Virus record (IMG/VR): IMGVR_UViG_3300046513_000221
Location: 1-64,000 of that record
Reading direction: 5' to 3' (one strand)
Length of the DNA stretch: 64,000 bases
Part shown: one piece after another, positions 1 through 64,000 of the stretch
How positions within the stretch are numbered: the first letter of the stretch is position 1
Layout: each line of letters begins with the position of its first letter
Made by a program: the position numbers and the translations under genes
Notes under the pieces: model-generated
Told to the model about the DNA's origin: nothing
The model's input: only the letters and a program-made list of their open reading frames with translations
Database searches by the model: none

Positions 1-237
1 CATGTCGAACTCCTGACCGACGCCGGGAACGTACACGCCCTTAATCGGGCCGAAGGTCTCGTCCTTCTCGAACTGGCAGGTGCCGAGGGTGATGTAGCCG
101 CCCTTGACAGTGACGCTGGTGCGTGCAACGTAGTAGAACACGTTTCCGAACTTCGCGAGGAAGTGGGCCTCGTGCAGGTGACCGCTCAGGGCCACTTGGC
201 CGGTGCGTGGGATCTTGGCGTTTGCTTGAGTGTTCAT
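1..237 (-). CDS. hypothetical protein (runs off window start)
   Basis: Open frame MNTQANAKIPRTGQVALSG... from ATG at 237 with AAGGAAA upstream. Not the frame given in the ORF track (41..283). Confidence 0.65.
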   Translation of the reverse strand, partial: MNTQANAKIPRTGQVALSGHLHEAHFLAKFGNVFYYVARTSVTVKGGYITLGTCQFEKDETFGPIKGVYVPGVGQEFDM

Positions 238-384
238 GATATTTTCCTTGGACGGATATAGTTTGATTTGTATGTGAAGACATCCTAAAAAGTCTCCTCT
301 TTCAGTTTGTCTTCACATAGAAATCATATATGCTCACCAGTTTTTCAGATACGGTAGGGAGGATCCTGAGACCCTCCCAATGCA

Positions 385-804
385 TCAGTCGTTGATGTAG
401 CTCACCACCTTGCACGGTGGCAGGTTCTCCACGTCCTTGTTCTTGTAGAACCAAGACAGGTGCGCGTAGGTGTCGTAGATCTTGTTGTACACCTCGGGGC
501 CGAAGCCGAAGAGGGCGAGCTTGCGACGCATGGACTCCAGCATGGCCTCTTCATACATGCGGTACCACGTCACCTCGCCCTCCTGCAGGGCGCGATCCGG
601 GTTGTTCGGATCCTGACGGCAGACGCCGAAGTTGATGATGTCCTTGTCGTTCTCCTCGTCCACCCACAGGAACAGCATGGCGAAGCCGAACTGGCCGAAG
701 ACCTTGACGTCGATGGTTTTGTCGTGGTCGCCCAGCTTCTCCCAGTCCTTTACAGGCACGGTGTAGAAGCCGTCTTTGTCACGATTCTCGGGATTGAGCA
801 GCAT
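385..804 (-). CDS. hypothetical protein, 139 aa
   Basis: ORF with phage-typical codon bias and a purine-rich upstream region. Confidence 0.7.
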   Translation of the reverse strand: MLLNPENRDKDGFYTVPVKDWEKLGDHDKTIDVKVFGQFGFAMLFLWVDEENDKDIINFGVCRQDPNNPDRALQEGEVTWYRMYEEAMLESMRRKLALFGFGPEVYNKIYDTYAHLSWFYKNKDVENLPPCKVVSYIND

Positions 805-825
805 AGTACTTTCTTTCTTTGAAGA

Positions 826-847
826 ACCCCTACCGGGTGGTAGGGGT
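826..847 (-). terminator. intrinsic terminator-like hairpin
   Basis: ACCCCTACC-gggt-GGTAGGGGT just after the 856..2721 stop codon. Confidence 0.6.
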
Positions 848-855
848 GTTGGTTT

Positions 856-2721
856 TTAATTGCCGAAGCTGTTGATGATCTGCAGCGCTTGGGAGCGATT
901 CAGGACGATCCCTTTGACCTTGAAGTCCACTTCGGAGACCACATGGGTGGTGATCTCCAGACCGTCGTAGTCCACGGTCGTCTCCGCCTCGGAACCGACC
1001 GAGCGCAGGATGGTACCCAAGGCGCTAGTCAGGGACTTCAACTCGGAGAAGCTGAAGGGAACGCCCTTGATCAGGGTGAGTTGCTCGATCAGCAGCTCAT
1101 CGTCGTCTGCCGGTGCCTTGGCTTTGGCGATTGCCGCATCGACCTTGGCGGTTGCATCGATACGACGGCTGCTGGCGAGCAGATCGCTCATGGTCTTGCC
1201 TTTGGTCGGTGCCAAGGTTTCGTCTGGTGCTTTCAACATGGCATCCTTGATGGCGGCGGTTACATTGGACTGCTCGGCGGTGAGCCGAGGGGTGGATGGT
1301 ACCGTCAGGATCGGACGCACCGGGGCCGGTACTTCTTCCTTGACGATCTGATGTACCTCCTGCACATCACCCTCCGCCTCGCCGTCTTCCTTGACGAGGA
1401 ACCAGATGTTGTTGCCGGGGTACTTGTCGACCAGACCCTCCTCCTTCAGACCCTCCATCTTGCGGTGGACGGTGTGCTCCACCACGTCATAGCCCTTGCC
1501 CTCGACGTGGCGCAGGATCGAGATGATGGAGTGGGAGACCTGATCGGAGTCCTCCAGGAACTTCAGGATCGCATCGCGGAGTGGAGGGCGGGTGTCCTCG
1601 TCGTCCGTCATGTCGTTCAGCACCACGCCCGGATCGACGACCAGATCCGCAGGGTAAGGAATGCCGTCCTTCATGCGGTACTTGAAGGCACGCGATCCGG
1701 GGATCGGAGTGCGCTCGAACCAAGCCATCTTCTTGTCGCGGAAGATGTTGCCGATGCGGGTGCCGATGAAGCCCGGACGGAAGCCCGAGTTGTCCAGCAG
1801 CATCTCCACATCCTTGACGGTGTACCACTCCTGATCCTGAGTGACCTTCCAGATGCACTGGTCAAGCGAGTCCTTCCCGGTGATCTGGGTGTCGATAGTT
1901 GCCTGAATGGCAGCGACCGCCTCCTGCTGGTGGGCGTTCAGACCCGGAATCTTCTTGGTAGCGGCCATGTTACGGGCCACCGCCTCGATCGCGGCGTTGA
2001 CCGCTGGAGGGGTATCCGCCAGCTCCTCCAGAACGGTGGTCGCCAGCTTGGAGGACTTGGTCTCGCCCGGAGCCTTGATGCCCTTGCGGAGCGTGTAGTT
2101 CTTCTTGGTGCCGGTGCCACGCGCCTCGTAGTGATTCTTGTGGACGATCGTGGACATGAAGCGCTGGCGGATCACCTGACGGTTGAAGCCCAGCTCACCC
2201 AGCGTCTCGGCCATCTCGTCGAGGATGCGGGACTTGCCATCGGACATGAGCTTCCAGAGGGCGAGGTCGACGGGGTCCAGAGGGTCGATCTTCCACTCGT
2301 TCCCGGCGTATTTCGAATCTTGTTGGACTGTGTTGTGTCCGATCAGCATACGACCGGCTATGTTATGTTGCTGCATCTTACATCCCTTCAACGTATAGAT
2401 GACGGTATTTTTGACCACCGCCTTGATCATCTCCCCGCTGTTAACGAGGAAGTTGAGTATGGTCTCCACCTTGCCGCGCTCAAGCCCTTGTCGTTTCTCC
2501 ACGGAAGCGAACACCTCGTCAACGGTGCGCCCACGGAGGTCGGACATGATCGTCCAGACCAGTGCGGTCGGGTCGATCTCGGGGTCAGTCAGCATGTTAT
2601 CAGTCTCCTCGGCGATATTTTGCCCGGAGCTCTGCCTCTCCTTCATACGTGACACCTTGAACCTATCGCTCATGAGGAAGCGATTCATAAGTCCGGTGAC
2701 GACGTCGTCGGTATCAGCCAC
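856..2721 (-). CDS. multi winged-helix-turn-helix repeat DNA-binding protein, 621 aa
   Basis: Four similar ~65-aa units (e.g. ALVWTIMSD, LALWKLMSD, QCIWKVTQD, DAILKFLED), each followed by HTH-like helices and a wing. GTG start with AAGGAG. Confidence 0.55.
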   Translation of the reverse strand: MADTDDVVTGLMNRFLMSDRFKVSRMKERQSSGQNIAEETDNMLTDPEIDPTALVWTIMSDLRGRTVDEVFASVEKRQGLERGKVETILNFLVNSGEMIKAVVKNTVIYTLKGCKMQQHNIAGRMLIGHNTVQQDSKYAGNEWKIDPLDPVDLALWKLMSDGKSRILDEMAETLGELGFNRQVIRQRFMSTIVHKNHYEARGTGTKKNYTLRKGIKAPGETKSSKLATTVLEELADTPPAVNAAIEAVARNMAATKKIPGLNAHQQEAVAAIQATIDTQITGKDSLDQCIWKVTQDQEWYTVKDVEMLLDNSGFRPGFIGTRIGNIFRDKKMAWFERTPIPGSRAFKYRMKDGIPYPADLVVDPGVVLNDMTDDEDTRPPLRDAILKFLEDSDQVSHSIISILRHVEGKGYDVVEHTVHRKMEGLKEEGLVDKYPGNNIWFLVKEDGEAEGDVQEVHQIVKEEVPAPVRPILTVPSTPRLTAEQSNVTAAIKDAMLKAPDETLAPTKGKTMSDLLASSRRIDATAKVDAAIAKAKAPADDDELLIEQLTLIKGVPFSFSELKSLTSALGTILRSVGSEAETTVDYDGLEITTHVVSEVDFKVKGIVLNRSQALQIINSFGN

Positions 2722-2743
2722 TGATAGTCTCCTTCAGGTTTAT

Positions 2744-2992
2744 TTAAAGCTTCCGTACGCGCCCTAGCAGACGGAAGATCCATAGATGCGAGTTGAATCC
2801 GTCGTACGTCCTCAGCTCGCACTTACTGCACTCCACGGCGTCGCCCATGCCACCGCCGCCCTCCTCGATGTCATGGAGGCAGAAGAAACCTTCCGCCTTG
2901 TCTCCCCACCGGATGAACCCGGCGCTGAGCCACACCACGAGAGCGCCGAAGATGCACACCACCAGAATAGCCACTACGGTGAACCTGTCCAT
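2744..2992 (-). CDS. small membrane protein with possible zinc ribbon, 82 aa
   Basis: N-terminal hydrophobic helix; C-x-H and C-x2-C motifs. Confidence 0.6.
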   Translation of the reverse strand: MDRFTVVAILVVCIFGALVVWLSAGFIRWGDKAEGFFCLHDIEEGGGGMGDAVECSKCELRTYDGFNSHLWIFRLLGRVRKL

Positions 2993-3012
2993 GATCGACC
3001 TCCTTGAAGTTA

Positions 3013-3378
3013 TTACATCGCACCGATGATGACGAAGTTGTCGCCGACCATGATGCGCTCGGCACCGTTGATTTCCTTCTGCAGCGTGTCCAGTTCCTCG
3101 CGTTGCAAGAGGATGTCCTTGACACGCTGGATACGACCTGCCTCACCCAGACCGAACGATGCGCTGTGGACGCGACCTGGATCGCCGTAGTGGACGAAGG
3201 TGCTGTCCCGACCGAAGTCGTAGACCACGTTGTTCTGGTTGATCACCAGCGAGGCGCGCTTGGGGTTCTGCTGCACGGCCTTGCTCGTCGCGAACACATG
3301 CGACGCGTCATTGAACACCTCGCGACCGGCGCGACCGGCGAGTACGATCTTCCTGCCTTCTGCGTTGATAATCGACAT
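3013..3378 (-). CDS. hypothetical protein, 121 aa
   Basis: ORF in operon-like array, RBS-like AAGGGG. Confidence 0.65.
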   Translation of the reverse strand: MSIINAEGRKIVLAGRAGREVFNDASHVFATSKAVQQNPKRASLVINQNNVVYDFGRDSTFVHYGDPGRVHSASFGLGEAGRIQRVKDILLQREELDTLQKEINGAERIMVGDNFVIIGAM

Positions 3379-3389
3379 CTTCGATCCCC

Positions 3390-3773
3390 TTACTTGCGGA
3401 CGATGGTGAGCATGCGCTCGCCGACGATGATGCCGACGGCGTTCGTGAGATCAGGGTAGAGCGGCTGCAGCTCCTTCATCGAGAGCAGGGTGATGACGAT
3501 GTCGTCGTAGCTCTCGTGGTGGATGCCGTTGCGCTCCTCCGTGAAGCCCCACTTGTGCGTGACGTCGCCAACGGGGGTGTGCTGAACGTGGTACAGCTCG
3601 GTCGGGGTGAAGTGGAACGACACGTCGCCGTACTCCTGCGACATGATGACGGAGAGGCGCGAAGGATCCTTGATCACCTCGGGGTTCTTCTTGAAGATCG
3701 CCAGTGCCTTACCGAAGATCTCGGCGTTCTGCGCGACGCCCATGTCTACGCGGGTCTGGATGCCTTGGATCAT
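3390..3773 (-). CDS. hypothetical protein, 127 aa
   Basis: ORF with codon bias, GGGAA upstream. Confidence 0.65.
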   Translation of the reverse strand: MIQGIQTRVDMGVAQNAEIFGKALAIFKKNPEVIKDPSRLSVIMSQEYGDVSFHFTPTELYHVQHTPVGDVTHKWGFTEERNGIHHESYDDIVITLLSMKELQPLYPDLTNAVGIIVGERMLTIVRK

Positions 3774-3799
3774 TTTTCTGTGTTCCCAAATGTGAGTGA

Positions 3800-4445
3800 T
3801 TACAAAAAATAAGAGAGATGGCCCGATGCCGAAGCACCGAGCCTCTCAACTGCTTCCCTTTTCTGGTGGAGTGGGTCGCTATCTTCTTCTCGTCTGTTGC
3901 TACGTTGGATTTTGAGGTACAGCTGTGTCGTGTGTACTGCCGATACTGCCTTTTCGACCGTGTCCAGTCTACGTTTGGGTTCCACAGGCCACCATTTCGC
4001 CTGAATCGTTAAGCACCGCCTCGTGGCGGCTCTCTGGGTGATGTGATGAGCGCGTTTCAGCCCCATCCGGTACTCGCCCGGTACGTTACTGTGCTACGAG
4101 TCATAGGGAGGAAACCATTTGTCCGTGTCCCTACGAAGTTGATCCCTCAGTCCCCGACGGTCTGAAGAATTTTGATGCAAGAAGTGAGGTTGAGGTGGGT
4201 AGCTTAAAGGCTTCTTCTCCGCTCGTGTGAAGGGGTGGAGAGAAAGGACGCCTCCCTCCTACCCGGAGAGTGGATCCCAATTAGGTGCCTCAGCGAATCG
4301 ATAAGCTGACCCACCGAGGCGAGAACGGTTCTCGAACTAGGTTCGATCCCCATTGGACCGGATTAACGGTAACCCTTTCGGGCTGCTTGAGAACGGGGGT
4401 TCCGTGGAATTCCCCGTAGTTGTTAGATGAACCTTTCAGTCCATC
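3800..4445 (-). ncRNA. candidate ~650-nt structured non-coding RNA
   Basis: No credible ORF. Bounded by an ATATATTAT promoter motif (4452-4460) and a terminator (3803-3847). Many inverted repeats, including the long-range pair GGTGGGT-AGCTTA / TAAGCT-g-ACCCACC. Confidence 0.45.
3803..3847 (-). terminator. intrinsic terminator (UUCG loop)
   Basis: Minus strand GAGAGGCTCGGTGC-TTCG-GCATCGGGCCATCTCTC followed by a T-rich tract. Confidence 0.7.
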
Positions 4446-4451
4446 ATCGAT

Positions 4452-4460
4452 ATAATATAT
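4452..4460 (-). promoter_or_regulatory. putative early promoter ATATATTAT
   Basis: Recurrent intergenic 9-mer resembling the phiKZ early consensus TATATTAC. Confidence 0.6.
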
Positions 4461-4485
4461 CAACAAGTGACCTGCAGATACGGTC

Positions 4486-5085
4486 CTACCGGTGGGAGAG
4501 GATGAGCACGATCGAGGAGTTGTCCTGCAGCTGAGCCCAGAAGGTGTGGTCGCGACCACGGCCCGAGTCGCCCTCGCGGTAGCCGAAGCAGTGCAAACGC
4601 TCGCCGCTCTTCGTGACGAAGCCCTGCAGCATGTCTGCCAGCTCCGAGTCCTTGTCGCCCTGCTCGATCTTACCGGCGTACAGGAAGTCGCGGTCAGAGA
4701 CGTCGTCCGGAGCCTCGTTGTACTCGCGCATGAAGACGTACGACTTGAAGCCCTGATTCAGCAGGTTCTCGTCCGGATGCTGCTCCGCGAAGTGCTGCTG
4801 GAGGAACGCCTTGAACTTGTCGTCCTGAGACGCCTCCGGTTCCTTGAAGGCCGTCGAGATGACGACCTCAACGTCCAGACCCAGAAGGTCGTTGGCCTTT
4901 CCCGAGTTCGTCGGCGGACGCATCGAGCCGTGCTTGCCGATGTAGTGGCGCAGCTTCGGGTCGGTACCCGTGTCCATCGAGACGGTCGCACCGGCGTTCT
5001 CCAGAGCGTTCTTGATGGACAGACCTGCCTGGAACAGGCACTCGTCACCCGCCCTGGACTTCACTTCAAACAAAATCGCTTTCAT
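4486..5085 (-). CDS. hypothetical protein, 199 aa
   Basis: Start moved to MKAILFEV, which has a GGGAG RBS. Confidence 0.7.
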   Translation of the reverse strand: MKAILFEVKSRAGDECLFQAGLSIKNALENAGATVSMDTGTDPKLRHYIGKHGSMRPPTNSGKANDLLGLDVEVVISTAFKEPEASQDDKFKAFLQQHFAEQHPDENLLNQGFKSYVFMREYNEAPDDVSDRDFLYAGKIEQGDKDSELADMLQGFVTKSGERLHCFGYREGDSGRGRDHTFWAQLQDNSSIVLILSHR

Positions 5086-5115
5086 ACCCACTCCCATAAG
5101 AAAACCTACCTTGAT

Positions 5116-5457
5116 TTAACGCCTCCCACGGGCGTAACGGTACCGGCTGTACTGCCGGTCATCGTCACCCGCCTTGGAGACTGCCTTTTCCTGCTTCGGC
5201 CTGAGCGCGTCACGCGCCGCAGCCTGTGCCAGCCTCTCCTCCGTCATGGCCTCGGAGACGAGGCGCACTAGGTCGGAGTTCACTTCCTCGTACTGGTCGA
5301 TGAAACCCTGTACGTCAACCGTGTAGTTGCCAGCCGGTCGCCGGACGATCGTTATCGTCAGGTGCGGTCGGCTGGTCTTGAGCTTCTCTATGGCGTACTC
5401 GTAGTACTTGACGTAGCCAGCGAGGAACGGCTCGTAGTATGCGTCGTTGCTGCTCAT
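5116..5457 (-). CDS. hypothetical protein, 113 aa
   Basis: ORF in tight minus-strand array. Confidence 0.65.
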   Translation of the reverse strand: MSSNDAYYEPFLAGYVKYYEYAIEKLKTSRPHLTITIVRRPAGNYTVDVQGFIDQYEEVNSDLVRLVSEAMTEERLAQAAARDALRPKQEKAVSKAGDDDRQYSRYRYARGRR

Positions 5458-5463
5458 ACCGTC

Positions 5464-6075
5464 TTAGAAGATGAGGTTCAATCCGACGAGCGAACCCACA
5501 ACCAGCAGCACGGCGGCGCAGACCCAGTGCCAGCCGGTCATGGTGTCGTCGGTGGAGAACTTGGTCACCAGCTTGCGGTTGTACAAGCCCCAGAACATCG
5601 CACGGTTCTCGTACTCGGCGCTATCGTACTTCTTACGCAGCAGGAACCACATCGCCAGCGAGTAGGAGAACAGCAGTACGAACGTGCCGAAGAAGACCTT
5701 CAGCAGCGACGCACCGACGATCTTGTAGACGATGATGCCCATAGTGACCTTACCCAGAGGGGTCTGGACGAAGTCGTTAGCCGCCATGCCGATCTCCTTC
5801 GCTGCGGAGACGGCTGCGCGCCCCATGTTGCCGCCCAGATCGCCCCACGCCTCGGCCTCGGTGCGGATGGTCTTCGAGACGTTGGCCGGAGACTTCTCTT
5901 CCTTCTCCAGAGCGGCCACGTTGGCGATCAGAGTCGCCTTCTGCTCCGCCGTCAGCTTGCTCACGTCCAGCGACGAGATGCTGCTCGCGCTGGTCTGGGC
6001 GAACGCCATAGGGCAGAAGAGGATAGCCATGATAGCTATCAGGAGGTACACTGGTTGCATCAGTTTGTCGATCAT
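5464..6075 (-). CDS. membrane protein with signal peptide, 203 aa
   Basis: N-terminal signal-like segment (AFA-Q) and two C-terminal hydrophobic helices. Confidence 0.7.
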   Translation of the reverse strand: MIDKLMQPVYLLIAIMAILFCPMAFAQTSASSISSLDVSKLTAEQKATLIANVAALEKEEKSPANVSKTIRTEAEAWGDLGGNMGRAAVSAAKEIGMAANDFVQTPLGKVTMGIIVYKIVGASLLKVFFGTFVLLFSYSLAMWFLLRKKYDSAEYENRAMFWGLYNRKLVTKFSTDDTMTGWHWVCAAVLLVVGSLVGLNLIF

Positions 6076-6076
6076 T

Positions 6077-6415
6077 TCATTTCTTTCTGATTTCGGTTGC
6101 GTTGCTGTGCCGTCTCACCAGCGCCGTGAAGCGCTTGAGACGAGCTCCTTTGTCCTTCGTACCGAAGACCCGATCCACCAGCTTCTGAACCTCGCCGATT
6201 TCCTTCGAGTCGTGCTCGTGGAAGAGGTCATACTCCTCCTCGGTCACGGTGACCTTCCGTACTTCCATGAAGTGAGTCGCGTCAGCGGTCTTCACCCACA
6301 TGAGATAAATCCCATCGCTCCTCTTGAAGAAGGCGATCTGTTGGGGCGAGGCCTCGACCATCCGGACGAACCGGGTGGTGGGCCAAGCCTCGTACTGCTC
6401 CGGTAGCGCGCTCAT
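6077..6415 (-). CDS. hypothetical protein, 112 aa
   Basis: ATGA overlap with the upstream gene. Confidence 0.65.
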   Translation of the reverse strand: MSALPEQYEAWPTTRFVRMVEASPQQIAFFKRSDGIYLMWVKTADATHFMEVRKVTVTEEEYDLFHEHDSKEIGEVQKLVDRVFGTKDKGARLKRFTALVRRHSNATEIRKK

Positions 6416-6792
6416 ACCTCGTACATACCCGGAGGCATGTATGCGCTACGGTACTCTTTCTCCACCACGCTATGGTACCGGCTGATAGCCACGAGGTTGT
6501 CGACGATCTTGACGACATCGCTGGTCAAGTCGGCGTAGCTGCGGATGTCGGTGGCCGGGTTCAGGCCGAGGCGGTCAGCCGTCTCGTGGTCAACCTCCAT
6601 CGCGTCCTCGCGGAAGAAGACGACACCGCCCGGAACAGCCATCCAGACAGCGTAGAACTTCGAGTTGCGGCGGTAGAACTCCGCGACGAACGAGGACTTG
6701 TGTACCTTCAGTGCCGCCTCCAGATCGATAGCGGTTCCCGGAGGGTGGACCATCAGCGCGCCGTGATACGGCTTGGGTGGTGTCTTGCTCAT
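6412..6792 (-). CDS. hypothetical protein, 126 aa
   Basis: Start moved to MSKTPPKP, giving an ATGA overlap with the 6789 stop. Confidence 0.65.
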   Translation of the reverse strand: MSKTPPKPYHGALMVHPPGTAIDLEAALKVHKSSFVAEFYRRNSKFYAVWMAVPGGVVFFREDAMEVDHETADRLGLNPATDIRSYADLTSDVVKIVDNLVAISRYHSVVEKEYRSAYMPPGMYEV

Positions 6793-7790
6793 GCGTACAC
6801 CATCGCGTCGTGGTGGAACTTGCGGGACAGCTGGTGGCGCTCGGAGTCGGTACCGCGCACCCGCTGGAAGACCCGGTGGGCGCAGTGGCGTGCCTCCTCC
6901 ATCGTCTGCGAGTTGCTGAGGTGGTCGGTGAAGAAAGCGATCTCCGAAGGCTTGAGTTCCTCCTTGACAGGGCAGAACACGTAGACCATGCCGTCGTGCT
7001 TCAGCCACTTGAGGAGCCGGGTGTTGCCGATCAGATCCCACTCTGCGATCAGGGGCGACTTCAGGGCTTGCAGCATCACCTCACCGTGAGAGAGCTTCAT
7101 GCGGGTGAAGTCCTCCTCCACTGCGGCCATGTGCTTGAAGCGGTTCACCCAGTTGCTCAGAGCCTTGTAGCCCTCGGTGACGCCGCGCTTGTGGTCGGCG
7201 TAGCTCTGCTCGGTGACCTCGTTGATGCGGTTCAGCATCTGAGGCGAGAGCATCGCGGAGGGGTTGCTGAAGAAGTAGACCTTGCCCTCGAACTTGACCC
7301 AGCGGACGGCGCGGTTGTTTCCGCGAGCGTTGTCGCCGGTGTGCATGATGTCGCCGGTCCCGGATGGGGTGGTCTCCACCTCCGGCTTCGCACTGTCCTT
7401 GTACGGTGGGTAGGCCACCTTCGTGTGGTGCAGGACGCGGATCTCCTCGCCCACACGCTCGCCATCGGAGCGACGGTGCAGACGACAGCCCTCGAACAGC
7501 GTCTCGCCGAGGGTGCTGTACATCTCGTGACTCAACTGCGCGGGAGAGTGGTGCGAGGTCTGCTTGACCGGCTCCAGTTCCGCGCCGACCGGACTCATGA
7601 CGTAGAGCTCCGGGTAGTTCACTGCCAATTCCACCTCGCGGCGTACCTCGGACAGTCGTTGTTCGCCTACGCTGTTAACGATCTCCTCGACGCGGCATGT
7701 GTTGGCGAGGAGATCGTAGTGCAGGAAGGCTCGGCCTACCATCTCCCAGTCGTTCTCGGGAAGACGGAGTATGCCATTTGCTTGGATCAT
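6789..7790 (-). CDS. hypothetical protein, tandem paralog family member 1, 333 aa
   Basis: WEMVGRA...ELAVNYPELY motif; TTTGGGAGTA RBS. Confidence 0.7.
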   Translation of the reverse strand: MIQANGILRLPENDWEMVGRAFLHYDLLANTCRVEEIVNSVGEQRLSEVRREVELAVNYPELYVMSPVGAELEPVKQTSHHSPAQLSHEMYSTLGETLFEGCRLHRRSDGERVGEEIRVLHHTKVAYPPYKDSAKPEVETTPSGTGDIMHTGDNARGNNRAVRWVKFEGKVYFFSNPSAMLSPQMLNRINEVTEQSYADHKRGVTEGYKALSNWVNRFKHMAAVEEDFTRMKLSHGEVMLQALKSPLIAEWDLIGNTRLLKWLKHDGMVYVFCPVKEELKPSEIAFFTDHLSNSQTMEEARHCAHRVFQRVRGTDSERHQLSRKFHHDAMVYA

Positions 7791-7822
7791 TGCTTGGTAC
7801 TCCCAAAGTGAAACGGTTGTGG

Positions 7823-8593
7823 TTACTGCTTCTGCTCGATGCGGATGAGCTGGTTCTGGATCGCGGCACCGTTGCTGAGGACGATCTGGCGCAGGTAGTG
7901 GAACATGACGTCCCGATTCTCCGACTTCAGGTAGTCCGGATCCTCCATCATGGCCTTGCGGCTCAGACGACGCAGGTACTCGTACTCCTTGGTGTCGATC
8001 GTCACGGCGCGGTTCAGGCTGTCGCCGTCGTTGAAGGCGCGACCCTCCTTCAGGTTCATCATCACCCAGCGCAACGTCATGCGCGAGTCGCCAATGGAGT
8101 TCTGGTCCGGCACCGCGTAGACGAAGAAGTCCGAGAGGCGCGGATCCTCGAAGTTCGGGGAGTAGAGCGAGATCATGATGCGGTGGGTCTCCTGAATCTC
8201 GTCGTACTGCTTCGACCAGTTCTCCTGACGCTTACCGCCCAGCTTCGGCAGGATGTAGGAGACATTCGTCTTCACGTCCGTCATGATGGTGCTCTGCATG
8301 AGCGCGTGCGACAGCACCTTGTACATGAAGTGGGCGTCGTCCGACGTCTCCTCGATCGCGATCAGGGCACGGTCGTTATCGTCGTTGTAACGAACGAGGA
8401 GGAAGCGGTCGGGGTACGACAGCGCCAGCTCGACCGACTTGATGGCCTGGGTCAGACGCGGGTCGTCCATCACCAGATCCGCGAGGGCGATGCCGGACGA
8501 GCGCAGAGGCTCGTACATGGAGGCCATGCCGATCAGCTCCCAGACATTCTGGCTCTTGTTGAAACGACGTACCTTGTTTGCGACTTGGTTCAC
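7823..8593 (-). CDS. hypothetical protein, tandem paralog family member 2, 256 aa
   Basis: WELIGMA...ELALSYPDRF...MYKVL; GTG start with TTTGGGAGTA. Confidence 0.7.
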   Translation of the reverse strand: MNQVANKVRRFNKSQNVWELIGMASMYEPLRSSGIALADLVMDDPRLTQAIKSVELALSYPDRFLLVRYNDDNDRALIAIEETSDDAHFMYKVLSHALMQSTIMTDVKTNVSYILPKLGGKRQENWSKQYDEIQETHRIMISLYSPNFEDPRLSDFFVYAVPDQNSIGDSRMTLRWVMMNLKEGRAFNDGDSLNRAVTIDTKEYEYLRRLSRKAMMEDPDYLKSENRDVMFHYLRQIVLSNGAAIQNQLIRIEQKQ

Positions 8594-8618
8594 GGTAGTA
8601 CTCCCAAAAGTGATGCGG

Positions 8619-9371
8619 TTAGCGCCGCTGGTTGGCGGCGAGGGCGGCGGTGTAGACTGCGCGGATGCGGTAGATCATGTAGGCGATACCCGGCATCGTC
8701 GAGTAGATCGGATTCAGCTGGGACTCCTTGCGGCTGATGTGGCGCAGGAAGGCGTACTCGGTCTTGTCGATCAGCGCCTTGGAGTGGCCGATGACGTTGA
8801 TGCGACCATTCGCGTAGATCCAGCCGATGATCATGCTGCCGTTGTCCGGGCGCATGGTGTCCGGGTAGGCGTAGATCATGTGGTCGGAGGTCTGAGCGTC
8901 CTCGCTACCGGGCGCGAACTCGGACACCATGATCCGGTGTACGCGGTTCAGGAGCTTCTTGTTCTCCAGCCAGTCAGCGCCGGTGAGGCCGTAGGCGTAA
9001 CGCTCCTCGATACCGACGTCTGCGACATCGTACTTGCCGGAAAGCAGCATCGAGAGGATCTCGTACATCTTCTCCTCGTCCAGCTCCTCGTTGCGGAACC
9101 CGATGAGTTCGCGCTTCGGATCGTTGCACTTGTACAGGTAGAAGCGGCTCGGGTGCGAGCAGATCAGCTCCGCGCTCTTCTCGCAGAACGAGGTGAACTC
9201 GTCCTGCAACACGATGCCGTTGATGTTGGCACCGGACGACAGCATGGGTTCGTGACCGAACGCCTTGCCGATCGTCTCCCAGACGCTTTGACGCTTGTTG
9301 AACTGACGGATGGTGATGCGCTCTTCCTGCCGGACGATGACGGCGAGGTTCTTCTCGGTGGCTACGTTCAT
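8619..9371 (-). CDS. hypothetical protein, tandem paralog family member 3, 250 aa
   Basis: WETIGKA...ELICSHPSRF...MYEIL. Confidence 0.7.
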   Translation of the reverse strand: MNVATEKNLAVIVRQEERITIRQFNKRQSVWETIGKAFGHEPMLSSGANINGIVLQDEFTSFCEKSAELICSHPSRFYLYKCNDPKRELIGFRNEELDEEKMYEILSMLLSGKYDVADVGIEERYAYGLTGADWLENKKLLNRVHRIMVSEFAPGSEDAQTSDHMIYAYPDTMRPDNGSMIIGWIYANGRINVIGHSKALIDKTEYAFLRHISRKESQLNPIYSTMPGIAYMIYRIRAVYTAALAANQRR

Positions 9372-10168
9372 ACGAAGCGGATCCTTTTGATGGAGGTGTT
9401 TGTGATGAGCTGCTCGTGCATATCTTCAACCTTGCGATCAGGCATCACGACGCTGAGGGTAGAGGTAAGATCTTTGATAATGAAGCTACCATTGACGAGT
9501 ACGTGGTTCAGAATGTGGTACATGCGCTCACCGGGTTCATCAATGTTGGCGCATGTGATGCTCATCCAACTATCGACATCTGCTCGCATGGCAAGTGCGA
9601 AACGATCAGGGTAGTTGAACGCCAGTTCGGCGACTTTGATGCGGTACTCCATCTCCTCTCGGTGTTCATTCATCAGACGATGGACGAACATGCCGCCGTG
9701 GTTGTAGGAGAGGGCTTTGCCCAGAGTCTGCCAGCGGTTAGGGTGGAAGACGAGCAGACGCTTGTTGCCGGGGTTCCTCTCCCAACCGTCACATCCCGCC
9801 AGCCACTCGGCGTTGTCCACATCGTGCTTCGGGTCGTTTAGCTGCCCGATCAGCGCCTCGCTGAAACGGTAGATCGAGTGGAAGTCGCGTTCCCGGATGT
9901 GCTGACCCAGTGCTTCTTTGTAGGAGGAACGGATCAGCCCTGCCGGGATCTTACCGCGAATGATCTCCGCATCGGGATTATCGATGGTACTGGGGATGAC
10001 GCGGGTCACCTCCGGTGCGTCCAGTGCAGCCACGGGGTTGCCAGGAACCGCACTGGACGGCTTACCGAACCCGGTTGGCACGAAGCCGTGGTTGACACCG
10101 TCGATGGCGCTTACGGTCACGTTGTTGTAAGCTTGTGCTTCACCGGGAAGACTTACCTTTTGATTCAT
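9368..10168 (-). CDS. hypothetical protein, tandem paralog family member 4, 266 aa
   Basis: WQTLGKA...ELAFNYPDRF...MYHIL. Confidence 0.7.
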   Translation of the reverse strand: MNQKVSLPGEAQAYNNVTVSAIDGVNHGFVPTGFGKPSSAVPGNPVAALDAPEVTRVIPSTIDNPDAEIIRGKIPAGLIRSSYKEALGQHIRERDFHSIYRFSEALIGQLNDPKHDVDNAEWLAGCDGWERNPGNKRLLVFHPNRWQTLGKALSYNHGGMFVHRLMNEHREEMEYRIKVAELAFNYPDRFALAMRADVDSWMSITCANIDEPGERMYHILNHVLVNGSFIIKDLTSTLSVVMPDRKVEDMHEQLITNTSIKRIRFV

Positions 10169-10247
10169 GTTGCTTTTCCTTTACCTTCGGTTTCTTTACG
10201 TTTCCCATCTGGCGGCAGTGATCGCACTTGTCAGAGCACTTCTTCAT
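10140..10247 (-). CDS. possible 35-aa Cys/Lys-rich microprotein
   Basis: MKKCSDKCDHCRQMGNVKKPKVKEKQHESKGKSSR; ATG overlaps the upstream TGA and fills the intergenic gap. Confidence 0.3.
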   Translation of the reverse strand: MKKCSDKCDHCRQMGNVKKPKVKEKQHESKGKSSR

Positions 10248-10759
10248 GCTTCGTCAGCACCTATGGATTTTGCGGTCGGGAACGGCCAGGCCGCGCACGA
10301 TGCGGCCTGAGCCTTGCGCTTCGCCACCTCGGAGACCTTGGTCATGTACAGCTTCACATCGCGGGAAGCCAAGAGCTTCAGCAAAATGAAGCAACACATG
10401 ACCTCAGTGTCCTCGATACCGTGAGGGATCACCATCGGCTTGGAGGTGTCCATATCCTCCAGATAGATGCCGTCGCCGAACTTGACGCCGGTGTGCATCT
10501 CGTTGCCAATCATGTAGACAACGTCGAAGCTCTTGGCAAAAACGCGATCGGACGCGGATCGCGCCATGTTGATCATCGCTTTCAGCCTATCGGTATCGTT
10601 CGATGCATCGAACCACGGAGTCAGCTTATCGCGGATGTCTTGCATGATATTTTCGCGACCATAGTGCAGCGTACCTGCCACCATTGTGGCGTTACCGGTC
10701 TTCCACTTGTAGGGAATGACTTCGCTGTCGGGCTTTTGATCGATTTCGGTAGTTTGCAT
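10244..10759 (-). CDS. hypothetical protein, 171 aa
   Basis: Start moved to MQTTEIDQ (AAGGAAG RBS). Confidence 0.65.
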   Translation of the reverse strand: MQTTEIDQKPDSEVIPYKWKTGNATMVAGTLHYGRENIMQDIRDKLTPWFDASNDTDRLKAMINMARSASDRVFAKSFDVVYMIGNEMHTGVKFGDGIYLEDMDTSKPMVIPHGIEDTEVMCCFILLKLLASRDVKLYMTKVSEVAKRKAQAASCAAWPFPTAKSIGADEA

Positions 10760-10787
10760 GGTACTTCCTTTCAATTCTGATTGGACT

Positions 10788-10994
10788 TCATTTCTTTTTC
10801 TTTTCCCACAGACCCGTCTGCTCGTTCTTCTCGTAGCCAGACTTAACGGCGGTCCATGCCGTCTTGAAGCAGACGCTCTCATCGAGTTTCCGATCGTGAG
10901 CGGCGTTGAAAGCATGCATGAAGATCTCTTGAGCATGCTCCGGCAGAACGTGCTGGACGTTCGCCGGTAGGTCGTCGATACTATTGTAGGGCAT
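10788..10994 (-). CDS. chaB: ChaB family protein, 68 aa
   Basis: MPYNSIDDLP..V...LPEHAQEIFMHAFNAA...A(W)TAVKSGYEK...W matches the ChaB pattern; AAGGAG RBS. Confidence 0.85.
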   Translation of the reverse strand: MPYNSIDDLPANVQHVLPEHAQEIFMHAFNAAHDRKLDESVCFKTAWTAVKSGYEKNEQTGLWEKKKK

Positions 10995-11007
10995 GATACT
11001 CTCCTTG

Positions 11008-11862
11008 TTATGGAGTGAAATCAAAGACCTTCGAAGCACAGTAGCGCAGTTCACGCACGAAGGCCGCTTCTGCCGCCGTTCTCACGGACGGTGATTCCAG
11101 GCGCAACTGATTGCAGATACGGGCCGTCTGCCGGAGACGTCCGTAGGCCCAGCGACTCACCACCGCCACCGAGTCGTAGTGGCCCTTCAAGGCACGGATG
11201 CAGTTCTTCCGTACGGCGTCATCCAAGGTAGGACTCTGACGATGGACGGAGTTGAGGTACTTCACCATGAACTGCTGGAGCTGTACCTCGTTCAAGCTGC
11301 TCTGCTCCGGAGTGGCCTGAATGATGATCGACTGCGCCAGAGCGGAGCCGAAGTCAACGTCCAGATCGTCGGGATGACTGATGTATGTGTCACCGCCGTC
11401 CTTGGCGAACAGCACCGCGTAGAAGATGTCCGGCAGGTCATCTTCCTTGGCGATCGGGAATGGAATAACCTTGACGGCCATGCTACGCAGGTGGTCGTTG
11501 AAGGTCTGGATGCCGGTGTAGACCTCCCGGTCGTTCTCGTCCATCCCGCGCATCATGTCAGCGAACTTGCTGATGAACTCCCGACGATACGCCGGAATGA
11601 TGGCGATCGAGGAGAAGCTGAAACCGCAGTCCTCGCGGATGAAGCTCACCAGATCTTCGAAGCTCGAACCCATCTCAGGGTTGGAGCTGTTGAAAGCCAG
11701 CACATCGCAGGACATCGCGAACGCCAGCAGCTGGTTGTATTGGATGATCTCCTGATCCGGAGTCGCCAGCACGAACGGATACGACGACGGCTGCACCCCC
11801 GGATGGAAGATGAAGCTCTCGCCGAAGGGTACCATGTAGTACTCTTGGTCTTTGTCAGACAT
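11008..11862 (-). CDS. hypothetical protein, 284 aa
   Basis: Start moved to MSDKDQEY (AGGAAAG RBS). Confidence 0.7.
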   Translation of the reverse strand: MSDKDQEYYMVPFGESFIFHPGVQPSSYPFVLATPDQEIIQYNQLLAFAMSCDVLAFNSSNPEMGSSFEDLVSFIREDCGFSFSSIAIIPAYRREFISKFADMMRGMDENDREVYTGIQTFNDHLRSMAVKVIPFPIAKEDDLPDIFYAVLFAKDGGDTYISHPDDLDVDFGSALAQSIIIQATPEQSSLNEVQLQQFMVKYLNSVHRQSPTLDDAVRKNCIRALKGHYDSVAVVSRWAYGRLRQTARICNQLRLESPSVRTAAEAAFVRELRYCASKVFDFTP

Positions 11863-12196
11863 GATTTTCTTTCCTGATTGGAGAATGCTTACGCGGAGGC
11901 ATCCAGATGCCCTTGCGGAGAGGACGGTCCTTGTAGCAGTAAATGCGCTTCTCCGTGCGGAAGAAGACGAGGATGCCGCCATCGAACGCATTGTACTTGA
12001 CGTAGCGAGCGCGCTTGCGCGGGTTGTCGCCGCTGTCACCGGCTGGGCCGATACTGCCGACGCCGGGAATGTCGTTGAGACGAGCAATTTCCTTCATGGA
12101 TAGACCGAACTGGCGCATGATGCAACGACCACCGATGAAGCCCTTGCGCTTGCTCTTGAACTTCAGGTAGTTATAGATGCGACGGTTAGCTGACAT
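11855..12196 (-). CDS. basic hypothetical protein, 113 aa
   Basis: Overlaps both neighbours in operon fashion; Arg/Lys rich. Confidence 0.6.
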   Translation of the reverse strand: MSANRRIYNYLKFKSKRKGFIGGRCIMRQFGLSMKEIARLNDIPGVGSIGPAGDSGDNPRKRARYVKYNAFDGGILVFFRTEKRIYCYKDRPLRKGIWMPPRKHSPIRKENHV

Positions 12197-12518
12197 GCTT
12201 GCGGTCTCCCAGCTGTTGGATCATACAACCAAGTCGTCCGAGATCGCACAGGCGACGGTAGACGTACTCCTTGAAGGCAGTGATGCCGAGGTCGGTGATG
12301 CGCCAGTGAGGGATCACCATGCCACTGAACTCTGCATGGTCGAACTCGCCTTCCACGATGAACTTGTTGTCGATCAGACGATAGATCTCGATCGGCGTAC
12401 CGCTCACATCCCGCGTCGGGTTATGAGTCTGGTGCGTGGAGCCAATGTCGCTGACGATCTGCTCCATCACCACGAAATCGGCATCGGTCAGCTTGACGCT
12501 GCGGTCGGTGTTAGCCAT
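12186..12518 (-). CDS. hypothetical protein, 110 aa
   Basis: ORF in array. Confidence 0.65.
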   Translation of the reverse strand: MANTDRSVKLTDADFVVMEQIVSDIGSTHQTHNPTRDVSGTPIEIYRLIDNKFIVEGEFDHAEFSGMVIPHWRITDLGITAFKEYVYRRLCDLGRLGCMIQQLGDRKHVS

Positions 12519-12531
12519 GATACTCTTTCTT

Positions 12532-13389
12532 TTAATCGTTCGAAGTTTCCTTACCGATTTCGCTGTCTTTACCCTGACGGAGCGAAGCCTCGGCGATCAC
12601 CAGCACGGCCTTCAGCTCATCCAGCGTATACTCGCCGTCGAGCCATACGCGACCGCCCTTGCCGGGGCTGACGTACGGCAGACCGGACTTGCAGATGGAG
12701 CCACCGCCGTTGGAGCGCTCGCGGAACTCCTCCTTGGCCTGAGACAGCGACATCGACTTGCCGAGGCAGAAGGTGTGCTCGGTGTCCATGTTGAAGCCCG
12801 GTTGACCGATGCCGGTCAGCATTGGGATGCCCACGAAGTCGCCCGGCTGAGGGATGTTCATGTCCTTGAACACATCATCCCACGTACCGCCCTGAAATTT
12901 GAGAGGCGGATGCTTGTAGGCTTGACCGGGATCGGTTGCCAGTTTGTCAACGATGGGAGTACCGGCGAAGTCTGCCGGGTCGAAGTCCAGCAGCTTGATC
13001 TTGTGAGGGTACATGAAGTTGATGCTCAGGTCGCCGACCGGCGAAGCCTGACTGTCCGGCACGATCTCGAAGCCGTTCTCGCGCTCCATGCGATCGAAGA
13101 TGTGGCGTGCATCCGGTTCATTCTCCGCGTGGCAGAAGAGATCGGTGTACTGACTACGGGTCACCTTGTGCGGACGGCGCTCGATCTGCTCGGTGGAGAT
13201 GACCACTTCGAGATCCTTGTTAACGCGGCTTTCGCTGATGCTCTTCTGGAGAGCACCTTGGATGTCCTGCGGACGGATGTGGGTGGTGTAACCCTTACCT
13301 TTGAGAAGGATGTCGATGACGTGCGCTACTTGCTGACGATTCGAACCTTCGCCGGAGGTCACATGGACGTGTACTTTTTCTTTTTGCAT
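12532..13389 (-). CDS. hypothetical protein, 285 aa
   Basis: Start moved to MQKEKVHV (AAGGGG RBS). Confidence 0.65.
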   Translation of the reverse strand: MQKEKVHVHVTSGEGSNRQQVAHVIDILLKGKGYTTHIRPQDIQGALQKSISESRVNKDLEVVISTEQIERRPHKVTRSQYTDLFCHAENEPDARHIFDRMERENGFEIVPDSQASPVGDLSINFMYPHKIKLLDFDPADFAGTPIVDKLATDPGQAYKHPPLKFQGGTWDDVFKDMNIPQPGDFVGIPMLTGIGQPGFNMDTEHTFCLGKSMSLSQAKEEFRERSNGGGSICKSGLPYVSPGKGGRVWLDGEYTLDELKAVLVIAEASLRQGKDSEIGKETSND

Positions 13390-13401
13390 TTCGATCCCCT
13401 T

Positions 13402-13433
13402 AAAAAAAGTTGGACGGGCGAACCCGCCCAACT
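13402..13433 (-). terminator. intrinsic terminator (UUCG loop)
   Basis: Minus strand AGTTGGGCGGG-TTCG-CCCGTCCAACT followed by TTTTTT, directly after the mini-pilin stop. Confidence 0.8.
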
Positions 13434-13437
13434 GGTA

Positions 13438-13575
13438 TTACATGAAGCTGGTGATCAGGTTCTTGATCATCGGCCAGAATTTTTCAACCGCGATGGTGCC
13501 GACGATGCCAATGATGGCGAGGACGACGAGCAGTTCGATCAGCGTGAAGCCGTCGTTATTAGGACGCTGCAGCAT
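13438..13575 (-). CDS. 45-aa type IV pilin-like microprotein (class III signal peptide plus alpha1 helix only)
   Basis: MLQRPNNDG|FTLIELLVVLAIIGIVGTIAVEKFWPMIKNLITSFM; G-1/F+1/E+5/G+14 pilin signature; AAGGAGG RBS; terminator downstream. Absent from the ORF track. Confidence 0.85.
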   Translation of the reverse strand: MLQRPNNDGFTLIELLVVLAIIGIVGTIAVEKFWPMIKNLITSFM

Positions 13576-14083
13576 CGGAAGCCTCCTTCTTGTTGCTCTC
13601 GACGATCACGGTGGTGATGTTGTAGCCGAAAGCAGCCAGTGGTTGCAGGAACAGACGGAAGCCAGCCTCGTTGCGCTGAGGATTATCGTCCAGGAACTCG
13701 ACTTCAATCGATTCCAGACCGAGCGCGGCAACCAGCTTGTCGGTTTCAGCCTTCAGACCGAAAATGGAAATCCATGCCTTGAAGGAGTCGATTCCGGTCG
13801 AGTGCTGACCGATCTCTTCCATGCTTCCCGGACGGGTGGTTTGCTCGTTGTGCAGGATGTCGCCGATCGCCTTAATCGCATCGGTGACATCCTTGGAGAT
13901 TTCCTTCTCCGATACCACGCCGGACGTGACCAGCTTGTGGATACCGTACCACAGCATCGAGGTCAGGTACGAGTGTACCTTGTACACGGAGTCCGAGACC
14001 GGTACCTCGCGGTCGAAGATGGAAGTCAGAGCGAAATGCTCCGGGGTGCCCAGACGGATCTGGAGCTTTTGAATCAGAGTCAT
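13559..14083 (-). CDS. hypothetical protein, 174 aa
   Basis: ORF with AAGGAAAC RBS; stop overlaps the pilin gene start. Confidence 0.65.
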   Translation of the reverse strand: MTLIQKLQIRLGTPEHFALTSIFDREVPVSDSVYKVHSYLTSMLWYGIHKLVTSGVVSEKEISKDVTDAIKAIGDILHNEQTTRPGSMEEIGQHSTGIDSFKAWISIFGLKAETDKLVAALGLESIEVEFLDDNPQRNEAGFRLFLQPLAAFGYNITTVIVESNKKEASDAAAS

Positions 14084-14110
14084 GCGTGTTTCCTTGGCGA
14101 ATTGATAATA

Positions 14111-14134
14111 CCCTAGACCTGCAAAGGTCTAGGG
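14111..14134. terminator. terminator-like hairpin
   Basis: CCCTAGACC-tgcaaa-GGTCTAGGG after the SPFH stop. Confidence 0.6.
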
Positions 14135-14144
14135 CGATTTACTT

Positions 14145-15557
14145 TTAGGCAGCTGCCTTGTCGGTGTTGCCACCGATGCGGGACATGACGTTGTCCAGCA
14201 GAGCCTTGCCTTCGGTGGTGCCGCCCAGAGCGGTGACCATGCTGCCGATGGCGCTACCGCCCTTACCGGAGAACATGTCCATCAGGTTGTTGACACCGCC
14301 CTTGATGTCGCCGCCGTTCGCCACGACGGTCATCTTGGCATGGCCCATTGCAGCAGCCATTGCGATGCCAACTTCCTTGTTTGCCGCGACCTGCTCGATG
14401 CTGATCAGGTAGGTCTGGTAGCCCTCGTCGGAGCCGATCTTCTCGGCCAGCGCGATCTGCGCTTCGACAGGAGCCATCAGCGACGCTTTCTGAGCAGCCG
14501 CTTCGGCGGTACCCTTGGCAGTGATACCTTCAGCGTTCTTCAGTGTTGCCTGCAGTTCACCGTCGGCGCGCAGGGTGGCGGCTTCTTTCTCAGCCGTCGC
14601 ATTGGTAACGCGAACCGACTTCTCGGCTTCGGCGTTCACGGTGGCGACTTCCTTGTTTTGAGCTGCCACGATCACTGCGGTCGCCTTGTTGATCTCGGCC
14701 TTCTTGACGGCGTTGACCGACTCGACGGCCATGTTGGCTTCGGCGGTGTTCTTGGCTTCAGCTGCGATACGCTGTTCGGCTTTTTGCTGCTCGATACCGA
14801 TGTCCTGCTGGGTGGTAGCGGAGCGCATACCGACCTCGCGATCCATGTCCTGCTTCGACAGGGCGATGGCGCGGGACTTCTCGATCTCAGCGGTCTCAGC
14901 GGTCTGCTGATTGGCGGCGATGGCTACGCGGGACTCGCGGTCGATGCGCGACTGTTCCTTGCGCATGATGTTGGCGATCACGTTCGAGCCGGGAGCATCG
15001 CGCAGATCCATGAACTCGATGGTCTTCACGGTGGTTACGCCCCACTCCTTCAGCTGCGCCAGTACCTCTTCGGTGAACTGCGAACCCAGCGACGAACGGG
15101 CTTCCATGATCTCTTCCAGAGTGTTGGTCGCCAGAATGCGACGAACAGCACCTTGGATGATCTGCTTCAGTTGGCTGCGCAAATCTTCAACGGAGGTCAC
15201 GCGCTGCGCAGCCAAGTTCGACTGATCGATACGGAAGAAAGCCGCGACGTCAACAACGAACGGCAGACGAGCGGAGTCGTACGCCTCGTAGTCTTTCAGA
15301 TCGATGGTGAAGTTCGATTCCGGCAGCTTGATCACGGTCAGGCCGACGACAGGGATCCAGCTCGGCCACGCGTAGTAGACGTTACCGGAGTCCTTGCTGT
15401 TGCGACCGTACGAGGTCGCGCCCAACTTGTTCTGGACAATGTGGACCATGTTGGTCGGTACGACGACGCGCAGGTTCAGCGCCCACTTGACGGTGAACAG
15501 CGCGATGATTGCCAGAATGATGACTGCGACCAAAATTACGATACCCAGAATTTCCAT
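14145..15557 (-). CDS. SPFH/band-7 flotillin-like membrane protein, 470 aa
   Basis: N-terminal TM, SPFH core (VVDVAAFFRI...AVRRILAT..LEEI...F..EV..QLKEWGV), Ala/Glu-rich flotillin coiled coil. Confidence 0.85.
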   Translation of the reverse strand: MEILGIVILVAVIILAIIALFTVKWALNLRVVVPTNMVHIVQNKLGATSYGRNSKDSGNVYYAWPSWIPVVGLTVIKLPESNFTIDLKDYEAYDSARLPFVVDVAAFFRIDQSNLAAQRVTSVEDLRSQLKQIIQGAVRRILATNTLEEIMEARSSLGSQFTEEVLAQLKEWGVTTVKTIEFMDLRDAPGSNVIANIMRKEQSRIDRESRVAIAANQQTAETAEIEKSRAIALSKQDMDREVGMRSATTQQDIGIEQQKAEQRIAAEAKNTAEANMAVESVNAVKKAEINKATAVIVAAQNKEVATVNAEAEKSVRVTNATAEKEAATLRADGELQATLKNAEGITAKGTAEAAAQKASLMAPVEAQIALAEKIGSDEGYQTYLISIEQVAANKEVGIAMAAAMGHAKMTVVANGGDIKGGVNNLMDMFSGKGGSAIGSMVTALGGTTEGKALLDNVMSRIGGNTDKAAA

Positions 15558-15685
15558 TTTGTTTCTTTCTACTTTTGTCCTTGATTTATGGGATATTCGA
15601 AGGGAAGCCCGTCAGGGTTGTTTCCACTCCGATGACCTGCCCTGCAGGTCTACACCGCCCTCTGTGGAGCGGACCATGTTCTGTC

Positions 15686-16012
15686 TTACATCGACTTCAG
15701 AATCTGCAAGGACATCGCCTGTGGATTCTTCTTCGTCATGATCTCGATCGCCGTCTTCTTGACGCCGATCCATGCCGTCGCGGACAGCATGCTTGGGTAA
15801 TCCGCCAGCTTGCTCGCCCAGCGCAGTCCGGTACCCTCGGTACGGGCCTTGGCCTCGACGATGATCTCGTCGATTTCATTGGGGAAGATTGCGCAGTTGT
15901 ACAGGCGCACGCGCATGTTGGACTCCACGGTCTCCGGAGCCTTGAGGTCCGGCAGTTGGATGCCCGGATCTGCGGTCAGGTCGGCGTTACTCTTCGGGTA
16001 CTGCAGTGCCAT
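15686..16012 (-). CDS. hypothetical protein, 108 aa
   Basis: TAATG overlap with the upstream gene. Confidence 0.65.
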   Translation of the reverse strand: MALQYPKSNADLTADPGIQLPDLKAPETVESNMRVRLYNCAIFPNEIDEIIVEAKARTEGTGLRWASKLADYPSMLSATAWIGVKKTAIEIMTKKNPQAMSLQILKSM

Positions 16013-16296
16013 TACGGGATTTCCTTCGCCATCAGTTGTTGCTTGATAATTCCGCTCATATCTTCTTGCAGAATGCCGTCGAGCTTGTAGTTGGCATTCT
16101 CCGGAGTGGACTTCGAGAGGCGGCGATAAGTGTCCATCATGTCATTCCCCAACTTCAGCACCTCGTCGCTAGGCATCTCGATCGGGATCGGCTGCGGCAT
16201 GTTGAGCTTGCCGGAGACGGTCGATGAAGGTACATCGCGAGGATTGACTCGTACAGTACGGGTGTTGATCCAAACGGTTTTTTCTTGATTACTCAT
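16012..16296 (-). CDS. hypothetical protein, 94 aa
   Basis: AAGGAAG RBS; first gene after the 16390 promoter motif. Confidence 0.65.
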   Translation of the reverse strand: MSNQEKTVWINTRTVRVNPRDVPSSTVSGKLNMPQPIPIEMPSDEVLKLGNDMMDTYRRLSKSTPENANYKLDGILQEDMSGIIKQQLMAKEIP

Positions 16297-16389
16297 CTTA
16301 CTTCCTTACTCGTTGTGAAAAGCACGGGCGCTAACCCGCTCCCAGCCCAACTCCGCTGGCCTAAGTCTTTGACTCTCAGCCTCGTTTTA

Positions 16390-16398
16390 ATTATATAT
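16390..16398 (-). promoter_or_regulatory. putative early promoter ATATATAAT
   Basis: Copy of the recurrent intergenic motif. Confidence 0.55.
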
Positions 16399-16422
16399 GA
16401 CACAACGCTCAGAAGATTCCGT

Positions 16423-16779
16423 TCAGTGGAATCTCGTGTAGGGCGTCCTTACGTGCTCCGACAGGAAGTACGGCTTATGGGTCAGCTGACCGATAAGGCA
16501 ATTCTCCATGATCTTGTAGGGACGAACGTTCGGGTCGTACATGAAGACGTTGTTCATCTTCGAGTCGATCCGACCGTCGTTCTTCATCAGGAAGAAGCGT
16601 CCGGGATTGTTGACCAGCTGCTCGATGTTCGTCATGAGACCCTTGATGTAGGGCTCACCGATCTTCTTGACGAACATCTCCGGCTTGGGTAGCGCACGCG
16701 GCCCCGGATAGGTCGAGTACGCCAGCATCCGGGTCAGCTCCGTCAGGATATCATCCTTGAACTTGAATGCACCGCTCAA
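16423..16779 (-). CDS. hypothetical protein, ~118 aa
   Basis: Probable TTG start after AAGGAGA. Confidence 0.55.
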   Translation of the reverse strand: MSGAFKFKDDILTELTRMLAYSTYPGPRALPKPEMFVKKIGEPYIKGLMTNIEQLVNNPGRFFLMKNDGRIDSKMNNVFMYDPNVRPYKIMENCLIGQLTHKPYFLSEHVRTPYTRFH

Positions 16780-16790
16780 GATCTTCTCCT

Positions 16791-17540
16791 TTATGGCGGG
16801 GTGGAACGATAGAACGGTACGCAGAAGGTCGCATCGCGACTGTTGGCACCACGACTCATGATCTTGGCTTCCTTCTCGGACATCCAAACATCCGGCTCAC
16901 GTCCGGCACCTTCCTTATACCACAGTGCCAGCCAGAAGTTACCTTCCGGCGTCTTGGTCACGGCGAAACCGGCGATAGGGACGTCGTCCTCATCGAAGAT
17001 CATCGAGTAGTTGATCGTCGCACTGGCACCGGTAGGATCGGCGGTCAGGACGCTGGTCCATTCCGTCTCGAAGAGTAGAAGGAAGTCCTCGCCGTGGCGT
17101 ACGGCCACCTTCTCCTCGTCGCTGTTGTACTTGTAGAGGACTGACTTGTTCGCCATCGCCCACGTTTCCTTGCCAACGGTGTTCTCAACCGTGTTCTTGC
17201 GATCGGCGTACTTGGGATCTTTCATCATCGCGCCGAGCCAAGCCTGAAGGTTCTCTTCGGTCGCACGCTCACCCTCGTGGTGATCGATGATGTAGTTGGG
17301 CAGATCCTCCCACGCGGCACCGCCGAAGCTGCGCAGGACGCTCTCGGCACGTTGAGCGCGACGCGCCCACTTGTGACGATTCTCCACCAAGCAGGGGATG
17401 CACTCCTTCATCACGCCGACCATCAGCATGGATTCCGGCTTACCGGCGTCGGGGTGAGGGTTGTCGGACATCAGATATCCGCACTTAGGGCAGTGGCCCG
17501 GTTCGACGAATACGCCATTCTCTTTATTTACAGCCTGCAT
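16791..17540 (-). CDS. hypothetical protein with N-terminal CxxC...CxxC zinc finger, 249 aa
   Basis: CPKC and CIPC pairs; GGGAG RBS before MQAVNK. Confidence 0.65.
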   Translation of the reverse strand: MQAVNKENGVFVEPGHCPKCGYLMSDNPHPDAGKPESMLMVGVMKECIPCLVENRHKWARRAQRAESVLRSFGGAAWEDLPNYIIDHHEGERATEENLQAWLGAMMKDPKYADRKNTVENTVGKETWAMANKSVLYKYNSDEEKVAVRHGEDFLLLFETEWTSVLTADPTGASATINYSMIFDEDDVPIAGFAVTKTPEGNFWLALWYKEGAGREPDVWMSEKEAKIMSRGANSRDATFCVPFYRSTPP

Positions 17541-17561
17541 GGTTGCTCCCAAAGTTGAAAA

Positions 17562-17583
17562 GACCCTAGCCGGAGCTAGGGTC
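17562..17583. terminator. terminator-like hairpin
   Basis: GACCCTAGC-cgga-GCTAGGGTC. Confidence 0.6.
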
Positions 17584-17595
17584 GATTGGTGTTAC

Positions 17596-19767
17596 TTACA
17601 GGGTACGATTTTCCGGAAAGCTAGATGCTGCAGCCTCCAGGAACAAACGCACCGTGGTGTTGATGTACGCCCTGTTCATCGGGCCGGTACGGGCCAGACG
17701 GACGTTGATCGCACGCGGGTCGATGTGCGGCCACGCGTACTCCAGAACGGACAGTGCTTGCTTCACCGTCAGAGCCGACATGGTACGGCTGCGGATCAGC
17801 TCCGCGAGTTCCCAAGGAGGGGTCTCGGAACTGAAGAACACACCGTTCGCCGCCTCCGCAGGTGCCTTCGGAATGAAGGTGTCCGGGAACTTCACACGGT
17901 TCTTGTGCTGTTCGGCGAACAACTCGAAGTCACGCTTGCGGTTCAGGACATCGACCGCTCCGCTGCCGTGGTTACGGGTCTGCAGCAGATTGATGTAGGT
18001 CTCCAGAGCACTGACAGCCAAGGTGTCCTTGGCACGCAGGATGAAGACCGGCTCGTCGCTCGGGATTGCATGCCCGGTGCTGCGGACGTACAGTACGCCG
18101 TCACTGATCCCGTACTTAGGATCCTGCGACACAGGGAACGTCGCCTTCTTGGTACCGTAGGCGGTGTTCTCGATGTAGCGACGAGACAATTCCTTCATGC
18201 GTAGCAGGACAGCCAGCTCGTGATCGTAGTACGACATGTTGTCGCGACTCTGGTCATCGTCATGCTCGCGAGCGTCCTCGATGTACTTCTTGAACGAATC
18301 GTAGTGCGACACGATGTCCTTCAGAGCCTCGATCGCGCCATAGCTGAAGAACAGTGCACCGTCCACCAGCGGCAGCTTATCGTCGAAGTCCTTGCTGATC
18401 ATGGTCCGCAGAGCCTCGATCATGTAGGGATTGCTGTCAGTGAAGCGTTCCGCGATTTGACTCGCTGCGAAGAACGCATCGTCGCGCCACGCCTGTACCT
18501 CGGCGCGAGTGTAGACACGCTGGCCCTTCTGGAGGGCGCTGCCGTCGCGGTAGTCCTGTGCCAGATTTTTGTCCGCCACCTTGTCCACCGAGCGACCGAT
18601 CTCGGCCAAAACGGTACCAACCTTGTCGCGGATGCCCTCGATGGATACCGACTTCAACACCTCGTCCAAGGCGTTGAGAAGTGCCACCTCTGGCGGCTCG
18701 GAGCGGTAGATGCTGGTCGCCTTGGGGAAGCGGCGGCACAACTCGTCCAACATGTAGCTCAGACGGAGGCTAGGGGTGCCAGCACCGCCATTCTCCAACT
18801 GGTTGATGCGCCACTCCATCCACTTGATGCGGTCGCGTGCGCCGGTGACGACGGCCTCGTGTTGCAGGTCGCCGCGCATCAGCATACGTACCATACCGGC
18901 CATCTCGTCGTGGGACAGATGACCAAAGGCCAGTTCCGACAGCTCCGTGGAGTGCAGAGCGGTGCCGCTCTCGGAAACCGGAACCTGTGGTCCCTCCAGC
19001 AGCTTACGACGCAGATCGTCGGCCTCAGCACGAGATGCCTCCAGAGCCTTGTTCAGGCGATCGACTTCCTTCTCCAGAGCGGAACGACCCGGAGGAGCAC
19101 TGCTGACCTTGCTGTCCTTCAAGTTGAACAGCTGACCGAAGCCGGTCCACTTGCCGTCGTTCCAGTGCTCGACGAAGCGCATGTCGTTTGGCGTGCGGCG
19201 GGTGATGCAGTAGTGGCCGGTGACGCCGTCGGCACGGTCGGTCAGGTACGGAGCGCCGGGGTTTACCATGTCCAGAGGGACCAGATGGAAGCCGACGTTC
19301 AGGTGATTGCCAGTGCCCACGTCGAAGCCGACCTGCGTGTCGGTGATCTCGACGAACTTGCCGAAGAACAGGAATGCCTTGCGGAAGTTCTCGATGGGAG
19401 CAACGCTGTTGATGTCCAGCATGGCCTCGACCTCGTACACCGAGAATGCCTTCGAGTACTCGGCGAATTCCTCGTTCGAGTAGCCACGGTTGACCATCTC
19501 GTTATTGAGCAGGACGGTCAGGCCGGAGCGGAAGTCGATCTGCACACCGCGATCGGTTCCGTGGTCCTCGTCGGTGTTCAGGGAGATGGTCACACGACGT
19601 GCCAGCATGTCTTCGAGCAGCATCCACAACATGTCGTAGACGGCATTGTAGGCTTTTGTAGGATCCTTGAGCTGGAGCTCCACCTCGATCGGAGGGTTGA
19701 AGGCGGTGAAGCTTACACGGACGTTCTGACCCTCTTCGTGGGGCAGGATTTTATACGAGAAAAGCAT
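17596..19767 (-). CDS. large mosaic hypothetical protein, ~723 aa
   Basis: Start MLFSYK with TTTGGGAGTA; coiled coil; C-terminal IPSDEPVFILRAKD phage module. Confidence 0.7.
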   Translation of the reverse strand: MLFSYKILPHEEGQNVRVSFTAFNPPIEVELQLKDPTKAYNAVYDMLWMLLEDMLARRVTISLNTDEDHGTDRGVQIDFRSGLTVLLNNEMVNRGYSNEEFAEYSKAFSVYEVEAMLDINSVAPIENFRKAFLFFGKFVEITDTQVGFDVGTGNHLNVGFHLVPLDMVNPGAPYLTDRADGVTGHYCITRRTPNDMRFVEHWNDGKWTGFGQLFNLKDSKVSSAPPGRSALEKEVDRLNKALEASRAEADDLRRKLLEGPQVPVSESGTALHSTELSELAFGHLSHDEMAGMVRMLMRGDLQHEAVVTGARDRIKWMEWRINQLENGGAGTPSLRLSYMLDELCRRFPKATSIYRSEPPEVALLNALDEVLKSVSIEGIRDKVGTVLAEIGRSVDKVADKNLAQDYRDGSALQKGQRVYTRAEVQAWRDDAFFAASQIAERFTDSNPYMIEALRTMISKDFDDKLPLVDGALFFSYGAIEALKDIVSHYDSFKKYIEDAREHDDDQSRDNMSYYDHELAVLLRMKELSRRYIENTAYGTKKATFPVSQDPKYGISDGVLYVRSTGHAIPSDEPVFILRAKDTLAVSALETYINLLQTRNHGSGAVDVLNRKRDFELFAEQHKNRVKFPDTFIPKAPAEAANGVFFSSETPPWELAELIRSRTMSALTVKQALSVLEYAWPHIDPRAINVRLARTGPMNRAYINTTVRLFLEAAASSFPENRTL

Positions 19768-19781
19768 TTGTACTCCCAAAA

Positions 19782-20261
19782 TTATTCGTGATCTTCGTCT
19801 GCCGGTTCCATCTCAACGAGGCGGATACCGTAGTCTTTGTTGTCGCCGTTCATGCCGACAGTCTTGTGGATGAACAGGAGGCGACGGAGGATCTCCACCG
19901 CATCGCCGTTCAGGTTGATGCCGTTCAGCAGCTGGTTGCGGATCTGATCGCCCTCGCGGACGAGACTGGCGCTGTTCTCCTCCAGATGCTCAGGAATCTC
20001 CTTCTCATCGACGATGCGAGGAGCCAGCTCCATACGGAACTTCTCCATCAGCTTGAGCTTCTCCTCGTCGCGGACCTGCCAGATGTGCTCGATCATGGCG
20101 TCCTTACCGCGCAGACCGCCCTCGATCCGCTTGGCCTTGGCGAGGATCCCGGCCTCGTCGCTCTCGTTTGCGACCACATGGATCACGGACGGGAAACCCG
20201 GTGCGGCGCACCAGAACTCCACGCGGTAGTACTCCATCGGCTTACGTGCAAATAAACTCAT
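19782..20261 (-). CDS. hypothetical protein, 159 aa
   Basis: First gene after the 20304 promoter motif. Confidence 0.7.
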   Translation of the reverse strand: MSLFARKPMEYYRVEFWCAAPGFPSVIHVVANESDEAGILAKAKRIEGGLRGKDAMIEHIWQVRDEEKLKLMEKFRMELAPRIVDEKEIPEHLEENSASLVREGDQIRNQLLNGINLNGDAVEILRRLLFIHKTVGMNGDNKDYGIRLVEMEPADEDHE

Positions 20262-20303
20262 AGCTCTACTTCCAATTAAAAAGTCAACGCATAACCCATA
20301 TGA

Positions 20304-20312
20304 ATAATATAT
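20304..20312 (-). promoter_or_regulatory. putative early promoter ATATATTAT
   Basis: Motif copy about 40 nt upstream of the 20261 start. Confidence 0.6.
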
Positions 20313-20336
20313 GAGCTATGCGTCTTTCAGATCGAT

Positions 20337-21509
20337 TTACGCCGCCAGAGCGAACATGTCGTCAACTGGACCCGGCAGCGGTTTGGCGTCCTTCAGGTCG
20401 GTCTTGGTCTTGGTCAGAGGATCATCGACCAGACTGCGAGCACGACCGCGCTGAGAACCCTTGCTGCTGCGGGTCTTGCAACCGCCGCCGACGCGCTTCG
20501 TGAACTTGAAGAAGTCCTCCGGGATGAAGGCAGTCAGGGTCTTCGTCTCGGCGTCATAAACGAAGGATGCATTGATGCCGACTTGTACCTCGTCGAACTT
20601 CTCCAGATCTGGCTCGGAGATATTCGACTGCGCCAGAGTCGAGGACTGTACTGCGCCCTGTGCCGTCAGCTTGAAGCCCTTCGGATGGGCCTTCAGCACC
20701 AACATCTGGTTCTTGTCCAGCTCGACGGAGATGTTGCGACCATTGTTGGCGTCGTCGATGTACAGGGAGTCAGCAATCTCCTTGACCATCTTCGAGCCGA
20801 AGGTCACGGTCAGACGACCGAGATTATCGCCCTTGATCTTGCGGTTGTAGCTATAAAACAGCTTCGCCACGATGCGATGATGGTTCGGATACACCGAGTC
20901 CATCAGGAACTTCACCGGGTCGGCGCGGATCAGAGCGATCTGGTCGCTAAACCACAGGCGCAGCTCTGGGTATTTCAGCTGGTTGACCAGACGCGTGTAG
21001 ATTGCCAGATACTCCTTGCCGGATTGGATGATACGGTATCCGGTGCCACGGGAGCCGTCGTTCGTGAAGACCATCTCATGGATGTCGAAGAACGGATGTT
21101 CAGCCAGCGGTGTCTTGCGAGAGCAGCTGTAGAGCGACTTCATGCCGAAGCCGGTCTGCGTGATCTTCATCGCGCCACCCTTCTTACCCTTGCTCTTGAA
21201 CCACAAAGGGATAACCGGGGCGTAACGCTTACCTTCCTTCAGATCGGGGGCCGGGAAGCGGGTACCGGTGTCCATCTGACCGTGACCGTCAGCGGCCAGA
21301 GTCATGGCCCAGATACGGGTGAAGAGTCCTTCGTTGCCGTTCCCGGCACCGTTGCTCTTGCGCAGCCCCTTCGTCACCAGCTCCAGCGATGGCAGCGCGA
21401 TGCGGGACATCGCTCGGAGGATCGGGTCGTTGCGCGAGATCGTCGGCAGGTTCTTAAAGCGGAAGGTGTCCTCGACGCCTTCGATGGTTGCTTGATTGGT
21501 GTCTTTCAT
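20337..21509 (-). CDS. hypothetical protein with ssrA-like C-terminus (DDMFALAA), 390 aa
   Basis: Long biased ORF; ATGA-coupled to the upstream oxygenase gene. Confidence 0.7.
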   Translation of the reverse strand: MKDTNQATIEGVEDTFRFKNLPTISRNDPILRAMSRIALPSLELVTKGLRKSNGAGNGNEGLFTRIWAMTLAADGHGQMDTGTRFPAPDLKEGKRYAPVIPLWFKSKGKKGGAMKITQTGFGMKSLYSCSRKTPLAEHPFFDIHEMVFTNDGSRGTGYRIIQSGKEYLAIYTRLVNQLKYPELRLWFSDQIALIRADPVKFLMDSVYPNHHRIVAKLFYSYNRKIKGDNLGRLTVTFGSKMVKEIADSLYIDDANNGRNISVELDKNQMLVLKAHPKGFKLTAQGAVQSSTLAQSNISEPDLEKFDEVQVGINASFVYDAETKTLTAFIPEDFFKFTKRVGGGCKTRSSKGSQRGRARSLVDDPLTKTKTDLKDAKPLPGPVDDMFALAA

Positions 21510-22252
21510 TTTTCTTCTTTCTTCATTGGTAGAGTGATGACGCCGGTGAGAGGATTCAGGATCTGGTCGGACTGTCCGCGAAGCGACAGATCGATCTTGC
21601 CCTTGAAGAATTCCTTCTCGTGGTATGCCACCCCCATGAGGTCTCGCAGTGCGGGTAGTTCGTAGGAGAAGAAGCCAGCCCAGTACATCTGGAAGCAGCT
21701 GCTCTCGAACTCCTTCTCGGAGAACGAGTCCTTACCCTTCTTGACAACGCCATGGACGTTGCCGGTGTCGAATATCACATGAGTTCCTCGTCGGAGTGGA
21801 ACCCTTACTCCCGAGAGCGGGAAAAGCAGATCCCACTCCTCGTCATCTTCCATCCAGTGGACGAAGAAAGCCTTGTCGGCGAACAGCTCGTAGCTAGTGT
21901 CTACGTGAAAAAAAGAACCTTCACACGCGTTCAGCGCGGGTTCACTACACTTGTCGTTATCTTCACACAACAGCCCCACCTCCTCCGCCCGTAGGCGGAG
22001 GAGGTTAGTGTAGGGATTTGGGGATGCTATGTGTGACGTGAAGACGTCACCGGTACCGGCCAGTGGGTTGGCCGCGTGAAGTTGGTCGATCCAAGAAGCA
22101 TAGAGCTCCTCGTTAATCGCTGGTGTGTCGATATGAGCGGTAATCACTTTGAGGCTCACATTGCGGGCATTCCCCTTGGGGAGCGCAACGTAGAGTTGAT
22201 TCGCTACATCGACACCCTTTTGTATTCCAGGTATCGCACTACTATCCATCAT
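21506..22252 (-). CDS. putative 2-oxoglutarate/Fe(II)-dependent dioxygenase, 248 aa
   Basis: HVD (HxD) motif followed by LRRGTHVIFDTGNVHG (distal His). The canonical 2OG-binding Arg is not obvious. Confidence 0.55.
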   Translation of the reverse strand: MMDSSAIPGIQKGVDVANQLYVALPKGNARNVSLKVITAHIDTPAINEELYASWIDQLHAANPLAGTGDVFTSHIASPNPYTNLLRLRAEEVGLLCEDNDKCSEPALNACEGSFFHVDTSYELFADKAFFVHWMEDDEEWDLLFPLSGVRVPLRRGTHVIFDTGNVHGVVKKGKDSFSEKEFESSCFQMYWAGFFSYELPALRDLMGVAYHEKEFFKGKIDLSLRGQSDQILNPLTGVITLPMKKEEK

Positions 22253-22259
22253 TCACCTC

Positions 22260-23315
22260 TACACACAAATACTCCCAAATAGTCATCGGTTCGGTGGTCA
22301 CAGCCGTGATCCGTACTGGCATCTAGCTATTCCCTTCGTACTGAAGGAATTCGAAGTCGTGACTATTTCTAAACATGGATCGAATTACCTTGCCTAACGG
22401 TAACTTTTCGATCCTGCGCGTGTAATGATGCACCCGTTGAGTGCATGCCCAACGCATGACGCCGATGTTGAACATCCGTGACGTCATCTCCCGGAGATCC
22501 GGGACCGGAACCATCTTCTACCGACTCGCACCCAAGCGCTCGGTCTCCCACCACGGCCATGCAGCCAACGGGATGGTGAAGACGGGTGTTGTAGACTTCA
22601 CCTTTCGGTGTCGCCTCCTGAAGCAGCTGTTCTACCGCCGCTTTGGTGTTGGTATCGCCGACTTTGATGTCGACTAACGGGAAACCATCCGATACAGCAT
22701 GGACGGAATGGGTGCTACCGTTGAGGGAGGTCGTGACCTCTGCCTCGGGCGCTGCTAAACTAGCGCCTTCTTTTATACCGGAACACACAAAATACCTCTA
22801 CTGAAGCATACTGCAATGATACTCTCGGAGTTAGGCAACGACTTCTTACCGTTCCGTGGTTGCAGGGAAATCCTGCACTTGCGACCGATTCGCTTACACT
22901 TGACTTGGATGCCACACATCCGTTGTTGCCAAGTAGGGAATTCACGGCCTTGTATTTGGCGCTAGCATCTTTCCGGGACACAGCTGGTTCACGTACCTGC
23001 GACGGGTGAGAACGCCCGGTACCTTACGAAAAACCATCACGCCTTGCCCTTCCGGGCTGTATCACGAGTACGGAGACGAACCGGGTCTCACCCCGATTTG
23101 ATCGTCTCCGCGCCTGAAGGATCCTACTCTCCAGACTAGCCCCGTGTTGTTGATGAAACGACATCCCTCTCTTGAGTTCAGCCGTACCTCCACGTCACGC
23201 CATCGCCGGAACTCCGGTTGCGCGTGGAATTGTATGAAGTACCTCCGATTACGGATTAACATCCGATCGTCGAACGAGTCCGTCAGGTATCAGGCCTCCA
23301 ATCGACGACCACCAG
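22260..23315 (-). ncRNA. candidate ~1-kb highly structured non-coding RNA
   Basis: 1-kb gap in a dense gene array with more than 15 hairpins; GAAA and GGAA tetraloops and G-U pairs on the minus strand; long-range complementary segments. Confidence 0.55.
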
Positions 23316-23319
23316 TACT

Positions 23320-23706
23320 CTACAGATCTTGCATAATCTCTGCCATGGTGCGTGATGCACCGACGAAGCACATTGTCTTACCGAAGCTATCATCGTACGT
23401 ATGCTCAGAATCGAGCATACGCTTCCACATGGCGTGATTGTACGCCATAGCGTACTCACCGTAGTAGAAGTCCTGCCGGATGATCACGGTCTTCCAACCG
23501 CGCTTCGATGCGAACTGTGCTGCCGTCACAACCAACTCATCGTCAGATACCTTGCGCGAGACAAGGCCATCAAACGGGAGCAGTACAACCCTGATGGAGC
23601 GGCGACCTACACCGCTCACAATGTACGACGGATGGATATCCAATCCGTACGGACGGCGGGTTTGATCCGCGTCACGTTTCTGTCTCACGATGTGAGGCTG
23701 TTTCAT
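23320..23706 (-). CDS. hypothetical protein (paralog of 28806..29129), 128 aa
   Basis: ASKRGWKTVI..D..YGE.A..YN.AM motif. Confidence 0.7.
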   Translation of the reverse strand: MKQPHIVRQKRDADQTRRPYGLDIHPSYIVSGVGRRSIRVVLLPFDGLVSRKVSDDELVVTAAQFASKRGWKTVIIRQDFYYGEYAMAYNHAMWKRMLDSEHTYDDSFGKTMCFVGASRTMAEIMQDL

Positions 23707-23766
23707 ACTTCTTTTCTCCCAGAGGCTTATGTAGCCACGAACAGGCGGGTCTCCCCGCCCTCAGAA

Positions 23767-24324
23767 TTACTTTTTGAGCCGCTTCAGCTCGTAGAACTGG
23801 CACAGGTCGCTGACGAACTCGTTCTTGGTCGCATCTTCGATGATGTCTTCCAGCAATGCAAAGGTATGATTCACCCGCATTCTTACATCACCCGGTGCCG
23901 TGAACTCGACGTTCTCCTCGTTGAGGACGAAGAACGCTTGTCGGATGGCCGACATCATGCGGAAGATCAACGGCAGAGCCTTGTGCAGCTCGTCGTGGGT
24001 TCCCATGATGCTCTGAACGACCTCGATGTACTTGCGGTCCTGCATGGCAAGCACGTCATCAGCCTTACCCATCAGCTGCTTGTAGATCTCGCGCTGCTCT
24101 ACCGGTACACGTCCCTCAGTGTACTCGGTGTGCATGTGCGCCACGGCGGTCTTGATGACGCCGGAGAAATCAGCCAGTTGGCAGGACTTTGCCGCCACAA
24201 GGGCTTCCAAATGTTGAGCGCGTTTGTTCGCTTCTTCATAGCGTGCCCAGCCTTGATCAGCCGAGAGTTGCAGGGCTGCAATTACACGATGCAGACGGGT
24301 CTCTTCTTCGTTTTTGACTTCCAT
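23767..24324 (-). CDS. coiled-coil hypothetical protein, 185 aa
   Basis: Start moved to MEVKNEE (GGGAG RBS), because the upstream ATG abuts the promoter. Confidence 0.65.
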   Translation of the reverse strand: MEVKNEEETRLHRVIAALQLSADQGWARYEEANKRAQHLEALVAAKSCQLADFSGVIKTAVAHMHTEYTEGRVPVEQREIYKQLMGKADDVLAMQDRKYIEVVQSIMGTHDELHKALPLIFRMMSAIRQAFFVLNEENVEFTAPGDVRMRVNHTFALLEDIIEDATKNEFVSDLCQFYELKRLKK

Positions 24325-24388
24325 GATGCTCCCATAGGTACTAAATTCTTGAGTTTTCGAGTCTCCACTCGGATTTCTCTTCATTTTT

Positions 24389-24397
24389 ATAATATAT
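24389..24397 (-). promoter_or_regulatory. putative early promoter ATATATTAT
   Basis: Motif copy. Confidence 0.6.
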
Positions 24398-24430
24398 TCC
24401 CGGATGCCACGTCAATTTCGTTTTTGACGT

Positions 24431-24709
24431 TTAGGCTGGCACCGGGGCTTTTGCGGAGGCCTTGAAGGTCTTCAACGCTTGTTTCTGCCACTGCCAGAAC
24501 CATTCGCGATCCTCTTGCGAGTACATGCGCTCGTAGTCGGCAGTGGTCTTGTTATACACCATCTCAGCATGCGATGGGGCGGGTTTTTGGGTCTTCTCGC
24601 ATATTCGCTTGATGTTTTGCTTCTTCTCTTGAGCATCTTTCTCGATAGCAGCAGCCAGATCGCAGCCGTCAGCGTAGAAGACGTCTTTGTAGACCTTGAG
24701 TTTCATCAC
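24431..24709 (-). CDS. hypothetical protein, 92 aa
   Basis: AAGGAGAG RBS. Confidence 0.65.
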   Translation of the reverse strand: MMKLKVYKDVFYADGCDLAAAIEKDAQEKKQNIKRICEKTQKPAPSHAEMVYNKTTADYERMYSQEDREWFWQWQKQALKTFKASAKAPVPA

Positions 24710-24714
24710 TCTCC

Positions 24715-25281
24715 TTACACAATGTTGGGGTTGTCTACATGGGCGAAACGCATGTTGCTCGGATGCGGAACGCCCTCGATTGCCACGGTACCGCGACCCT
24801 TGGAACTGAGGTACTTCTCCAGATGGTTGCGACGCACATAGGCGTGGCCGGGAATGCCCGGAGGCAGGGGATCGCCTTCCTTCACGCCGGTCTGGTCAAT
24901 CTCGACAACACCGACGCGACCTGCGGTCAGGATGACCTTCTGGCCCTCGTAGGTACCCATAGCGACAGCGCTGGTCTGCTTGCCACTGATGACGAAGCCG
25001 TCGTGGGCGATCAGGACGTCCTCATCCGTGGTCTCACGGACGAAGAAGAACTTCGGGTTCGAGAAGTTCGTCTCGGTGCGCTCGGAATTCTGGAAATAAC
25101 GAATCCCGGTGATCATCACCTCGACAGTGGCGTCGCGTTCCGGCATCTGCCGCATACGGTCGAACAGGCACAGAATGCCCACGTACTCGTAGCTGACTTT
25201 GCCGTCAACGTTCTCCACCCCGCTCAGTTTCGCAATGACCTTATCCTTCTCGAAACGGTCGGGTTTGGTCGTTACTTTCAT
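24715..25281 (-). CDS. hypothetical protein, 188 aa
   Basis: GGGGAGTA RBS. Confidence 0.7.
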   Translation of the reverse strand: MKVTTKPDRFEKDKVIAKLSGVENVDGKVSYEYVGILCLFDRMRQMPERDATVEVMITGIRYFQNSERTETNFSNPKFFFVRETTDEDVLIAHDGFVISGKQTSAVAMGTYEGQKVILTAGRVGVVEIDQTGVKEGDPLPPGIPGHAYVRRNHLEKYLSSKGRGTVAIEGVPHPSNMRFAHVDNPNIV

Positions 25282-25386
25282 TTTGTACTCCCTTTATGTG
25301 TACTCTTGGAATCCCCTGTTACCCTCGGATCCACTCAGGTTTGTTTACCCATCCCGGCCAATTTCGGGATGGATTACTTCGGAACC

Positions 25387-25659
25387 CTAGTCAGTACTAC
25401 CGGGCCGACTAGGGTGTTTCTGGATCAGTTCCTCGACCAGCTCTTTGAAGGCTTTCTTGTCCTTCGCGAGCAGGTTCCGGAACCGATTACGTAGACTGAA
25501 GGCCTCTTGGCCCCTGATCCACTTGGACTGAAAGTTCTTTCCCGATTTGTCAGTCAGGAAGACGTACAGTTCACCGGCACCGCCATGGACGGAATGATGA
25601 GGCAGCTTGTTCCAAGCACCAGTTTCAAGACGCTCTGCTGCTTTGATCTTGCGACTCAT
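25387..25659 (-). CDS. hypothetical protein, 90 aa
   Basis: ATGA coupling; followed by hairpin CCATCCCG/CGGGATGG. Confidence 0.65.
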   Translation of the reverse strand: MSRKIKAAERLETGAWNKLPHHSVHGGAGELYVFLTDKSGKNFQSKWIRGQEAFSLRNRFRNLLAKDKKAFKELVEELIQKHPSRPGSTD

Positions 25660-25898
25660 TTATTCTCCACTTCGGTCATTTCCTTGATATCGGACATCGA
25701 TACTAGCGTACCGCTGATGTCGAGACGACGGCGGAAGACGCCGAGTACCTTCCCGCTTTGAGGGAAGAAGTAACCACGTCCGCTCTTGTCGATGTCCTGA
25801 TCTCGGAGGTATTTCACGTTCTTTCCGATCAAGGCTTTCGCCTCGACGGAAGTTGTGGGGCGAACGTTAGCCCCGGTAAGTATCCTGCAGTCTGCCAT
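25656..25898 (-). CDS. hypothetical protein, 80 aa
   Basis: Operon spacing. Confidence 0.65.
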   Translation of the reverse strand: MADCRILTGANVRPTTSVEAKALIGKNVKYLRDQDIDKSGRGYFFPQSGKVLGVFRRRLDISGTLVSMSDIKEMTEVENK

Positions 25899-25899
25899 T

Positions 25900-26667
25900 T
25901 CAGGTAACGTTCAGATGATGCACGTTGGCGCGCTTGGTGATGGCCCCGATGTTGTCGAGGGTCATCTGGATCAGCAGCGCGGTATCCGCGTCTCCCTCGT
26001 CGCGCATCTTGTCGAGGTTGACTTGGCTCATGGCCGAGAAGGTGGAGAGCTTCAGGACGCTCATGTTACGGTTCAGCTTCCCCAGCTCCGTGTTCAGGGC
26101 TGGGTCGGCAGAGTGGTCATGAGCGTAGTTGTAGTTCATGCGGGTGTCACGCCACGTATCCGGACGCTTGTAGTCCCAGGCCCGTGCGAAGACGTAACCG
26201 ATGTCATCGGCATCGTCCAGCGAGAAGCCGAAGCCGCCGAGGTTGACCGCGTCGAACGCCTTGCTTTCCTTCTTCCAACGCTGCCAACGCAGGAACGGTC
26301 CCCAGACCTGCTCGTGGCAGGTACCTTCCGGCGCGTAGATCACGAAGTTCTCGTCGATGGTGGCGAAGTTGTGGGTCTTGGTGTAGCCCCGGAACTCCTC
26401 GCTGCCGTCGATCAGTTTATTGATCATTTCCATCTCGTTAGCCGAGGCACCGATGAGCAGGTACTTACGGATTTTGATGGAGCGCTCAGTCAGGGGAGAT
26501 GCGGTCAAGACGAAGCCGCGATCGCTGCCGTGCTGGATGACGCTGACGGACTGGGCTGGGCCGATGTTGGCGACCGCCATCTTGTACTCCTTCAGCTTGT
26601 CCGGCGCGGAGCCGATGCTGTGGATGGTGGCGGAGGCGATATCGGTTTTACGCAGTGGCAAAGACAT
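25900..26667 (-). CDS. hypothetical protein, 255 aa
   Basis: Biased ORF, AAGGGAAA RBS. Confidence 0.7.
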   Translation of the reverse strand: MSLPLRKTDIASATIHSIGSAPDKLKEYKMAVANIGPAQSVSVIQHGSDRGFVLTASPLTERSIKIRKYLLIGASANEMEMINKLIDGSEEFRGYTKTHNFATIDENFVIYAPEGTCHEQVWGPFLRWQRWKKESKAFDAVNLGGFGFSLDDADDIGYVFARAWDYKRPDTWRDTRMNYNYAHDHSADPALNTELGKLNRNMSVLKLSTFSAMSQVNLDKMRDEGDADTALLIQMTLDNIGAITKRANVHHLNVT

Positions 26668-26769
26668 GGTTTTTCCCTTCGAAAGTGTATGGATGAGGGT
26701 ATGCCCTTGATGGCATACCCACTTTGTATTAGTCTACTAAATCTATGACTTAGACTGTTACTTTTCGGA

Positions 26770-26901
26770 CTACGAGTCCGCGTACGGACGGATAACACCC
26801 GGTTTCTTCCGGTTGCCAGAGCCGTACGCATCCATCACATCGGGGATTGGTACGAATTCGTTTGCGCCCTTGTTGAGCAGGCGGCTTGCATTGCTTTCCA
26901 T
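26770..26901 (-). CDS. 43-aa microprotein
   Basis: MESNASRLLNKGANEFVPIPDVMDAYGSGNRKKPGVIRPYADS, preceded by the TTTGGGAGTA RBS motif. Confidence 0.5.
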   Translation of the reverse strand: MESNASRLLNKGANEFVPIPDVMDAYGSGNRKKPGVIRPYADS

Positions 26902-26953
26902 AAATACTCCCAAATATTGCAAAAGAACGTGGTTAGAGACGCTCTGCTCTTTG

Positions 26954-27442
26954 CTACTTCGCCGCCACCATACCCTCATAGCGAGCGAATTCCTTCTCCT
27001 CCAAACTGCCGGTTTCGATGACCGTCAGGCCCATCAGTTCCGCCAGCTCCTTCGACTTCTTCTCTGCCTCGCTCATCGTGAGGCAGGAGATCTCGACAAC
27101 CTTACGGTCGGTCTCGATCTGGATTACGCCAGCCGAGCCGTGATCTGGATGATCATAGACGCGGATAACGGTCTTCTCCGTACGGGTATTGGCGCTCGGT
27201 TGACGACTCGCCTCAGTCAGAGCCTTCTTCATGGTTGTCACCATGCCCCAGACATCGGCACGAGCTTTGTTGAAACGGTTGCGGCTTTCAGTGATCAAGC
27301 CCGGAGAGGTCTCCGCTTTGGGATTCTCCAGACCACCCAATTCCTTAGCCGCGCGTTCAAAGGCGGTAAGGATGTTGCGCTGATTGTCGCTCAATATGAC
27401 GCGACGTGGACCTTTTTCACCTACACGTTTTTCTTGGTGCAT
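26954..27442 (-). CDS. hypothetical protein, 162 aa
   Basis: GGAGA RBS. Confidence 0.65.
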   Translation of the reverse strand: MHQEKRVGEKGPRRVILSDNQRNILTAFERAAKELGGLENPKAETSPGLITESRNRFNKARADVWGMVTTMKKALTEASRQPSANTRTEKTVIRVYDHPDHGSAGVIQIETDRKVVEISCLTMSEAEKKSKELAELMGLTVIETGSLEEKEFARYEGMVAAK

Positions 27443-27532
27443 TGTATTTCTCCGCTACTTTTACAGCACTACTTTATTATTAAACCTCGAATTTTCTAGT
27501 CGAGGGTGACTCTTGCAGAACGCTTCTTTGTA

Positions 27533-27877
27533 TTAACGGTTACGCTTCTTGGACTTCTTGACGATCTTCGCCGTCGTCTTGCGCTCATCCTTCGAGCGTT
27601 TCTTCTTGTTGTTGCCGTAGCGGATACGGCGCTGGGCCTCGGTCTCGTACGACTCGTCCTGAGTCGCGTCTTCGCCCATGTAATCTTCGTGCTCCGGGTT
27701 GCGGTGATTCAGCATTGCTTTAAGCCTTTCTTCGTCGATAGACGATTCAAAATTGGTGATCAGGATTTGCTCACCTCGTTGGTAGGCTTCCATCGCGAGA
27801 CGCATCTGGAAGTCGGTGCGGATGACGCTGGGGCATCGTCCACTCCAGTGCATATCAGAAATCGTTGCGACGTTCAT
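27533..27877 (-). CDS. hypothetical protein with basic C-terminal tail, 114 aa
   Basis: Ends KIVKKSKKRNR. Confidence 0.65.
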   Translation of the reverse strand: MNVATISDMHWSGRCPSVIRTDFQMRLAMEAYQRGEQILITNFESSIDEERLKAMLNHRNPEHEDYMGEDATQDESYETEAQRRIRYGNNKKKRSKDERKTTAKIVKKSKKRNR

Positions 27878-28338
27878 CGGCGATTCCTTTGCTTCGAGGC
27901 TTTCGCCATTTTCTTCTTGATCGAACGATCAACATGCCACTTCTTGTTGTTACCGGATCGACGCTGCTCGGTGAGAGCACCCTTGAAGGCCTCGTGTACC
28001 GGTGGCAGCTGACCTTCCGCTCCGACGTAGTTGAAGCTCTCGATCTTGAGGGCGTCCATCATAGCCTCGGTGATACGAGGTCCGACACCACCGAAGCCGA
28101 TGATGTTCGCCTCTCGTTCGTTCAGTTCCTCTCGGGACTTGGCGACGAAGCTACCGAGGCTGTCGATGACGATGATGCTACCGGTCTCGATCGCCTTCTC
28201 CATCTCCGCCTTCAGCTTCTCAACATCGAGATTCGGCATCGGGTGGTTCTGGTTGTGGCGCTCGATGGCCTCAATGGTCTGCTGCATCCGTATCCCGGAA
28301 CCGTCAGTGTCGTAGTCGAGGGTGATGACTTCAGACAT
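27874..28338 (-). CDS. hypothetical protein with basic C-terminal tail, 154 aa
   Basis: Ends KKKMAKASKQRNRR. Confidence 0.65.
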   Translation of the reverse strand: MSEVITLDYDTDGSGIRMQQTIEAIERHNQNHPMPNLDVEKLKAEMEKAIETGSIIVIDSLGSFVAKSREELNEREANIIGFGGVGPRITEAMMDALKIESFNYVGAEGQLPPVHEAFKGALTEQRRSGNNKKWHVDRSIKKKMAKASKQRNRR

Positions 28339-28780
28339 TCACCACCTCTTCATCGATTGCCCTCATGCGCTTCAGCGATTCCTCGCTGAACACGCCCTTC
28401 CCAGCGAACCTTCCGCCAGTCATCTTCAGCCAAGCTTCCTCTTCCGTCGCCACAACTGCGGTGGCACGGATCTCGGTCATTCGCTTCGAAGGCACGGTGC
28501 TGTCGAAGGCATCCGTACGGCTCTTCAGGTAGACGCCGCGTTTCACGTCGATGATGTGATCGCAGACGAAAGACAGCTTGACAGGAAGATCATCGATCCT
28601 GGTATCCTCGATCAACCACACCTGACCTCCGTGGTGACGACTGAGCATGAAGATCAGGTCGGTACGCCTCTGAAACTTCGCTGCAGGAGCTTGCTCAGGG
28701 GTCTTCACAAAGTAGCGACGGAATGCCAAGGCCGCTACGACAAATACCAGCAGGACTAATATCGGGGTTACGAAATCCAT
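28331..28780 (-). CDS. membrane-anchored hypothetical protein, 149 aa
   Basis: Start moved to MDFVTPILVLLVFVV (N-terminal TM). Confidence 0.65.
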   Translation of the reverse strand: MDFVTPILVLLVFVVAALAFRRYFVKTPEQAPAAKFQRRTDLIFMLSRHHGGQVWLIEDTRIDDLPVKLSFVCDHIIDVKRGVYLKSRTDAFDSTVPSKRMTEIRATAVVATEEEAWLKMTGGRFAGKGVFSEESLKRMRAIDEEVVNV

Positions 28781-28805
28781 TGTAAGTCTCTTTCTTCTAG
28801 TTCTA

Positions 28806-29129
28806 TTAACCGTTTGCCATGCCACTATCGCCGACGTAGCCGATAGTGATGCCGCCGTAACGATGACCCTTCCAGACGTCAATGCACATCGCCAGATTGA
28901 AGATCTCGGCTTCCTCGCCGTACAGGTTATCGGGGTGAACGATGACCTTCTTCCAACCGCGCTTGCTTGCTTCCAGAGCCGCCAGCTTGATCAGATCCTC
29001 TTCCTCCATACGCCACTCGACGATGTGGAAGGGGTGCATCACCACAACGACTGCGCGCTTGCCGTAGCCGCGTACGAGGTGTTGGAACCGGTGCTGGTAC
29101 ATCTTTTGTTTCTTCTCGATGGTTATCAT
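28806..29129 (-). CDS. hypothetical protein (paralog of 23320..23706), 107 aa
   Basis: ASKRGWKKVI..D..YGE.A..FN.AM motif; GGGAGTA RBS. Confidence 0.7.
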   Translation of the reverse strand: MITIEKKQKMYQHRFQHLVRGYGKRAVVVVMHPFHIVEWRMEEEDLIKLAALEASKRGWKKVIVHPDNLYGEEAEIFNLAMCIDVWKGHRYGGITIGYVGDSGMANG

Positions 29130-29144
29130 CGTTACTCCCAATGG

Positions 29145-29498
29145 TTAGAAATTGTTTGCCACCCAGCTGTCGCGCTCCCGGTCGGAGGCGAATGCCTTTG
29201 GATGACGTACTGCGAACAGCTCGAACTCCGGTCCCACATCGTCCCTCAGAACGTAGTGGGTGCCGTTGGCGCTCTCGTAGATTACACGGTTCGCCATGTC
29301 GATCCCGGCTGTGTCGTGCCGGAAGTCGTCGATACGGATCTCGTCATCATCCATTTTGCGCAGAGCCTGATGGGTGAGCTGGAGACGCGTCAGGATGATT
29401 GCCTTGAACGTGACCGGGGGTCTGTACTTCTGCTGTGGACCAAGGTCTTGCCGCAGACTGCCGATGTGTACCGGCTTGTTTTCTTCGATAGTTTTCAT
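29145..29498 (-). CDS. hypothetical protein, 117 aa
   Basis: Start moved to MKTIEENK. Confidence 0.55.
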   Translation of the reverse strand: MKTIEENKPVHIGSLRQDLGPQQKYRPPVTFKAIILTRLQLTHQALRKMDDDEIRIDDFRHDTAGIDMANRVIYESANGTHYVLRDDVGPEFELFAVRHPKAFASDRERDSWVANNF

Positions 29499-29571
29499 TA
29501 TTATATTGATTGAAGAGGACCGCCATTCCGTAGGGACAGCGGTCGAAGGCCTTGACGACCTTCGCGCTTCC

Positions 29572-30645
29572 TTACATGAACAGGGTGGAGACCTCGACAC
29601 GATTGTCGAAGGCCGTGATGTTGTAGTGATCGAAGTCCGAACGCGACACCTTGTTGGCGGCTGCGAACTGGCTCTCGACCTTGAGGATGTCTTCGTCGGC
29701 CAGCAGATTGACGTGCTCAAACACGTCGAACAGCGCGACACGGGCCTTCATGGTCTCGATGTCGGCGTCCAGCACATCGAAATCCTTGAGGATGTCGTAG
29801 TCGTTGAACTTGCTGTGGGTCTGCTTGATCTTGTTGATCAGGTCGATGGCCTTCTTCGACTTGTACTTGGCGATCATCGGGACGTCGTCGGTGCCCACCA
29901 GATTGCCGTACAGTTGGATGAACGAATCGCTCGTCTTCAGCTCGTCGCCGTGCTTCACCGCGTACTTGTGCTTCTCGTACAGGTAGTTGAAGTAGCCGTT
30001 CGTCGTGACCATCTTGGAGTTCTCACCTGCCGGGTGCAGGTTGAAGAAGCCCTTGAAGCACTGCGAGTACTGCTGGATCAGTGGATCATTGCTGATGAAG
30101 ACGTTGTACTTCGACTGCGTCAGCACGTTCGGATCCTGACGCTGAGAGAGCGCTGGGATCACAGAAAGATCCACATCATCGGTGTTGACGACGAACAGAT
30201 CCGGGATGCAGTTGGCGAAGCGCGCCATTTTCTCGCCGATGAAGCCGAGGTAGGCCGGTTTGACGGTCTTCTCGATGATCGTCTTGCTCCAGTCCGGCGC
30301 GATGGCGGTCTTGTACTTGTCCGGGGTCTTACCGCTGTCGAACATGAGGACGACCTGCAGGTTGCAATTGCGCTTCTCGACGAAGTAGCGCTTGTAGTGG
30401 ACGATGAAGTTCAGCGTCTCAGCAATGACCTTGTTGGAGTCGGTCACGAACTCGGAGGTCACCATGTCAGCGTAGTACTTGATGCGCATGATGTCCATGA
30501 TGTATTTCATGTCGATGAACAGCGTGACAGAGGTCTCGATCACGCGCTCAGCGAACAGCTCATCCAGAACGGAGTACTTGACCTTCTTGCGATTGAAGGC
30601 GAAGCCGAAGCTGCTGTTCTCGTCTTGATTGCCGTGGTAACTCAT
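29572..30645 (-). CDS. 5'-3' exonuclease / T4 RNase H (FEN/PIN-fold) family protein, divergent, 357 aa
   Basis: LFID, MFDS, YK...PDW.K, DDVD, ISND and GTDDVP lie in the order of FEN-family motifs. Confidence 0.55.
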   Translation of the reverse strand: MSYHGNQDENSSFGFAFNRKKVKYSVLDELFAERVIETSVTLFIDMKYIMDIMRIKYYADMVTSEFVTDSNKVIAETLNFIVHYKRYFVEKRNCNLQVVLMFDSGKTPDKYKTAIAPDWSKTIIEKTVKPAYLGFIGEKMARFANCIPDLFVVNTDDVDLSVIPALSQRQDPNVLTQSKYNVFISNDPLIQQYSQCFKGFFNLHPAGENSKMVTTNGYFNYLYEKHKYAVKHGDELKTSDSFIQLYGNLVGTDDVPMIAKYKSKKAIDLINKIKQTHSKFNDYDILKDFDVLDADIETMKARVALFDVFEHVNLLADEDILKVESQFAAANKVSRSDFDHYNITAFDNRVEVSTLFM

Positions 30646-30671
30646 AATATTTCCTTTGGATTGAAGTCTTT

Positions 30672-30917
30672 TTATTTTGCTTTGATCGCCACTGCTTGGC
30701 AGTCCACATCGTCCGGGTCGGCGAAGTTGCGGATCTCCTCGCGGTAGATCTCGCCCTTGCGCTCGGTACTGTCAGCCCAGTCAGTGTGGATGGTCAGGGC
30801 ATCCGGCCCGTAGGAGATGAGAAAGTCGCCGTCTGCCAGCTCGCCGTTCTCGTCGGCACATTGCACCTTGATCTTCTGTCCCGGTTTGAGCAGGACGATC
30901 ATTTCGTTAGAGCTCAT
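30672..30917 (-). CDS. hypothetical protein, 81 aa
   Basis: First gene after the 30953 promoter motif. Confidence 0.65.
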   Translation of the reverse strand: MSSNEMIVLLKPGQKIKVQCADENGELADGDFLISYGPDALTIHTDWADSTERKGEIYREEIRNFADPDDVDCQAVAIKAK

Positions 30918-30952
30918 TAGTTTCCCTTTAGATTCTAGTCACAGTCAAACCT

Positions 30953-30961
30953 ATAATATAT
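30953..30961 (-). promoter_or_regulatory. putative early promoter ATATATTAT
   Basis: Motif copy. Confidence 0.6.
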
Positions 30962-31090
30962 CTCACACAAGAGTTTAGTTCCGATTCTCGCGTTATCGTC
31001 TTTTTGACTGTAGTGAATAAAAAAGACGGGGTAACTGAGGGTCTCTACCGGGAAACTAGTCCGCAGTATGACCCTCAGCTATCCGTCCAT

Positions 31091-31675
31091 TTAGATGCTC
31101 ACCTTGATGGCGTTGTAGAGCGAAAGGTACGGTTCGACGAGACTTTTGGCACGCACCGAGTCATCGTTGACATCGCAGGGGTGTACGCTGACCTCGTCGA
31201 GCTTCTCCCTGATGACTTTCTGAGCAGCGGCCAACAGGCCAGTGGCCTTGTGTACTGCATCCCGCTGTTCCCAGCCGTTCAGCCAGATGTTTTGAACTGG
31301 CATGAGACCCAGTGATCTCTCAACCCTTTTGTATGCTTCCTGACAGATGGCATCCACACAGGGATGCTTTATCAGGAGTTCATCCGACCAGTCCCGCTTG
31401 CCGGAGAAGTATAGGCAGAGCTGCTGAACCCGTTCCTTGTATGCGATCATGAAGGGGATCGAGAACCAAGCAATCTCCTCCGACGCGAGGGTGACGATCA
31501 TCTCGAAACCCTTGTACGGATCGCTGCCCGGTTGCAGAATACACATGGCGTTCCGAGCAGAATGAATGATCTCGCGCAGGTTCTCGCGGACGCTCTCGAT
31601 GTTGAACCATTCGATGCGATTCAACGAGAATTCGATCTTGGAAGCGAAGGCTAGACATTCCTGTTTGATCTTCAT
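31091..31675 (-). CDS. hypothetical protein, 194 aa
   Basis: ATGA coupling. Confidence 0.65.
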   Translation of the reverse strand: MKIKQECLAFASKIEFSLNRIEWFNIESVRENLREIIHSARNAMCILQPGSDPYKGFEMIVTLASEEIAWFSIPFMIAYKERVQQLCLYFSGKRDWSDELLIKHPCVDAICQEAYKRVERSLGLMPVQNIWLNGWEQRDAVHKATGLLAAAQKVIREKLDEVSVHPCDVNDDSVRAKSLVEPYLSLYNAIKVSI

Positions 31676-32316
31676 CGCCGCCCCAGCTTCTTCTCAGCAG
31701 CTTGGATGGCCCCGCGAATAGTACCGTGGCTCTCGGCACGGTTGTGGTGCCACATCAGCTCCAGCTCCTTGGGGTTGTCGGCCTTGCGGATGGTCAGGCC
31801 GGTGTACGAATCCTTCGCCAGCTCTTCGATGAAATTGATGAGATCGGTGTCGTCATTGTCCTCCGGGATCGCGTGCGCCTTGATGGCACCGGCGATAGCT
31901 GCTGCAGAACGATCCGGGTTCTCGATCAAGAACTCGTCCATGCCAACGATGACTGGATTACCTTTTACATCGGCGAACAGCTTGGCCTTGTAATCATTGT
32001 CGAACAGACGACGGATCTTGAGCGCTGCCAATGCATGATCCTGCAGAGAGATCTCGATGAAGTCCGGAATGCCCTCGATCTGCGACTCCGAAGGCTGGAA
32101 CCACAGTGATTTGTACTGCGTGACCGCATGGCGCTTGGCTTTCTCAGCGGTGTGCATGATGCGGCGGCTCTGGCCGAGGTTGTAACCCAATTCGTAAGCC
32201 TCGGAGTGATCCGGGTTACCGTGAGGGGTCTTGAAGATGTCCATACCGTCTCCGGCAAGGCCGTGGCCCATACCGGATTCGTAGGCATCAACGATCATAA
32301 AAACGTTGGATGGCAT
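31672..32316 (-). CDS. hypothetical protein, 214 aa
   Basis: AAGGTA RBS; biased ORF. Confidence 0.65.
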   Translation of the reverse strand: MPSNVFMIVDAYESGMGHGLAGDGMDIFKTPHGNPDHSEAYELGYNLGQSRRIMHTAEKAKRHAVTQYKSLWFQPSESQIEGIPDFIEISLQDHALAALKIRRLFDNDYKAKLFADVKGNPVIVGMDEFLIENPDRSAAAIAGAIKAHAIPEDNDDTDLINFIEELAKDSYTGLTIRKADNPKELELMWHHNRAESHGTIRGAIQAAEKKLGRR

Positions 32317-32323
32317 GATTACC

Positions 32324-32953
32324 TTATTGAGTTTTGATCAGCTCGTACTTCTCTTCGAACTCACCTTCGGTCAGGGCGAACGAGTCGGTACCTTCTCCGA
32401 TGACCCAGTCGCCGACGCTCAGGGTGAAGTCACCGATCAGGTGAACCTGCTTGCCGTACATGGTCTCCGACAGGATGTACTGGTGAACAGACGGATCGCC
32501 CTTGTACTGGACCGCCTTGACCTCGTCGCCAGCCGGGACGGGCTTGGTGCGTGCGATGATCGGCTTGCCGAGGATGATGTTGGCGCACAGCTTGCTGTCC
32601 TCCTGACGGTTCATCAGGTCGATGACGTACCAGAGGATCTTCATGATGTCCTCGCGACTGCGGCGACCGCCATACACGGTGAAGATCTTCTGGTCACCGC
32701 GTCGGATGGTCTGGTGGCCCGTTGCAGTCCAGATCCTCGACACCGGTTTCTCGCTAGGAGCGATGAAACCCTTGTGCAGATCAACCAGCAGTTGAGCGTA
32801 CTTCACGCGGTCCTTGACGCCGAGCGTGGCGTGCATCGAGATAATCTGTTGGCCGGACTTGAGATCGCTGATTGACCAAGCATATTTACGACCGTGAGCC
32901 AACTCCGGGCAGACCCACTCCCCTGCTCCGTCCAGCTTATTGAACTGCGCCAT
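32324..32953 (-). CDS. hypothetical protein, 209 aa
   Basis: C-terminal VGDWVIG...F...EFEEKYE phage-type module. Confidence 0.65.
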   Translation of the reverse strand: MAQFNKLDGAGEWVCPELAHGRKYAWSISDLKSGQQIISMHATLGVKDRVKYAQLLVDLHKGFIAPSEKPVSRIWTATGHQTIRRGDQKIFTVYGGRRSREDIMKILWYVIDLMNRQEDSKLCANIILGKPIIARTKPVPAGDEVKAVQYKGDPSVHQYILSETMYGKQVHLIGDFTLSVGDWVIGEGTDSFALTEGEFEEKYELIKTQ

Positions 32954-33281
32954 CGCGTTTCTCCTCGATATGTTTGGGGTTTGTGTTCTCAGCGTTGCCG
33001 CTGAACCCGAACGGACACTTGCCGCCCGTGGTCACATCGGTTTGGTGCTCGATGGAGGCTTCGAATCGCTTCGAGTTCTCCTTGGGCTTCTTGCCGCCGA
33101 AGGCATCGATGATCATGGCGAACGGGAGCCACACCGGAATGGTGATGATGAGCCACTTGCACAGCATCAGGCAAACGTATAAGATTGCCGGGATGATGGT
33201 GTATAAGACCCACGGCTTCGTCAGTACTTCGAGATCGTAGATCCAGAGGTTGACGAGGATGGTGATGAGTTTGTCGAGCAT
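32937..33281 (-). CDS. membrane protein, 114 aa
   Basis: Hydrophobic N-terminal half. Confidence 0.65.
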   Translation of the reverse strand: MLDKLITILVNLWIYDLEVLTKPWVLYTIIPAILYVCLMLCKWLIITIPVWLPFAMIIDAFGGKKPKENSKRFEASIEHQTDVTTGGKCPFGFSGNAENTNPKHIEEKRDGAVQ

Positions 33282-33290
33282 GGTACTTCC

Positions 33291-34094
33291 TTATTTGATG
33301 TCTTTGAGGGAGTTCAACAGCTCCCACATGGCGTTGCGTTCGTGGGCCGGGATGCCGCTGGAGCCTCCCAAGACCGCCTGTTCGTACTTGCGCAGCAGAG
33401 CCAGCATCAGCGGTGCGGCGTTCACCAGCGCCTCGATGCGGGTGTTCTGCTCCTTGCTGTTGGCCGGGTTGGACTCGTCGCCACCGGAGTACAGGACGTT
33501 GTCGCCGTCCTCGTCCTTGACGAACATGAACTGGAACTCGCAGTCCAGCAGCGGCCACTCGAAGTCGCCGTCAAATACGCAGCGCTTCTTGTTGACGACC
33601 TTGGCCGGAGCCAGTTCGTAGTCCGATTCGATCTTCAGTTCGAACGGCAGCTTGTTGTTGTATCCGGACTCGATCTCGTCCTGTAGGGTGTTGGTCTCTT
33701 CATCGACGCGTACCCAGTGATAGACGCGACCGGCGTCGTCGTCCTCGACGTTCACGATGTACGCGAGGTAGCTGTCTTTCGGAACGACGGAATTACCGAA
33801 GGACGAGTTGTACTCGTTCACGGTGACGAAGGTACCCGGCATCATCTGGACCACCGGAGCCGGGTTCGGATCCACCCAATCGCGATCCTCGCGCTCGATC
33901 CACTCCAGACCGGCCACACCGGCATAGACCTGCTGGTCGTTACCGGCGATATCGACGGTCACGAAGCCGCTGCTTGCGGCACTGCGAGGCTTCTGGAAGG
34001 ACACGATCTTCACCTTGCCTTCGTGGTTGTGCAGCGATACCTCGTCGCCTACCTTCGCCTCGCGGCTGTGGTCGTTCTCATACACGATGCGCAT
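33291..34094 (-). CDS. hypothetical protein, 267 aa
   Basis: Biased ORF, GAGGAGA RBS. Confidence 0.7.
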   Translation of the reverse strand: MRIVYENDHSREAKVGDEVSLHNHEGKVKIVSFQKPRSAASSGFVTVDIAGNDQQVYAGVAGLEWIEREDRDWVDPNPAPVVQMMPGTFVTVNEYNSSFGNSVVPKDSYLAYIVNVEDDDAGRVYHWVRVDEETNTLQDEIESGYNNKLPFELKIESDYELAPAKVVNKKRCVFDGDFEWPLLDCEFQFMFVKDEDGDNVLYSGGDESNPANSKEQNTRIEALVNAAPLMLALLRKYEQAVLGGSSGIPAHERNAMWELLNSLKDIK

Positions 34095-34578
34095 TTGCGG
34101 TCTCCTCGTTGATTTTCTTCATTTGTGCTTCGGTCAGCGCGAGACGCGCCATAGGGATCATCCATGTCAGATCTGGAACGATCTTGTGGGAGGCGCAGTT
34201 CAGCGTCCAATAGCCGAGGTCGTTGCAGTCCAGTTCGATGCAGTAGAGATCCTCGTCTGCCGGATTGTCAACCATCTCCAGAGCGGTGATGTTCGGCAGT
34301 TCGATGGCGTAGCACCAGATGATGTAGTCCGGCTCTTCGACGATGTGGAAGCGAACCCACTGTTCCTTCACCGTATCGACGCCGGTCTCCTCGCGGAACT
34401 CACGCATCATCGCACCGACAGGACTCTCGTGAGGCTCTTTCTTGCCGCCCTGACCGTTGTACTTGTCGATCAAGTTCATCGGACCGCGATTCTTCAGCTG
34501 CAACAGCACCTGATCCAGATCACCGGCCTCGAACGGGAAACCCAACACGTATTGTTGCTTCTTGGAATTTTCAAACAT
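34078..34578 (-). CDS. Nudix hydrolase, 166 aa
   Basis: Nudix box GGKKEPHESPVGAMMREFREETGV. Confidence 0.9.
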   Translation of the reverse strand: MFENSKKQQYVLGFPFEAGDLDQVLLQLKNRGPMNLIDKYNGQGGKKEPHESPVGAMMREFREETGVDTVKEQWVRFHIVEEPDYIIWCYAIELPNITALEMVDNPADEDLYCIELDCNDLGYWTLNCASHKIVPDLTWMIPMARLALTEAQMKKINEETANAHRV

Positions 34579-34579
34579 C

Positions 34580-34945
34580 TCAGCACTCCTCTTCTTCTAT
34601 GTGACGACGAGTCTTGCGCTTGCGGCGCTCGTCGATGATTTTCATTACTTTACGGATGATATTGTCGCCGTGACACTCCTTCGGAGCGCACCAGCACATC
34701 AAGGCGATATCTTCACCTGCTTCTACCCTGTCGGCCAAGGAGTTCAATTCCTTCCTGATGGCCCAGTCCTTCTCGTACAGCTCGTCCAGTCGGACGGCAT
34801 GTTCGCGGATGCACTTGCCCCGCTCGTGTTCGAACACGAGCCTCACCGGATTCTCCAGAAGGCTCGGTCTACTGATCTTCACCACAGTCTCGTGCTTGAG
34901 AGGCTTGGTGCCTCCCACGCGAGCGCTAACGACTCGGATTCCCAT
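34580..34945 (-). CDS. DUF4326-family protein, 121 aa
   Basis: RPSLLENP and LMCWCAPKECHGD signature. Confidence 0.75.
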   Translation of the reverse strand: MGIRVVSARVGGTKPLKHETVVKISRPSLLENPVRLVFEHERGKCIREHAVRLDELYEKDWAIRKELNSLADRVEAGEDIALMCWCAPKECHGDNIIRKVMKIIDERRKRKTRRHIEEEEC

Positions 34946-35375
34946 CGACGGACTTCCAGTTCGGGGTCCACACGGATCCCGTATACTCGTCGGACTTATA
35001 ACCTGCCTTGGTCAGAAAATCTGCCACCTTACGCTCACCGACGTTGTAGTCACGGTTGCGGTCGGCATGGTTGTCAGTCACGAATGTTGCATGCGCCTCG
35101 ATGGCTTTCGTGATCTCATTCCAATCAGGATCTCTGCGGCAGCTGCGATTCCCCTCAGCAGAGATGAAGACCCAATCATCGCCGGTGTACTGACCGCAGT
35201 TAGCAAGGTTGCCAGCGAAGCGGCGGTAGCGGTCGGAGGACGAGCGCAGCGAACCTTGGCCGATGAACTTGTTGCAACGTGCTGCCTTCTTCATGTCCTT
35301 CTCGAAGTATGGCGACTGCGCGTCCGGAGGGAGTTCGCGGAGGCGGCGAACGAGAATGCTCTTATTTATAATCAT
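34926..35375 (-). CDS. conserved phage protein, possible SLOG-like nucleotide-binding fold, 149 aa
   Basis: KFIGQGSLRSSS, DWVFISAEGNR and YNVGERKVADFL motifs. The fold call is tentative. Confidence 0.45.
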   Translation of the reverse strand: MIINKSILVRRLRELPPDAQSPYFEKDMKKAARCNKFIGQGSLRSSSDRYRRFAGNLANCGQYTGDDWVFISAEGNRSCRRDPDWNEITKAIEAHATFVTDNHADRNRDYNVGERKVADFLTKAGYKSDEYTGSVWTPNWKSVDGNPSR

Positions 35376-35392
35376 AATCTCTCCAAAATGAA

Positions 35393-35421
35393 GGTCGCTA
35401 TGGCGATGAACCATAGCGACC
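35393..35421. terminator. terminator-like hairpin
   Basis: GGTCGCTATGG-cgatgaa-CCATAGCGACC after the RNAP beta stop. Confidence 0.65.
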
Positions 35422-35427
35422 CTTGGA

Positions 35428-36873
35428 TTAGTGTACGTTCTTCGGATCTTCGAAGAACATGTCCTTCACGTTCGTGCAGAACGGCACGATGGTACCGCTC
35501 AAGCCCGGATCACCGGACGAGGACGCATTCAGCGACAGGTTGCCGAGGAACGACTCGTGGATGCTGCGGTACTTGACCAGAACGTTACCACCGTTCGCAC
35601 CGAGGGACTGAGCGCCACGCGCCGACCACTTCAGTGCCACGTTGAACAGGTTCAGCGTGTTGGTGATGTTGGAGTAGCGCAGCAGCTCGTTGGTGATCAG
35701 GCGCTTGACGAGGAACATCGCGCCGATGTTGCTGAACACCGTCTCCAGACGCTTCATGTCGATGTTGCGGCTGTTCAGGATGCGGACGGTGATCTCGGAC
35801 CACTTGATCAGCAGCGGGAAGATCAGGTACTCGTACAGGCGCAGACGGCGCGTGTAGATGTTGAGGCTGTCCAGCTGGTGCAGCTCTTCGTAGTTCCATG
35901 CCATGTAGCGCACGACATCGAAGGTGCTCTGCTTACCGTCATCCGGCAGCTCGCGCAGGTTCTTCTTGGTACGCTCGTCGAGGATGCGCTCCAGCGACAT
36001 GATGGCCTTGTCTGCCTTCTCCAGCTTGGAGGTCGGCGAGGTCAGGATCTTACGACGCCAGAAGTCGCCGGACGCCAGACTAGTGGACTTCTTCACGTTC
36101 TCCAGCACATGATGCAGGGAAATCACGAGGTTGCGGAAGTTGGCATCGGACTGCAGACGCTCCTTGTTGACCACCATCGTCATGGTCTTGCTCGGATGGA
36201 AGTACTCGAAGTCGCTGTCCACCTCGACCTCTTGATCATTGAAGACGAACACGTCCTCATCCAGCTTCATCAGACGCATGGTCTCCTCGAAGCCGTACTT
36301 GATGAAGAAGTAGATGAAGAAGTTCTTGAATGCGTTGATGTTGTTCGAGCGGGTCTTGAAGAAGTCCAGCAGGAACACCTTACCGTTGTAGTCGGTGCCG
36401 CCGTTCGACTGGATGGTCGTCTGCTTGTGGCGAACGCCCAACGGCATCAGCAGCGTCTTCAGGAAGATACCATTGCGCACGTTGTAGAAGTTCTTGTCTG
36501 CAACCTGCAGGATCGCGTAGTAGCGGTTCCCGTTCAGGATGAAGAAGTAGTCGTCGACCAGCTTCGGGATGAACAGGTGCAGAGCGCGCTCCTTCTTCTC
36601 ACCCTCCCACTCGATCATGAACCGGGCCTCGATCAGGTCCAGACGCGATTCCTCGATCGAGATGGTCTGCTTCGAGATGTACTTGTGGCACTCCTCCTCG
36701 TTGATGCGCTTCATGTCGAGGAACTTGATGCCGGGGATCGAGTTCAGCGTCGAGAACAGGTCGCGGAAGTAGCTGTCGATGTCCTCGCGTTGACGGATGT
36801 AGATCAGGTCTTCATTGAACTTCTCCGGGTTGTCTGCCTGGAACTTCTTGTAGAATTGGGTTTGGATGTCCAT
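35428..36873 (-). CDS. rpoB: phage multisubunit RNA polymerase beta subunit, N-terminal half (AR9/phiKZ type, probably non-virion), 481 aa
   Basis: PKLVDDYFFILNGNRYYAILQ (beta region A) and YRSIHESFLG...DPGLSGTIVPF (beta region D). True start is MDIQTQ at 36873. Confidence 0.85.
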   Translation of the reverse strand: MDIQTQFYKKFQADNPEKFNEDLIYIRQREDIDSYFRDLFSTLNSIPGIKFLDMKRINEEECHKYISKQTISIEESRLDLIEARFMIEWEGEKKERALHLFIPKLVDDYFFILNGNRYYAILQVADKNFYNVRNGIFLKTLLMPLGVRHKQTTIQSNGGTDYNGKVFLLDFFKTRSNNINAFKNFFIYFFIKYGFEETMRLMKLDEDVFVFNDQEVEVDSDFEYFHPSKTMTMVVNKERLQSDANFRNLVISLHHVLENVKKSTSLASGDFWRRKILTSPTSKLEKADKAIMSLERILDERTKKNLRELPDDGKQSTFDVVRYMAWNYEELHQLDSLNIYTRRLRLYEYLIFPLLIKWSEITVRILNSRNIDMKRLETVFSNIGAMFLVKRLITNELLRYSNITNTLNLFNVALKWSARGAQSLGANGGNVLVKYRSIHESFLGNLSLNASSSGDPGLSGTIVPFCTNVKDMFFEDPKNVH

Positions 36874-36881
36874 GCTGCTCC

Positions 36882-37139
36882 TTAGCGAACGTTCTTGTAG
36901 GCTTCCAGAACTGCCGCCTTGACGACCTCCGGTGCTGCGGTGAAGTAGTCGGCAACCATCGCCACGGTCCACTTGGAGCCGTTGCGCGGTGCCGAGCCGG
37001 TCATGTAGAATGCCAGCTTGTCGGAGATGACGCGCCAATGACGTTCAGTGATCTCTTCCATCTTGAGGCCGAGAAACTCAGCGACTTCCTCTGCGTGGTA
37101 GATGTAGCTGTGGGTTACCAGCCCGGATACGATAGCCAT
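36882..37139 (-). CDS. hypothetical protein, 85 aa
   Basis: TAATG overlap. Confidence 0.65.
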   Translation of the reverse strand: MAIVSGLVTHSYIYHAEEVAEFLGLKMEEITERHWRVISDKLAFYMTGSAPRNGSKWTVAMVADYFTAAPEVVKAAVLEAYKNVR

Positions 37140-37549
37140 TATGATTCTTCCTCGGTTATAACTCTTTTGTGCTTATTGACTAGCACGAAGTCTGGATCAT
37201 TCCTGATCCTCCACAGCTCGGTCGCCTGACAGGCATGACCGCTCTGGCCGAACTTGTCGGATAATCCCGATGCGTCACGTATGACCGCGTACAGCTTCGG
37301 GTTTTCCCTTATGTATTCATCCCAGAGCCGAGAGTACAGAACTCGTACCTCGTCCGGGTTTAGCGGCACTTTGCCTTTGGCGAACTTCCAGCCCATGCCA
37401 CTGATGTTGCCCTCGAAGACCTTCGATGCTTGATAGATCTCCTCGATACTTCTGTTGCCGCGAGAGCGGATCCTCGCATAGAAGGCTGAGAGCCTGCAGT
37501 CCCCTTGAGAACTGCATTCGAGAAACGGCGACTCTCCGTGGCTTATCAC
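37139..37549 (-). CDS. NADAR-like protein (putative ADP-ribosylglycohydrolase), 136 aa
   Basis: FLECSSQGDCRLSAFYA and IEEIYQASK motifs; GTG start coupled to the upstream TGA. Confidence 0.55.
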   Translation of the reverse strand: MISHGESPFLECSSQGDCRLSAFYARIRSRGNRSIEEIYQASKVFEGNISGMGWKFAKGKVPLNPDEVRVLYSRLWDEYIRENPKLYAVIRDASGLSDKFGQSGHACQATELWRIRNDPDFVLVNKHKRVITEEES

Positions 37550-37800
37550 ACCGATTTTCCCATACTCGTAATCAACTGTTCGTCTGGCATCCGGAATCGA
37601 TTGCCAAAACGTGATTGGTATGCATAGGTCTTCCAAAGTTCACGGTTTTCCAGCATGTCTTTGAACGGGAAATGCTCAGAATTATCCTGCAGAAGGAACA
37701 CATACTGGATGTCGCCGGTCACAAGATACATATTCCGGGCAAGCAGGGATGTCTTCGTGCTCAGCATCCCTGCAGCGGTGTTCAGATCCAGAATACTCAT
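37546..37800 (-). CDS. hypothetical protein, 84 aa
   Basis: ATGA coupling; start MSILDLN. Confidence 0.6.
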   Translation of the reverse strand: MSILDLNTAAGMLSTKTSLLARNMYLVTGDIQYVFLLQDNSEHFPFKDMLENRELWKTYAYQSRFGNRFRMPDEQLITSMGKSV

Positions 37801-38123
37801 GCCATACCTCGCTTCCACTTAGGGATCTTGGGCTTCTTGGCCTTCTGGAACACGGCCCCGGTAGGGTTGGCTGCACCCTGCCAGCGCGCCTTGGTGGCTT
37901 GCTTGACGGACACCTCCATCTTACCGCCCTCCTTGTAGAGCCAACGCCAGCCATCCCAGAACAGCCGCTCGATGTTCTTGGCCAGATTCGAAGCCTCCAC
38001 ATTGTACCAACCCGGTTCGGTCGGCGATACCACGGTCGCGTCGAACCAGTCGGAATCAGGCGGGAGACCACATGCAGCGGCGACGGTCTTAGGCATTGGT
38101 TTACGCTTGGGAATTACTGCCAT
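37797..38123 (-). CDS. hypothetical protein, 108 aa
   Basis: PTEPGWY..RLFWDGWRW phage module. Confidence 0.6.
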   Translation of the reverse strand: MAVIPKRKPMPKTVAAACGLPPDSDWFDATVVSPTEPGWYNVEASNLAKNIERLFWDGWRWLYKEGGKMEVSVKQATKARWQGAANPTGAVFQKAKKPKIPKWKRGMA

Positions 38124-38580
38124 CTTCCTCTCCGAGGTTCACGTTCACGGACTCCCACTTCTCGATCAGGTCGCACACGACCATGAAGTTGGGGTGCATC
38201 AGGTGGTCCTCGTCGGAGCCGACGACATCGGCCAGCCAGTCGCCGAGGTAGTGAATCCGGTCGAAATCCTGCTCGTTCTCGATGACATAGTCCTTGGTGA
38301 GGGCCATGATATCGTCCGGCAGACTGCGCCCGAATTTCTGCTTGTAGTGGACCGAGTTCGGCTCACGGTTGCCGATGTTCACCGTCAGGATGTCGGCCAG
38401 CAGATGGATCGGGAAGATGCGCGAGAATACGCGACGCACATCGTTCAGGTTGGAGTGCTGCATGCACTCGCCGTCCGGCATCACCGGATCCTTGAACATG
38501 TAGCAGTGCAGTTCAGGATTGTCGTTCAACTTCTTGTGAGTGCAGCTTTCGCACTTCAGCATGTCTTGAGTTTCGGCCAA
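38101..38580 (-). CDS. hypothetical protein with Cys cluster, 159 aa
   Basis: TTG start with AAGGAG; CESC...CYMF...C. Confidence 0.65.
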   Translation of the reverse strand: MAETQDMLKCESCTHKKLNDNPELHCYMFKDPVMPDGECMQHSNLNDVRRVFSRIFPIHLLADILTVNIGNREPNSVHYKQKFGRSLPDDIMALTKDYVIENEQDFDRIHYLGDWLADVVGSDEDHLMHPNFMVVCDLIEKWESVNVNLGEEDGSNSQA

Positions 38581-38607
38581 GATCTACTCCTTGAGTTAAA
38601 ATAATCG

Positions 38608-38633
38608 GAGGATGACCTTTTCGGGTCATCCTC
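38608..38633. terminator. terminator-like hairpin
   Basis: GAGGATGACC-ttttcg-GGTCATCCTC. Confidence 0.55.
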
Positions 38634-38709
38634 CTCTCAGTTCGGCATCTATTATAACGCCATTTTCGGTTTTACGCTATGCAACTTAACAACAGTCGAT
38701 ATCACTGCT

Positions 38710-38718
38710 ATTATATAT
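38710..38718 (-). promoter_or_regulatory. putative early promoter ATATATAAT (heads the operon containing RNAP beta)
   Basis: Motif copy. Confidence 0.55.
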
Positions 38719-38739
38719 GTGCAAAACGTCGCACGAAAA

Positions 38740-40308
38740 TTACTCCTTGGTGAGCATGTACAGTGCCAGACCACCCTCACGATGGATGCCCCGGATGAAG
38801 TTACCCTGAGTATCCATATAGTTCATCGGCGAGAACATGATCTTTTCCGCCTCGATGTTGGCCTCTGCGGAGAACAGACCTGCCACACGCATCGTGTCGC
38901 CGTCGTAGTCACCACCGAGACCCTTCATGTATGCGAAGTTCGGTACGTAGGTGTCGATCCACTGGATCTTGTCTTCGAGGATCGTGTTCTTACCATCGGT
39001 CGGGAAGAACGGGTAGTCCTTGAAGTTCTTGTTACCGGTTCCGCCCTCGCTCACCAGACCGGACACGTCCACGGTTTTCTCCGTGGTCAGGATCTTCACC
39101 CGGCAGGTGATGACGGACTCGGGACCAGTCACCGGGAAGCGGGTGGCGATTACGTGCTTGTCGCGGCACACGTCGATCGCGGCGTCGTACAGGAAGTCGG
39201 TCAGTGTGTAGTGGCGATCCGGCAGACCCTTGATACCCTCGATGTTTTTCATGATCGGAGTGCGATCACCGACGCCGTTCAGACGAAAGGCCTGAGTACG
39301 GATCCGCTTAGTCTTGTCCTTGATGTAGCCGTTCACGATCTTCTGGATGTTCGCGGACGAGATGGTCTCGTACACGGTGTCCTGTAGGTCGTAGCGTTCG
39401 TCACCCTCCAGTACGATCGATGCCGAGTGCTCGTACTCATGGAAGAAGTCTTCGATCCACTTGATGATGAACGGATAGAACAGGTTCAGTGCCAGATGGA
39501 GCGGTACCCCGAAGTAGTTGTATGGGATCTGCTGCGTCTCGGGGGTGTTGCTCTTGATCTGCGAGCAGGAGAGCACGCCGATGGTCGAGTAGTCGATGGA
39601 CTTACCCATGATGGCCTGACGGATCACGCCCTTCTTACCGGCGATCTTCTGAGTCAGTTCCTTATGGATCTCGACCAGCAGGTTCTGCACGGAGGATTGG
39701 GTGATGTAGCTGTTCTCGAAGATGATGGCCTCCGAGGTGGCGGCATTCAGGAGCTTGATGTACAGGGCGTTGACACCCTCCACAGTGATCTTCTTGGAGC
39801 CGGACTGACTGGAGAAGTTCACATCGCGGTAGTAGGCAGGGATGACCAGCCACTTGTCGAGGAAGATCTCATCGAACTTGAGCATGTTGAGCAGCTCGTC
39901 CTTCTTCTCGCGGCTAGCGTTGATAGTACCTTCCTTCACCCACTTGATCTTCTTCCAGTTCTTGACGAAGAAGTCGATGCCGCACTCACCCTGCTCCGGG
40001 TCGTCGGACACAACGAGGTTGCCGAACTGGTCGAGCCGGACGTACTTGTCACCAGCCAGAACGAGCGGCAGCGCACGAAACATCTGGAAGATGGTGATGT
40101 ACACCATCGGGTGAAAGAACTTACGACGGAGATCGATAAAGCCGAAGTTGTTCTTACGCTCTTCCGAGCCGAACTTACCGAAGATCTTTGTCGAGAACAG
40201 ACCGTCCTCGCTTGGGAGTCCATCCGATCCGAGATAGAAGCGGTTGTTTACTTGCTCGCAGCCGTTCACACGGATGAACTCGTTCATGTTGAATGCGTCT
40301 AATTGCAT
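38740..40308 (-). CDS. rpoC: phage multisubunit RNA polymerase beta-prime subunit, N-terminal/catalytic half (probably virion RNAP), 522 aa
   Basis: SEDGLFSTKIFG, GFIDL, GKKGVIRQAIMGKSIDYS, RFP and catalytic GGDYDGD. Confidence 0.9.
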   Translation of the reverse strand: MQLDAFNMNEFIRVNGCEQVNNRFYLGSDGLPSEDGLFSTKIFGKFGSEERKNNFGFIDLRRKFFHPMVYITIFQMFRALPLVLAGDKYVRLDQFGNLVVSDDPEQGECGIDFFVKNWKKIKWVKEGTINASREKKDELLNMLKFDEIFLDKWLVIPAYYRDVNFSSQSGSKKITVEGVNALYIKLLNAATSEAIIFENSYITQSSVQNLLVEIHKELTQKIAGKKGVIRQAIMGKSIDYSTIGVLSCSQIKSNTPETQQIPYNYFGVPLHLALNLFYPFIIKWIEDFFHEYEHSASIVLEGDERYDLQDTVYETISSANIQKIVNGYIKDKTKRIRTQAFRLNGVGDRTPIMKNIEGIKGLPDRHYTLTDFLYDAAIDVCRDKHVIATRFPVTGPESVITCRVKILTTEKTVDVSGLVSEGGTGNKNFKDYPFFPTDGKNTILEDKIQWIDTYVPNFAYMKGLGGDYDGDTMRVAGLFSAEANIEAEKIMFSPMNYMDTQGNFIRGIHREGGLALYMLTKE

Positions 40309-40337
40309 GATGCTTTCCCTTGATTGGTTGGGTTATC

Positions 40338-40349
40338 TAAAGTACTGTT
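40338..40349 (-). promoter_or_regulatory. putative late promoter AACA-N6-TA
   Basis: AACAgtacttTA upstream of beta-prime. Confidence 0.7.
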
Positions 40350-40406
40350 ACTCTTTAAACTAAAGGAGTTTTGTCGGTAATTACCTGAAAGCACCAGCTG
40401 TGCGCA

Positions 40407-40418
40407 AACAGTTGGTTA
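40407..40418 (+). promoter_or_regulatory. putative late promoter AACA-N6-TA
   Basis: AACAgttggtTA upstream of 40448. Confidence 0.7.
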
Positions 40419-40447
40419 GATCCCACTAACCAACCGAGTCAATCCAC

Positions 40448-40879
40448 ATGGACTTCATTTTCGAACTCATCAAGTTAGTCTTCACGATGGTGCAATTCAC
40501 AAACATCGTCCTGTCCTGCATCTTGATCTTCTCCGGAATCGCGCTGTTCCGGTACATCAAGCAGGCACTTCGAGGATTCGACAGGTGGATTCACCTGATC
40601 GTGGTGCTGCAAGTGGCCGTGTGCCTCCTGCTGCTATCCATCTACGAAGTGAAGAGTGCAGAGACCGTCATAAAGACGGCCTTGTATTCAAGTTTTGCGT
40701 ATCAATTCTCCATCTTCGCGCTGCTGGTCATAAACGCCCTGTTCCAATCCGGCATCTACAAGTTCTTCTCGGAGAAACATTGCGACGTGACGCTCTTGGG
40801 CAACATCCTCAAGATCATCCACAGCCAGAGCAACGTGAGCGTCAAACCTTCGAACGAAGGCGAAGCCTCCGCAACCTAG
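40448..40879 (+). CDS. multi-pass membrane protein (holin candidate), 143 aa
   Basis: Three to four hydrophobic helices; late promoter. Confidence 0.6.
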   Translation: MDFIFELIKLVFTMVQFTNIVLSCILIFSGIALFRYIKQALRGFDRWIHLIVVLQVAVCLLLLSIYEVKSAETVIKTALYSSFAYQFSIFALLVINALFQSGIYKFFSEKHCDVTLLGNILKIIHSQSNVSVKPSNEGEASAT

Positions 40880-40894
40880 GAATACGTTTCTACC

Positions 40895-41422
40895 ATGAGC
40901 AAGCAAGGCTTTATTACTGAAGAAGGGGTGTACTACGAGTCTATGACGCAAATTAACGCATCGGACGCACCTGTCCCTCTTCGCCCGAGTGAAGACGATG
41001 TCTTCACGAACGGAACATGGATCTCGAACCGCCGCGCCAGCCGCCAGCAGCAGTTCGACTTCCAGACCCAGCCTACGGTTCGGGAGATCCCGCAACCAGC
41101 TTCTCAGGATAGCTCGTCGCGTGATATAAACACTTACAGGATCGGCGAGGACACGCAGTTCAAGTTCAAGCTGAAGGACATCGTCATCGTGGTGGCATTC
41201 ATCGTCTCGATCGCAATTAGCTGGAATAACTCCGACACGCGCATGACGCGTACCGAGGAGAAGCTCTCCCAGCTCAAGAGCGATCTGGTTCAGCTCAAGA
41301 GCGATCTGAGTGAATCGATGAAAAAGAACGATGAACTCTGGCGTCGCCAAGAGGACATGAACCGTACCCTGTCGCAGCAGATCTTCAACGAGTTCCGCGA
41401 TCGCACAGGACAACACAAGTAA
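40895..41422 (+). CDS. single-TM coiled-coil protein (lysis accessory candidate), 175 aa
   Basis: Central TM IVIVVAFIVSIAISW and C-terminal heptad repeats. Confidence 0.6.
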   Translation: MSKQGFITEEGVYYESMTQINASDAPVPLRPSEDDVFTNGTWISNRRASRQQQFDFQTQPTVREIPQPASQDSSSRDINTYRIGEDTQFKFKLKDIVIVVAFIVSIAISWNNSDTRMTRTEEKLSQLKSDLVQLKSDLSESMKKNDELWRRQEDMNRTLSQQIFNEFRDRTGQHK

Positions 41423-41468
41423 AAAAAAAGACACCCATAGCCCCGGAAAGGGCTATGGGTTCTTTTTA
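41422..41468. terminator. bidirectional terminator
   Basis: A-tract, ACCCATAGCCC-cggaaa-GGGCTATGGGT, T-tract, between convergent genes. Confidence 0.8.
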
Positions 41469-42230
41469 ATGATCCCAGGCCAAGTACTGGCCGTCATCGA
41501 GAACGTGCTCGTTCTCGGGATCGTACAGGCGATGGGTGTTGGGGTTCACGCGCAGCTCGGTGTCATACCAGAAGATGCCTACCTGATGCTCGCGCTTCAG
41601 ATCCAACTCCATAGGAATGTCCACGTTGTGGCGCAGACGCGGCAGGAAGAACTCCTTGCCGTGCGAGTCGGTGTTCTCGATGACATCGACGATGTTGTAC
41701 GTTGCGTCATCGGCGAACGAGGTGTAAATGACATCATGCTCCTTCATGGCCTCGGATTTCTTCTGCTTGCCCTCGGTCAGGATGAAGCGCACCTTGACAC
41801 CGGCGCTCTTGAACGGTTCCATGATGCGGTCGAGCATCCGGATCTTGCTCGCCGTGACCGGGTAGGACACATCCACGCAGCTCGTGATGACGGTGATGCT
41901 GTTCAGCACGTCATGCTGGAGCATCTGGCGCAGCAGATGGTAGTACGCCGACGTCTGCAGGTTGTCGTAGAAATTCGGATCGTAGAAAAATTTGTTCAGC
42001 ATCAGCTTGCCCAGTTCAGGATACTTCTTCTCGAAGTCCTCTTCAAAGTGGGTAAGGATTGGGTACTGGAGGCGGTTAGCCGGGTTCGAGTTGATTGCCG
42101 AACTGAACTGCGTCTCGGACAATGCACCACGAAGCTTCGTGTCGTTAAGGATAACCTTCACCCATGGAGTGCTGCAGTCAACCAGCACATCGTCCATATC
42201 GGTGGCTATGTCGAATTTCTTATTCGTCAT
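41466..42230 (-). CDS. HAD-superfamily 5'(3')-deoxyribonucleotidase-like phosphatase, 254 aa
   Basis: Motif I TDMDDVLVD, motif II VITS, motif IV FADD. Confidence 0.75.
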   Translation of the reverse strand: MTNKKFDIATDMDDVLVDCSTPWVKVILNDTKLRGALSETQFSSAINSNPANRLQYPILTHFEEDFEKKYPELGKLMLNKFFYDPNFYDNLQTSAYYHLLRQMLQHDVLNSITVITSCVDVSYPVTASKIRMLDRIMEPFKSAGVKVRFILTEGKQKKSEAMKEHDVIYTSFADDATYNIVDVIENTDSHGKEFFLPRLRHNVDIPMELDLKREHQVGIFWYDTELRVNPNTHRLYDPENEHVLDDGQYLAWDH

Positions 42231-42249
42231 TTTCTCAGGAAAAAATAAA

Positions 42250-42280
42250 AGCGATAGCCACCAGATCGGTGGCTATCGCT
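42250..42280. terminator. terminator-like hairpin
   Basis: AGCGATAGCCACC-agatc-GGTGGCTATCGCT with an A/T tract. Confidence 0.7.
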
Positions 42281-42301
42281 AGTTACTTAGACGCTACAGG
42301 A

Positions 42302-43048
42302 TTACTCCTGGAACTCGTCGGACAGGTTGGTCTTCTTGGCACCGGCCTTGCCGCTCGGCTTGCCGGACGACTCTTCGCCGCCTTCTTCGCTATCTTCTTC
42401 GATGGCGCGACGGGCAGGCTTCTTGCCAGCGGACTGGTAGCTACTACCGCCGCCACCATTGCGCTTGGCACCGTGTGCCGAAACGCCGAATGCGTTGTCG
42501 ATCACTGCGTTGAAGAACTCGACCAGCAGCAGCATGTCGATTTCCTGCGTGTCTTCGATCACATCGTTGTCGGCGGTCTTGAACTCGGAGGTGGCGCGCT
42601 GCATGATGTGGAACATCTTCTGCTCGCCGTCGTCCTTGGTCTGGGTCAGCTTCAGGACGAACTCGCCGAAGAAGTTGCCGCCCAGCTTGATCGCGTTCGG
42701 CTTGAAGATCGTGAAGGTACGCGGCGACTTCTCGTTGCCGAACTTCATGGTGAAGCTCTTCAGCGCGCCGTCTTCGTCGGCCAGCAGATCCTGCACGCCC
42801 TTGCGGCCCAGCAGGGCAGCTTGCGCGTCGATCATGAAGTTCATCTTCTCGTCGTAGTCGTAGACGTTGTCGCCCTTCTTCGGTTCCTTGTTCAGGAACT
42901 CGTCGAAGATCGGTGCCAGCGAGATCAGCGAGCCGCCGTTGACCAGCGTGAAGTTCATTGCCGAGAATTGGCGCTCGTAGGAGTTCACGTCACTCTTCGA
43001 GTAGACGGATTGGCGGCGTTGGTTTGGTTGTTGACGGTCGTCGGACAT
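42302..43048 (-). CDS. putative single-stranded DNA-binding protein, 248 aa
   Basis: Beta-rich core, Gly/Ser linker and acidic C-terminal tail ending LSDEFQE. Start moved to MSDDRQQ. Confidence 0.4.
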   Translation of the reverse strand: MSDDRQQPNQRRQSVYSKSDVNSYERQFSAMNFTLVNGGSLISLAPIFDEFLNKEPKKGDNVYDYDEKMNFMIDAQAALLGRKGVQDLLADEDGALKSFTMKFGNEKSPRTFTIFKPNAIKLGGNFFGEFVLKLTQTKDDGEQKMFHIMQRATSEFKTADNDVIEDTQEIDMLLLVEFFNAVIDNAFGVSAHGAKRNGGGGSSYQSAGKKPARRAIEEDSEEGGEESSGKPSGKAGAKKTNLSDEFQE

Positions 43049-43117
43049 GGTATTTCCTATTGAATTGATTTGGGATTTATGGAACTTGATCAATTTAGGG
43101 TGATCAACCCTTTACCT

Positions 43118-43867
43118 CTACTTACCTGTTCGATTGTGTAAATCGTGCAGGTGGAATTTGTAGATGAAGTCGTACTCGCTATTTCCGTAGCTGACGTACA
43201 GACGATTCATGCCGACGTGGAGCTGCATGTACTCCTCCGTTTCGGTCTTTTTGTTCTTCAATTTCTCGAAGTTGTGCAGACAGATGAGCGTCTTGTTCTC
43301 CAGCGAGAGGCCGAGCTTGGTCTCATGCAGGTGGATGTCACCGTCGATGATCTCCATGAAGACGAACAGGTTCTGGACCAGTTGCTTCTTCAGGTCGACG
43401 ATCTCGATGATGTCGTTCATGACGATATCACCTTCCTTGACGATGTCGCCATCGTAGTACAGGTTCGCTTTCTTGCAGTCCAGTTCTTTCAACGAGCTGG
43501 TGGGCTCGTCGGACAGGAGGCTCATGTCGATCTTCCCGGTGAACTTTACCGGGAACTCCTCACCGTTGCAGGTGAACCCGCGTTCGTTGAGGTACATGTC
43601 TGGCACGTACTTCTTGTTATCGGCACCGATGAGCTGCTTCTTGTGCAAGCTCAAGAAGGTGTACAGTTTCTTACCGTCTTCGATGAAGATGTACCGTGGC
43701 ATCTCATCTTCGACCTCGATCTTGAAGCTGTCGCAGCTGATCAAGATATCGGACTGACCATCGTTCGAGATGATGGTCTGCTCGACTAGGTCGAAATAGT
43801 ACGGGTTGTTCTTTACATACTGATTTACCTCGTAAAGCTTTTTCGAGTCGATTAGGATTGGTTTCAT
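43118..43867 (-). CDS. hypothetical protein, 249 aa
   Basis: Biased ORF; late promoter motif upstream. Confidence 0.7.
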   Translation of the reverse strand: MKPILIDSKKLYEVNQYVKNNPYYFDLVEQTIISNDGQSDILISCDSFKIEVEDEMPRYIFIEDGKKLYTFLSLHKKQLIGADNKKYVPDMYLNERGFTCNGEEFPVKFTGKIDMSLLSDEPTSSLKELDCKKANLYYDGDIVKEGDIVMNDIIEIVDLKKQLVQNLFVFMEIIDGDIHLHETKLGLSLENKTLICLHNFEKLKNKKTETEEYMQLHVGMNRLYVSYGNSEYDFIYKFHLHDLHNRTGK

Positions 43868-43885
43868 GTCAAATCTCTATGTGAG

Positions 43886-43897
43886 TAATAGATTGTT
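43886..43897 (-). promoter_or_regulatory. putative late promoter AACA-N6-TA
   Basis: AACAatctatTA. Confidence 0.65.
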
Positions 43898-43919
43898 GGA
43901 TCGTCTCACTCACACCAAA

Positions 43920-43928
43920 ATAATATAT
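43920..43928 (-). promoter_or_regulatory. putative early promoter ATATATTAT
   Basis: Motif copy tandem to a late promoter. Confidence 0.55.
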
Positions 43929-44041
43929 CCGAGATCTTTCATTCAGAAATTGCTCCTGTTCATCCGATGCCCTAGAGAATAAAAAATCCGAAAGCCCGGT
44001 GAGGGGCTTTCGGAGAGGCTACATCTCAGGAGCTTGCTACG

Positions 44042-44695
44042 TTACTGGAGGTCGTTCTTCACGGTGGCCGGTTTCTTGGCGGTCACCGACATGTCGGCGG
44101 CGTCGTGCGCCGCTGCCGCTTGAGGACGCAGCTGCAGGGTCTTCTCTTTGCCGGTGCGGAAGGTCTCTTCGGTATGGTCATCCTTCACGATCTTGTATTT
44201 GTCCAGATCGATGTGCGGATAGCCGCCGAAGCTCAAGAAGAACGAACGTGGTGCGGTGTTCAGACCGACTTCGTATGCACGCTTGACATCGATCAGACGG
44301 GTCTGAGCGTTCTTGAACTCGTCGCGACCAGCTTCGATCATGTTCATCAGCTTGCGGTACAGTTCGGTGTCCAACGTAGGATTTTGTTCCTTGATGGACA
44401 GGAATGCGGCGCGGCTACCGTCCGGGCCGTAGCGACCGGAGATCGATGCCTTCACCAGCTCGGCCATGTCGTTCTTGGCCATTTCCGGGATCTGCGTGCT
44501 GGTCATGACCTTTTGCGAGTAGTTCGCCAGAACGTTCTGGTTGTCCTCGTAAGCTGCTTTGATCAGGGCTTCCTGACGGTTGGCCCAGTTGCTCGCGGAG
44601 AAGTACGCGATGACCAGTGCGACCAGTGCGGCGACGATCACGCCGACGATGGCCAAGGCGATGATGCCAGCGCTACCTTGTTGATTCTTTTTCAT
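44042..44695 (-). CDS. lemA: LemA-like membrane protein, 217 aa
   Basis: N-terminal TM, then helical domain with KEQNPTL...LYRKLMNMIEAGRDEF...YE. Confidence 0.6.
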   Translation of the reverse strand: MKKNQQGSAGIIALAIVGVIVAALVALVIAYFSASNWANRQEALIKAAYEDNQNVLANYSQKVMTSTQIPEMAKNDMAELVKASISGRYGPDGSRAAFLSIKEQNPTLDTELYRKLMNMIEAGRDEFKNAQTRLIDVKRAYEVGLNTAPRSFFLSFGGYPHIDLDKYKIVKDDHTEETFRTGKEKTLQLRPQAAAAHDAADMSVTAKKPATVKNDLQ

Positions 44696-44719
44696 TTGTG
44701 TTGCCTTTCTTTTCGGGGT

Positions 44720-45805
44720 TTAAAAACGACGGTACTTGTACGGCGATGCGTTCTTCTGAACGAAGATCGCAGCCGCGATGCAGGATACTACTGACAGGAA
44801 GAGCGTGATGAAGATAGCCCAGCCATCGACCTCAATGTCATCCTTGAGGTACTCGAAGTCCTTCATGCTCTTACGAACGAAGGTGGTGCGGGTGTGCTCC
44901 GTCATCTTCTCGATGATCTTCTCGCGGTCGATAGTGCCAACATCGAGGATCGCTTCCCGAAGATTTACCTTGAAGTCCTCGCGGTCTGTCCACGAGATCA
45001 CGCGCACCCAACTGATCTTCGGGTACTCCTCGGTTCCGATTACGATGATGACATCGTTCTTCTTGCCGCCGAGCCACTCGTGCTCGACCTTCGAGGCGTA
45101 TCCGGGATTACCGGTCTTCGCGACGACTACTACAAAGTTGACCTGCTTCGTGGCACCCAGCTTCCGCAGGGCCATCGAGATATCGACATTCCACTTCTGC
45201 AAGTCGGGCATTGCCAGACCTACCTGCATAACGCGGTCGATCTTGTAGTAGTCATAAATGCTCTTGGGATATGGAGGAACGGGCATCTCCATCTTTGTGT
45301 ATCCCTTGTTGTGGTACAGAGACTTCTCTGCACCCTTGATGTAGTTAATGAAGATGTGATCCTTCGACACCGGGTCGCCCTTGTTGATCACGGTCCAGCG
45401 GCGAGGCTCGTTCAGACCCTGACGGTCGATGCGGTCGATATCGAAATCACCGATAGTCGTCTTGGCTGTCCAGTCCACATCGTAGCGGTGTTCGTAGCAG
45501 GTCTGACAACTCTTGTGGGTCGTCGTGTTGCCATTGGAATCCTTGGATGTTGTGTAGGTGCAGTTGCATTCGTAGGAATGCGAGCAGCTAACCTCCTCGC
45601 GAACCTTACTGACGATCTCGCCATTCCAGATCTCTACATCGGCATTCTTGCTCATTACGGCCAGACCCCAGCCCATAACGACCACAATACAGCCGAGTGC
45701 GATGATCCCGAGTACCATGCCGATTGAGAGATCCTTCCCGAAGAAGACCTTGTAGATCAGGACGGCGACGATGGGAACCAACATCATGAGAAGCAGCGTT
45801 TCCAA
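44720..45805 (-). CDS. membrane protein with periplasmic Cys-rich segment and TPM (DUF477)-like domain, 361 aa
   Basis: Two N-terminal TMs; CSHSYECNC...CQTC; QVNFVVVV...YASKVEHEWLGGKKNDVIIVIG; C-terminal TM. TTG start after AAGGAG. Confidence 0.55.
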   Translation of the reverse strand: METLLLMMLVPIVAVLIYKVFFGKDLSIGMVLGIIALGCIVVVMGWGLAVMSKNADVEIWNGEIVSKVREEVSCSHSYECNCTYTTSKDSNGNTTTHKSCQTCYEHRYDVDWTAKTTIGDFDIDRIDRQGLNEPRRWTVINKGDPVSKDHIFINYIKGAEKSLYHNKGYTKMEMPVPPYPKSIYDYYKIDRVMQVGLAMPDLQKWNVDISMALRKLGATKQVNFVVVVAKTGNPGYASKVEHEWLGGKKNDVIIVIGTEEYPKISWVRVISWTDREDFKVNLREAILDVGTIDREKIIEKMTEHTRTTFVRKSMKDFEYLKDDIEVDGWAIFITLFLSVVSCIAAAIFVQKNASPYKYRRF

Positions 45806-45849
45806 TTTATTATTCTCCTTTGAGGGGCGACTCTCGCCGCCCCGTTTCA

Positions 45850-47535
45850 CTATGCCAGCAGCGCCTCCAGATCGACGATGACGTCGTTGACGTCAGGCAG
45901 ACCGAGGAGTTCCTTGCCGATTCGGATGATATCGTTCTCGGCGATGAGGCCGGGGATGATATCGTCGAGTTCCGGACGCTTGTCGCACATGATCTTGCCG
46001 ATCATGGTGTCCGCATCGATGTTACCTGCCAGAATGATCGATGGATACATGGACGATAAGTCCTCGTCCACAATATTCTCGAAGATGCGATTGGAGCGCT
46101 TGCCATCCTTGCTGATGACGATGCCGACGGCGTCCATCATCTCAGGCAGAGCCACGAATGCACCCTTGAACTTCTTCTTCTCTTCCTCTTCCTTCAGACG
46201 GTTGTGGTTGTTGGACAGGAGGAAACCCTCCTTCTCCAGAACCATCGCCGCGAAGTTACGGATCGAGGTGGTCTTGGTCATGACCTTGTTGAAGCGGGTC
46301 GCGGTCATCAGGCCCATGTTGTACAGCAGGTCGATGTCGTTGTTCTGCTCTTCGAGCTGATACAGACGGAACGAGTCATACATCGAGTACTTGAGGAAGC
46401 TCTCGTAGTTGATGTACATCGCGTCCGTGATCTCGCCCTCGTACTCATACTTACCTTCGATCCCCTCGTCGATCAGGATCGCATCCAGAGCGTACGATTC
46501 GCGCTTGCCCATCGTCGCCCGGATCTTGGCGAACTGCTCCTGCATCTCGACGAACTGCGAGTAACCTGCAACCTCCAGCTTGGTGTTCCGCTTGGTGAAG
46601 TCGGTTGCGAAGGAATCGTTCTCGATCCATGTGGACTTGTACGGCAGCTCCTTTGGACACATCACCTCTTCAGGCTTTAGCTTCAGTCGGAGCATACGGT
46701 TCTTCATGGTTACCAAGTCGAACCCGGCGTTCCAAGCACCCATGAAGTCGGGTTTGTCACGCTTCACGATCTTGAAGAAGTCCTTCAGCAGCTCCGCCTC
46801 ATCGTCGTAGATGTGTACCTCGATCGCACGCACCTTGGCGTAATCGATCTTGGAGTTTGGATCCTTCTCGTTCATCTCGTCGATGACCTGAGAGATCCAC
46901 TCATCGCCGTATTCTGCGAATGCTTCAAGGAAGTCCATCTGAGATTGGTTGTTCTCGTTCTTCAGGATGAACGAGTGGATGGTCATCGTCGGCTGGTGGA
47001 TGTACGAGATCATCGACACCGGACATGGAGCCAGCTCTGGTTCAGGAAACTCCCTGTACTCCGACACATCGACCTCAATATCGTAGAACGCCTTGGTGAT
47101 CGGCAGGACTGCGATCTGGTGACGGTTGCGGTCGAGCCACTCACGCGTCTTGTAGTCTGCCAGATCCATGTCCGTCAGGTGCAGGTTGTTGTCCTTGTGG
47201 AGGTTACGGAGTTCCTTCCACTTACCGTTGTTCTTACAAGCCTTGTAGAAGTCCATCTGGTCGGAGGCCTTAGCCATCTCATACTGCAGATTGTCGAACT
47301 TCACGGTTATCGGCTCGACCTTGTCGAACTCGATGTAATTCGCTGCCTTCTTCAGCCTGAACTCGTCCTTGGTAATGTAGAACGTGTAGGACGGATCCTC
47401 CTCGATCTCGAATTGCTTCTTGATCGTACCATCCGGTTGAAGTACGCTCTCCACATAGATGATCTTGGAGTGCTGGCGATTGTTGTCGTCACGATCGCGA
47501 ACGTGCAAGACGTTCGATAGCTGTTTTCCGCTCAT
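45850..47535 (-). CDS. polB: family B DNA polymerase, N-terminal subunit (3'-5' exonuclease plus palm motif A), 561 aa
   Basis: ExoI FYDIEVD, ExoII WNAGFD, ExoIII YSMYD, motif A DEDLSSMYPS. Lacks motifs B and C. Confidence 0.9.
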   Translation of the reverse strand: MSGKQLSNVLHVRDRDDNNRQHSKIIYVESVLQPDGTIKKQFEIEEDPSYTFYITKDEFRLKKAANYIEFDKVEPITVKFDNLQYEMAKASDQMDFYKACKNNGKWKELRNLHKDNNLHLTDMDLADYKTREWLDRNRHQIAVLPITKAFYDIEVDVSEYREFPEPELAPCPVSMISYIHQPTMTIHSFILKNENNQSQMDFLEAFAEYGDEWISQVIDEMNEKDPNSKIDYAKVRAIEVHIYDDEAELLKDFFKIVKRDKPDFMGAWNAGFDLVTMKNRMLRLKLKPEEVMCPKELPYKSTWIENDSFATDFTKRNTKLEVAGYSQFVEMQEQFAKIRATMGKRESYALDAILIDEGIEGKYEYEGEITDAMYINYESFLKYSMYDSFRLYQLEEQNNDIDLLYNMGLMTATRFNKVMTKTTSIRNFAAMVLEKEGFLLSNNHNRLKEEEEKKKFKGAFVALPEMMDAVGIVISKDGKRSNRIFENIVDEDLSSMYPSIILAGNIDADTMIGKIMCDKRPELDDIIPGLIAENDIIRIGKELLGLPDVNDVIVDLEALLA

Positions 47536-47717
47536 TGGTTTCCTATAAGTACATTTTAATCATTACTCTTATCACTAAAAACATGTACCGCTTCCGGAGC
47601 GGTCCCGTTTTTTTATTTATTATTTATAATTATTTAAATTCGCGACACGTACGCGCGCGCGAGAAAGTCATTCGAGCTCCACCAGCTGACCGGAAGTCCA
47701 CTGAAAATGTGATGCTT

Positions 47718-47729
47718 AACAACCCAATA
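47718..47729 (+). promoter_or_regulatory. putative late promoter AACA-N6-TA
   Basis: AACAacccaaTA upstream of 47777. Confidence 0.7.
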
Positions 47730-47735
47730 ATATAT
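47727..47735 (-). promoter_or_regulatory. putative early promoter ATATATTAT for the PolB N-subunit
   Basis: Motif copy overlapping the late promoter on the other strand. Confidence 0.6.
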
Positions 47736-47776
47736 ACTCGAAACACCGGTAAGAAAACGGTGCATCTGGAGCAATC

Positions 47777-48625
47777 ATGGCAGAAACAGGAAATCAAGTC
47801 GCCACCACAGGTCAGTCCTTCAGTAATACTGAGCTGACCCTGCGCGACATCATAGCACAGAATACATTCTCGGACAACGAGGCGATGTTGAAGCAGGAGC
47901 TGACAGAGGCCAATGAGCTCTTCACTCTTGTCAAGGGACTGCTGATGGACGAGGTAGGCGAGATCGCCAAACCGGCCACCCCTCAGCGCATGGGTACGGT
48001 GCAGCAGACCAAGCGTCGCAACATGATGTTCATCTCAAGTCAGACGACGAACCTGATCAGCATCAAGAACCTTAAGATGTCGCTGATCACGAAGCTCAGC
48101 GGCCTCCAGCAGGACCAGCTGGATCGTAACATCAGGGCGCTCTCCCAGATCGCCAAAGAGAACAAGATCGAGGATTCCGAGAGCAACCCAACGGCGGTTC
48201 TGGACTTCATCCTCAACAACCTCAACATCACGATCCCAATCGCCCCGGCTCTCCGGGCGCAGATGGGACTGCGGCCAGCCCACGACATCTCCGCCGAAGT
48301 CGATCTGGACTCGATCATCGATGCCGAGGAGGCAAGGGAGAACGAGTTCAAGCAGGAAAAGACCTCGTTCACCGCACCGCCTCCGAAGAAGCTGGTGAAG
48401 CCGAAGGTGGAACCCAAGGTCGAGGAACCGCTCTACAAACTGGCGTACGACGACGCTGGGAACACCCTCGTCTACAACGTGGAAGAGGACAAGATGGTCG
48501 TGGTCGATGGTGGCTACGAGATCATCAAGGAGCTGCAGTCTGACGAATACGAGGTTGACGTCCTCCCGGACGGCTCGTACTACGACAAGCACACCAACAC
48601 ACTAATCGAACTCATAGGAGAATAA
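47777..48625 (+). CDS. late hypothetical protein with helical N-terminal domain, 282 aa
   Basis: First gene of the late operon. Weak resemblance to small-terminase-like helical proteins was not confirmed. Confidence 0.7.
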   Translation: MAETGNQVATTGQSFSNTELTLRDIIAQNTFSDNEAMLKQELTEANELFTLVKGLLMDEVGEIAKPATPQRMGTVQQTKRRNMMFISSQTTNLISIKNLKMSLITKLSGLQQDQLDRNIRALSQIAKENKIEDSESNPTAVLDFILNNLNITIPIAPALRAQMGLRPAHDISAEVDLDSIIDAEEARENEFKQEKTSFTAPPPKKLVKPKVEPKVEEPLYKLAYDDAGNTLVYNVEEDKMVVVDGGYEIIKELQSDEYEVDVLPDGSYYDKHTNTLIELIGE

Positions 48626-48627
48626 CG

Positions 48628-49176
48628 ATGGCTACCGATTACTTCATGCCGAACTACAACCAGCTGCTCAAGGACGAGGGAGAGTTCAGCAACAACAAGA
48701 ACGATTCCGGCGGCGCTACCCGCTGGGGTGTCACCGAGAAGGTGGCACGCGCCCACGGCTACACTGGCCGCATGGAAGACCTCCCGCTGGAGACAGCGAA
48801 GGTCATCTACAAGGAACAGTACTGGGACATCAACAAGCTGGACGACATCGCCGCCCTCTCCCCGGAGATCGCGTCGAAGATCTTCAATGCCGGTGTAAAC
48901 TGCGGTGTGACGCGCCCAATCAAGTGGCTGCAACGCGCTCTGAACGTCCTGAACGGACGCGGCGAATTCTTTTCCGACATCTCCGCTGACGGCGTGTCCG
49001 GCAAGATGACCGTGTTCGCACTGTCCAGCTTCCTCAAGAAGCGCGGCACTATGGGCGTAACCGTCCTGATGCGTCTGCTGAATGACCAGCAAGGCGTCTA
49101 CTACGTCGAGTGCGCAGAGGGTAACGACAAGAACGAGGACTTCGTCTTCGGCTGGGTCGCTAACCGCGTCGCGTAA
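48628..49176 (+). CDS. endolysin, glycoside hydrolase family 108 with peptidoglycan-binding domain, 182 aa
   Basis: DEGEFSNNKNDSGGATRWGVT, IYKEQYW, FNAGVNCG, WLQRALN and FVFGW..NRV. Confidence 0.9.
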   Translation: MATDYFMPNYNQLLKDEGEFSNNKNDSGGATRWGVTEKVARAHGYTGRMEDLPLETAKVIYKEQYWDINKLDDIAALSPEIASKIFNAGVNCGVTRPIKWLQRALNVLNGRGEFFSDISADGVSGKMTVFALSSFLKKRGTMGVTVLMRLLNDQQGVYYVECAEGNDKNEDFVFGWVANRVA

Positions 49177-49186
49177 GGGATAGGAC

Positions 49187-49840
49187 ATGGCACTTTTCCT
49201 GAATGAAAGCACTCTCCTTCAGTACAAACTGATGGACGAGAAGCTGCTCTCCGAGGCCGTTACCGACCCGGAAGCCGGGGCTGATCCGAAGGATTCCAAG
49301 GATCCTAAAGAGAGCTCCGATGACAAGACCGCGACCGATGTGTCTGCCGATGCGAAGGACGCCGCTGCGGTCCCTACCGACTCTGGCGATGATGCACCAC
49401 CAGCCGGTGATCCACCTGCGGATGATTCCGATAGTGGTGATGACGAAGATGACGGCGGTGACGATCCTGCCACCCCACCCTCCTCCTTCCAGACCCGGAA
49501 AACGATCGGTGGCGTGGAAGTGGAAGACACTGCCCTCAACCGTCGCTACCTCTTCAACCAGTTCCAAGAGATCATTAAGATCCACGAGAACTTGCTGGAG
49601 TTCGTCACCAACATGACGGTGAAATTCCCAAATGACAAAAAGCGACTCCAGCTGCTCGGACAGATCAAAGAGAAATCCGAGTTCGATCTGCGCATGCTTA
49701 ACAACGCTCTAGACGATCAGATCTTTGTCGGCATGGACATCACCTCGCTGTTCGCGCTGTACAAGATCTACTTTAACGACGCCTCAAGCGCCCTTAGAGT
49801 GATCAAACTTGTTCTTAACTACCAACCGATAAAATCGTAG
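49187..49840 (+). CDS. acidic prohead core/scaffold candidate, 217 aa
   Basis: Immediately upstream of the capsid gene; Asp-rich low-complexity region; N-terminal L-x-E sites. Confidence 0.45.
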   Translation: MALFLNESTLLQYKLMDEKLLSEAVTDPEAGADPKDSKDPKESSDDKTATDVSADAKDAAAVPTDSGDDAPPAGDPPADDSDSGDDEDDGGDDPATPPSSFQTRKTIGGVEVEDTALNRRYLFNQFQEIIKIHENLLEFVTNMTVKFPNDKKRLQLLGQIKEKSEFDLRMLNNALDDQIFVGMDITSLFALYKIYFNDASSALRVIKLVLNYQPIKS

Positions 49841-49892
49841 GTTCTTCGGCGGCGGTCTCCAAAAAATGCTACCGCCGAACTAAATTGACCCT

Positions 49893-49904
49893 AACATTCA
49901 GATA
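49893..49904 (+). promoter_or_regulatory. putative late promoter AACA-N6-TA
   Basis: AACAttcagaTA upstream of the capsid gene. Confidence 0.75.
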
Positions 49905-49979
49905 GAATGCAGCCTTCAGAGGGCTGTGTAAGTTGATTTAGGATAACCTAAACCTCTTTTACTTTTAAGGAAGAATCAC

Positions 49980-51563
49980 ATGTCTATCAGCTACGATACC
50001 GTCCACCAAAGCACCGTGGGCAGCAAAGTCTCCGCCATTCTGGAAAAACTGCCAGCGATCAACGAATCGTTCGCAGCAGAAGGCCTGAACGTCCTGAACG
50101 AAGGTTTCTCGGAAGTTGCTGCTAACAAGCACTACTACGAAGACTACGTCACCAAGCTGAGCGAAGGTCTGGACCCGGTAGCTGCCGCCCAGTTCCAATC
50201 GCTGGCCGACACCACCCGTACCCAGATCCTGCAAGAAAGCTCGATCTCGGGCATCAACCCGATCACCGCACTGGCGCTGCCGATGCTGCGCGTGGCATGG
50301 CCAAAAACCTCGATCCGCGAAGGCTTCCCGACCGAACCGGTCATGCAGCCGAAGTTCAAGGTGACCTGGCTGAAGCCGTACTTCATCGACGCTTCGACCA
50401 ACGAAAAGATCTTCATGCCTGCTGGCATCAGCAAGCGTAAAGACCTGTTCAAGCTGAAAATGCTGCAGGAAACCCCAATTCTGGTCGGCGCTGCCGGTCT
50501 GAACGGCTACGACCTGCTGACCCCTGTCGGCGCGAACGCATCGCTGGGCGACGAAATCGATCCGAACTTCTCGATCAGCGGCGTGACCTTCAAGGCACTG
50601 GACGCAACCGGCGCTAACCCGGTCAACGTCACCGTGGACGTCGAGTTCGAACTGGACACCAACATCGACGTGATCGAAGGCACCGCCTCCGGCAAGCACA
50701 CCGATGGTACCGACAACAAAGTTCGCGTGTTCGCGAAACTGAACCGTCGTGACGGCCAGATGGACGTCGTCGGTCTGGGCCGCGAAGTCGTCAGCGTAAC
50801 CGTCAAGGGCTACCTGTCGTCCGAAGCCAACAACCGCGCTACCCAAGTCGGTTTCGACGTTACGTCGGACGAGACCGTCATCGGTACCGGCCAACCGATC
50901 GAATCGCCGATCAACATCCAGCAGATGACCGACACGATGGCGATGTACAACATCGACTCGACCGTCAAGACGCTGGAAATCATGTCCACCGCGCTGGCAC
51001 AATCGACCGATCTGGAAGGCATCGACTTCCTGGAGCGTCGCTTCATGCTGGGCCTGAAACTGCAGACCGAGTTCGACGTGAACCCACCTGCCAACTTCCA
51101 GCTGGGCAACACCGCATGGCGCGAAGAGATCAAGATCAAGATCGACAATCTCGTGACCCGTCTGATGCAGTCCACCAACATCACCGCTGGCTCGGTCGTG
51201 ATCTTCGGCAACCCGCTGGACACGCAGATCCTGTCGAACGTGAAGTGGATGTACTCCGGCGAAGACCAGCCTAACGGCGTCAACATCGAGTACCGCGTCG
51301 GTAACTACACCTCCGGCGTGACGAACTACAAGGTTCTGTCGTCGTTCAACTTCGGTCAAGGCGAGCTGTACGTCGCGTTCCTGCCATCCACCCCGGATCA
51401 GGCGACGCTGAAGTACTACCCGTACTCGTTCAACGTTGTGCGCGGCACCGCCTCGCCTAACCGCACGTTCAACCCTGCTGTTCAGATGATCAAACGCCAC
51501 GTCTTCAAGGAGTACTCCTCGATGGTCGGCAAGATCAAGATCAAGAACAACAACGGCCTGTAA
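49980..51563 (+). CDS. major capsid protein precursor, 527 aa
   Basis: Extreme codon bias, own late promoter and terminator, N-terminal propeptide ending ILQE|SS, and HK97-type segments (ALPMLRVAWP, QMTDTMAMYNID, GNPLD). Confidence 0.8.
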   Translation: MSISYDTVHQSTVGSKVSAILEKLPAINESFAAEGLNVLNEGFSEVAANKHYYEDYVTKLSEGLDPVAAAQFQSLADTTRTQILQESSISGINPITALALPMLRVAWPKTSIREGFPTEPVMQPKFKVTWLKPYFIDASTNEKIFMPAGISKRKDLFKLKMLQETPILVGAAGLNGYDLLTPVGANASLGDEIDPNFSISGVTFKALDATGANPVNVTVDVEFELDTNIDVIEGTASGKHTDGTDNKVRVFAKLNRRDGQMDVVGLGREVVSVTVKGYLSSEANNRATQVGFDVTSDETVIGTGQPIESPINIQQMTDTMAMYNIDSTVKTLEIMSTALAQSTDLEGIDFLERRFMLGLKLQTEFDVNPPANFQLGNTAWREEIKIKIDNLVTRLMQSTNITAGSVVIFGNPLDTQILSNVKWMYSGEDQPNGVNIEYRVGNYTSGVTNYKVLSSFNFGQGELYVAFLPSTPDQATLKYYPYSFNVVRGTASPNRTFNPAVQMIKRHVFKEYSSMVGKIKIKNNNGL

Positions 51564-51579
51564 CCTGCGTTGATAAACT

Positions 51580-51612
51580 CCCGCTACCTCAAAAGGGTAG
51601 CGGGGTTTTTCT
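51580..51612 (+). terminator. intrinsic terminator
   Basis: CCCGCTACC-loop-GGTAGCGGG followed by a T tract. Confidence 0.8.
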
Positions 51613-51664
51613 TTGCCTCGTCTCGAATCGGCTAACTAAGTATTAGTGGTAACGACTAGGAGGC

Positions 51665-52555
51665 ATGACCATGAACCACCCAAGCAATTTTACTCAAGAG
51701 CTGCACGCATATGCCGAACAGGCAGGTTGCGGTCTCACCACGCTGAGTTCCGATGTGATCGATGGCTACGTCATCGACATCGCCGACCCGGCCAGCCGCG
51801 TGGCTATCAACCTCGTACCCCTGAACGGGATCGAGAGTCCAGACAACAGGTTGCTCGAAATGTCCATGAAGGCACATGAGAACAACTTCACACTCTATCA
51901 CGTCTTCGAATCGGACTGGATGCATCGTCGCTCAGTCCTGATGAAGAAGATCGACTCCCTTCTCGGGATTGGCAGCGAAGAGAAAACGATCTACCGCTCG
52001 AAAAAGTGTGAGATCCGGCGCATCGATGAGAAGACCTTCCGGGAATTCTTCCGCACCAATTCGGTCGCGGTAACATCGAAAGCCGATAAGTACTTCGGAA
52101 TGTATCCGATCGACAAGCAAGACACAACACTGGTCGCGGCGATCGCCGTTAAGAACCTGAAGAAGGATCCGAACGGCTCCATCATCACGTCCTATGTGAC
52201 CAACCTCGACCACAAGGTCGTTGGTGCTTTTGGCAAGTTCGTGGGATACCTGAAGGGCGGCAAGAACTACTGTCTGTACCACGCGGATCTCCGCTGGTTG
52301 GACCTGCGTTCGACCTTCCTCAACAAGGCTTCCATGAAGTTCGTCAAGGTGTCGGAGCCACTGCGCTTCGCCTACACCCAGAGCATCAAGAAGCTCCACC
52401 TGCTGAACGGGATGACCCGCGAGAGTCTTTCGTCCCGCGTATCCTTGTCGAAGCCGTACGATACACGGCTCTCGATTGAGGATAATCTGGCAGCGAATGA
52501 CTTCAGCTTCATCCGCGATGCTGGCTGTATGATCTTCTCCTCGAAGAAGAACTGA
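51665..52555 (+). CDS. Hef-like homing endonuclease homolog, apparently degenerate, 296 aa
   Basis: HVFESDW...KKCEIRRIDEK...F..N...HKVVGAFGKF...YHADLRW pattern. The nuclease motif reads DIADP..VAINL. Confidence 0.5.
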   Translation: MTMNHPSNFTQELHAYAEQAGCGLTTLSSDVIDGYVIDIADPASRVAINLVPLNGIESPDNRLLEMSMKAHENNFTLYHVFESDWMHRRSVLMKKIDSLLGIGSEEKTIYRSKKCEIRRIDEKTFREFFRTNSVAVTSKADKYFGMYPIDKQDTTLVAAIAVKNLKKDPNGSIITSYVTNLDHKVVGAFGKFVGYLKGGKNYCLYHADLRWLDLRSTFLNKASMKFVKVSEPLRFAYTQSIKKLHLLNGMTRESLSSRVSLSKPYDTRLSIEDNLAANDFSFIRDAGCMIFSSKKN

Positions 52556-52593
52556 AAAACCCGCTAGACCCCGAGAGGTCTAGCGGTTTTCAT
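52555..52593. terminator. bidirectional terminator
   Basis: CCGCTAGACC-ccgaga-GGTCTAGCGG flanked by A and T tracts. Confidence 0.8.
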
Positions 52594-52594
52594 T

Positions 52595-52999
52595 TTACTT
52601 CTTGGCCATCGGCTGCGGTACCGCACCCTGCATGAACTGGCGTGCGCGAGCAACGGCCTTCGAGCCGTACTTGCGATGGATCAGTTCGCGCAGCTGCAGA
52701 CGGATGCCGTTGTACTTGGCGTACTTGGCATACAGGGCGTCGCCCTTGGCTTTCGCCAGCAGCAGAGCCTGACGGTGGGCCAGGTTGTTGGTCTTGGCTT
52801 GACGGTTCAGGTGGACGATGATGTTCTGCTCGGACAGAGCTTTGATCACGACTTCCTCGTCCAGTGCTTGGAAAGCACCGGCCATCTTGCGCATCGCCAG
52901 CTCTTCGTCCAGCGGCAGTTCCACTTCAGGGGCAGCGCCCGGAGCGCCGGTTTGGACTGCGGTCTCAGCCAGCAGGTCTTGCAACAGTTTCGTCGACAT
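52595..52999 (-). CDS. late, probably virion, hypothetical protein, 134 aa
   Basis: Late promoter; N-terminal LLAE|T site; basic helical C-terminus. Confidence 0.65.
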   Translation of the reverse strand: MSTKLLQDLLAETAVQTGAPGAAPEVELPLDEELAMRKMAGAFQALDEEVVIKALSEQNIIVHLNRQAKTNNLAHRQALLLAKAKGDALYAKYAKYNGIRLQLRELIHRKYGSKAVARARQFMQGAVPQPMAKK

Positions 53000-53088
53000 A
53001 TGTGACTCCATAAGTTGGGGTGTTAAGCGTCACCGTCCCACGTCTGGGAGACGTAAATCCCTTCAGATGAAATGAGACAGTTACTTTC

Positions 53089-53100
53089 TAATTAGATGTT
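53089..53100 (-). promoter_or_regulatory. putative late promoter AACA-N6-TA
   Basis: AACAtctaatTA. Confidence 0.7.
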
Positions 53101-53147
53101 AGGCTTGCGAAAAAATAAAATAGCCAATCACAAGAACGGATACGTGT

Positions 53148-53156
53148 ATATATAAT
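53148..53156 (+). promoter_or_regulatory. putative early promoter ATATATAAT for the PolB C-subunit
   Basis: Motif copy on the plus strand. Confidence 0.6.
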
Positions 53157-53211
53157 ATGGATGTATGAGTTAGAAGCATCCTCGAATGAATTTTGAAAGG
53201 AAGGTTAGTGT

Positions 53212-55176
53212 ATGAGCGGAGTCTACCATGACAAATATTTCGAGACGCTGGAACGGCGTCTCAGCCTCGTCTGCGGCGAACTCAGCGACGAGGATCGTGC
53301 AAAGCTCCGGGAGCGCATCTGGGCGATGCGCAAGCCAATCGAACTGACGATCGAAAACAACTACAAAGACACATGGATCGATACCAACTCGGAAGAGATC
53401 CTCAACATCATCTACGACAAGAAGCCGAACATCTCCGGCTATGGCGTACTGTTCAACCACAAGCCGAACATCCCCGGTCGCGTTCTGGACTTCCTGCTGA
53501 AGGAACGTAAGGTCAAGAAGAACAAGATGTTCGACCACCTGAACGACGACGACAAGACCATGTACAACAAGCTGGACGTGGAGCAGAAGGTGCTCAAGGT
53601 TCTGGCGAATGCGTACTACGGTGCGTTCGGTCAGCGTTCGTTCCACTTCTTCAATCCGTTCCTTGGTCCATCAGTGACCTACACGGGTCAGCACATCATT
53701 CTGAGCGCGATTCTCGGCTTCGAATCGTTCATGTCGGACAACTTCGCGTTCTTCACGTTCGACCAGCTGCTGAAGTACGTGGACAACATCACTCAGGAGT
53801 TCGACGCCGAGCTGACGGCTCTGGACGAGAAGGTCACCGTCGAGCAGGTGTACGCTCGTCTGTCCGGCAAGTGCAACTTCGAGCTGACCGAGGAGCAGCA
53901 GATGGTGCTGGGCGGCGTCCTCGATGACATGCCTTACACCCAGCTGGAGCGTCTGTTCCTCAAGAACAACCTGTTCTTCCTGCTGCGTAACTCCACGGAG
54001 GTGCGTGACATCTTCGGTGAGTGCTTCAGTTCGGAATTCCTCGATCCAGACCATCCTCCGAAGGAGATCGCTGAGAACGTCGAGGCACTGAACGAGTACT
54101 TCAGCTACTTCGTCTCCTATCCGTACCAGTGGGACGACAAGTACGAGACTGCGCAGAATATCAAACGCAAAACCGTGCTGATCTCCGACACGGACTCCAC
54201 ATTCCTCAATATGGATCCTGCCGTCAAGTGGTACGAGGAAACGTTTGGTGTCAAGCTTGATAAAGTGGGCAAGATCAACGTCTGCAACATCATGGTATAC
54301 AACGTTACGAAGTTCATCGAGAAGGTGTTCTACCAGCTTACGACGAACCTGAACGTGAAGGAGAACATGCGTTCGAAGATCAATATGAAATCCGAGTTCA
54401 ACTTCTCCCGGATCATCTTGACTAAGAACAAGAAGCAGTATGCAGGTCAGATCGTTCTACAAGAAGGCAAGCTGCTCGGTAAGCCCAAGTTCGCGGTCGT
54501 CGGCCTGTCAATCAAGAAGGTCGGTACTCCTAAGATCGCTCGCAAGCGGTTCAATGACATTCTCGAAAAGGACATGTTGTTGGCCGACGTCATCGATCCG
54601 CTGGTACCGTTCATGAAGTTCATGGAGTTCGAGCGCGACATCAACAACTCGCTCCGGGCCGGTGAGTCGAGCTTCCTGAAACCGGCGCGCTTCACCGCTG
54701 AACGCGCCTACAAGAAGCCATTCACTCAGCAGACCGTTCGCGGCGTACGCCTCTGGAATGCTATCTTCCCCAACAGGAAGATCCCTAACTTCACCTCCGT
54801 CAATATGCTGAAGCTGCGTAAGTACTCGCTGCCGAAGTTCGAAGTGGACAAGGATGGCGAACCGGTAGAGAACGTCAACAAGGAAGTCGACATTCTGGAA
54901 TTCATGGAGGAGATTGCTAAGCTGAATCTCGCCGAGAATATTCTGGAGGGCATCGCCGAGTTCATCCAGACCCCGGAGATCGGCAACTACGGCATCGACG
55001 TGATCGCCATTCCGAAGGACATCGACCAGTTCCCGGAGGAGCTGGTTCCTCTGGCCGACATCAGTTCCATCATCAACGACAACATGAAGAATGGTAACAT
55101 CCTTCTGGAGTCCATTGGGTTCAAGGTAATCAAGAGCCTGAAGTACGATACGGTGAGTAACATCATCGAGATCTAA
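53212..55176 (+). CDS. polB: family B DNA polymerase, C-terminal subunit (fingers motif B, palm motif C, thumb), 654 aa
   Basis: QKVLKVLANAYYG (motif B), ISDTDS (motif C), KNKKQYAG and GLSIKK. Confidence 0.9.
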   Translation: MSGVYHDKYFETLERRLSLVCGELSDEDRAKLRERIWAMRKPIELTIENNYKDTWIDTNSEEILNIIYDKKPNISGYGVLFNHKPNIPGRVLDFLLKERKVKKNKMFDHLNDDDKTMYNKLDVEQKVLKVLANAYYGAFGQRSFHFFNPFLGPSVTYTGQHIILSAILGFESFMSDNFAFFTFDQLLKYVDNITQEFDAELTALDEKVTVEQVYARLSGKCNFELTEEQQMVLGGVLDDMPYTQLERLFLKNNLFFLLRNSTEVRDIFGECFSSEFLDPDHPPKEIAENVEALNEYFSYFVSYPYQWDDKYETAQNIKRKTVLISDTDSTFLNMDPAVKWYEETFGVKLDKVGKINVCNIMVYNVTKFIEKVFYQLTTNLNVKENMRSKINMKSEFNFSRIILTKNKKQYAGQIVLQEGKLLGKPKFAVVGLSIKKVGTPKIARKRFNDILEKDMLLADVIDPLVPFMKFMEFERDINNSLRAGESSFLKPARFTAERAYKKPFTQQTVRGVRLWNAIFPNRKIPNFTSVNMLKLRKYSLPKFEVDKDGEPVENVNKEVDILEFMEEIAKLNLAENILEGIAEFIQTPEIGNYGIDVIAIPKDIDQFPEELVPLADISSIINDNMKNGNILLESIGFKVIKSLKYDTVSNIIEI

Positions 55177-55182
55177 CCGTCA

Positions 55183-55215
55183 GGGAGGGGCTTCGGCCTC
55201 TCCCTTTCTTTTTTT
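55183..55215 (+). terminator. intrinsic terminator
   Basis: GGGAGGGG-cttcgg-CCTCTCCC followed by a long T tract. Confidence 0.8.
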
Positions 55216-55236
55216 TTTTATGACAGAAAACTAAAA

Positions 55237-55674
55237 ATGAACCAAGTCACAGTAATCAATCCCGACCTGTCCAACATCGATCTGGTCGCGGACCAAGCAA
55301 ACAGAATCAAGATCAGCGCTATGGTCACCTACTTCGAGACCGACGAGGGAAAGATTCTGTTACAGGAACTCAACGCCAAGAAGTTCGAATACGTCCTCGT
55401 CAACGAGGCGGAGACGAATCTGGTTGATCCGACCTTCGAGGGTAACATCGTGAACTCCGCCATCAACGTTATCACGGATGGCGAGACTTCCATGTACTCC
55501 CTCATGCAGGAGCCGGATCGCAACAAGATCGTCAGGATCTACTTCCTGCCCTACGCTACAACCTCGTCGGTCTTCCGGGAGTTCATCGACGAGTACCTGT
55601 CCGATGATGGTCTGGACGACGAGGATGAGATCTACACGCCTCCCTACATGGTCGAAGGCAAGTACCTGAACTAA
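55237..55674 (+). CDS. acidic hypothetical protein, 145 aa
   Basis: Biased ORF followed by a hairpin at 55678-55714. Confidence 0.65.
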   Translation: MNQVTVINPDLSNIDLVADQANRIKISAMVTYFETDEGKILLQELNAKKFEYVLVNEAETNLVDPTFEGNIVNSAINVITDGETSMYSLMQEPDRNKIVRIYFLPYATTSSVFREFIDEYLSDDGLDDEDEIYTPPYMVEGKYLN

Positions 55675-55747
55675 ACGAAAACCGGGATGAGCTCACTTTG
55701 GCTCATCCCGGTTTAATACTCTACCTATCGATTTACGGCCATCAGCC

Positions 55748-55759
55748 AACATAAGAATA
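55748..55759 (+). promoter_or_regulatory. putative late promoter AACA-N6-TA
   Basis: AACAtaagaaTA heading the portal operon. Confidence 0.7.
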
Positions 55760-55781
55760 ACCTAATTCCAATGGAATACCT

Positions 55782-56294
55782 ATGCAAAACGTATCCGAAC
55801 TGAAGGGAACCTTCGATCGGCTTCCGGTATCAACAGGCAACTACTCCCTCTACGAGCGGCTGCTAGCTCTCGACCAGAGCGTCTTCAAGCCTCTGATGGA
55901 AGAGATCCTCGCCGGAAGACTGGATATCGAGGATACCCGCCCTCTCTTCAACGTAAACATCCGGGAGATCGTCAGCGCCGCTGAGAAGATCTCGACCAAC
56001 AAGATCATTCAGACGCCAGATGACCTGCGCCGGAACCTTGTCAACCGCGTTTTCAGTCCCAACGATGTGATCAAGGAAGTGACTCTTCCAAGAATCGACA
56101 TCATGGATCTCAAGATGCAGATCTCGGAGCAGTACACCGCTAAGACCGGTGACGTACTGACCGACGCCCAGATGCAAGTCATCCTCGTGGCCGTAGACCT
56201 GACGAGAGACATCTCCGCTACAAGCGGTAGCTCGAAGGAAGAACAGCAGATCTACGTCAACGCAATGTCAGCCAAACCACTTACGGAGTTCTAA
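55782..56294 (+). CDS. late hypothetical (probable virion) protein, 170 aa
   Basis: In the late operon with portal. Confidence 0.65.
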   Translation: MQNVSELKGTFDRLPVSTGNYSLYERLLALDQSVFKPLMEEILAGRLDIEDTRPLFNVNIREIVSAAEKISTNKIIQTPDDLRRNLVNRVFSPNDVIKEVTLPRIDIMDLKMQISEQYTAKTGDVLTDAQMQVILVAVDLTRDISATSGSSKEEQQIYVNAMSAKPLTEF

Positions 56295-57338
56295 ATGTCC
56301 GCAGAATTACTCATCACCCAGAACGAACTCGATCAGTACCTCGCCGGTCTCGATCTGAGTACGGCCCTGAACAACCGCGTCTTCAACGCCATCCAGCTCC
56401 TAACGGCGTCGCTGTACAACGATACACTGTACTACCTTGTCATCGGCAAGCTGACGCCGGAGCGTCTGGACACGATCCCGATCAACAATGCTTCCATCAA
56501 GGTATTGCTGGACAGCCTGTCCGGTGCCGACGAGAGCGTCCTCGCACGCAAGCGTGTGTACGAGAAGTTCCATGATGATCTGCCGCTGTATCGCGGATTC
56601 ATCAAGAAAATGAATCAGACCTCGCCGCAGTTCTTCTTCCGTATGCAGCAGCCCAACACGAACTTCATCACGGAGCTGACCCTCGACAAGACGGGTCTTG
56701 ACCCGACGAAGTTTACCGGTCTCTTCGAGACCAAGACCAAGTACAACCAGATCATCGCCCAGACTCGCCTGAGTGCCGAGTACGTGGAGCTGGCCGCTTA
56801 CGCCCAGACCCACAGCTTCTCCCGGCTCCTGACCTTGATCGAGAACGAGCTGAACGCCTTCCGGCTGATTACCGTCGTGAACACCTCTGTTCAGAGTCAG
56901 ATTCCCGCTGACACCAGTCTGCTCGGGTACATCCTGCGCGGCGTGTTCACGGATCCTTTCCGCGTCGGTTTCATCGACAACATCAACTACGCGCTGATGC
57001 GCATGGTGGACAAGTACGATCAGGACACGTCGAAGACGGGGGTTGTCGGTATCAAGAACGCATGGTTGACGGACACTTGGGAGAATGTGTTCCTCTCACA
57101 AACCAGTGCCGAATTCATTGAGAAATTGGGTCGTACGTCGTACATCCGCTACGTACTTCCCAATGTCTACGGAACGGTCTACTTCACCCCCGACGAGATC
57201 GCGGCCGAATCCGCTGCGCACAGTACGATCATTTCCGGCGTGGAGACATCCAGTGGCGTGATGGATTTGGCTTACAAGTACCTGATAAAGGTGGTGATCC
57301 AGATCCGCCTCAACATGACACCGCTGTCGGTCATCTAA
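56295..57338 (+). CDS. late hypothetical (probable virion) protein, 347 aa
   Basis: Abuts the upstream stop; late operon. Confidence 0.7.
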   Translation: MSAELLITQNELDQYLAGLDLSTALNNRVFNAIQLLTASLYNDTLYYLVIGKLTPERLDTIPINNASIKVLLDSLSGADESVLARKRVYEKFHDDLPLYRGFIKKMNQTSPQFFFRMQQPNTNFITELTLDKTGLDPTKFTGLFETKTKYNQIIAQTRLSAEYVELAAYAQTHSFSRLLTLIENELNAFRLITVVNTSVQSQIPADTSLLGYILRGVFTDPFRVGFIDNINYALMRMVDKYDQDTSKTGVVGIKNAWLTDTWENVFLSQTSAEFIEKLGRTSYIRYVLPNVYGTVYFTPDEIAAESAAHSTIISGVETSSGVMDLAYKYLIKVVIQIRLNMTPLSVI

Positions 57339-57348
57339 GGAGAAAAGA

Positions 57349-58410
57349 ATGACTTTAACCAAAGAGCAACTGCGGGCTTTCGTGGACGATCAGATCAACT
57401 CCCGGAACTTCCTGCTGTTCGCTAAGCTGCTCAACATCGGCAACCAGACGAACTTCCAGCGCGTAGTGGAGCTGCTGTACAACAACCAGATCAACTACTT
57501 CATGCTGAATGATCTGAGGATCATCGACGACCAGAGCATCTCGAACTTCCTCGCTCAGTACGATCTGAACGCCAACCCGACCATCCTGTTCGCCGCCGGG
57601 AACGGCGTCTTCATCGCGGAGCGGTGGCTTTCGGGACGGTTCGACGGCAAGGCCTTCGACTACATCAACGATGTCATCACCGCATTCAACTCCGGTGCGA
57701 ACGACAACTACCTCAACGATCGCAAGTACGTCCAGATCAAGCGTCCGGCTGTGCTGGTCGGGGATAAGGACTTCCGCTCTTACAGTTCCGATGTGGAGCT
57801 GCGAAACTCGTTCCATGAGAAGGTGGTCCTCCCACTGCTGGCGAAGTACGGCGTGACTGACATCCGCCAGCTGTTCCCCCTCAGCGCGGCTTATCCGGTC
57901 ACATCGCCGTTCCCGACCTCGATTCAGGGCAAGTACGAGTCGATCTTCGGCAGTATCCTGCCCTACCTGAACAACGCCGACCTCATCCGCGTCTTCCTGA
58001 CGGTGAACGACGATAGCTCGATGCTCGACCGCTTCCTCGTCGAGATGACTGAGATCAGTAACTTCCAGACCGTCAGCGAATCGACCATGAGCACCCACAG
58101 GTTCCACCTGTTTGAGCTCTCCGCGATCCAGCGTCCCTACAACGACGTGGAGACTAGCCTTCAGGAGCGGAACCTGCACGAGTTCCGTTTTCCTGTGGCT
58201 AAACTCTCGGAGAACTTCTCGCAAATGATGTACAGTGCAGAGTTGGTGCGACTGGCGAAGGCATACGGCGGTGACGCCGAGTACTTCAATAGCTACATCG
58301 CAGATCTGAAGGGGTTGGCTGCAACTATCATGAAATTCAATGAGTTTGCGAAGGATGTGTACGCTAACATCTTAAATAGTATTAAACTAATCAACTCGAA
58401 CGGAAATTAG
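57349..58410 (+). CDS. late hypothetical (probable virion) protein, 353 aa
   Basis: AAGGAG RBS; directly upstream of portal. Confidence 0.7.
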   Translation: MTLTKEQLRAFVDDQINSRNFLLFAKLLNIGNQTNFQRVVELLYNNQINYFMLNDLRIIDDQSISNFLAQYDLNANPTILFAAGNGVFIAERWLSGRFDGKAFDYINDVITAFNSGANDNYLNDRKYVQIKRPAVLVGDKDFRSYSSDVELRNSFHEKVVLPLLAKYGVTDIRQLFPLSAAYPVTSPFPTSIQGKYESIFGSILPYLNNADLIRVFLTVNDDSSMLDRFLVEMTEISNFQTVSESTMSTHRFHLFELSAIQRPYNDVETSLQERNLHEFRFPVAKLSENFSQMMYSAELVRLAKAYGGDAEYFNSYIADLKGLAATIMKFNEFAKDVYANILNSIKLINSNGN

Positions 58411-58415
58411 TTGCA

Positions 58416-60878
58416 ATGAAAAAGAATTCGGACCAAAAACTGAAGGTCAGCGCAAGCGCCGTCAAGGCCTTGGAGTCGCTCTCGAAGAGCAACAACAAGC
58501 TTTTGACCGCGCAGGACGGTATCCCTGATATCATGCTCAACGCCGGTTCCAAGACCGAGCGGCTGGGCAAGAACCTCAACTCCGTCATCGCCAGAGCCTA
58601 TAACAACTTCGTGGGACTGGGACAGGACGTCAACGCCCATGAGGTGAACCAACTGCTGGCGCTCTCGAAACGTAAGGGCGACAAGCGTTCCACCAACGTG
58701 AAGAAGCAGCTGGAGGATTTCAAGAAATCCGTCGGCACCAACGACCAAGCCGCGATGCTCGTGCAGCAACGCAAGACCTACAAGGCTAGTCTCTACAGCT
58801 CTTACGACCTCATCCTCAACATCATCCCCAAGATGAAGCTGGCAGTCAACACGATCGCCAACAGCATCATCTCTCCGGACGACTTCAGCAAGCACAGCTT
58901 CGCCTCGATGTTCAACGAGACCCGGATGAGCAAGGAGAACATCGATGTGACCAAGGAGCGGGTCAAGGATCTGCTCAAGAAGCACAAGATCGAGGACGAG
59001 CTGAAGGCCGATGTGGTTGACGCACTCGTCAAGGGCGAGAAGTTCTTCGCCGTCCTTTCCATGAACGACGAGATCAAGTCGCTCCTGAAGGAGAATGCCG
59101 ACACCGAGAAGGATGGTGGCTACGAGACCCTCAAGGGTTCCTGCGGCTCCATGCTCAACGAGGCGGCAATGCATCGCGACGAGGGCTACATGGTCGAGGA
59201 AGGCCTCGCCCTCTTCAGCGAGAGCAAGGACGAGAAAGATCAGACCAAGGTCGCCGAGAAGCGCAAGAAGTTCGTGGACGACCTCGACGAGTTCCTGCAC
59301 GAGAACCTGATCATCGGCGACAGCAAGAACTTCCTCGCAGAGCATCTGGAGCAGGAAACCGAACTCAACGAGAGCGCGATCTTCCAGCGCTACAGCCAGA
59401 ACGCAAATGACACGCCAGAGAAGACGGATACTACTTCCGGCCTCGACGGTCTGCGTCTCAGCACCGACAGCGCAGTGCTGAAGCGTCTGGATGCCGACAA
59501 CGTGGTCAAACTGGAGTACGATGGTCGTACCTACGGCTATATCTACCTCGATGTGGTCAAGTCAGACAAGAACGACAAGACCACCAAGCCGGGTGCCGCA
59601 AGCAGCTCCGGTGGCATGATGGCGGGTAACTCCAACAGCGTGACCTCGTCGATTCAGGGTGTCCTGTACTCGGCCAACGATGTCGATCGCGGCATCAACA
59701 ATACCGGTCAAAAATCCGGTCAGGTTCTGAACGATCCGAAGCTGGCGTTCATCGCCGATGCCTTCGTGAATCGTCTGAGCCAGAAGGAAAACATCCGTCT
59801 GATCCGGAAGAACGAGCAGCTGAAATACATGATCTACCATTCGCTGATCACGAAGCGGATCACGAAGGACGAGAAGATGCGCATCATCTTCTTCTCGGCG
59901 AATGAAGTCGTTCACATCGACCGCAAAGAATCGATCTTCGACAACATTCTCTTCTTCGCGAAGATGTACATCGCGACCCTGATCACCATTCTGATGCAGA
60001 ACATCGTACGCGGCGCAGACAAGCGCGCCTACTACATCGACATCGGCTTGGAGAACGACGCCGCCAACGCGGTGAACGACGTGATCCGGAGCGTGAAGGC
60101 CAAGGACATCGCTAACCTCCACAACATGGACATCGGTTCCGTGCTGAACGTCCTCGGCGAGTTCAACGACTACTACATGCCGACCATCGACGGCGAGAAG
60201 CCTATCACGATGGAGACGATCGAGGGTCTGAGCAACGTATCGCTCGACAACGATTTCCTCAACTGGCTGTCCAACAATATCTTCTCCGGTATCGGTCTGC
60301 CATCGGCGTACCTGACCGAAGTCGAGAACGTGGACTTCGCCAAGACGCTGGGTATGCAGTCGGCACGCTTCATCCGCGACATCATCGCGGAGCAGATCAT
60401 CTTCGGCAAGGGCTACTCCGAGTTGCTGCAGAAGCTGTACCTGATCGAGCACGGCGACCCTCGCAAGAAGGCCGCTGCTGCCAAGTCGGACGGCTCGACC
60501 CCGGAAGATGGAAAGAAGAGCAAGGAGAAAGACGACGATGTGCTGTTGGACATTGAGTCCCTCTGCGTCAAGTTCCCCTCCCCGGTCAGTCTCAACATGA
60601 CCAACCTGAACGACCAGCTGAACAACCTCAACATGCTCGTCGAGACCCTCGGCGACATCATCGATGTACCGGAGGCCGACAAGGCCATCGGTCAGACCGC
60701 ATTCAAGCGAGAAATGTACAAGAAATTCTTGTCCAACCTCGACTGGGAAGCGGTGGAGGAGATCATGAAGAAGGTCCAGCAGGAGGTGATCAAATCTAAG
60801 CTGAATCCGGCTAATGCCCCGGCAGATGCAGCTCCACCTGCGGGAGCGGACGACGGCAGCGAAGACGACGCACCATAA
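58416..60878 (+). CDS. portal protein (T4 gp20-like), 820 aa
   Basis: RGADKRAYYIDIG, NDYYMPTIDGEKPITMETIEG and NIFSGIGLPSAYL parallel the gp20 motifs RAPERRVFYIDVG, EDYWLP...TLPG and L.VP.SR. Confidence 0.85.
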   Translation: MKKNSDQKLKVSASAVKALESLSKSNNKLLTAQDGIPDIMLNAGSKTERLGKNLNSVIARAYNNFVGLGQDVNAHEVNQLLALSKRKGDKRSTNVKKQLEDFKKSVGTNDQAAMLVQQRKTYKASLYSSYDLILNIIPKMKLAVNTIANSIISPDDFSKHSFASMFNETRMSKENIDVTKERVKDLLKKHKIEDELKADVVDALVKGEKFFAVLSMNDEIKSLLKENADTEKDGGYETLKGSCGSMLNEAAMHRDEGYMVEEGLALFSESKDEKDQTKVAEKRKKFVDDLDEFLHENLIIGDSKNFLAEHLEQETELNESAIFQRYSQNANDTPEKTDTTSGLDGLRLSTDSAVLKRLDADNVVKLEYDGRTYGYIYLDVVKSDKNDKTTKPGAASSSGGMMAGNSNSVTSSIQGVLYSANDVDRGINNTGQKSGQVLNDPKLAFIADAFVNRLSQKENIRLIRKNEQLKYMIYHSLITKRITKDEKMRIIFFSANEVVHIDRKESIFDNILFFAKMYIATLITILMQNIVRGADKRAYYIDIGLENDAANAVNDVIRSVKAKDIANLHNMDIGSVLNVLGEFNDYYMPTIDGEKPITMETIEGLSNVSLDNDFLNWLSNNIFSGIGLPSAYLTEVENVDFAKTLGMQSARFIRDIIAEQIIFGKGYSELLQKLYLIEHGDPRKKAAAAKSDGSTPEDGKKSKEKDDDVLLDIESLCVKFPSPVSLNMTNLNDQLNNLNMLVETLGDIIDVPEADKAIGQTAFKREMYKKFLSNLDWEAVEEIMKKVQQEVIKSKLNPANAPADAAPPAGADDGSEDDAP

Positions 60879-60889
60879 GAAGTAATGTA

Positions 60890-61046
60890 AACCCCCATAG
60901 ACCGATTAAGGTCTATGGGGATTCTTACACAAGCTTACGTCCATCGTCAGCATTTTTAGCGCGGAGGCTACAGGTCGATGCGCAAGGCTTCCTCTAAGGA
61001 GCAACAGGTTGGGCGCAGACGCTGCGAGTCCACCGCGACAGGGACT
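60890..61046 (-). ncRNA. candidate ~150-nt late small RNA
   Basis: Perfect late promoter (61046-61057) followed by no ORF with an RBS, ending at a hairpin; the 5' and 3' ends can pair. Confidence 0.45.
60891..60921. terminator. bidirectional terminator-like hairpin
   Basis: CCCCATAGACC-gattaa-GGTCTATGGGG. Confidence 0.75.
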
Positions 61047-61057
61047 ATAGGTATGTT
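61046..61057 (-). promoter_or_regulatory. putative late promoter AACA-N6-TA
   Basis: AACAtacctaTA downstream of the tail-tube terminator. Confidence 0.6.
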
Positions 61058-61069
61058 AGGAACTGAAAC

Positions 61070-61106
61070 TGAAGAGCCAATAGACCCCGGAGGATCTATT
61101 GGCTTT
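61070..61106 (-). terminator. terminator of the sheath-tube operon
   Basis: AGCCAATAGACC / GGATCTATTGGCT hairpin. Confidence 0.65.
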
Positions 61107-61114
61107 CAGTCCGA

Positions 61115-61897
61115 TTAGGCCGAAGGGACCGAGGTTGCTACCTCGCTCATGTTCAGGTAATCGTTCTCGTTGTAGAACTTGTAGGTGGACGACTGCGACA
61201 TCTGGGAAGCTGCGAATTTCTCCACAGCGCCGCCGATGTTCATGTAACCCTTGAAGTCCTGTGTCGGCTCGGCGAACTCATGCGAACCCGATTCGAAGTT
61301 GAAGTGGTCCAGGATGATCTTCGTCGGCATGACGTTGGTGTACAGCGCAGCGAACTCGATGTTCGAGCCGTCCGGGCCGTTGCCGAAGTTGTCGGCGTCG
61401 GGACGCGTGACAACGTACAGCAGAATGCCGGTGTGGTTCGACGAGTGGTACGCCAGACCCGATTTCTTCGGATAGGTAGCGATACCCGTCTTCGGATCAC
61501 GGATGCCGGAAACCCACTCGTTGTAGTACTTGGTCTCAGGCGAGCCGGACTTTTCCTGATACTTCAGGGAGAAGCCTTCGGCCTTCTGGACGGTACCCTT
61601 CGCGTGCGAGGTCTCGTTGTTGGTGAAGCCCGACGTGATAGCGCCGGTATCCATCGTCATGTCGCTCAGGCCCGACAGAGCCTTGAAGTTGCGCTCGGAC
61701 AGCTGCTTGAACTCGCGGCCCTCGTCGGTGCCGATCCATTTAGGGACTTTGATCCACTTGATGAATGCGTAACCGGAGACGTACGGGTCTTTGGTGTTTT
61801 CGCCGGTGGCGACGTAGCCGTTGAAGAACGACGCCAGACCGGGATCGACCTTGTGGCTGGTGAGCGAGGTGTCGCGCACCATGTTATCGTTTGCCAT
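61115..61897 (-). CDS. tail tube protein, 260 aa
   Basis: Directly downstream of the sheath gene; DPYVSGYAFIKW, EKSGSP..YYNEW..GIRDP.TG, IE.AALYTNVMP pattern. Confidence 0.7.
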   Translation of the reverse strand: MANDNMVRDTSLTSHKVDPGLASFFNGYVATGENTKDPYVSGYAFIKWIKVPKWIGTDEGREFKQLSERNFKALSGLSDMTMDTGAITSGFTNNETSHAKGTVQKAEGFSLKYQEKSGSPETKYYNEWVSGIRDPKTGIATYPKKSGLAYHSSNHTGILLYVVTRPDADNFGNGPDGSNIEFAALYTNVMPTKIILDHFNFESGSHEFAEPTQDFKGYMNIGGAVEKFAASQMSQSSTYKFYNENDYLNMSEVATSVPSA

Positions 61898-61917
61898 TTC
61901 GATGACCTTTCTGCTGA

Positions 61918-63705
61918 TTAGCGGTTGATGATGAAGTCGGCGAAGATCCGCTCGATCAGACCGTTGAAGGTCAGCTCAACCTGCACACGCACGATCTTTT
62001 GCTGCTTATCGTAGTCGGATGCGTAAACGGTCGCCTTGATGGTCGAGCAAGCACGGTTGCTCACCCACTTCTTCAGGTAACTGTTCAGGTTGTAGGACAT
62101 CGCCTCGTGGGTGATGTCATCGTTGAACTCGTCGCGGTATTCGTCGACGAGTTGCTCGACGTCACGCTTGATACGGAACAGCGCACGAACGTTGTTCAGG
62201 TTCGACAGGGCCGAGTTGACGGTCTGCGAGGTCAGCTGGGTACCGAGATTGACGCGTTTAGGGTCTTTCTCGATGTAGTTGATCTGCTTCTTGTACAGGG
62301 TCTCTTTCCATGCCTCGTTCGGGAAGAAGTTGATGGCTTCGTAGCCCGAGATCACGCCGCGACGTGGACCTGCGAAGGACCAGTGTACGCCGAACTTGTC
62401 GTCGTGCGGGGCGATCTTCTTCGCGAGGAAGTAAGGCGTGGTGACCTTGACGTTCTGGCCGGTGTACTCGTCGTAGACCACGAAGTCCTGTGCGAAGATC
62501 GCGGTGGCGAACGAGGACATACCGATCGAGTTGGTGCGGAAGTCCACGGTCTGCTGCTCATTGGCTTGGAAGCCGCAGTCCAGCAGTGCCACGCAGTCGC
62601 CACGGATGTCCGTAGCCATCTGCGACATGGCGTTCTTCACGGCGGCGCTGTTGTTGCCGTCCAGCATCAGGTCGAACAGGTATTGCTTCTTGTCGGTCGC
62701 GTTGGAGTCCAGCTGGCCGGTGTAGGCTTTGATCAGCAGGGAGTCTTCCGAGTTGCCACCGGTCCAGGTACCTTCCGAGCCGCCCGAGATGTGATTCACG
62801 GTCTTCAGGTCAGCGGCGGTGTCGTCGGTGACTTGGTTATCGGCCAGACCAGCGGTCAGCGGAGTCGCGAACTTGACAGCTTGGTGGATACCTTGTGCGA
62901 CGGACACGCCGTTACGCTCGGCACCGAAGAAGATGTCCAGATGCAGCGGGTTCACAGTATCCGTAGGATTGATGAACTCGCGGATGGTATCGATCAGATC
63001 CTTGCGGTCGAGGACGCGGAAGGTAGTCGAGTACTTGTTGACCACGTTGGCCCAGTACATGGATTCGCGGTTGCGGTCCTTGGCGGTAGGCTCGAACGAA
63101 ACGGTGTATGGACCATCGATGATGGTGTCCACGCCGACCGTGTTCTTCGCGGCGATCTCGAAGGTGTACGTACGGAAGTCGTAGGTACCGTCCAGCGAGT
63201 CCAGCAGCGAGATGCGGAAGCCCAGATCTTCGTAGGCTTTGCCGCGACCGACAGGCATCAGGACGCCCAGCGGGTAGGACACGAAGGTGGCATCGGTCAC
63301 CGGGTCAGCGCCCAGCAGGGTCTGCATCGCGGCGACGGAGGTCGCGCCCGGTACAGTCGTCAGCGTTGGCTTGACGATGTTGGTCAGGCCATCCTGACCG
63401 CAAGCGACGCTCAGCATCGCGTTGGCGTACAGGCCGTCTTCCGGCAGAATGCGGATGAAGTAGGCTTCGCCGCCAGCTTTCAGATGCTCGAACACGTTGT
63501 AGAGCGTCTGGCCGGTTTCCGACATATCGGGTTCACCGAAGTAGAACTTCGCCTCGCCGACGGAGGTCAGGCGCACCAGTTTGTTGTCTGGGCCTTTGGT
63601 TGCTTTACCGCATGCAAACAGGACGGTCGAGCCCTCAGCCGTCTGGAAGACGAAGGAGTTGTCGATGATCCTGGAATGCACTGAAGGGTGGAGATATTCA
63701 GGCAT
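61918..63705 (-). CDS. contractile tail sheath protein, 595 aa
   Basis: MPEYLHPSV..., FAGPRRGVI, LYKKQINYI and LNNVRAL..IKR sheath C-terminal motifs. Confidence 0.9.
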   Translation of the reverse strand: MPEYLHPSVHSRIIDNSFVFQTAEGSTVLFACGKATKGPDNKLVRLTSVGEAKFYFGEPDMSETGQTLYNVFEHLKAGGEAYFIRILPEDGLYANAMLSVACGQDGLTNIVKPTLTTVPGATSVAAMQTLLGADPVTDATFVSYPLGVLMPVGRGKAYEDLGFRISLLDSLDGTYDFRTYTFEIAAKNTVGVDTIIDGPYTVSFEPTAKDRNRESMYWANVVNKYSTTFRVLDRKDLIDTIREFINPTDTVNPLHLDIFFGAERNGVSVAQGIHQAVKFATPLTAGLADNQVTDDTAADLKTVNHISGGSEGTWTGGNSEDSLLIKAYTGQLDSNATDKKQYLFDLMLDGNNSAAVKNAMSQMATDIRGDCVALLDCGFQANEQQTVDFRTNSIGMSSFATAIFAQDFVVYDEYTGQNVKVTTPYFLAKKIAPHDDKFGVHWSFAGPRRGVISGYEAINFFPNEAWKETLYKKQINYIEKDPKRVNLGTQLTSQTVNSALSNLNNVRALFRIKRDVEQLVDEYRDEFNDDITHEAMSYNLNSYLKKWVSNRACSTIKATVYASDYDKQQKIVRVQVELTFNGLIERIFADFIINR

Positions 63706-63776
63706 GTTTCTTTCCTTAGAGAAAGTGGTTATTGACTTCCAAAAGTCGGTGTTACGATAAACTTTGGAATGCGATC

Positions 63777-63788
63777 TAATCTACTGTT
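63777..63788 (-). promoter_or_regulatory. putative late promoter AACA-N6-TA
   Basis: AACAgtagatTA upstream of the sheath gene. Confidence 0.75.
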
Positions 63789-63879
63789 TGGCAGTAAGAC
63801 GTACTATTCGATTGCTTTTCAGACCCGCCGCGACAGCGAAGGCTCTGGTTCAAATACGCAATCGGGAATCCCCCGTAGA

Positions 63880-64000
63880 TCACGCGAATTTCGGATGATT
63901 CCTCAAGAACTCCTCCTGATGACGCAGTTTCGCCTCATTCTGCTGAATGGTGTGCTCGTAGCTCTTCCGAAGAGCGTATTGAGTCATAAGCAGTGAATCG
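63880..64000 (-). CDS. C-terminal end of a gene starting beyond the window
   Basis: Open frame ...DSLLMTQYALRKSYEHTIQQNEAKLRHQEEFLRNHPKFA-stop. Confidence 0.4.
   Translation of the reverse strand, partial: DSLLMTQYALRKSYEHTIQQNEAKLRHQEEFLRNHPKFA

What the first reader, a model, noticed from the sequence alone, without database searches (positions are those of the whole stretch)
40338..63788. AR9-type late promoters (AACA-N6-TA) in a GC-rich phage: uracil DNA or a thymine-reading variant?
Seen: nine exact intergenic copies (40338-, 40407+, 43886-, 47718+, 49893+, 53089-, 55748+, 61046-, 63777-) upstream of capsid, portal operon, sheath, endolysin operon and others. Established: the AR9 non-virion RNAP recognises this consensus and needs deoxyuridine in the template strand opposite the AA; AR9 and phiR1-37 have U-DNA and low GC. 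Inference: either this is a GC-rich U-DNA (or modified-T) phage, which is unexpected because unrepaired C deamination should lower GC, or its specificity subunit has evolved to read T.
Basis: partly seen in the sequence, partly recalled or inferred. Interest (0 to 1): 0.8.

Follow-up and report, generated by a model that had tools for sequence, protein, structure and literature searches.

The report
Late promoters of GC-rich uracil-DNA phage
The repeated AACA-N6-TA signal is real and is almost certainly the late-gene promoter of a giant soil phage related to AR9 and phiR1-37, and the rest of its genome carries the enzymes and the polymerase residue that go with uracil in place of thymine, so it is most likely a GC-rich member of a known kind of uracil-DNA phage.

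Summary
Observation confirmed. All nine sites exist at the stated coordinates. Nine of the 18 core matches lie in the 8.5% of the window that is intergenic (2.35 expected; 1 of 2000 shuffles reaches nine). Eight point at a gene 19-78 nt downstream; the ninth (61046-) precedes a structured non-coding stretch of about 155 nt.

The window is bases 1-64000 of a 263-kb rhizosphere contig, a jumbo phage whose nearest isolate is phiR1-37 (about 46% aa identity). Eleven more correctly oriented sites occur elsewhere on the contig, and the motif precedes the capsid gene in 38 of 39 relatives.

On uracil versus thymine, the evidence favours uracil:
- The sigma-like specificity subunit keeps the valine (AR9 V206) that excludes thymine's methyl group. 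This valine is invariant in the 19-member clade shared with phiR1-37 but varies elsewhere in the family.
- The phiR1-37 dU gene block is conserved: HAM1-type dTTP pyrophosphatase, RNAP subunit, dCTP-deaminase-type enzyme.
- A homolog of the AR9 5'(3')-deoxyribonucleotidase-family gene lies in the window.
- No thymidylate synthase or dUTPase appears in the 61% of the contig surveyed.

No start-site or DNA-chemistry data exist. Verdict: a new, GC-rich member of a known kind.

The parts
40338..40349 (-). Late promoter AACAGTACTTTA. Predicted TSS is A at 40338, with a 30-nt leader to the virion-RNAP beta'N gene (38740-40308).
   Evidence: The gene is homologous to the AR9 virion RNAP beta'N piece and to phiR1-37 g178.
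40407..40418 (+). Late promoter AACAGTTGGTTA, divergent from the previous one. Predicted TSS 40418, with a 30-nt leader to 40448-40879 and 40895-41422 (holin-like).
43886..43897 (-). Late promoter AACAATCTATTA. Predicted TSS 43886, with a 19-nt leader to the operon 43118-43867 / 42302-43048 (phiR1-37 g176-like) / 41466-42230 (Dtm-like). An early-type element ATATATTAT lies 23 nt upstream at 43920-43928.
47718..47729 (+). Late promoter AACAACCCAATA. Predicted TSS 47729, with a 48-nt leader to 47777-48625, the GH108 endolysin (48628-49176) and 49187-49840. It overlaps the early element ATATATTAT (47727-47735) on the minus strand, which faces the DNA-polymerase exonuclease-part operon.
49893..49904 (+). 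Late promoter AACATTCAGATA of the major capsid gene (49980-51563). Predicted TSS 49904, with a 76-nt leader that begins with a conserved hairpin (49907-49929).
   Evidence: There is an island of conservation, with compensatory changes in the hairpin, in two relatives whose capsid proteins are about 75% identical. The motif lies upstream of the capsid gene in 38 of 39 relatives.
53089..53100 (-). Late promoter AACATCTAATTA. Predicted TSS 53089. It drives the small virion protein gene 52595-53011 (AR9 gp152-like).
   Evidence: Highest flank-PWM score.
55748..55759 (+). Late promoter AACATAAGAATA. Predicted TSS 55759, with a 23-nt leader to the operon 55782-56294 / 56295-57338 / 57349-58410 / 58416-60878 (virion structural, possibly portal).
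61046..61057 (-). Late-promoter-type site AACATACCTATA with no ORF downstream.
60890..61046 (-). Candidate small RNA of about 155 nt, lying between the 61046(-) site and a 14-bp hairpin plus T run (60925-60893).
   Evidence: RNA fold -61.8 kcal/mol, z = -3.9, 0 of 200 shuffles as stable. No Rfam family matches.
63777..63788 (-). Late promoter AACAGTAGATTA. Predicted TSS 63777, with a 72-nt leader to the tail sheath (61918-63705) and tail tube (61115-61897).
35428..36873 (-). Non-virion RNAP betaN subunit (AR9 'gp105', phiR1-37 g194). It forms half of the -10 base pocket.
   Evidence: 38% identity to AR9 (E 5e-85) and 44% to phiR1-37. AR9 R363 is kept. K375 is R, as in phiR1-37.
38740..40308 (-). 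Virion RNAP beta'N subunit, a late gene that reads the early promoters in the next infection.
41466..42230 (-). HAD-family phosphatase, homologous to phiR1-37 g177 and to the AR9 gene annotated 5'(3')-deoxyribonucleotidase. Candidate dTMP phosphatase.
   Evidence: tblastn E 5e-15 and 2.4e-13. It sits in synteny next to the virion RNAP beta'N gene. HAD motifs I-IV are intact. The AF2 model matches human deoxyribonucleotidases at ranks 2, 3, 4, 7 and 8.
20304..20312 (-). Example of the AR9-type early promoter element ATATATTAT. Other exact copies are at 4452, 24389, 30953, 43920 and 47727, all on the minus strand. One-mismatch forms are at 323, 16390 and 38710 (minus) and 53148 (plus).
   Evidence: Six exact TATATTAT against 0.15 expected. 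The AR9 annotated early promoters share AAATATATATTAT.

Best explanation
The nine sites are late promoters read by the phage's own non-virion, multisubunit RNA polymerase, as in phage AR9.

Mechanism, by analogy with AR9: the gp226-type sigma-like subunit and the betaN subunit bind the template strand opposite AACA (positions -11 to -8), and transcription starts at the A of the TA.

The phage is an uncultured 263-kb rhizosphere jumbo phage of the phiR1-37 clade with 55% GC. Its DNA most likely carries deoxyuridine in place of thymidine, so the element actually read is 3'-UUGU-5'.

Shown here:
- the statistics, orientation and conservation of the motif;
- the presence and residue conservation of the polymerase subunits;
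- the conserved dU-pathway genes.

Inferred:
- that transcription starts at these sites;
- that the template strand is what is read;
- that the DNA contains uracil.

My confidence is about 0.85 that these are non-virion RNAP late promoters and about 0.7 that the DNA is dU-substituted.
For: Promoter identity:
- Intergenic enrichment is 9 against 2.35 expected, with 1 of 2000 shuffles reaching 9. The exact N6 spacing and TA end are specific.
- Eight of the nine sites face a gene 19-78 nt away.
- The downstream genes are capsid, sheath and tube, endolysin, virion proteins and the virion RNAP beta'N piece.
- Eleven further sites lie on other parts of the same contig, all oriented toward the next gene 23-127 nt away (tail-fibre, virion-RNAP beta-like, head-tail-joining and HU genes and several unannotated ORFs). 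Early-type ATATAT(T/A/G)AT elements instead precede the sigma-like subunit, RecA-like and HAM1 genes.
- The extended consensus from 20 sites carries information beyond the core.
- The motif lies upstream of the capsid gene in 38 of 39 relatives, including 6 of 7 GC-rich ones. In close relatives it is an island of conservation followed by a hairpin kept by compensatory changes.
- The consensus equals the published AR9 one, template 3'-UUGU-N6-AU(+1) (PMC9209446).

Polymerase:
- betaN is in the window.
- The sigma-like subunit, betaC and a beta'C piece are on the same contig.
- The sigma-like subunit matches chain A of 7S01 at E 1.6e-33.

Uracil:
- In AR9, V206 sterically excludes the thymine methyl at -10, and V206G accepts T.
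- Here the helix reads YSDRVMWEY, so V206 is V and Y210 is Y. betaN R363 is kept, and K375 is R as in phiR1-37.
- In an exhaustive family search the position is V in only 86 of 146 members and changes at least 9 times on the tree. It is invariant in the 19-member clade (SH-aLRT 100) that holds this phage and phiR1-37.
- The phiR1-37 block g100 (HAM1 Dtt), g101, g102 (RNAP) and g103 (Dcd) (enzymology in PMC12697855) is conserved in order on this contig at about 78-84 kb.
- The HAM1-like protein has 343 aa and 26% identity to Dtt (E 2e-11). The deaminase has 34% identity to Dcd (E 4e-23), with HAE and PCxxC kept.
- A homolog of the AR9 5'(3')-deoxyribonucleotidase-family gene with intact catalytic motifs lies in the window.
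- No thymidylate synthase or dUTPase family appears in about 160 of the 263 kb surveyed, including beside the ribonucleotide reductase genes.
Against: - There are no transcript 5' ends. The only RNA-type run holds three short contigs inside late genes of a relative about 95% identical, and DNA carry-over in that library cannot be excluded.
- There is no chemistry on the DNA.
- About 39% of the contig (about 111.7-203.9 kb and 252.6-263.4 kb) was not surveyed, so a thymidylate synthase could still be there.
- Cytidylate deaminases and HAM1 or HAD enzymes also occur in thymine phages. Their substrate specificity here is assumed from orthology at 26-34% identity.
- I207 is M here, as in 28 of 146 family members, and betaN K375 is R, so the pocket geometry is not proven identical.
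- No Ugi homolog was found in the window.
- GC3 of about 0.8 shows no net C-to-U drift.
- dU-DNA can fail standard library preparation (PMC8323127), yet this phage assembles at 11-35x word depth. AR9-like and phiR1-37-like contigs are also common in the same collections.
- The 61046(-) site has no gene downstream, and 47718(+) overlaps an early element.
Confidence: 0.65

Rival explanations
1. The promoters and polymerase are the same, but the genome contains thymine (or a C5-modified thymine). The specificity subunit reads T despite the valine, for instance because M207 or other changes reshape the pocket. The deaminase, HAM1 and HAD enzymes would then serve ordinary nucleotide-pool functions.
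For: - The GC content of 55% and GC3 of about 0.8 are unlike every proven dU jumbo phage.
- I207 is M and betaN K375 is R.
- The phage is readily recovered in standard metagenome libraries, whereas dU-DNA failed Nextera preparation in PMC8323127.
- 39% of the contig is unsurveyed.
- Deaminases occur in T-phages too.
Against: - The valine is invariant in the clade shared with proven dU phage phiR1-37 but is freely replaced elsewhere in the family.
- M at position 207 and R at betaN 375 also occur in the phiR1-37 lineage itself.
- The complete phiR1-37 Dtt-RNAP-Dcd block is syntenic, and a dTTP pyrophosphatase ortholog is hard to reconcile with a thymine genome.
- No thymidylate synthase or dUTPase appears in 61% of the contig, including next to the ribonucleotide reductase genes.
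- In AR9, exclusion of T at -11 comes from DNA-backbone packing rather than a side chain, so a T-reader would need more than one substitution.
Confidence: 0.15
2. The motif is a chance or compositional by-product of AT-rich spacers, or a signal of another kind such as a processing site or a regulator binding site, and not a promoter.
For: - The window-wide count is only marginally above chance.
- The spacers are AT-rich.
- One site has no gene downstream and one overlaps another element.
- No start-site data exist.
Against: - Dinucleotide-preserving shuffles of the spacers themselves give 2.35 against the 9 observed.
- The N5, N7 and TT variants are not enriched.
- Orientation and distance to start codons are consistent.
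- The sites are absent from early-region spacers, which carry a different conserved element instead.
- The motif is conserved across GC 0.24-0.61 relatives and matches an experimentally defined promoter of a related enzyme.
Confidence: 0.05
3. The sites are used by the host RNA polymerase or by the phage's virion RNAP, not by the non-virion RNAP.
For: The phage also encodes a virion RNAP. No experiment assigns an enzyme to a site.
Against: - Sigma-70-like sites are not enriched: 6 found against 9.0 +/- 3.3 in shuffles.
- The element that matches AR9's early (virion-RNAP) promoters is a different sequence and sits in front of early genes, including the sigma-like subunit gene.
- The AACA-N6-TA class precedes the virion-RNAP genes themselves, as expected for late genes.
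Confidence: 0.03

Closest known systems
Late promoters of Bacillus phage AR9/PBS1 read by the five-subunit non-virion RNAP with gp226 (PMC5449584, PMC9209446)
   Same: - Identical core AACA-N6-T-A(+1).
- Location in front of virion and late genes, including the virion-RNAP genes.
- The phage encodes homologs of betaN, betaC, a beta'C piece and the gp226 sigma-like subunit, with V206, W208, Y210 and S245 and betaN R363 kept.
- A second, AR9-like early promoter class (ATATATTAT) is present.
   Different: - The proteins share only 25-38% identity.
- The genome is 55% GC against 27-29%.
- TA is strict at -1/+1 here, where AR9 has TW.
- There are extra preferences at -13, -12, -2, +2 and +3.
- I207 is M and betaN K375 is R.
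- No Ugi homolog was seen in the window.
- The host is a presumed Gram-negative rhizosphere bacterium, judged from the GH108 endolysin and the phiR1-37 clade.
Yersinia phage phiR1-37 (dU-DNA; Dcd g103 and Dtt g100; PMC12697855)
   Same: - It is the nearest isolate: capsid 46%, virion RNAP beta'N 45%, betaN 44% identity.
- The sigma-like subunits fall in the same clade with an invariant valine.
- The gene order HAM1, g101, RNAP, deaminase is the same, as is g176, g177, virion RNAP beta'N.
- The motif lies 71 nt upstream of its capsid gene.
   Different: - GC is 32-34% against 55%.
- The enzymes share only 26-34% identity.
- Large blocks are rearranged; for example, the capsid gene sits between the two DNA-polymerase pieces here.
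- dU in phiR1-37 is proven chemically, whereas here it is inferred.
Roseophage DSS3_VP1 ('Naomiviridae'; PMC8323127)
   Same: dU-for-dT substitution outside the AT-rich Firmicute and Yersinia jumbo phages, with a Dcd plus a dT-nucleotide hydrolase.
   Different: - It is an unrelated phage of 70-75 kb.
- Its dTMP phosphatase is of the HD type.
- No AR9-type polymerase or promoters have been reported for it.
- I did not verify its GC content.
phiKZ-type non-virion RNAP and its late promoters (PMC8287921, PMC7618050)
   Same: Split beta and beta' subunits plus a fifth subunit, with late transcription independent of the host.
   Different: - phiKZ DNA has thymine (stated in PMC9209446).
- Its late promoter consensus is different (from my own knowledge, not checked here).
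- This phage groups with AR9 and phiR1-37, not with phiKZ.

Membership tests
AR9-type non-virion-RNAP late promoter | Non-template consensus AACA at -11 to -8, a six-base spacer, then T(-1) and A/W(+1). | tested here: met
   Nine exact intergenic sites in the window and 11 more on the contig. N5, N7 and TT variants are not enriched.
AR9-type non-virion-RNAP late promoter | Placed upstream of, and oriented toward, late genes (virion, lysis and virion-RNAP genes), and absent from early genes. | tested here: met
   Eight of nine window sites and 11 of 11 other sites face a gene 19-127 nt away. No site lies in the 1-40 kb early spacers, which carry ATATATTAT instead. The exception is 61046(-), which precedes a non-coding RNA candidate.
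AR9-type non-virion-RNAP late promoter | The phage encodes the non-virion RNAP core pieces and the gp226-type specificity subunit. | tested here: met
   betaN is at window 35428-36873. The sigma-like subunit is at L020:9890-11374 on the same contig and matches 7S01_A at E 1.6e-33. betaC (688 aa) and a beta'C piece (602 aa) are also on the contig. A 452-aa ORF (cut by the locus end) with only a faint Rpb1_1 hit may be the fifth piece, beta'N, but it could not be told from a virion-RNAP piece.
AR9-type non-virion-RNAP late promoter | Transcription starts at the A of the TA. | tested here: inconclusive
   Read laying on 47600-53200 gave no molecule ends. The RNA-type run holds only three short contigs inside late genes. 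Indirect support: a conserved hairpin begins 3 nt after the predicted capsid start site.
AR9-type non-virion-RNAP late promoter | Recognition of the template strand, with a requirement for deoxyuridine at -11 and -10. | not testable with these tools
   Only proxies are available. V206 is kept and is invariant in the clade, Y210 and betaN R363 are kept, I207 is M and K375 is R.
dU-DNA phage, phiR1-37 type | dCTP deaminase (Dcd) of the cytidylate-deaminase family. | tested here: met
   A 189-aa protein with PF00383 and 34% identity to phiR1-37 Dcd (E 4e-23), with HAE and PCxxC kept. It lies just downstream of the RNAP piece (one small 97-aa ORF between), where phiR1-37 Dcd directly follows it. 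Its substrate (dCTP versus dCMP) was not tested.
dU-DNA phage, phiR1-37 type | An enzyme that removes thymidine nucleotides (Dtt of the HAM1 family, or Dtm). | tested here: met
   A 343-aa HAM1-like protein (PF01725) has 26% identity over 293 aa to Dtt (E 2e-11) in the same position. In addition, a HAD protein of the AR9 5'(3')-deoxyribonucleotidase family lies at window 41466-42230. Specificity was not tested.
dU-DNA phage, phiR1-37 type | No phage thymidylate synthase or dUTPase. | tested here: inconclusive
   None found in contig 1-111.7 kb or 203.9-252.6 kb (about 61%), using precomputed Pfam and my own scans. The rest was not examined.
dU-DNA phage, phiR1-37 type | dU replaces dT in virion DNA. 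| not testable with these tools
   Sequence data read U as T. There is no isolate and no chemistry.
dU-DNA phage, PBS1/AR9 type | Uracil-DNA glycosylase inhibitor Ugi. | tested here: not met
   tblastn with AR9 Ugi finds nothing in the window. The rest of the contig was not searched. Ugi is small and fast-evolving, so this says little.

The most novel reading that the evidence does not exclude
The phage has thymine (or only partly substituted) DNA, and its non-virion RNAP reads T at -11 and -10 even though the 'uracil-specific' valine is retained. Uracil specificity would then depend on more than V206, and the AR9-type template-strand promoter logic would also work on ordinary DNA in GC-rich hosts.
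Probability: 0.12. Interest if true: 0.75.

Novelty: new member of a known kind. Interest (0 to 1): 0.5.

Why it matters
If the inference holds, uracil-DNA jumbo phages are not confined to AT-rich genomes. One lineage lives in the rhizosphere at 55% GC with GC3 of about 0.8, and relatives reach 66% GC. Replacing T by U would therefore not force a genome toward AT.

This phage would also be a natural test of how strongly unrepaired cytosine deamination shapes composition.

It extends the only known template-strand, base-modification-dependent promoter system to Gram-negative soil phages. It also gives a clean, information-rich promoter set in a GC-rich background, where the AACA-N6-TA signal stands out far better than in AR9.

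The family-wide survey shows natural G, A and S replacements of the key valine in other lineages. These are candidates for natural thymine-reading versions of the enzyme.

Tried and rejected
- Megablast of 11 kb against phage records found no match.
- The word-indexed protein search with AR9 gp226 reached only close Bacillus-phage relatives. With phiR1-37 g245 it gave 20 relatives but not this phage's copy.
- Two candidate contigs, for P0026 and P0024, proved to be other phages with GC 0.29 and 0.41.
- The copy was finally found by a pattern scan plus an exact 40-mer that tied the window to IMGVR_UViG_3300046513_000221. That scan's pattern required V or I at the key position. Conservation among those IMG/VR loci is therefore partly by construction, so I discounted it and replaced it with the exhaustive search.
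- tblastn with AR9 Ugi, Dcd, Dtm, kinases and the sigma-like subunit against the window found nothing except betaN.
- Pfam scans of most larger window ORFs found no deaminase, HAM1, thymidylate synthase or dUTPase.
- Pfam and PDB sequence searches could not place the Dtm-like protein. Only the fold search did.
- Three pattern scans (Dtm-like, RNAP g102 full length, RNAP core) missed this contig. The dU block was reached by walking the contig.
- Read laying gave no transcript ends.
- A regex sweep for the ThyX motif RHR..S was uninformative, because it hits off-frame Arg-rich ORFs in GC-rich DNA.
- 37569(-) was rejected as a tenth site.
- Rfam found nothing in the window, and there are no tRNAs.
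- The GC content of DSS3_VP1 could not be read from the paper.

Full report
**Observation**

The pattern AACA-N6-TA occurs 18 times in the window, against 11.0 +/- 3.3 in shuffles. On its own this is weak. The window has 52-60% GC, and its real genes stand out by GC3 of about 0.8, which allowed a gene map.

Dinucleotide-preserving shuffles of the spacers give 2.35 +/- 1.53, and 1 of 2000 reaches nine.
- Variants with 5- or 7-base spacers, or TT in place of TA, occur 1, 0 and 1 times in spacers.
- All nine lie between 40 and 64 kb. Spacers of the 1-40 kb block have none.
- Eight sites face a gene on the same strand, with the predicted start 19-78 nt from the start codon.
- The ninth, 61046(-), follows the tail-tube terminator. 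It is followed by about 155 nt without an ORF that folds well (z = -3.9) and ends in a hairpin plus T run.

**What the window is**

There is no nucleotide match to any phage record. The capsid protein, an RNA polymerase beta' piece, both DNA-polymerase pieces, the sheath and the tube match only the AR9/PBS1, Staphylococcus S6-type, Listeria and phiR1-37 jumbo phages. phiR1-37 is the nearest, at about 46%.

An exact 40-mer places the window on IMGVR_UViG_3300046513_000221, which is the same record as JGI 3300046513 Ga0495616_0000004 (263,413 bp). Window coordinates equal contig coordinates. The DNA runs that hold it are rhizosphere metagenomes.

The RNA polymerase piece behind the 40338(-) site corresponds to the AR9 virion-RNAP beta'N gene. 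The window also holds the non-virion-RNAP betaN subunit at 35428-36873.

**Are the sites promoters?**

The published AR9 late consensus is, on the template strand, 3'-UUGU(-11 to -8)-N6-AU(+1)-5'. This is AACA-N6-TA on the coding strand, with the start at the final A (PMC9209446). Four independent lines support the same function here.

1. The downstream genes are late-type. They are the capsid, sheath and tube, a GH108 endolysin operon, small virion proteins, a large virion protein operon and the virion RNAP.
2. The prediction holds out of sample. On about 50 kb of other parts of the same contig there are 11 further intergenic sites against five in ORFs. All 11 face the next gene 23-127 nt away (tail-fibre, virion-RNAP beta-like, head-tail-joining and HU genes and several unannotated ORFs).
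3. The motif (allowing TW) lies within 250 nt upstream of the capsid gene in 38 of 39 IMG/VR relatives of GC 0.24-0.61. This includes six of seven GC-rich ones, where chance is about 0.1-0.2 per locus. In two relatives with about 75% identical capsids, the upstream region is diverged except for TAACAT..TTAGA and a hairpin directly after it, which is kept by compensatory changes.
4. The 20 sites share preferences outside the core: -13 is never A, -12 is never G, -2 is A or T in 18 of 20, +2 is G or A in 18 of 20, and +3 is never G. A flank-only PWM trained on the 11 outside sites separates the window's intergenic matches from its in-ORF matches (p = 0.001).

Sigma-70-like sites are not enriched.

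**The second promoter class**

The other AR9 promoter class is conserved as well. AR9's annotated early promoters share AAATATATATTAT. The window has six exact TATATTAT against 0.15 expected, all on the minus strand in spacers of the early-gene block, plus one-mismatch forms. Elsewhere on the contig such elements precede the sigma-like subunit, RecA-like and HAM1-like genes.

**Uracil or thymine: the polymerase**

In AR9 the -10 uracil sits in a pocket formed by the gp226 2.1bis helix and betaN.

- The C-beta of V206 lies 3.9 A from C5 of the uracil.
- V206G makes the enzyme accept T.
- I207 and betaN R363 sandwich the base, and K375 hydrogen-bonds to it.
- Exclusion of T at -11 comes from DNA-backbone packing.
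- Y210 stacks on -9G.

This phage's ortholog (L020:9890-11374, 494 aa) lies in the conserved GroEL-x-sigma-like neighbourhood. It aligns to PDB 7S01 chain A at E 1.6e-33 and reads YSDRVMWEY. So V206 is V, I207 is M, W208 is W and Y210 is Y. betaN keeps R363 and has R at K375, the same state as phiR1-37.

The IMG/VR scan that found the gene required V or I at that position. I therefore repeated the survey with an exhaustive search, which gave 264 representatives. Among 146 full-length members the position is V in 86. Otherwise it is I, T, K, A, S, G, P, R and others, with at least nine changes on the tree.

This phage falls in a 19-member clade (SH-aLRT 100) with phiR1-37 in which the valine is invariant. 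Retention is therefore informative.

**Uracil or thymine: the metabolism**

Li et al. 2025 (PMC12697855) showed that phiR1-37 makes dU-DNA with two enzymes. One is a dCTP deaminase (G4KK42). The other is a HAM1-family dTTP pyrophosphatase (G4KK39) in its neighbourhood. PBS1 uses a dCTP deaminase and a dTMP phosphatase that is recognisable only by structure as a 5'(3')-deoxyribonucleotidase.

In phiR1-37 these genes are g103 and g100, flanking an RNA polymerase piece g102. Walking the contig from the window's right end found the same block at about 78-84 kb:

- a 1363-aa divergent gene;
- a 343-aa Ham1p_like protein, with 26% identity over 293 aa to g100 (E 2e-11);
- a 318-aa protein;
- a 602-aa RNAP piece;
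- a 189-aa dCMP_cyt_deam_1 protein, with 34% identity to g103 (E 4e-23) and HAE and PCxxC kept.

Inside the window, 41466-42230(-) is homologous to phiR1-37 g177. That gene is in turn homologous to the AR9 gene annotated 5'(3')-deoxyribonucleotidase. I take this AR9 gene to be the PBS1 Dtm of the paper, but I did not verify the accession.

Synteny (g176-g177-g178) and all four HAD motifs are kept. The AlphaFold model (residues 1-176, pLDDT about 80) matches human cytosolic and mitochondrial deoxyribonucleotidases at ranks 2, 3, 4, 7 and 8.

Gene calls with Pfam, plus my own scans, cover about 61% of the contig. They show no thymidylate synthase or dUTPase, including next to the ribonucleotide reductase genes at about 246-250 kb.

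**Limits**

- No transcript ends could be obtained.
- No chemistry exists.
- 39% of the contig is unsurveyed.
- Enzyme specificities are assumed from distant orthology.
- M207 and R375 differ from AR9, although both also occur in the phiR1-37 lineage.
- GC3 of 0.8 shows that, if the DNA is dU, deamination does not dominate its composition.
- The sigma-like subunit occurs on contigs of GC 0.19-0.66, so composition seems to follow the host rather than the base chemistry.

**Verdict**

The sites are AR9-type late promoters (about 0.85). The phage is most likely a GC-rich dU-DNA member of the phiR1-37 clade (about 0.7). This is a new member of a known kind, with a useful twist for the question of whether uracil genomes must be AT-rich.

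Noticed in passing
window 60890-61046 (-): A late-promoter-type site drives about 155 nt of GC-rich non-coding sequence that ends in a 14-bp hairpin plus T run. This terminator is shared with the convergent virion gene. The RNA fold is -61.8 kcal/mol with z = -3.9, and no Rfam family matches. It is a candidate late small RNA.
   Followed up: partly
window 4452, 20304, 24389, 30953, 43920, 47727 (all -); variants at 323, 16390, 38710 (-) and 53148 (+): AR9-type early promoter element ATATATTAT. There are six exact TATATTAT against 0.15 expected, all in spacers ahead of early-strand genes. On the rest of the contig the element precedes the sigma-like subunit, RecA-like and HAM1-like genes.
   Followed up: partly
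window 47718-47735 and 43886-43928: Late and early elements are combined. At 47718 the late motif on the plus strand is the reverse complement of the flank of an early element on the minus strand, giving overlapping divergent promoters. At 43886 an early element sits 23 nt upstream of the late motif on the same strand, so that operon, which includes the Dtm-like gene, may be expressed both early and late.
   Followed up: no
window 49907-49929; L044 and L045 upstream of the capsid gene: A hairpin beginning 3 nt after the predicted capsid start site is kept in three phages by compensatory changes (GCAGCCTTCAGAGGGCTGT, GCTCCCTTCGGAGGGGAGC, GCATCCTTCGGAAGGATGC). It is probably a 5'-terminal stabilising stem.
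   Followed up: partly
proteins P0131, P0169, P0174, P0176 (G); P0063, P0083, P0093, P0154, P0167 (A); P0017, P0057, P0121, P0177 (S): In other lineages of the sigma-like subunit family, the position of AR9 V206 carries small residues like the engineered T-accepting V206G. These are possible natural thymine-reading enzymes. Their genomes were not examined.
   Followed up: no
window 41466-42230 (-): Public gene calls start this gene at Met12 (243 aa, P0039), which would delete the first catalytic aspartate of the HAD motif. Conservation upstream of Met12 in phiR1-37 and AR9 favours the 254-aa start.
   Followed up: yes
window 34078-37636 (-): A cluster of NUDIX (34078-34578), DUF4326 (34580-34945) and a NADAR-like protein (37139-37636, weak hit to the DarT1-associated NADAR family) flanks the non-virion RNAP betaN gene. 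It may be an ADP-ribose-processing or counter-defence module.
   Followed up: no
window 45850-47535 (-) and 53212-55176 (+): The family-B DNA polymerase is split into an exonuclease-part gene and a polymerase-part gene on opposite strands. They are separated by the endolysin operon, the capsid gene and an HNH homing endonuclease (51671-52555). In phiR1-37 the capsid gene lies elsewhere.
   Followed up: no
window 47609-47644: A 36-bp AT-rich element (TTTTTTATTTATTATTTATAATTATTTAAATTCGCG) next to a bidirectional hairpin recurs on another contig of the same sample. This was seen as loose ends in read laying.
   Followed up: no
contig about 70.4-71.0 kb (L108:12062-12664): A 200-aa guanylate-kinase-like protein, preceded and followed by early-type ATATATGAT elements nearby. 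It is a candidate dNMP kinase; a dUMP kinase activity is known from PBS2 (my own knowledge).
   Followed up: no
window 50057-50392, 50773-50972, 52811-52948: A soil metatranscriptome-type run holds contigs of a relative about 95% identical, only inside the capsid gene and the small virion gene behind the 53089(-) site. This is consistent with high late expression, but DNA carry-over cannot be excluded.
   Followed up: partly

What the first reader, a model, noticed from the sequence alone, without database searches (positions are those of the whole stretch)
60890..61057. Late-promoter-driven ~150-nt non-coding RNA wedged between portal and tail tube
Seen: a perfect AACA-N6-TA lies just downstream of the tube terminator and points at 150 nt with no RBS-bearing ORF, closed by the portal's bidirectional hairpin. 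The ends can pair (GTCC/GGAC, GTC/GAC, GCGG/CCGC) around an A-rich bulge, with inner hairpins CGCAG/CTGCG and TCCT/AGGA. Inference: a late sRNA. Options include a packaging-associated RNA (compare phi29 pRNA), a 6S-like RNAP decoy, or an antisense regulator of the portal 3' end.
Basis: partly seen in the sequence, partly recalled or inferred. Interest (0 to 1): 0.65.

Follow-up and report, generated by a model that had tools for sequence, protein, structure and literature searches.

The report
Orphan late promoter-terminator small RNA cassette
Between the portal and tail-tube genes of an uncultured 263-kb jumbo phage sits a self-contained late promoter-to-terminator unit that most likely makes a ~155-nt non-coding RNA; nine sequenced relatives keep the unit, but its function is unknown and its transcription is unproven.

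Summary
AACATACCTATA lies at 61057-61046 on the minus strand. It sits 17 nt after the tail-tube terminator hairpin (61075-61104) and points at about 125 nt with no ribosome-binding-site-led ORF. The unit is closed by the portal hairpin (60893-60920). The phage is kin of AR9 and phiR1-37, whose late promoters read AACA-N6-T(A/G). In this genome 34 of 83 motif copies lie in the 7% that is intergenic. Nine related sequences (about six to eight separate lineages) keep the same layout next to the portal gene, while the body has diverged beyond alignment. In all of them the first 10 nt pair with the far end of the body. One subfamily shows compensatory base changes. No small ORF is conserved and no Rfam family matches. 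Relatives with the same portal and RNA polymerase (AR9, phiR1-37 and others) lack the unit, so it is an accessory element. That rules out a packaging RNA or a core polymerase regulator, and the pRNA and 6S analogies find no support. The window's own RNA body folds no better than shuffled sequence. No RNA data exist. Best reading: a moron-like late non-coding RNA gene of unknown function.

The parts
61046..61057 (-). Late promoter motif AACATACCTATA, followed by G. Predicted transcription start is the A at 61046.
   Evidence: One search finds the match. AR9 late promoters read AACA-(6N)-TA/G with the last base as the start (PMC5312081). Genome-wide intergenic enrichment is 34 of 83 copies. The matrix score is 13.4, within the 9.8-23 range of 31 gene-linked sites. 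The motif with +2 G is kept at the same place in nine related sequences.
60921..61046 (-). Predicted RNA body, 126 nt: 5' end paired to a distal segment, A-rich bulge, CU-rich apical hairpin (CUCCUUA), and an unpaired 3' tail of 18 nt.
   Evidence: Folds are. Eight of the first 10 nt pair distally; 7 of 120 shuffles reach this. Overall stability is not above shuffles (z = -0.5). No Rfam match. No tRNA or tmRNA.
60893..60920 (.). Bidirectional hairpin (11-bp stem, 6-nt loop) that ends both the portal mRNA (+) and the predicted small RNA (-).
   Evidence: Sequence and fold. An equivalent hairpin abuts the portal stop codon in every relative. Similar hairpins serve other convergent junctions at genome positions 124930 and 133399.
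61075..61104 (-). Tail-tube terminator hairpin (13 pairs), just upstream of the promoter.
   Evidence: Terminator scan.
61115..61897 (-). Tail tube gene (260 aa); flanking context.
   Evidence: Pfam PF23806 Phage_TTP_14 at 30.5 bits against a cutoff of 27. It is 50% identical to phiR1-37 g150 and 44% to AR9 g127.
58416..60878 (+). Portal gene (820 aa), convergent with the tube gene; flanking context.
   Evidence: BLASTP against the AR9 g128 portal vertex protein gives E 7e-74. Homologues carry PF07230 Portal_T4.
60978..61118 (+). 46-aa ORF on the opposite strand with GGAGG 10 nt upstream of its ATG. Judged spurious.
   Evidence: It has no counterpart of similar sequence in any relative. It would be transcribed only by read-through of the portal terminator.

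Best explanation
The segment is a self-contained late transcription unit, a non-coding 'moron'. It was inserted between the convergent portal operon and sheath-tube operon in one sub-clade of AR9/phiR1-37-like jumbo phages.

Inferred steps: the phage's own late RNA polymerase starts at A61046 on the minus strand. It makes an RNA of about 155 nt whose 5' end is locked in a helix with the distal body. It stops at the hairpin shared with the portal gene.

Shown here: the anatomy and its conservation.

Inferred: the paired 5' end and the 3' hairpin are what one expects of a stable small RNA. The element is accessory, and its shape is conserved more than its sequence.

My low-confidence guess at function (about 0.2) is a trans-acting RNA. 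Its pyrimidine-rich, anti-Shine-Dalgarno-like loops would pair with purine-rich ribosome-binding sites, or bind a protein.
For: 1. The promoter type is real.
- The phage is AR9/phiR1-37 kin.
- It encodes jumbo-phage RNA polymerase subunits.
- The AR9 late consensus is AACA-(6N)-TA/G.
- 34 of 83 motif copies are intergenic, including sites before the capsid and sheath genes.

2. Nine related sequences keep the order terminator, AACA-N6-TAG, 87-158-nt body, bidirectional hairpin, portal stop. These are L005/L006, L007, L049, L050, L032, L041, L044, L051 and L055. Their bodies are otherwise unalignable. The chance of the motif in one spacer is 1-6%.

3. In L055 two inserted DUF723 genes carry their own promoter and the unit still abuts the portal.

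4. A 5' closing helix is present in all the RNAs. Combined p is 2e-5, or 1e-3 with one RNA per group.

5. Body folding z-scores are -2.2 to -4.2 in 8 of the 10 RNAs folded.

6. A covariance model built from four sequences finds the L055 unit at E 1e-7. In that subfamily 91.5% of cells pair and 10 pairs change on both sides; 0 of 500 shuffles reach this.

7. No ORF is conserved on either strand.

8. Anti-Shine-Dalgarno 5-mers number 20 on the RNA strand against 6.1 +/- 3.0 in shuffles and 0 on the opposite strand. AAGG occurs 0 times against 2.9 expected.
Against: - There are no expression data. Only DNA runs from rhizosphere metagenomes hold the phage.
- The bodies of the window RNA and of L041 fold no better than shuffles (z = -0.5 and 0.0).
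- The covariance model does not detect the window, L032, L044 or L041 units. A single RNA family is therefore unproven.
- The covariation alignment was fitted to the model and has only 5 rows.
- The anti-Shine-Dalgarno enrichment was noticed first and tested afterwards. Several of the motifs lie inside helices.
- No target stands out. Two 13-nt complements were found in the genome, where about one is expected by chance.
- The junction is a hot spot for mobile DNA. A decaying relic remains possible for the window's own copy.
Confidence: 0.55

Rival explanations
1. Transcriptional buffer between two convergent, highly expressed late operons. What is selected is the extra terminator plus a polymerase-loaded promoter facing the portal gene. 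Together they stop read-through from either side. The RNA is a harmless, self-folded by-product.
For: Relatives without the unit share one hairpin between tube and portal. In AR9 the most abundant antisense RNAs lie over g125/g126, on the sheath side of this same junction. This fits read-through, which is my inference. The unit always abuts the portal terminator.
Against: A second hairpin alone would insulate, so the promoter is unexplained. The conserved 5' closing helix and the covariation in the body point to selection on the RNA itself. The other convergent junctions examined in this genome manage with one hairpin.
Confidence: 0.13
2. Relic of a mobile gene cassette, such as a free-standing homing endonuclease or moron, whose ORF was deleted. 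Its late promoter, untranslated ends and terminator remain, with no present function.
For: The same junction holds two DUF723/Mom-like genes under a late promoter in L029/L055 and a 299-aa gene in L036. Group I introns sit in the tube gene of L037 and the portal gene of L054. The window's own RNA body is not unusually stable.
Against: In L055 the unit coexists with the inserted genes and has its own promoter. A perfect promoter with +2 G is retained in every carrier despite saturated divergence of the body. Compensatory changes occur in one subfamily. No spacer resembles the inserted genes in blastn or tblastx; only the hairpins match.
Confidence: 0.13
3. Cis-antisense partner of the portal mRNA 3' end, in the manner of lambda OOP RNA. 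Pairing through the shared hairpin, or after read-through into the portal frame, would direct processing or decay of the portal message.
For: The unit is tied to the portal 3' end in every carrier, even after insertions. The RNA's last ~30 nt are by construction complementary to the portal mRNA terminator. The U-tract on the small-RNA side is weak in the window, so read-through is conceivable.
Against: The predicted overlap is the hairpin only, and the portal stop codon lies 14 nt beyond it. Any convergent pair sharing a terminator has the same overlap. A conserved, folded 90-160-nt body is not needed for this role.
Confidence: 0.08
4. One reading: a packaging RNA bound to the portal (as in phi29 pRNA), or a 6S-like decoy of the late RNA polymerase.
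For: The location next to the portal gene, a rod-like fold with paired ends, and late timing.
Against: No Rfam match to any family. The unit is absent from AR9, phiR1-37, L020, L021, L023 and L052, which have homologous tube and portal genes and, for AR9, the same promoter consensus. No large central bubble is conserved. The template-strand mimic UGUU is present in only some copies (direct reading of the sequences).
Confidence: 0.03
5. A small protein gene on either strand, for example the 46-aa ORF at 60978-61118(+) with GGAGG upstream.
For: GGAGG followed by a start codon occurs on the opposite strand in the window, L032 and L051.
Against: The peptides share no similarity or length. The close pair L007/L049 differ by a frame-shifting indel and by loss of the start codon. 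The promoter points the other way. The window's promoter strand has no Shine-Dalgarno-led ORF.
Confidence: 0.03

Closest known systems
Intergenic small RNAs of jumbo phages mapped by ONT-cappable-seq (201phi2-1, phiKZ; PMC11512511)
   Same: These are short units (<250 nt) with a start site followed closely by a terminator. Three in 201phi2-1 are intergenic and one is conserved by position among giant phages. Their function is also unknown.
   Different: Those were found by transcript mapping in phiKZ-type Pseudomonas phages, which use other promoter motifs. This one is predicted from sequence alone, belongs to the AR9/phiR1-37 branch, shows no sequence relation to them, and sits at the tube/portal junction.
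Morons of tailed phages, and PeSL promoter-terminator cassettes of T4-type phages (PMC2839356, PMC4122927)
   Same: An autonomous promoter-payload-terminator module is inserted between conserved structural genes. It is present or absent among close relatives, and the same site also takes other cargo such as DUF723 genes.
   Different: The payload here is non-coding. The promoter is late rather than early. The two flanking hairpins are not a conserved repeated motif across lineages.
Lambda OOP RNA (own knowledge)
   Same: A small non-coding RNA from its own promoter, convergent with an upstream gene and ended by an intrinsic terminator.
   Different: OOP overlaps the cII coding 3' end by tens of nucleotides and acts through RNase III. 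Here the overlap is only the shared hairpin.
phi29 pRNA and bacterial 6S RNA
   Same: Comparable size range, with paired 5' and 3' ends giving a rod-like fold.
   Different: There is no model match. The unit is dispensable in relatives with the same portal and polymerase. No conserved central bubble or inter-RNA loop complementarity was seen.
AR9 late (non-virion RNA polymerase) promoters
   Same: The consensus AACA-(6N)-TA/G, with the last base as the start, fits exactly.
   Different: In AR9 these promoters drive genes or antisense RNAs. No orphan unit exists at the 51-nt AR9 tube/portal spacer.

Membership tests
AR9-type late promoter | AACA-(6N)-T(A/G), with the last base as the start site | tested here: met
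   AACATACCTATA at 61057..61046. Consensus taken from PMC5312081.
AR9-type late promoter | The motif marks gene starts across this genome, and the phage encodes the polymerase type | tested here: met
   34 of 83 copies are intergenic, including sites before the capsid and sheath genes. RNA polymerase subunits phrog_2986 and phrog_2943 lie in the window.
AR9-type late promoter | Transcription actually starts there late in infection | not testable with these tools
   No RNA run holds the phage.
Structured non-coding RNA gene | Conserved secondary structure with compensatory changes | tested here: inconclusive
   Met in subfamily A (L005, L007, L049, L050, L055): 10 pairs change on both sides and 0 of 500 shuffles reach this. 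The window's copy is not detected by that model and its body z-score is -0.5. The 5' closing helix is shared by all.
Structured non-coding RNA gene | No conserved reading frame | tested here: met
   L007 and L049 are frame-shifted relative to each other.
phi29 pRNA | Match to the curated RNA family model | tested here: not met
   No Rfam family at E <= 10 in 60000-62000. None at gathering score in the window or in the kin scanned.
phi29 pRNA | Needed by the packaging motor, hence present wherever the portal type is present | tested here: not met
   Absent from AR9, phiR1-37, L020, L021, L023 and L052.
6S RNA | Match to the family model; a long rod with a large central bubble | tested here: not met
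   No Rfam match. Predicted folds show no conserved central bubble.
CsrB/Rsm-type protein sponge | Multiple GGA motifs in loops | tested here: not met
   GGA occurs 16 times against 13.1 +/- 3.2 expected.
Cis-antisense RNA (OOP-like) | Overlap with the coding or untranslated region of the convergent gene | tested here: inconclusive
   The overlap is limited to the 28-nt shared hairpin, and the portal stop lies 14 nt further on. Read-through cannot be tested.
Moron (autonomous inserted transcription unit) | Own promoter and terminator, inserted between conserved genes, absent from relatives | tested here: met
   The classical protein-coding payload is absent.

The most novel reading that the evidence does not exclude
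The units are one fast-evolving family of late, stable phage RNAs. Their exposed pyrimidine-rich (anti-Shine-Dalgarno-like) loops would act in trans by occluding ribosome-binding sites of host or early phage messages, or by decoying a host RNA-binding or defence protein. This would be an accessory, arms-race-type RNA carried as a non-coding moron beside the portal gene of uracil-DNA-type jumbo phages.
Probability: 0.12. Interest if true: 0.7.

Novelty: new member of a known kind. Interest (0 to 1): 0.45.

Why it matters
Small RNAs of phages, and of jumbo phages in particular, are barely charted, and almost none has a known role. This unit is clean and bounded: a promoter of known type, a defined start, a defined end. 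Its retention across diverged uncultured relatives, and its presence or absence among kin, make it a tractable candidate. It could be tested with the purified AR9 late polymerase and in any cultured carrier. It also shows that the tube/portal junction of this clade is a landing site for accessory cargo, including non-coding units, DUF723 genes and introns in the flanking genes.

Tried and rejected
- Nucleotide search of the junction against 50,697 phage records found no match.
- Rfam found nothing for the unit in the window or in the kin scanned. ARAGORN found no tRNA or tmRNA.
- The only other 'orphan' late motif in the genome, at 150128(+), is probably chance. It has the lowest matrix score, and an RBS plus ATG lies on the opposite strand.
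- Copies of the portal hairpin at 124930 and 133399 are ordinary terminators with no unit beside them.
- Metagenome contigs L010-L013 and L033-L035 stop right after the tube gene, so they gave no spacer.
- A pattern scan for window-like 5' ends in IMG/VR gave only the window's twin contig plus chance hits.
- Laying the public runs gave DNA contigs only. The unit is invariant among three rhizosphere samples, so there is no microdiversity to read.
- The search for a trans target found two 13-nt complements where about one is expected.
- GGA (Csr/Rsm sponge) is not enriched.
- The sense-versus-antisense folding-energy comparison was mixed and does not by itself name the strand.
- Alignment of the window, L051, L032 and L044 RNAs was uninformative.
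- Relatives cannot be drawn for a virus record with the genome search.

Full report
**What the window is.** The window is the first 64 kb of a 263,413-bp virus record with terminal repeats and 55% G+C. Its tail tube protein is 50% identical to phiR1-37 g150 and 44% to AR9/PBS1 g127 and matches Pfam Phage_TTP_14. The 820-aa protein at 58416-60878 is a homologue of the AR9 portal vertex protein (E 7e-74). Sheath, major capsid, split DNA polymerase and jumbo-phage RNA polymerase subunits are also present. Public runs that hold it are rhizosphere metagenomes, all DNA.

**Anatomy.** The portal gene (+) and the tube gene (-) converge, leaving 236 nt between them. Reading the minus strand from the tube stop codon:
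- a 13-pair hairpin at 61104..61075;
- 17 nt of spacer;
- AACATACCTATA at 61057..61046;
- a 126-nt body;
- an 11-pair hairpin at 60920..60893 with U-rich tails on both strands;
- the portal stop codon, 14 nt further on.

**Is the motif a promoter?**
- In AR9, 94 mapped late start sites carry AACA-(6N)-TA/G with the last base as the start (PMC5312081).
- In this genome 34 of 83 motif copies fall in the roughly 7% that is intergenic. After checking the apparent orphans by eye, nearly all precede a gene by 15-135 nt. These include the capsid gene (49893+), the sheath-tube operon (63788-) and the portal operon (55748+).
- A matrix built from 31 gene-linked sites scores the 61057 site at 13.4, low but inside the 9.8-23 range.
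- The only other orphan site, 150128(+), is probably chance. The unit studied here is therefore the single orphan late promoter of the genome.

**Relatives.** Homologues of the tube and portal proteins led to related contigs.
- Nine related sequences, about six to eight separate lineages, carry the same layout: L005/L006, L007, L049, L050, L032, L041, L044, L051 and L055. The order is terminator, AACA-N6-TA followed by G, an 87-158-nt body, a bidirectional hairpin, then the portal stop.
- The bodies are unalignable between groups. The chance of the motif arising in one such spacer is 1-6%. The promoter is therefore under selection.
- In L055 two DUF723-type genes with their own late promoter lie between the tube gene and the unit, and the unit still abuts the portal. 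It is tied to the portal end and is not simply the promoter of a lost gene.
- AR9 (51-nt spacer), phiR1-37, L020, L021, L023 and L052 have one shared hairpin or another gene instead.
- On a tube tree all carriers fall in one supported clade (96/98). That clade also holds L052, which has no unit, and L036, which has a gene in its place.
- The unit is thus an accessory insertion in one sub-clade.

**Is it an RNA with structure?**
- Whole-transcript z-scores are inflated by the terminator hairpin.
- With the terminator removed, body z-scores are -2.2 to -4.2 in 8 of the 10 RNAs folded, but -0.5 for the window and 0.0 for L041.
- One feature is shared by all. Seven to ten of the first ten nucleotides pair with the distal part of the body, which 0-15% of shuffles reach in each lineage. 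Combined p is 2e-5, or 1e-3 with one RNA per group.
- A covariance model from L007, L049, L050 and L005 finds the L055 unit over its full length (E 1e-7). It does not find the window, L032, L044 or L041 units.
- In that subfamily 91.5% of cells pair and 10 pairs change on both sides; 0 of 500 shuffles reach this, and slid controls pair about 40%. The alignment was fitted to the model and has five rows.
- L007 and L049 differ by three transitions on one strand of a helix that all keep pairing through G-U. This fits selection on the RNA of the promoter strand.

**Coding?** No ORF with a Shine-Dalgarno-like site lies on the window's promoter strand. The ORFs found on either strand in other lineages share no sequence or length. 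Close relatives differ by frame shifts and by loss of the start codon.

**Leads on function.**
- After noticing pyrimidine-rich apical loops, I counted 5-mers of the anti-Shine-Dalgarno sequence ACCUCCUUA. There are 20 on the RNA strand against 6.1 +/- 3.0 in shuffles and none on the opposite strand. AAGG is absent where 2.9 copies are expected.
- This test was post hoc. It may reflect avoidance of ribosome-binding sites as much as a seed for pairing with them.
- GGA motifs are not enriched.
- No trans target stands out.
- No RNA family matches.

**Weighing the readings.**
- A late non-coding RNA gene explains the conserved promoter, the defined ends, the paired 5' end, the covariation and the lack of a reading frame.
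- An insulator role fits the convergent setting and the abundant antisense RNA seen on the sheath side of this junction in AR9. It does not explain why a promoter and a folded body are kept.
- A relic of a mobile cassette fits the hot-spot nature of the site: DUF723 genes in L055, and group I introns in the L037 tube gene and the L054 portal gene. It does not fit the coexistence seen in L055 or the compensatory changes. It remains possible for the window's own copy.
- The pRNA and 6S ideas fail on model match and on dispensability in kin.

**Limits.** Transcription is inferred and was not observed. Homology between the window's RNA and the covarying subfamily is not shown. Public reads gave DNA contigs only, and the unit is invariant among them.

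Noticed in passing
L037:2000-2277; L054:3412-3661 and 3973-4277: Group I introns interrupt the tail tube gene of one relative and, twice, the portal gene of another. Rfam Intron_gpI scores are 77-84 bits.
   Followed up: partly
L055:6509-9812 (same contig as L029): Two large DUF723/Mom-like genes (512 and 578 aa) with their own late promoter sit between the tube gene and the small-RNA unit. This looks like homing-endonuclease-type cargo at the same junction.
   Followed up: partly
window 60893-60920; genome G000 124930-124973 and 133399-133436: Bidirectional terminators at separate convergent junctions share a near-identical hairpin core (CCATAGRCC ... GGTCTATGG), at 82-84% identity.
   Followed up: partly
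window 45850-47535(-), 51665-52555(+), 53212-55176(+): Family-B DNA polymerase is encoded as two separate genes on opposite strands. The major capsid gene (49980-51563) and an HNH/homing-endonuclease-like gene lie between them.
   Followed up: no
window 40338-40418: Two back-to-back late promoter motifs (40349- and 40407+) lie in one 140-nt spacer next to the RNA polymerase beta-like gene at 38740-40308.
   Followed up: no
L010-L013, L033-L035 (contig ends): Several independent metagenome assemblies of relatives break within 20-75 nt after the tube stop codon. This may reflect strain variation or repeats at the junction.
   Followed up: no
G000 150128-150139(+) (L056:2129-2240): A second apparently orphan AACA-N6-TA lies before a hairpin. 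It has the lowest matrix score, and an RBS plus ATG sits on the opposite strand, so it is probably chance.
   Followed up: yes
L007:4995-5090: The 3' end of the portal gene of this relative holds about three tandem copies of a 27-nt unit, seen in the printed sequence.
   Followed up: no
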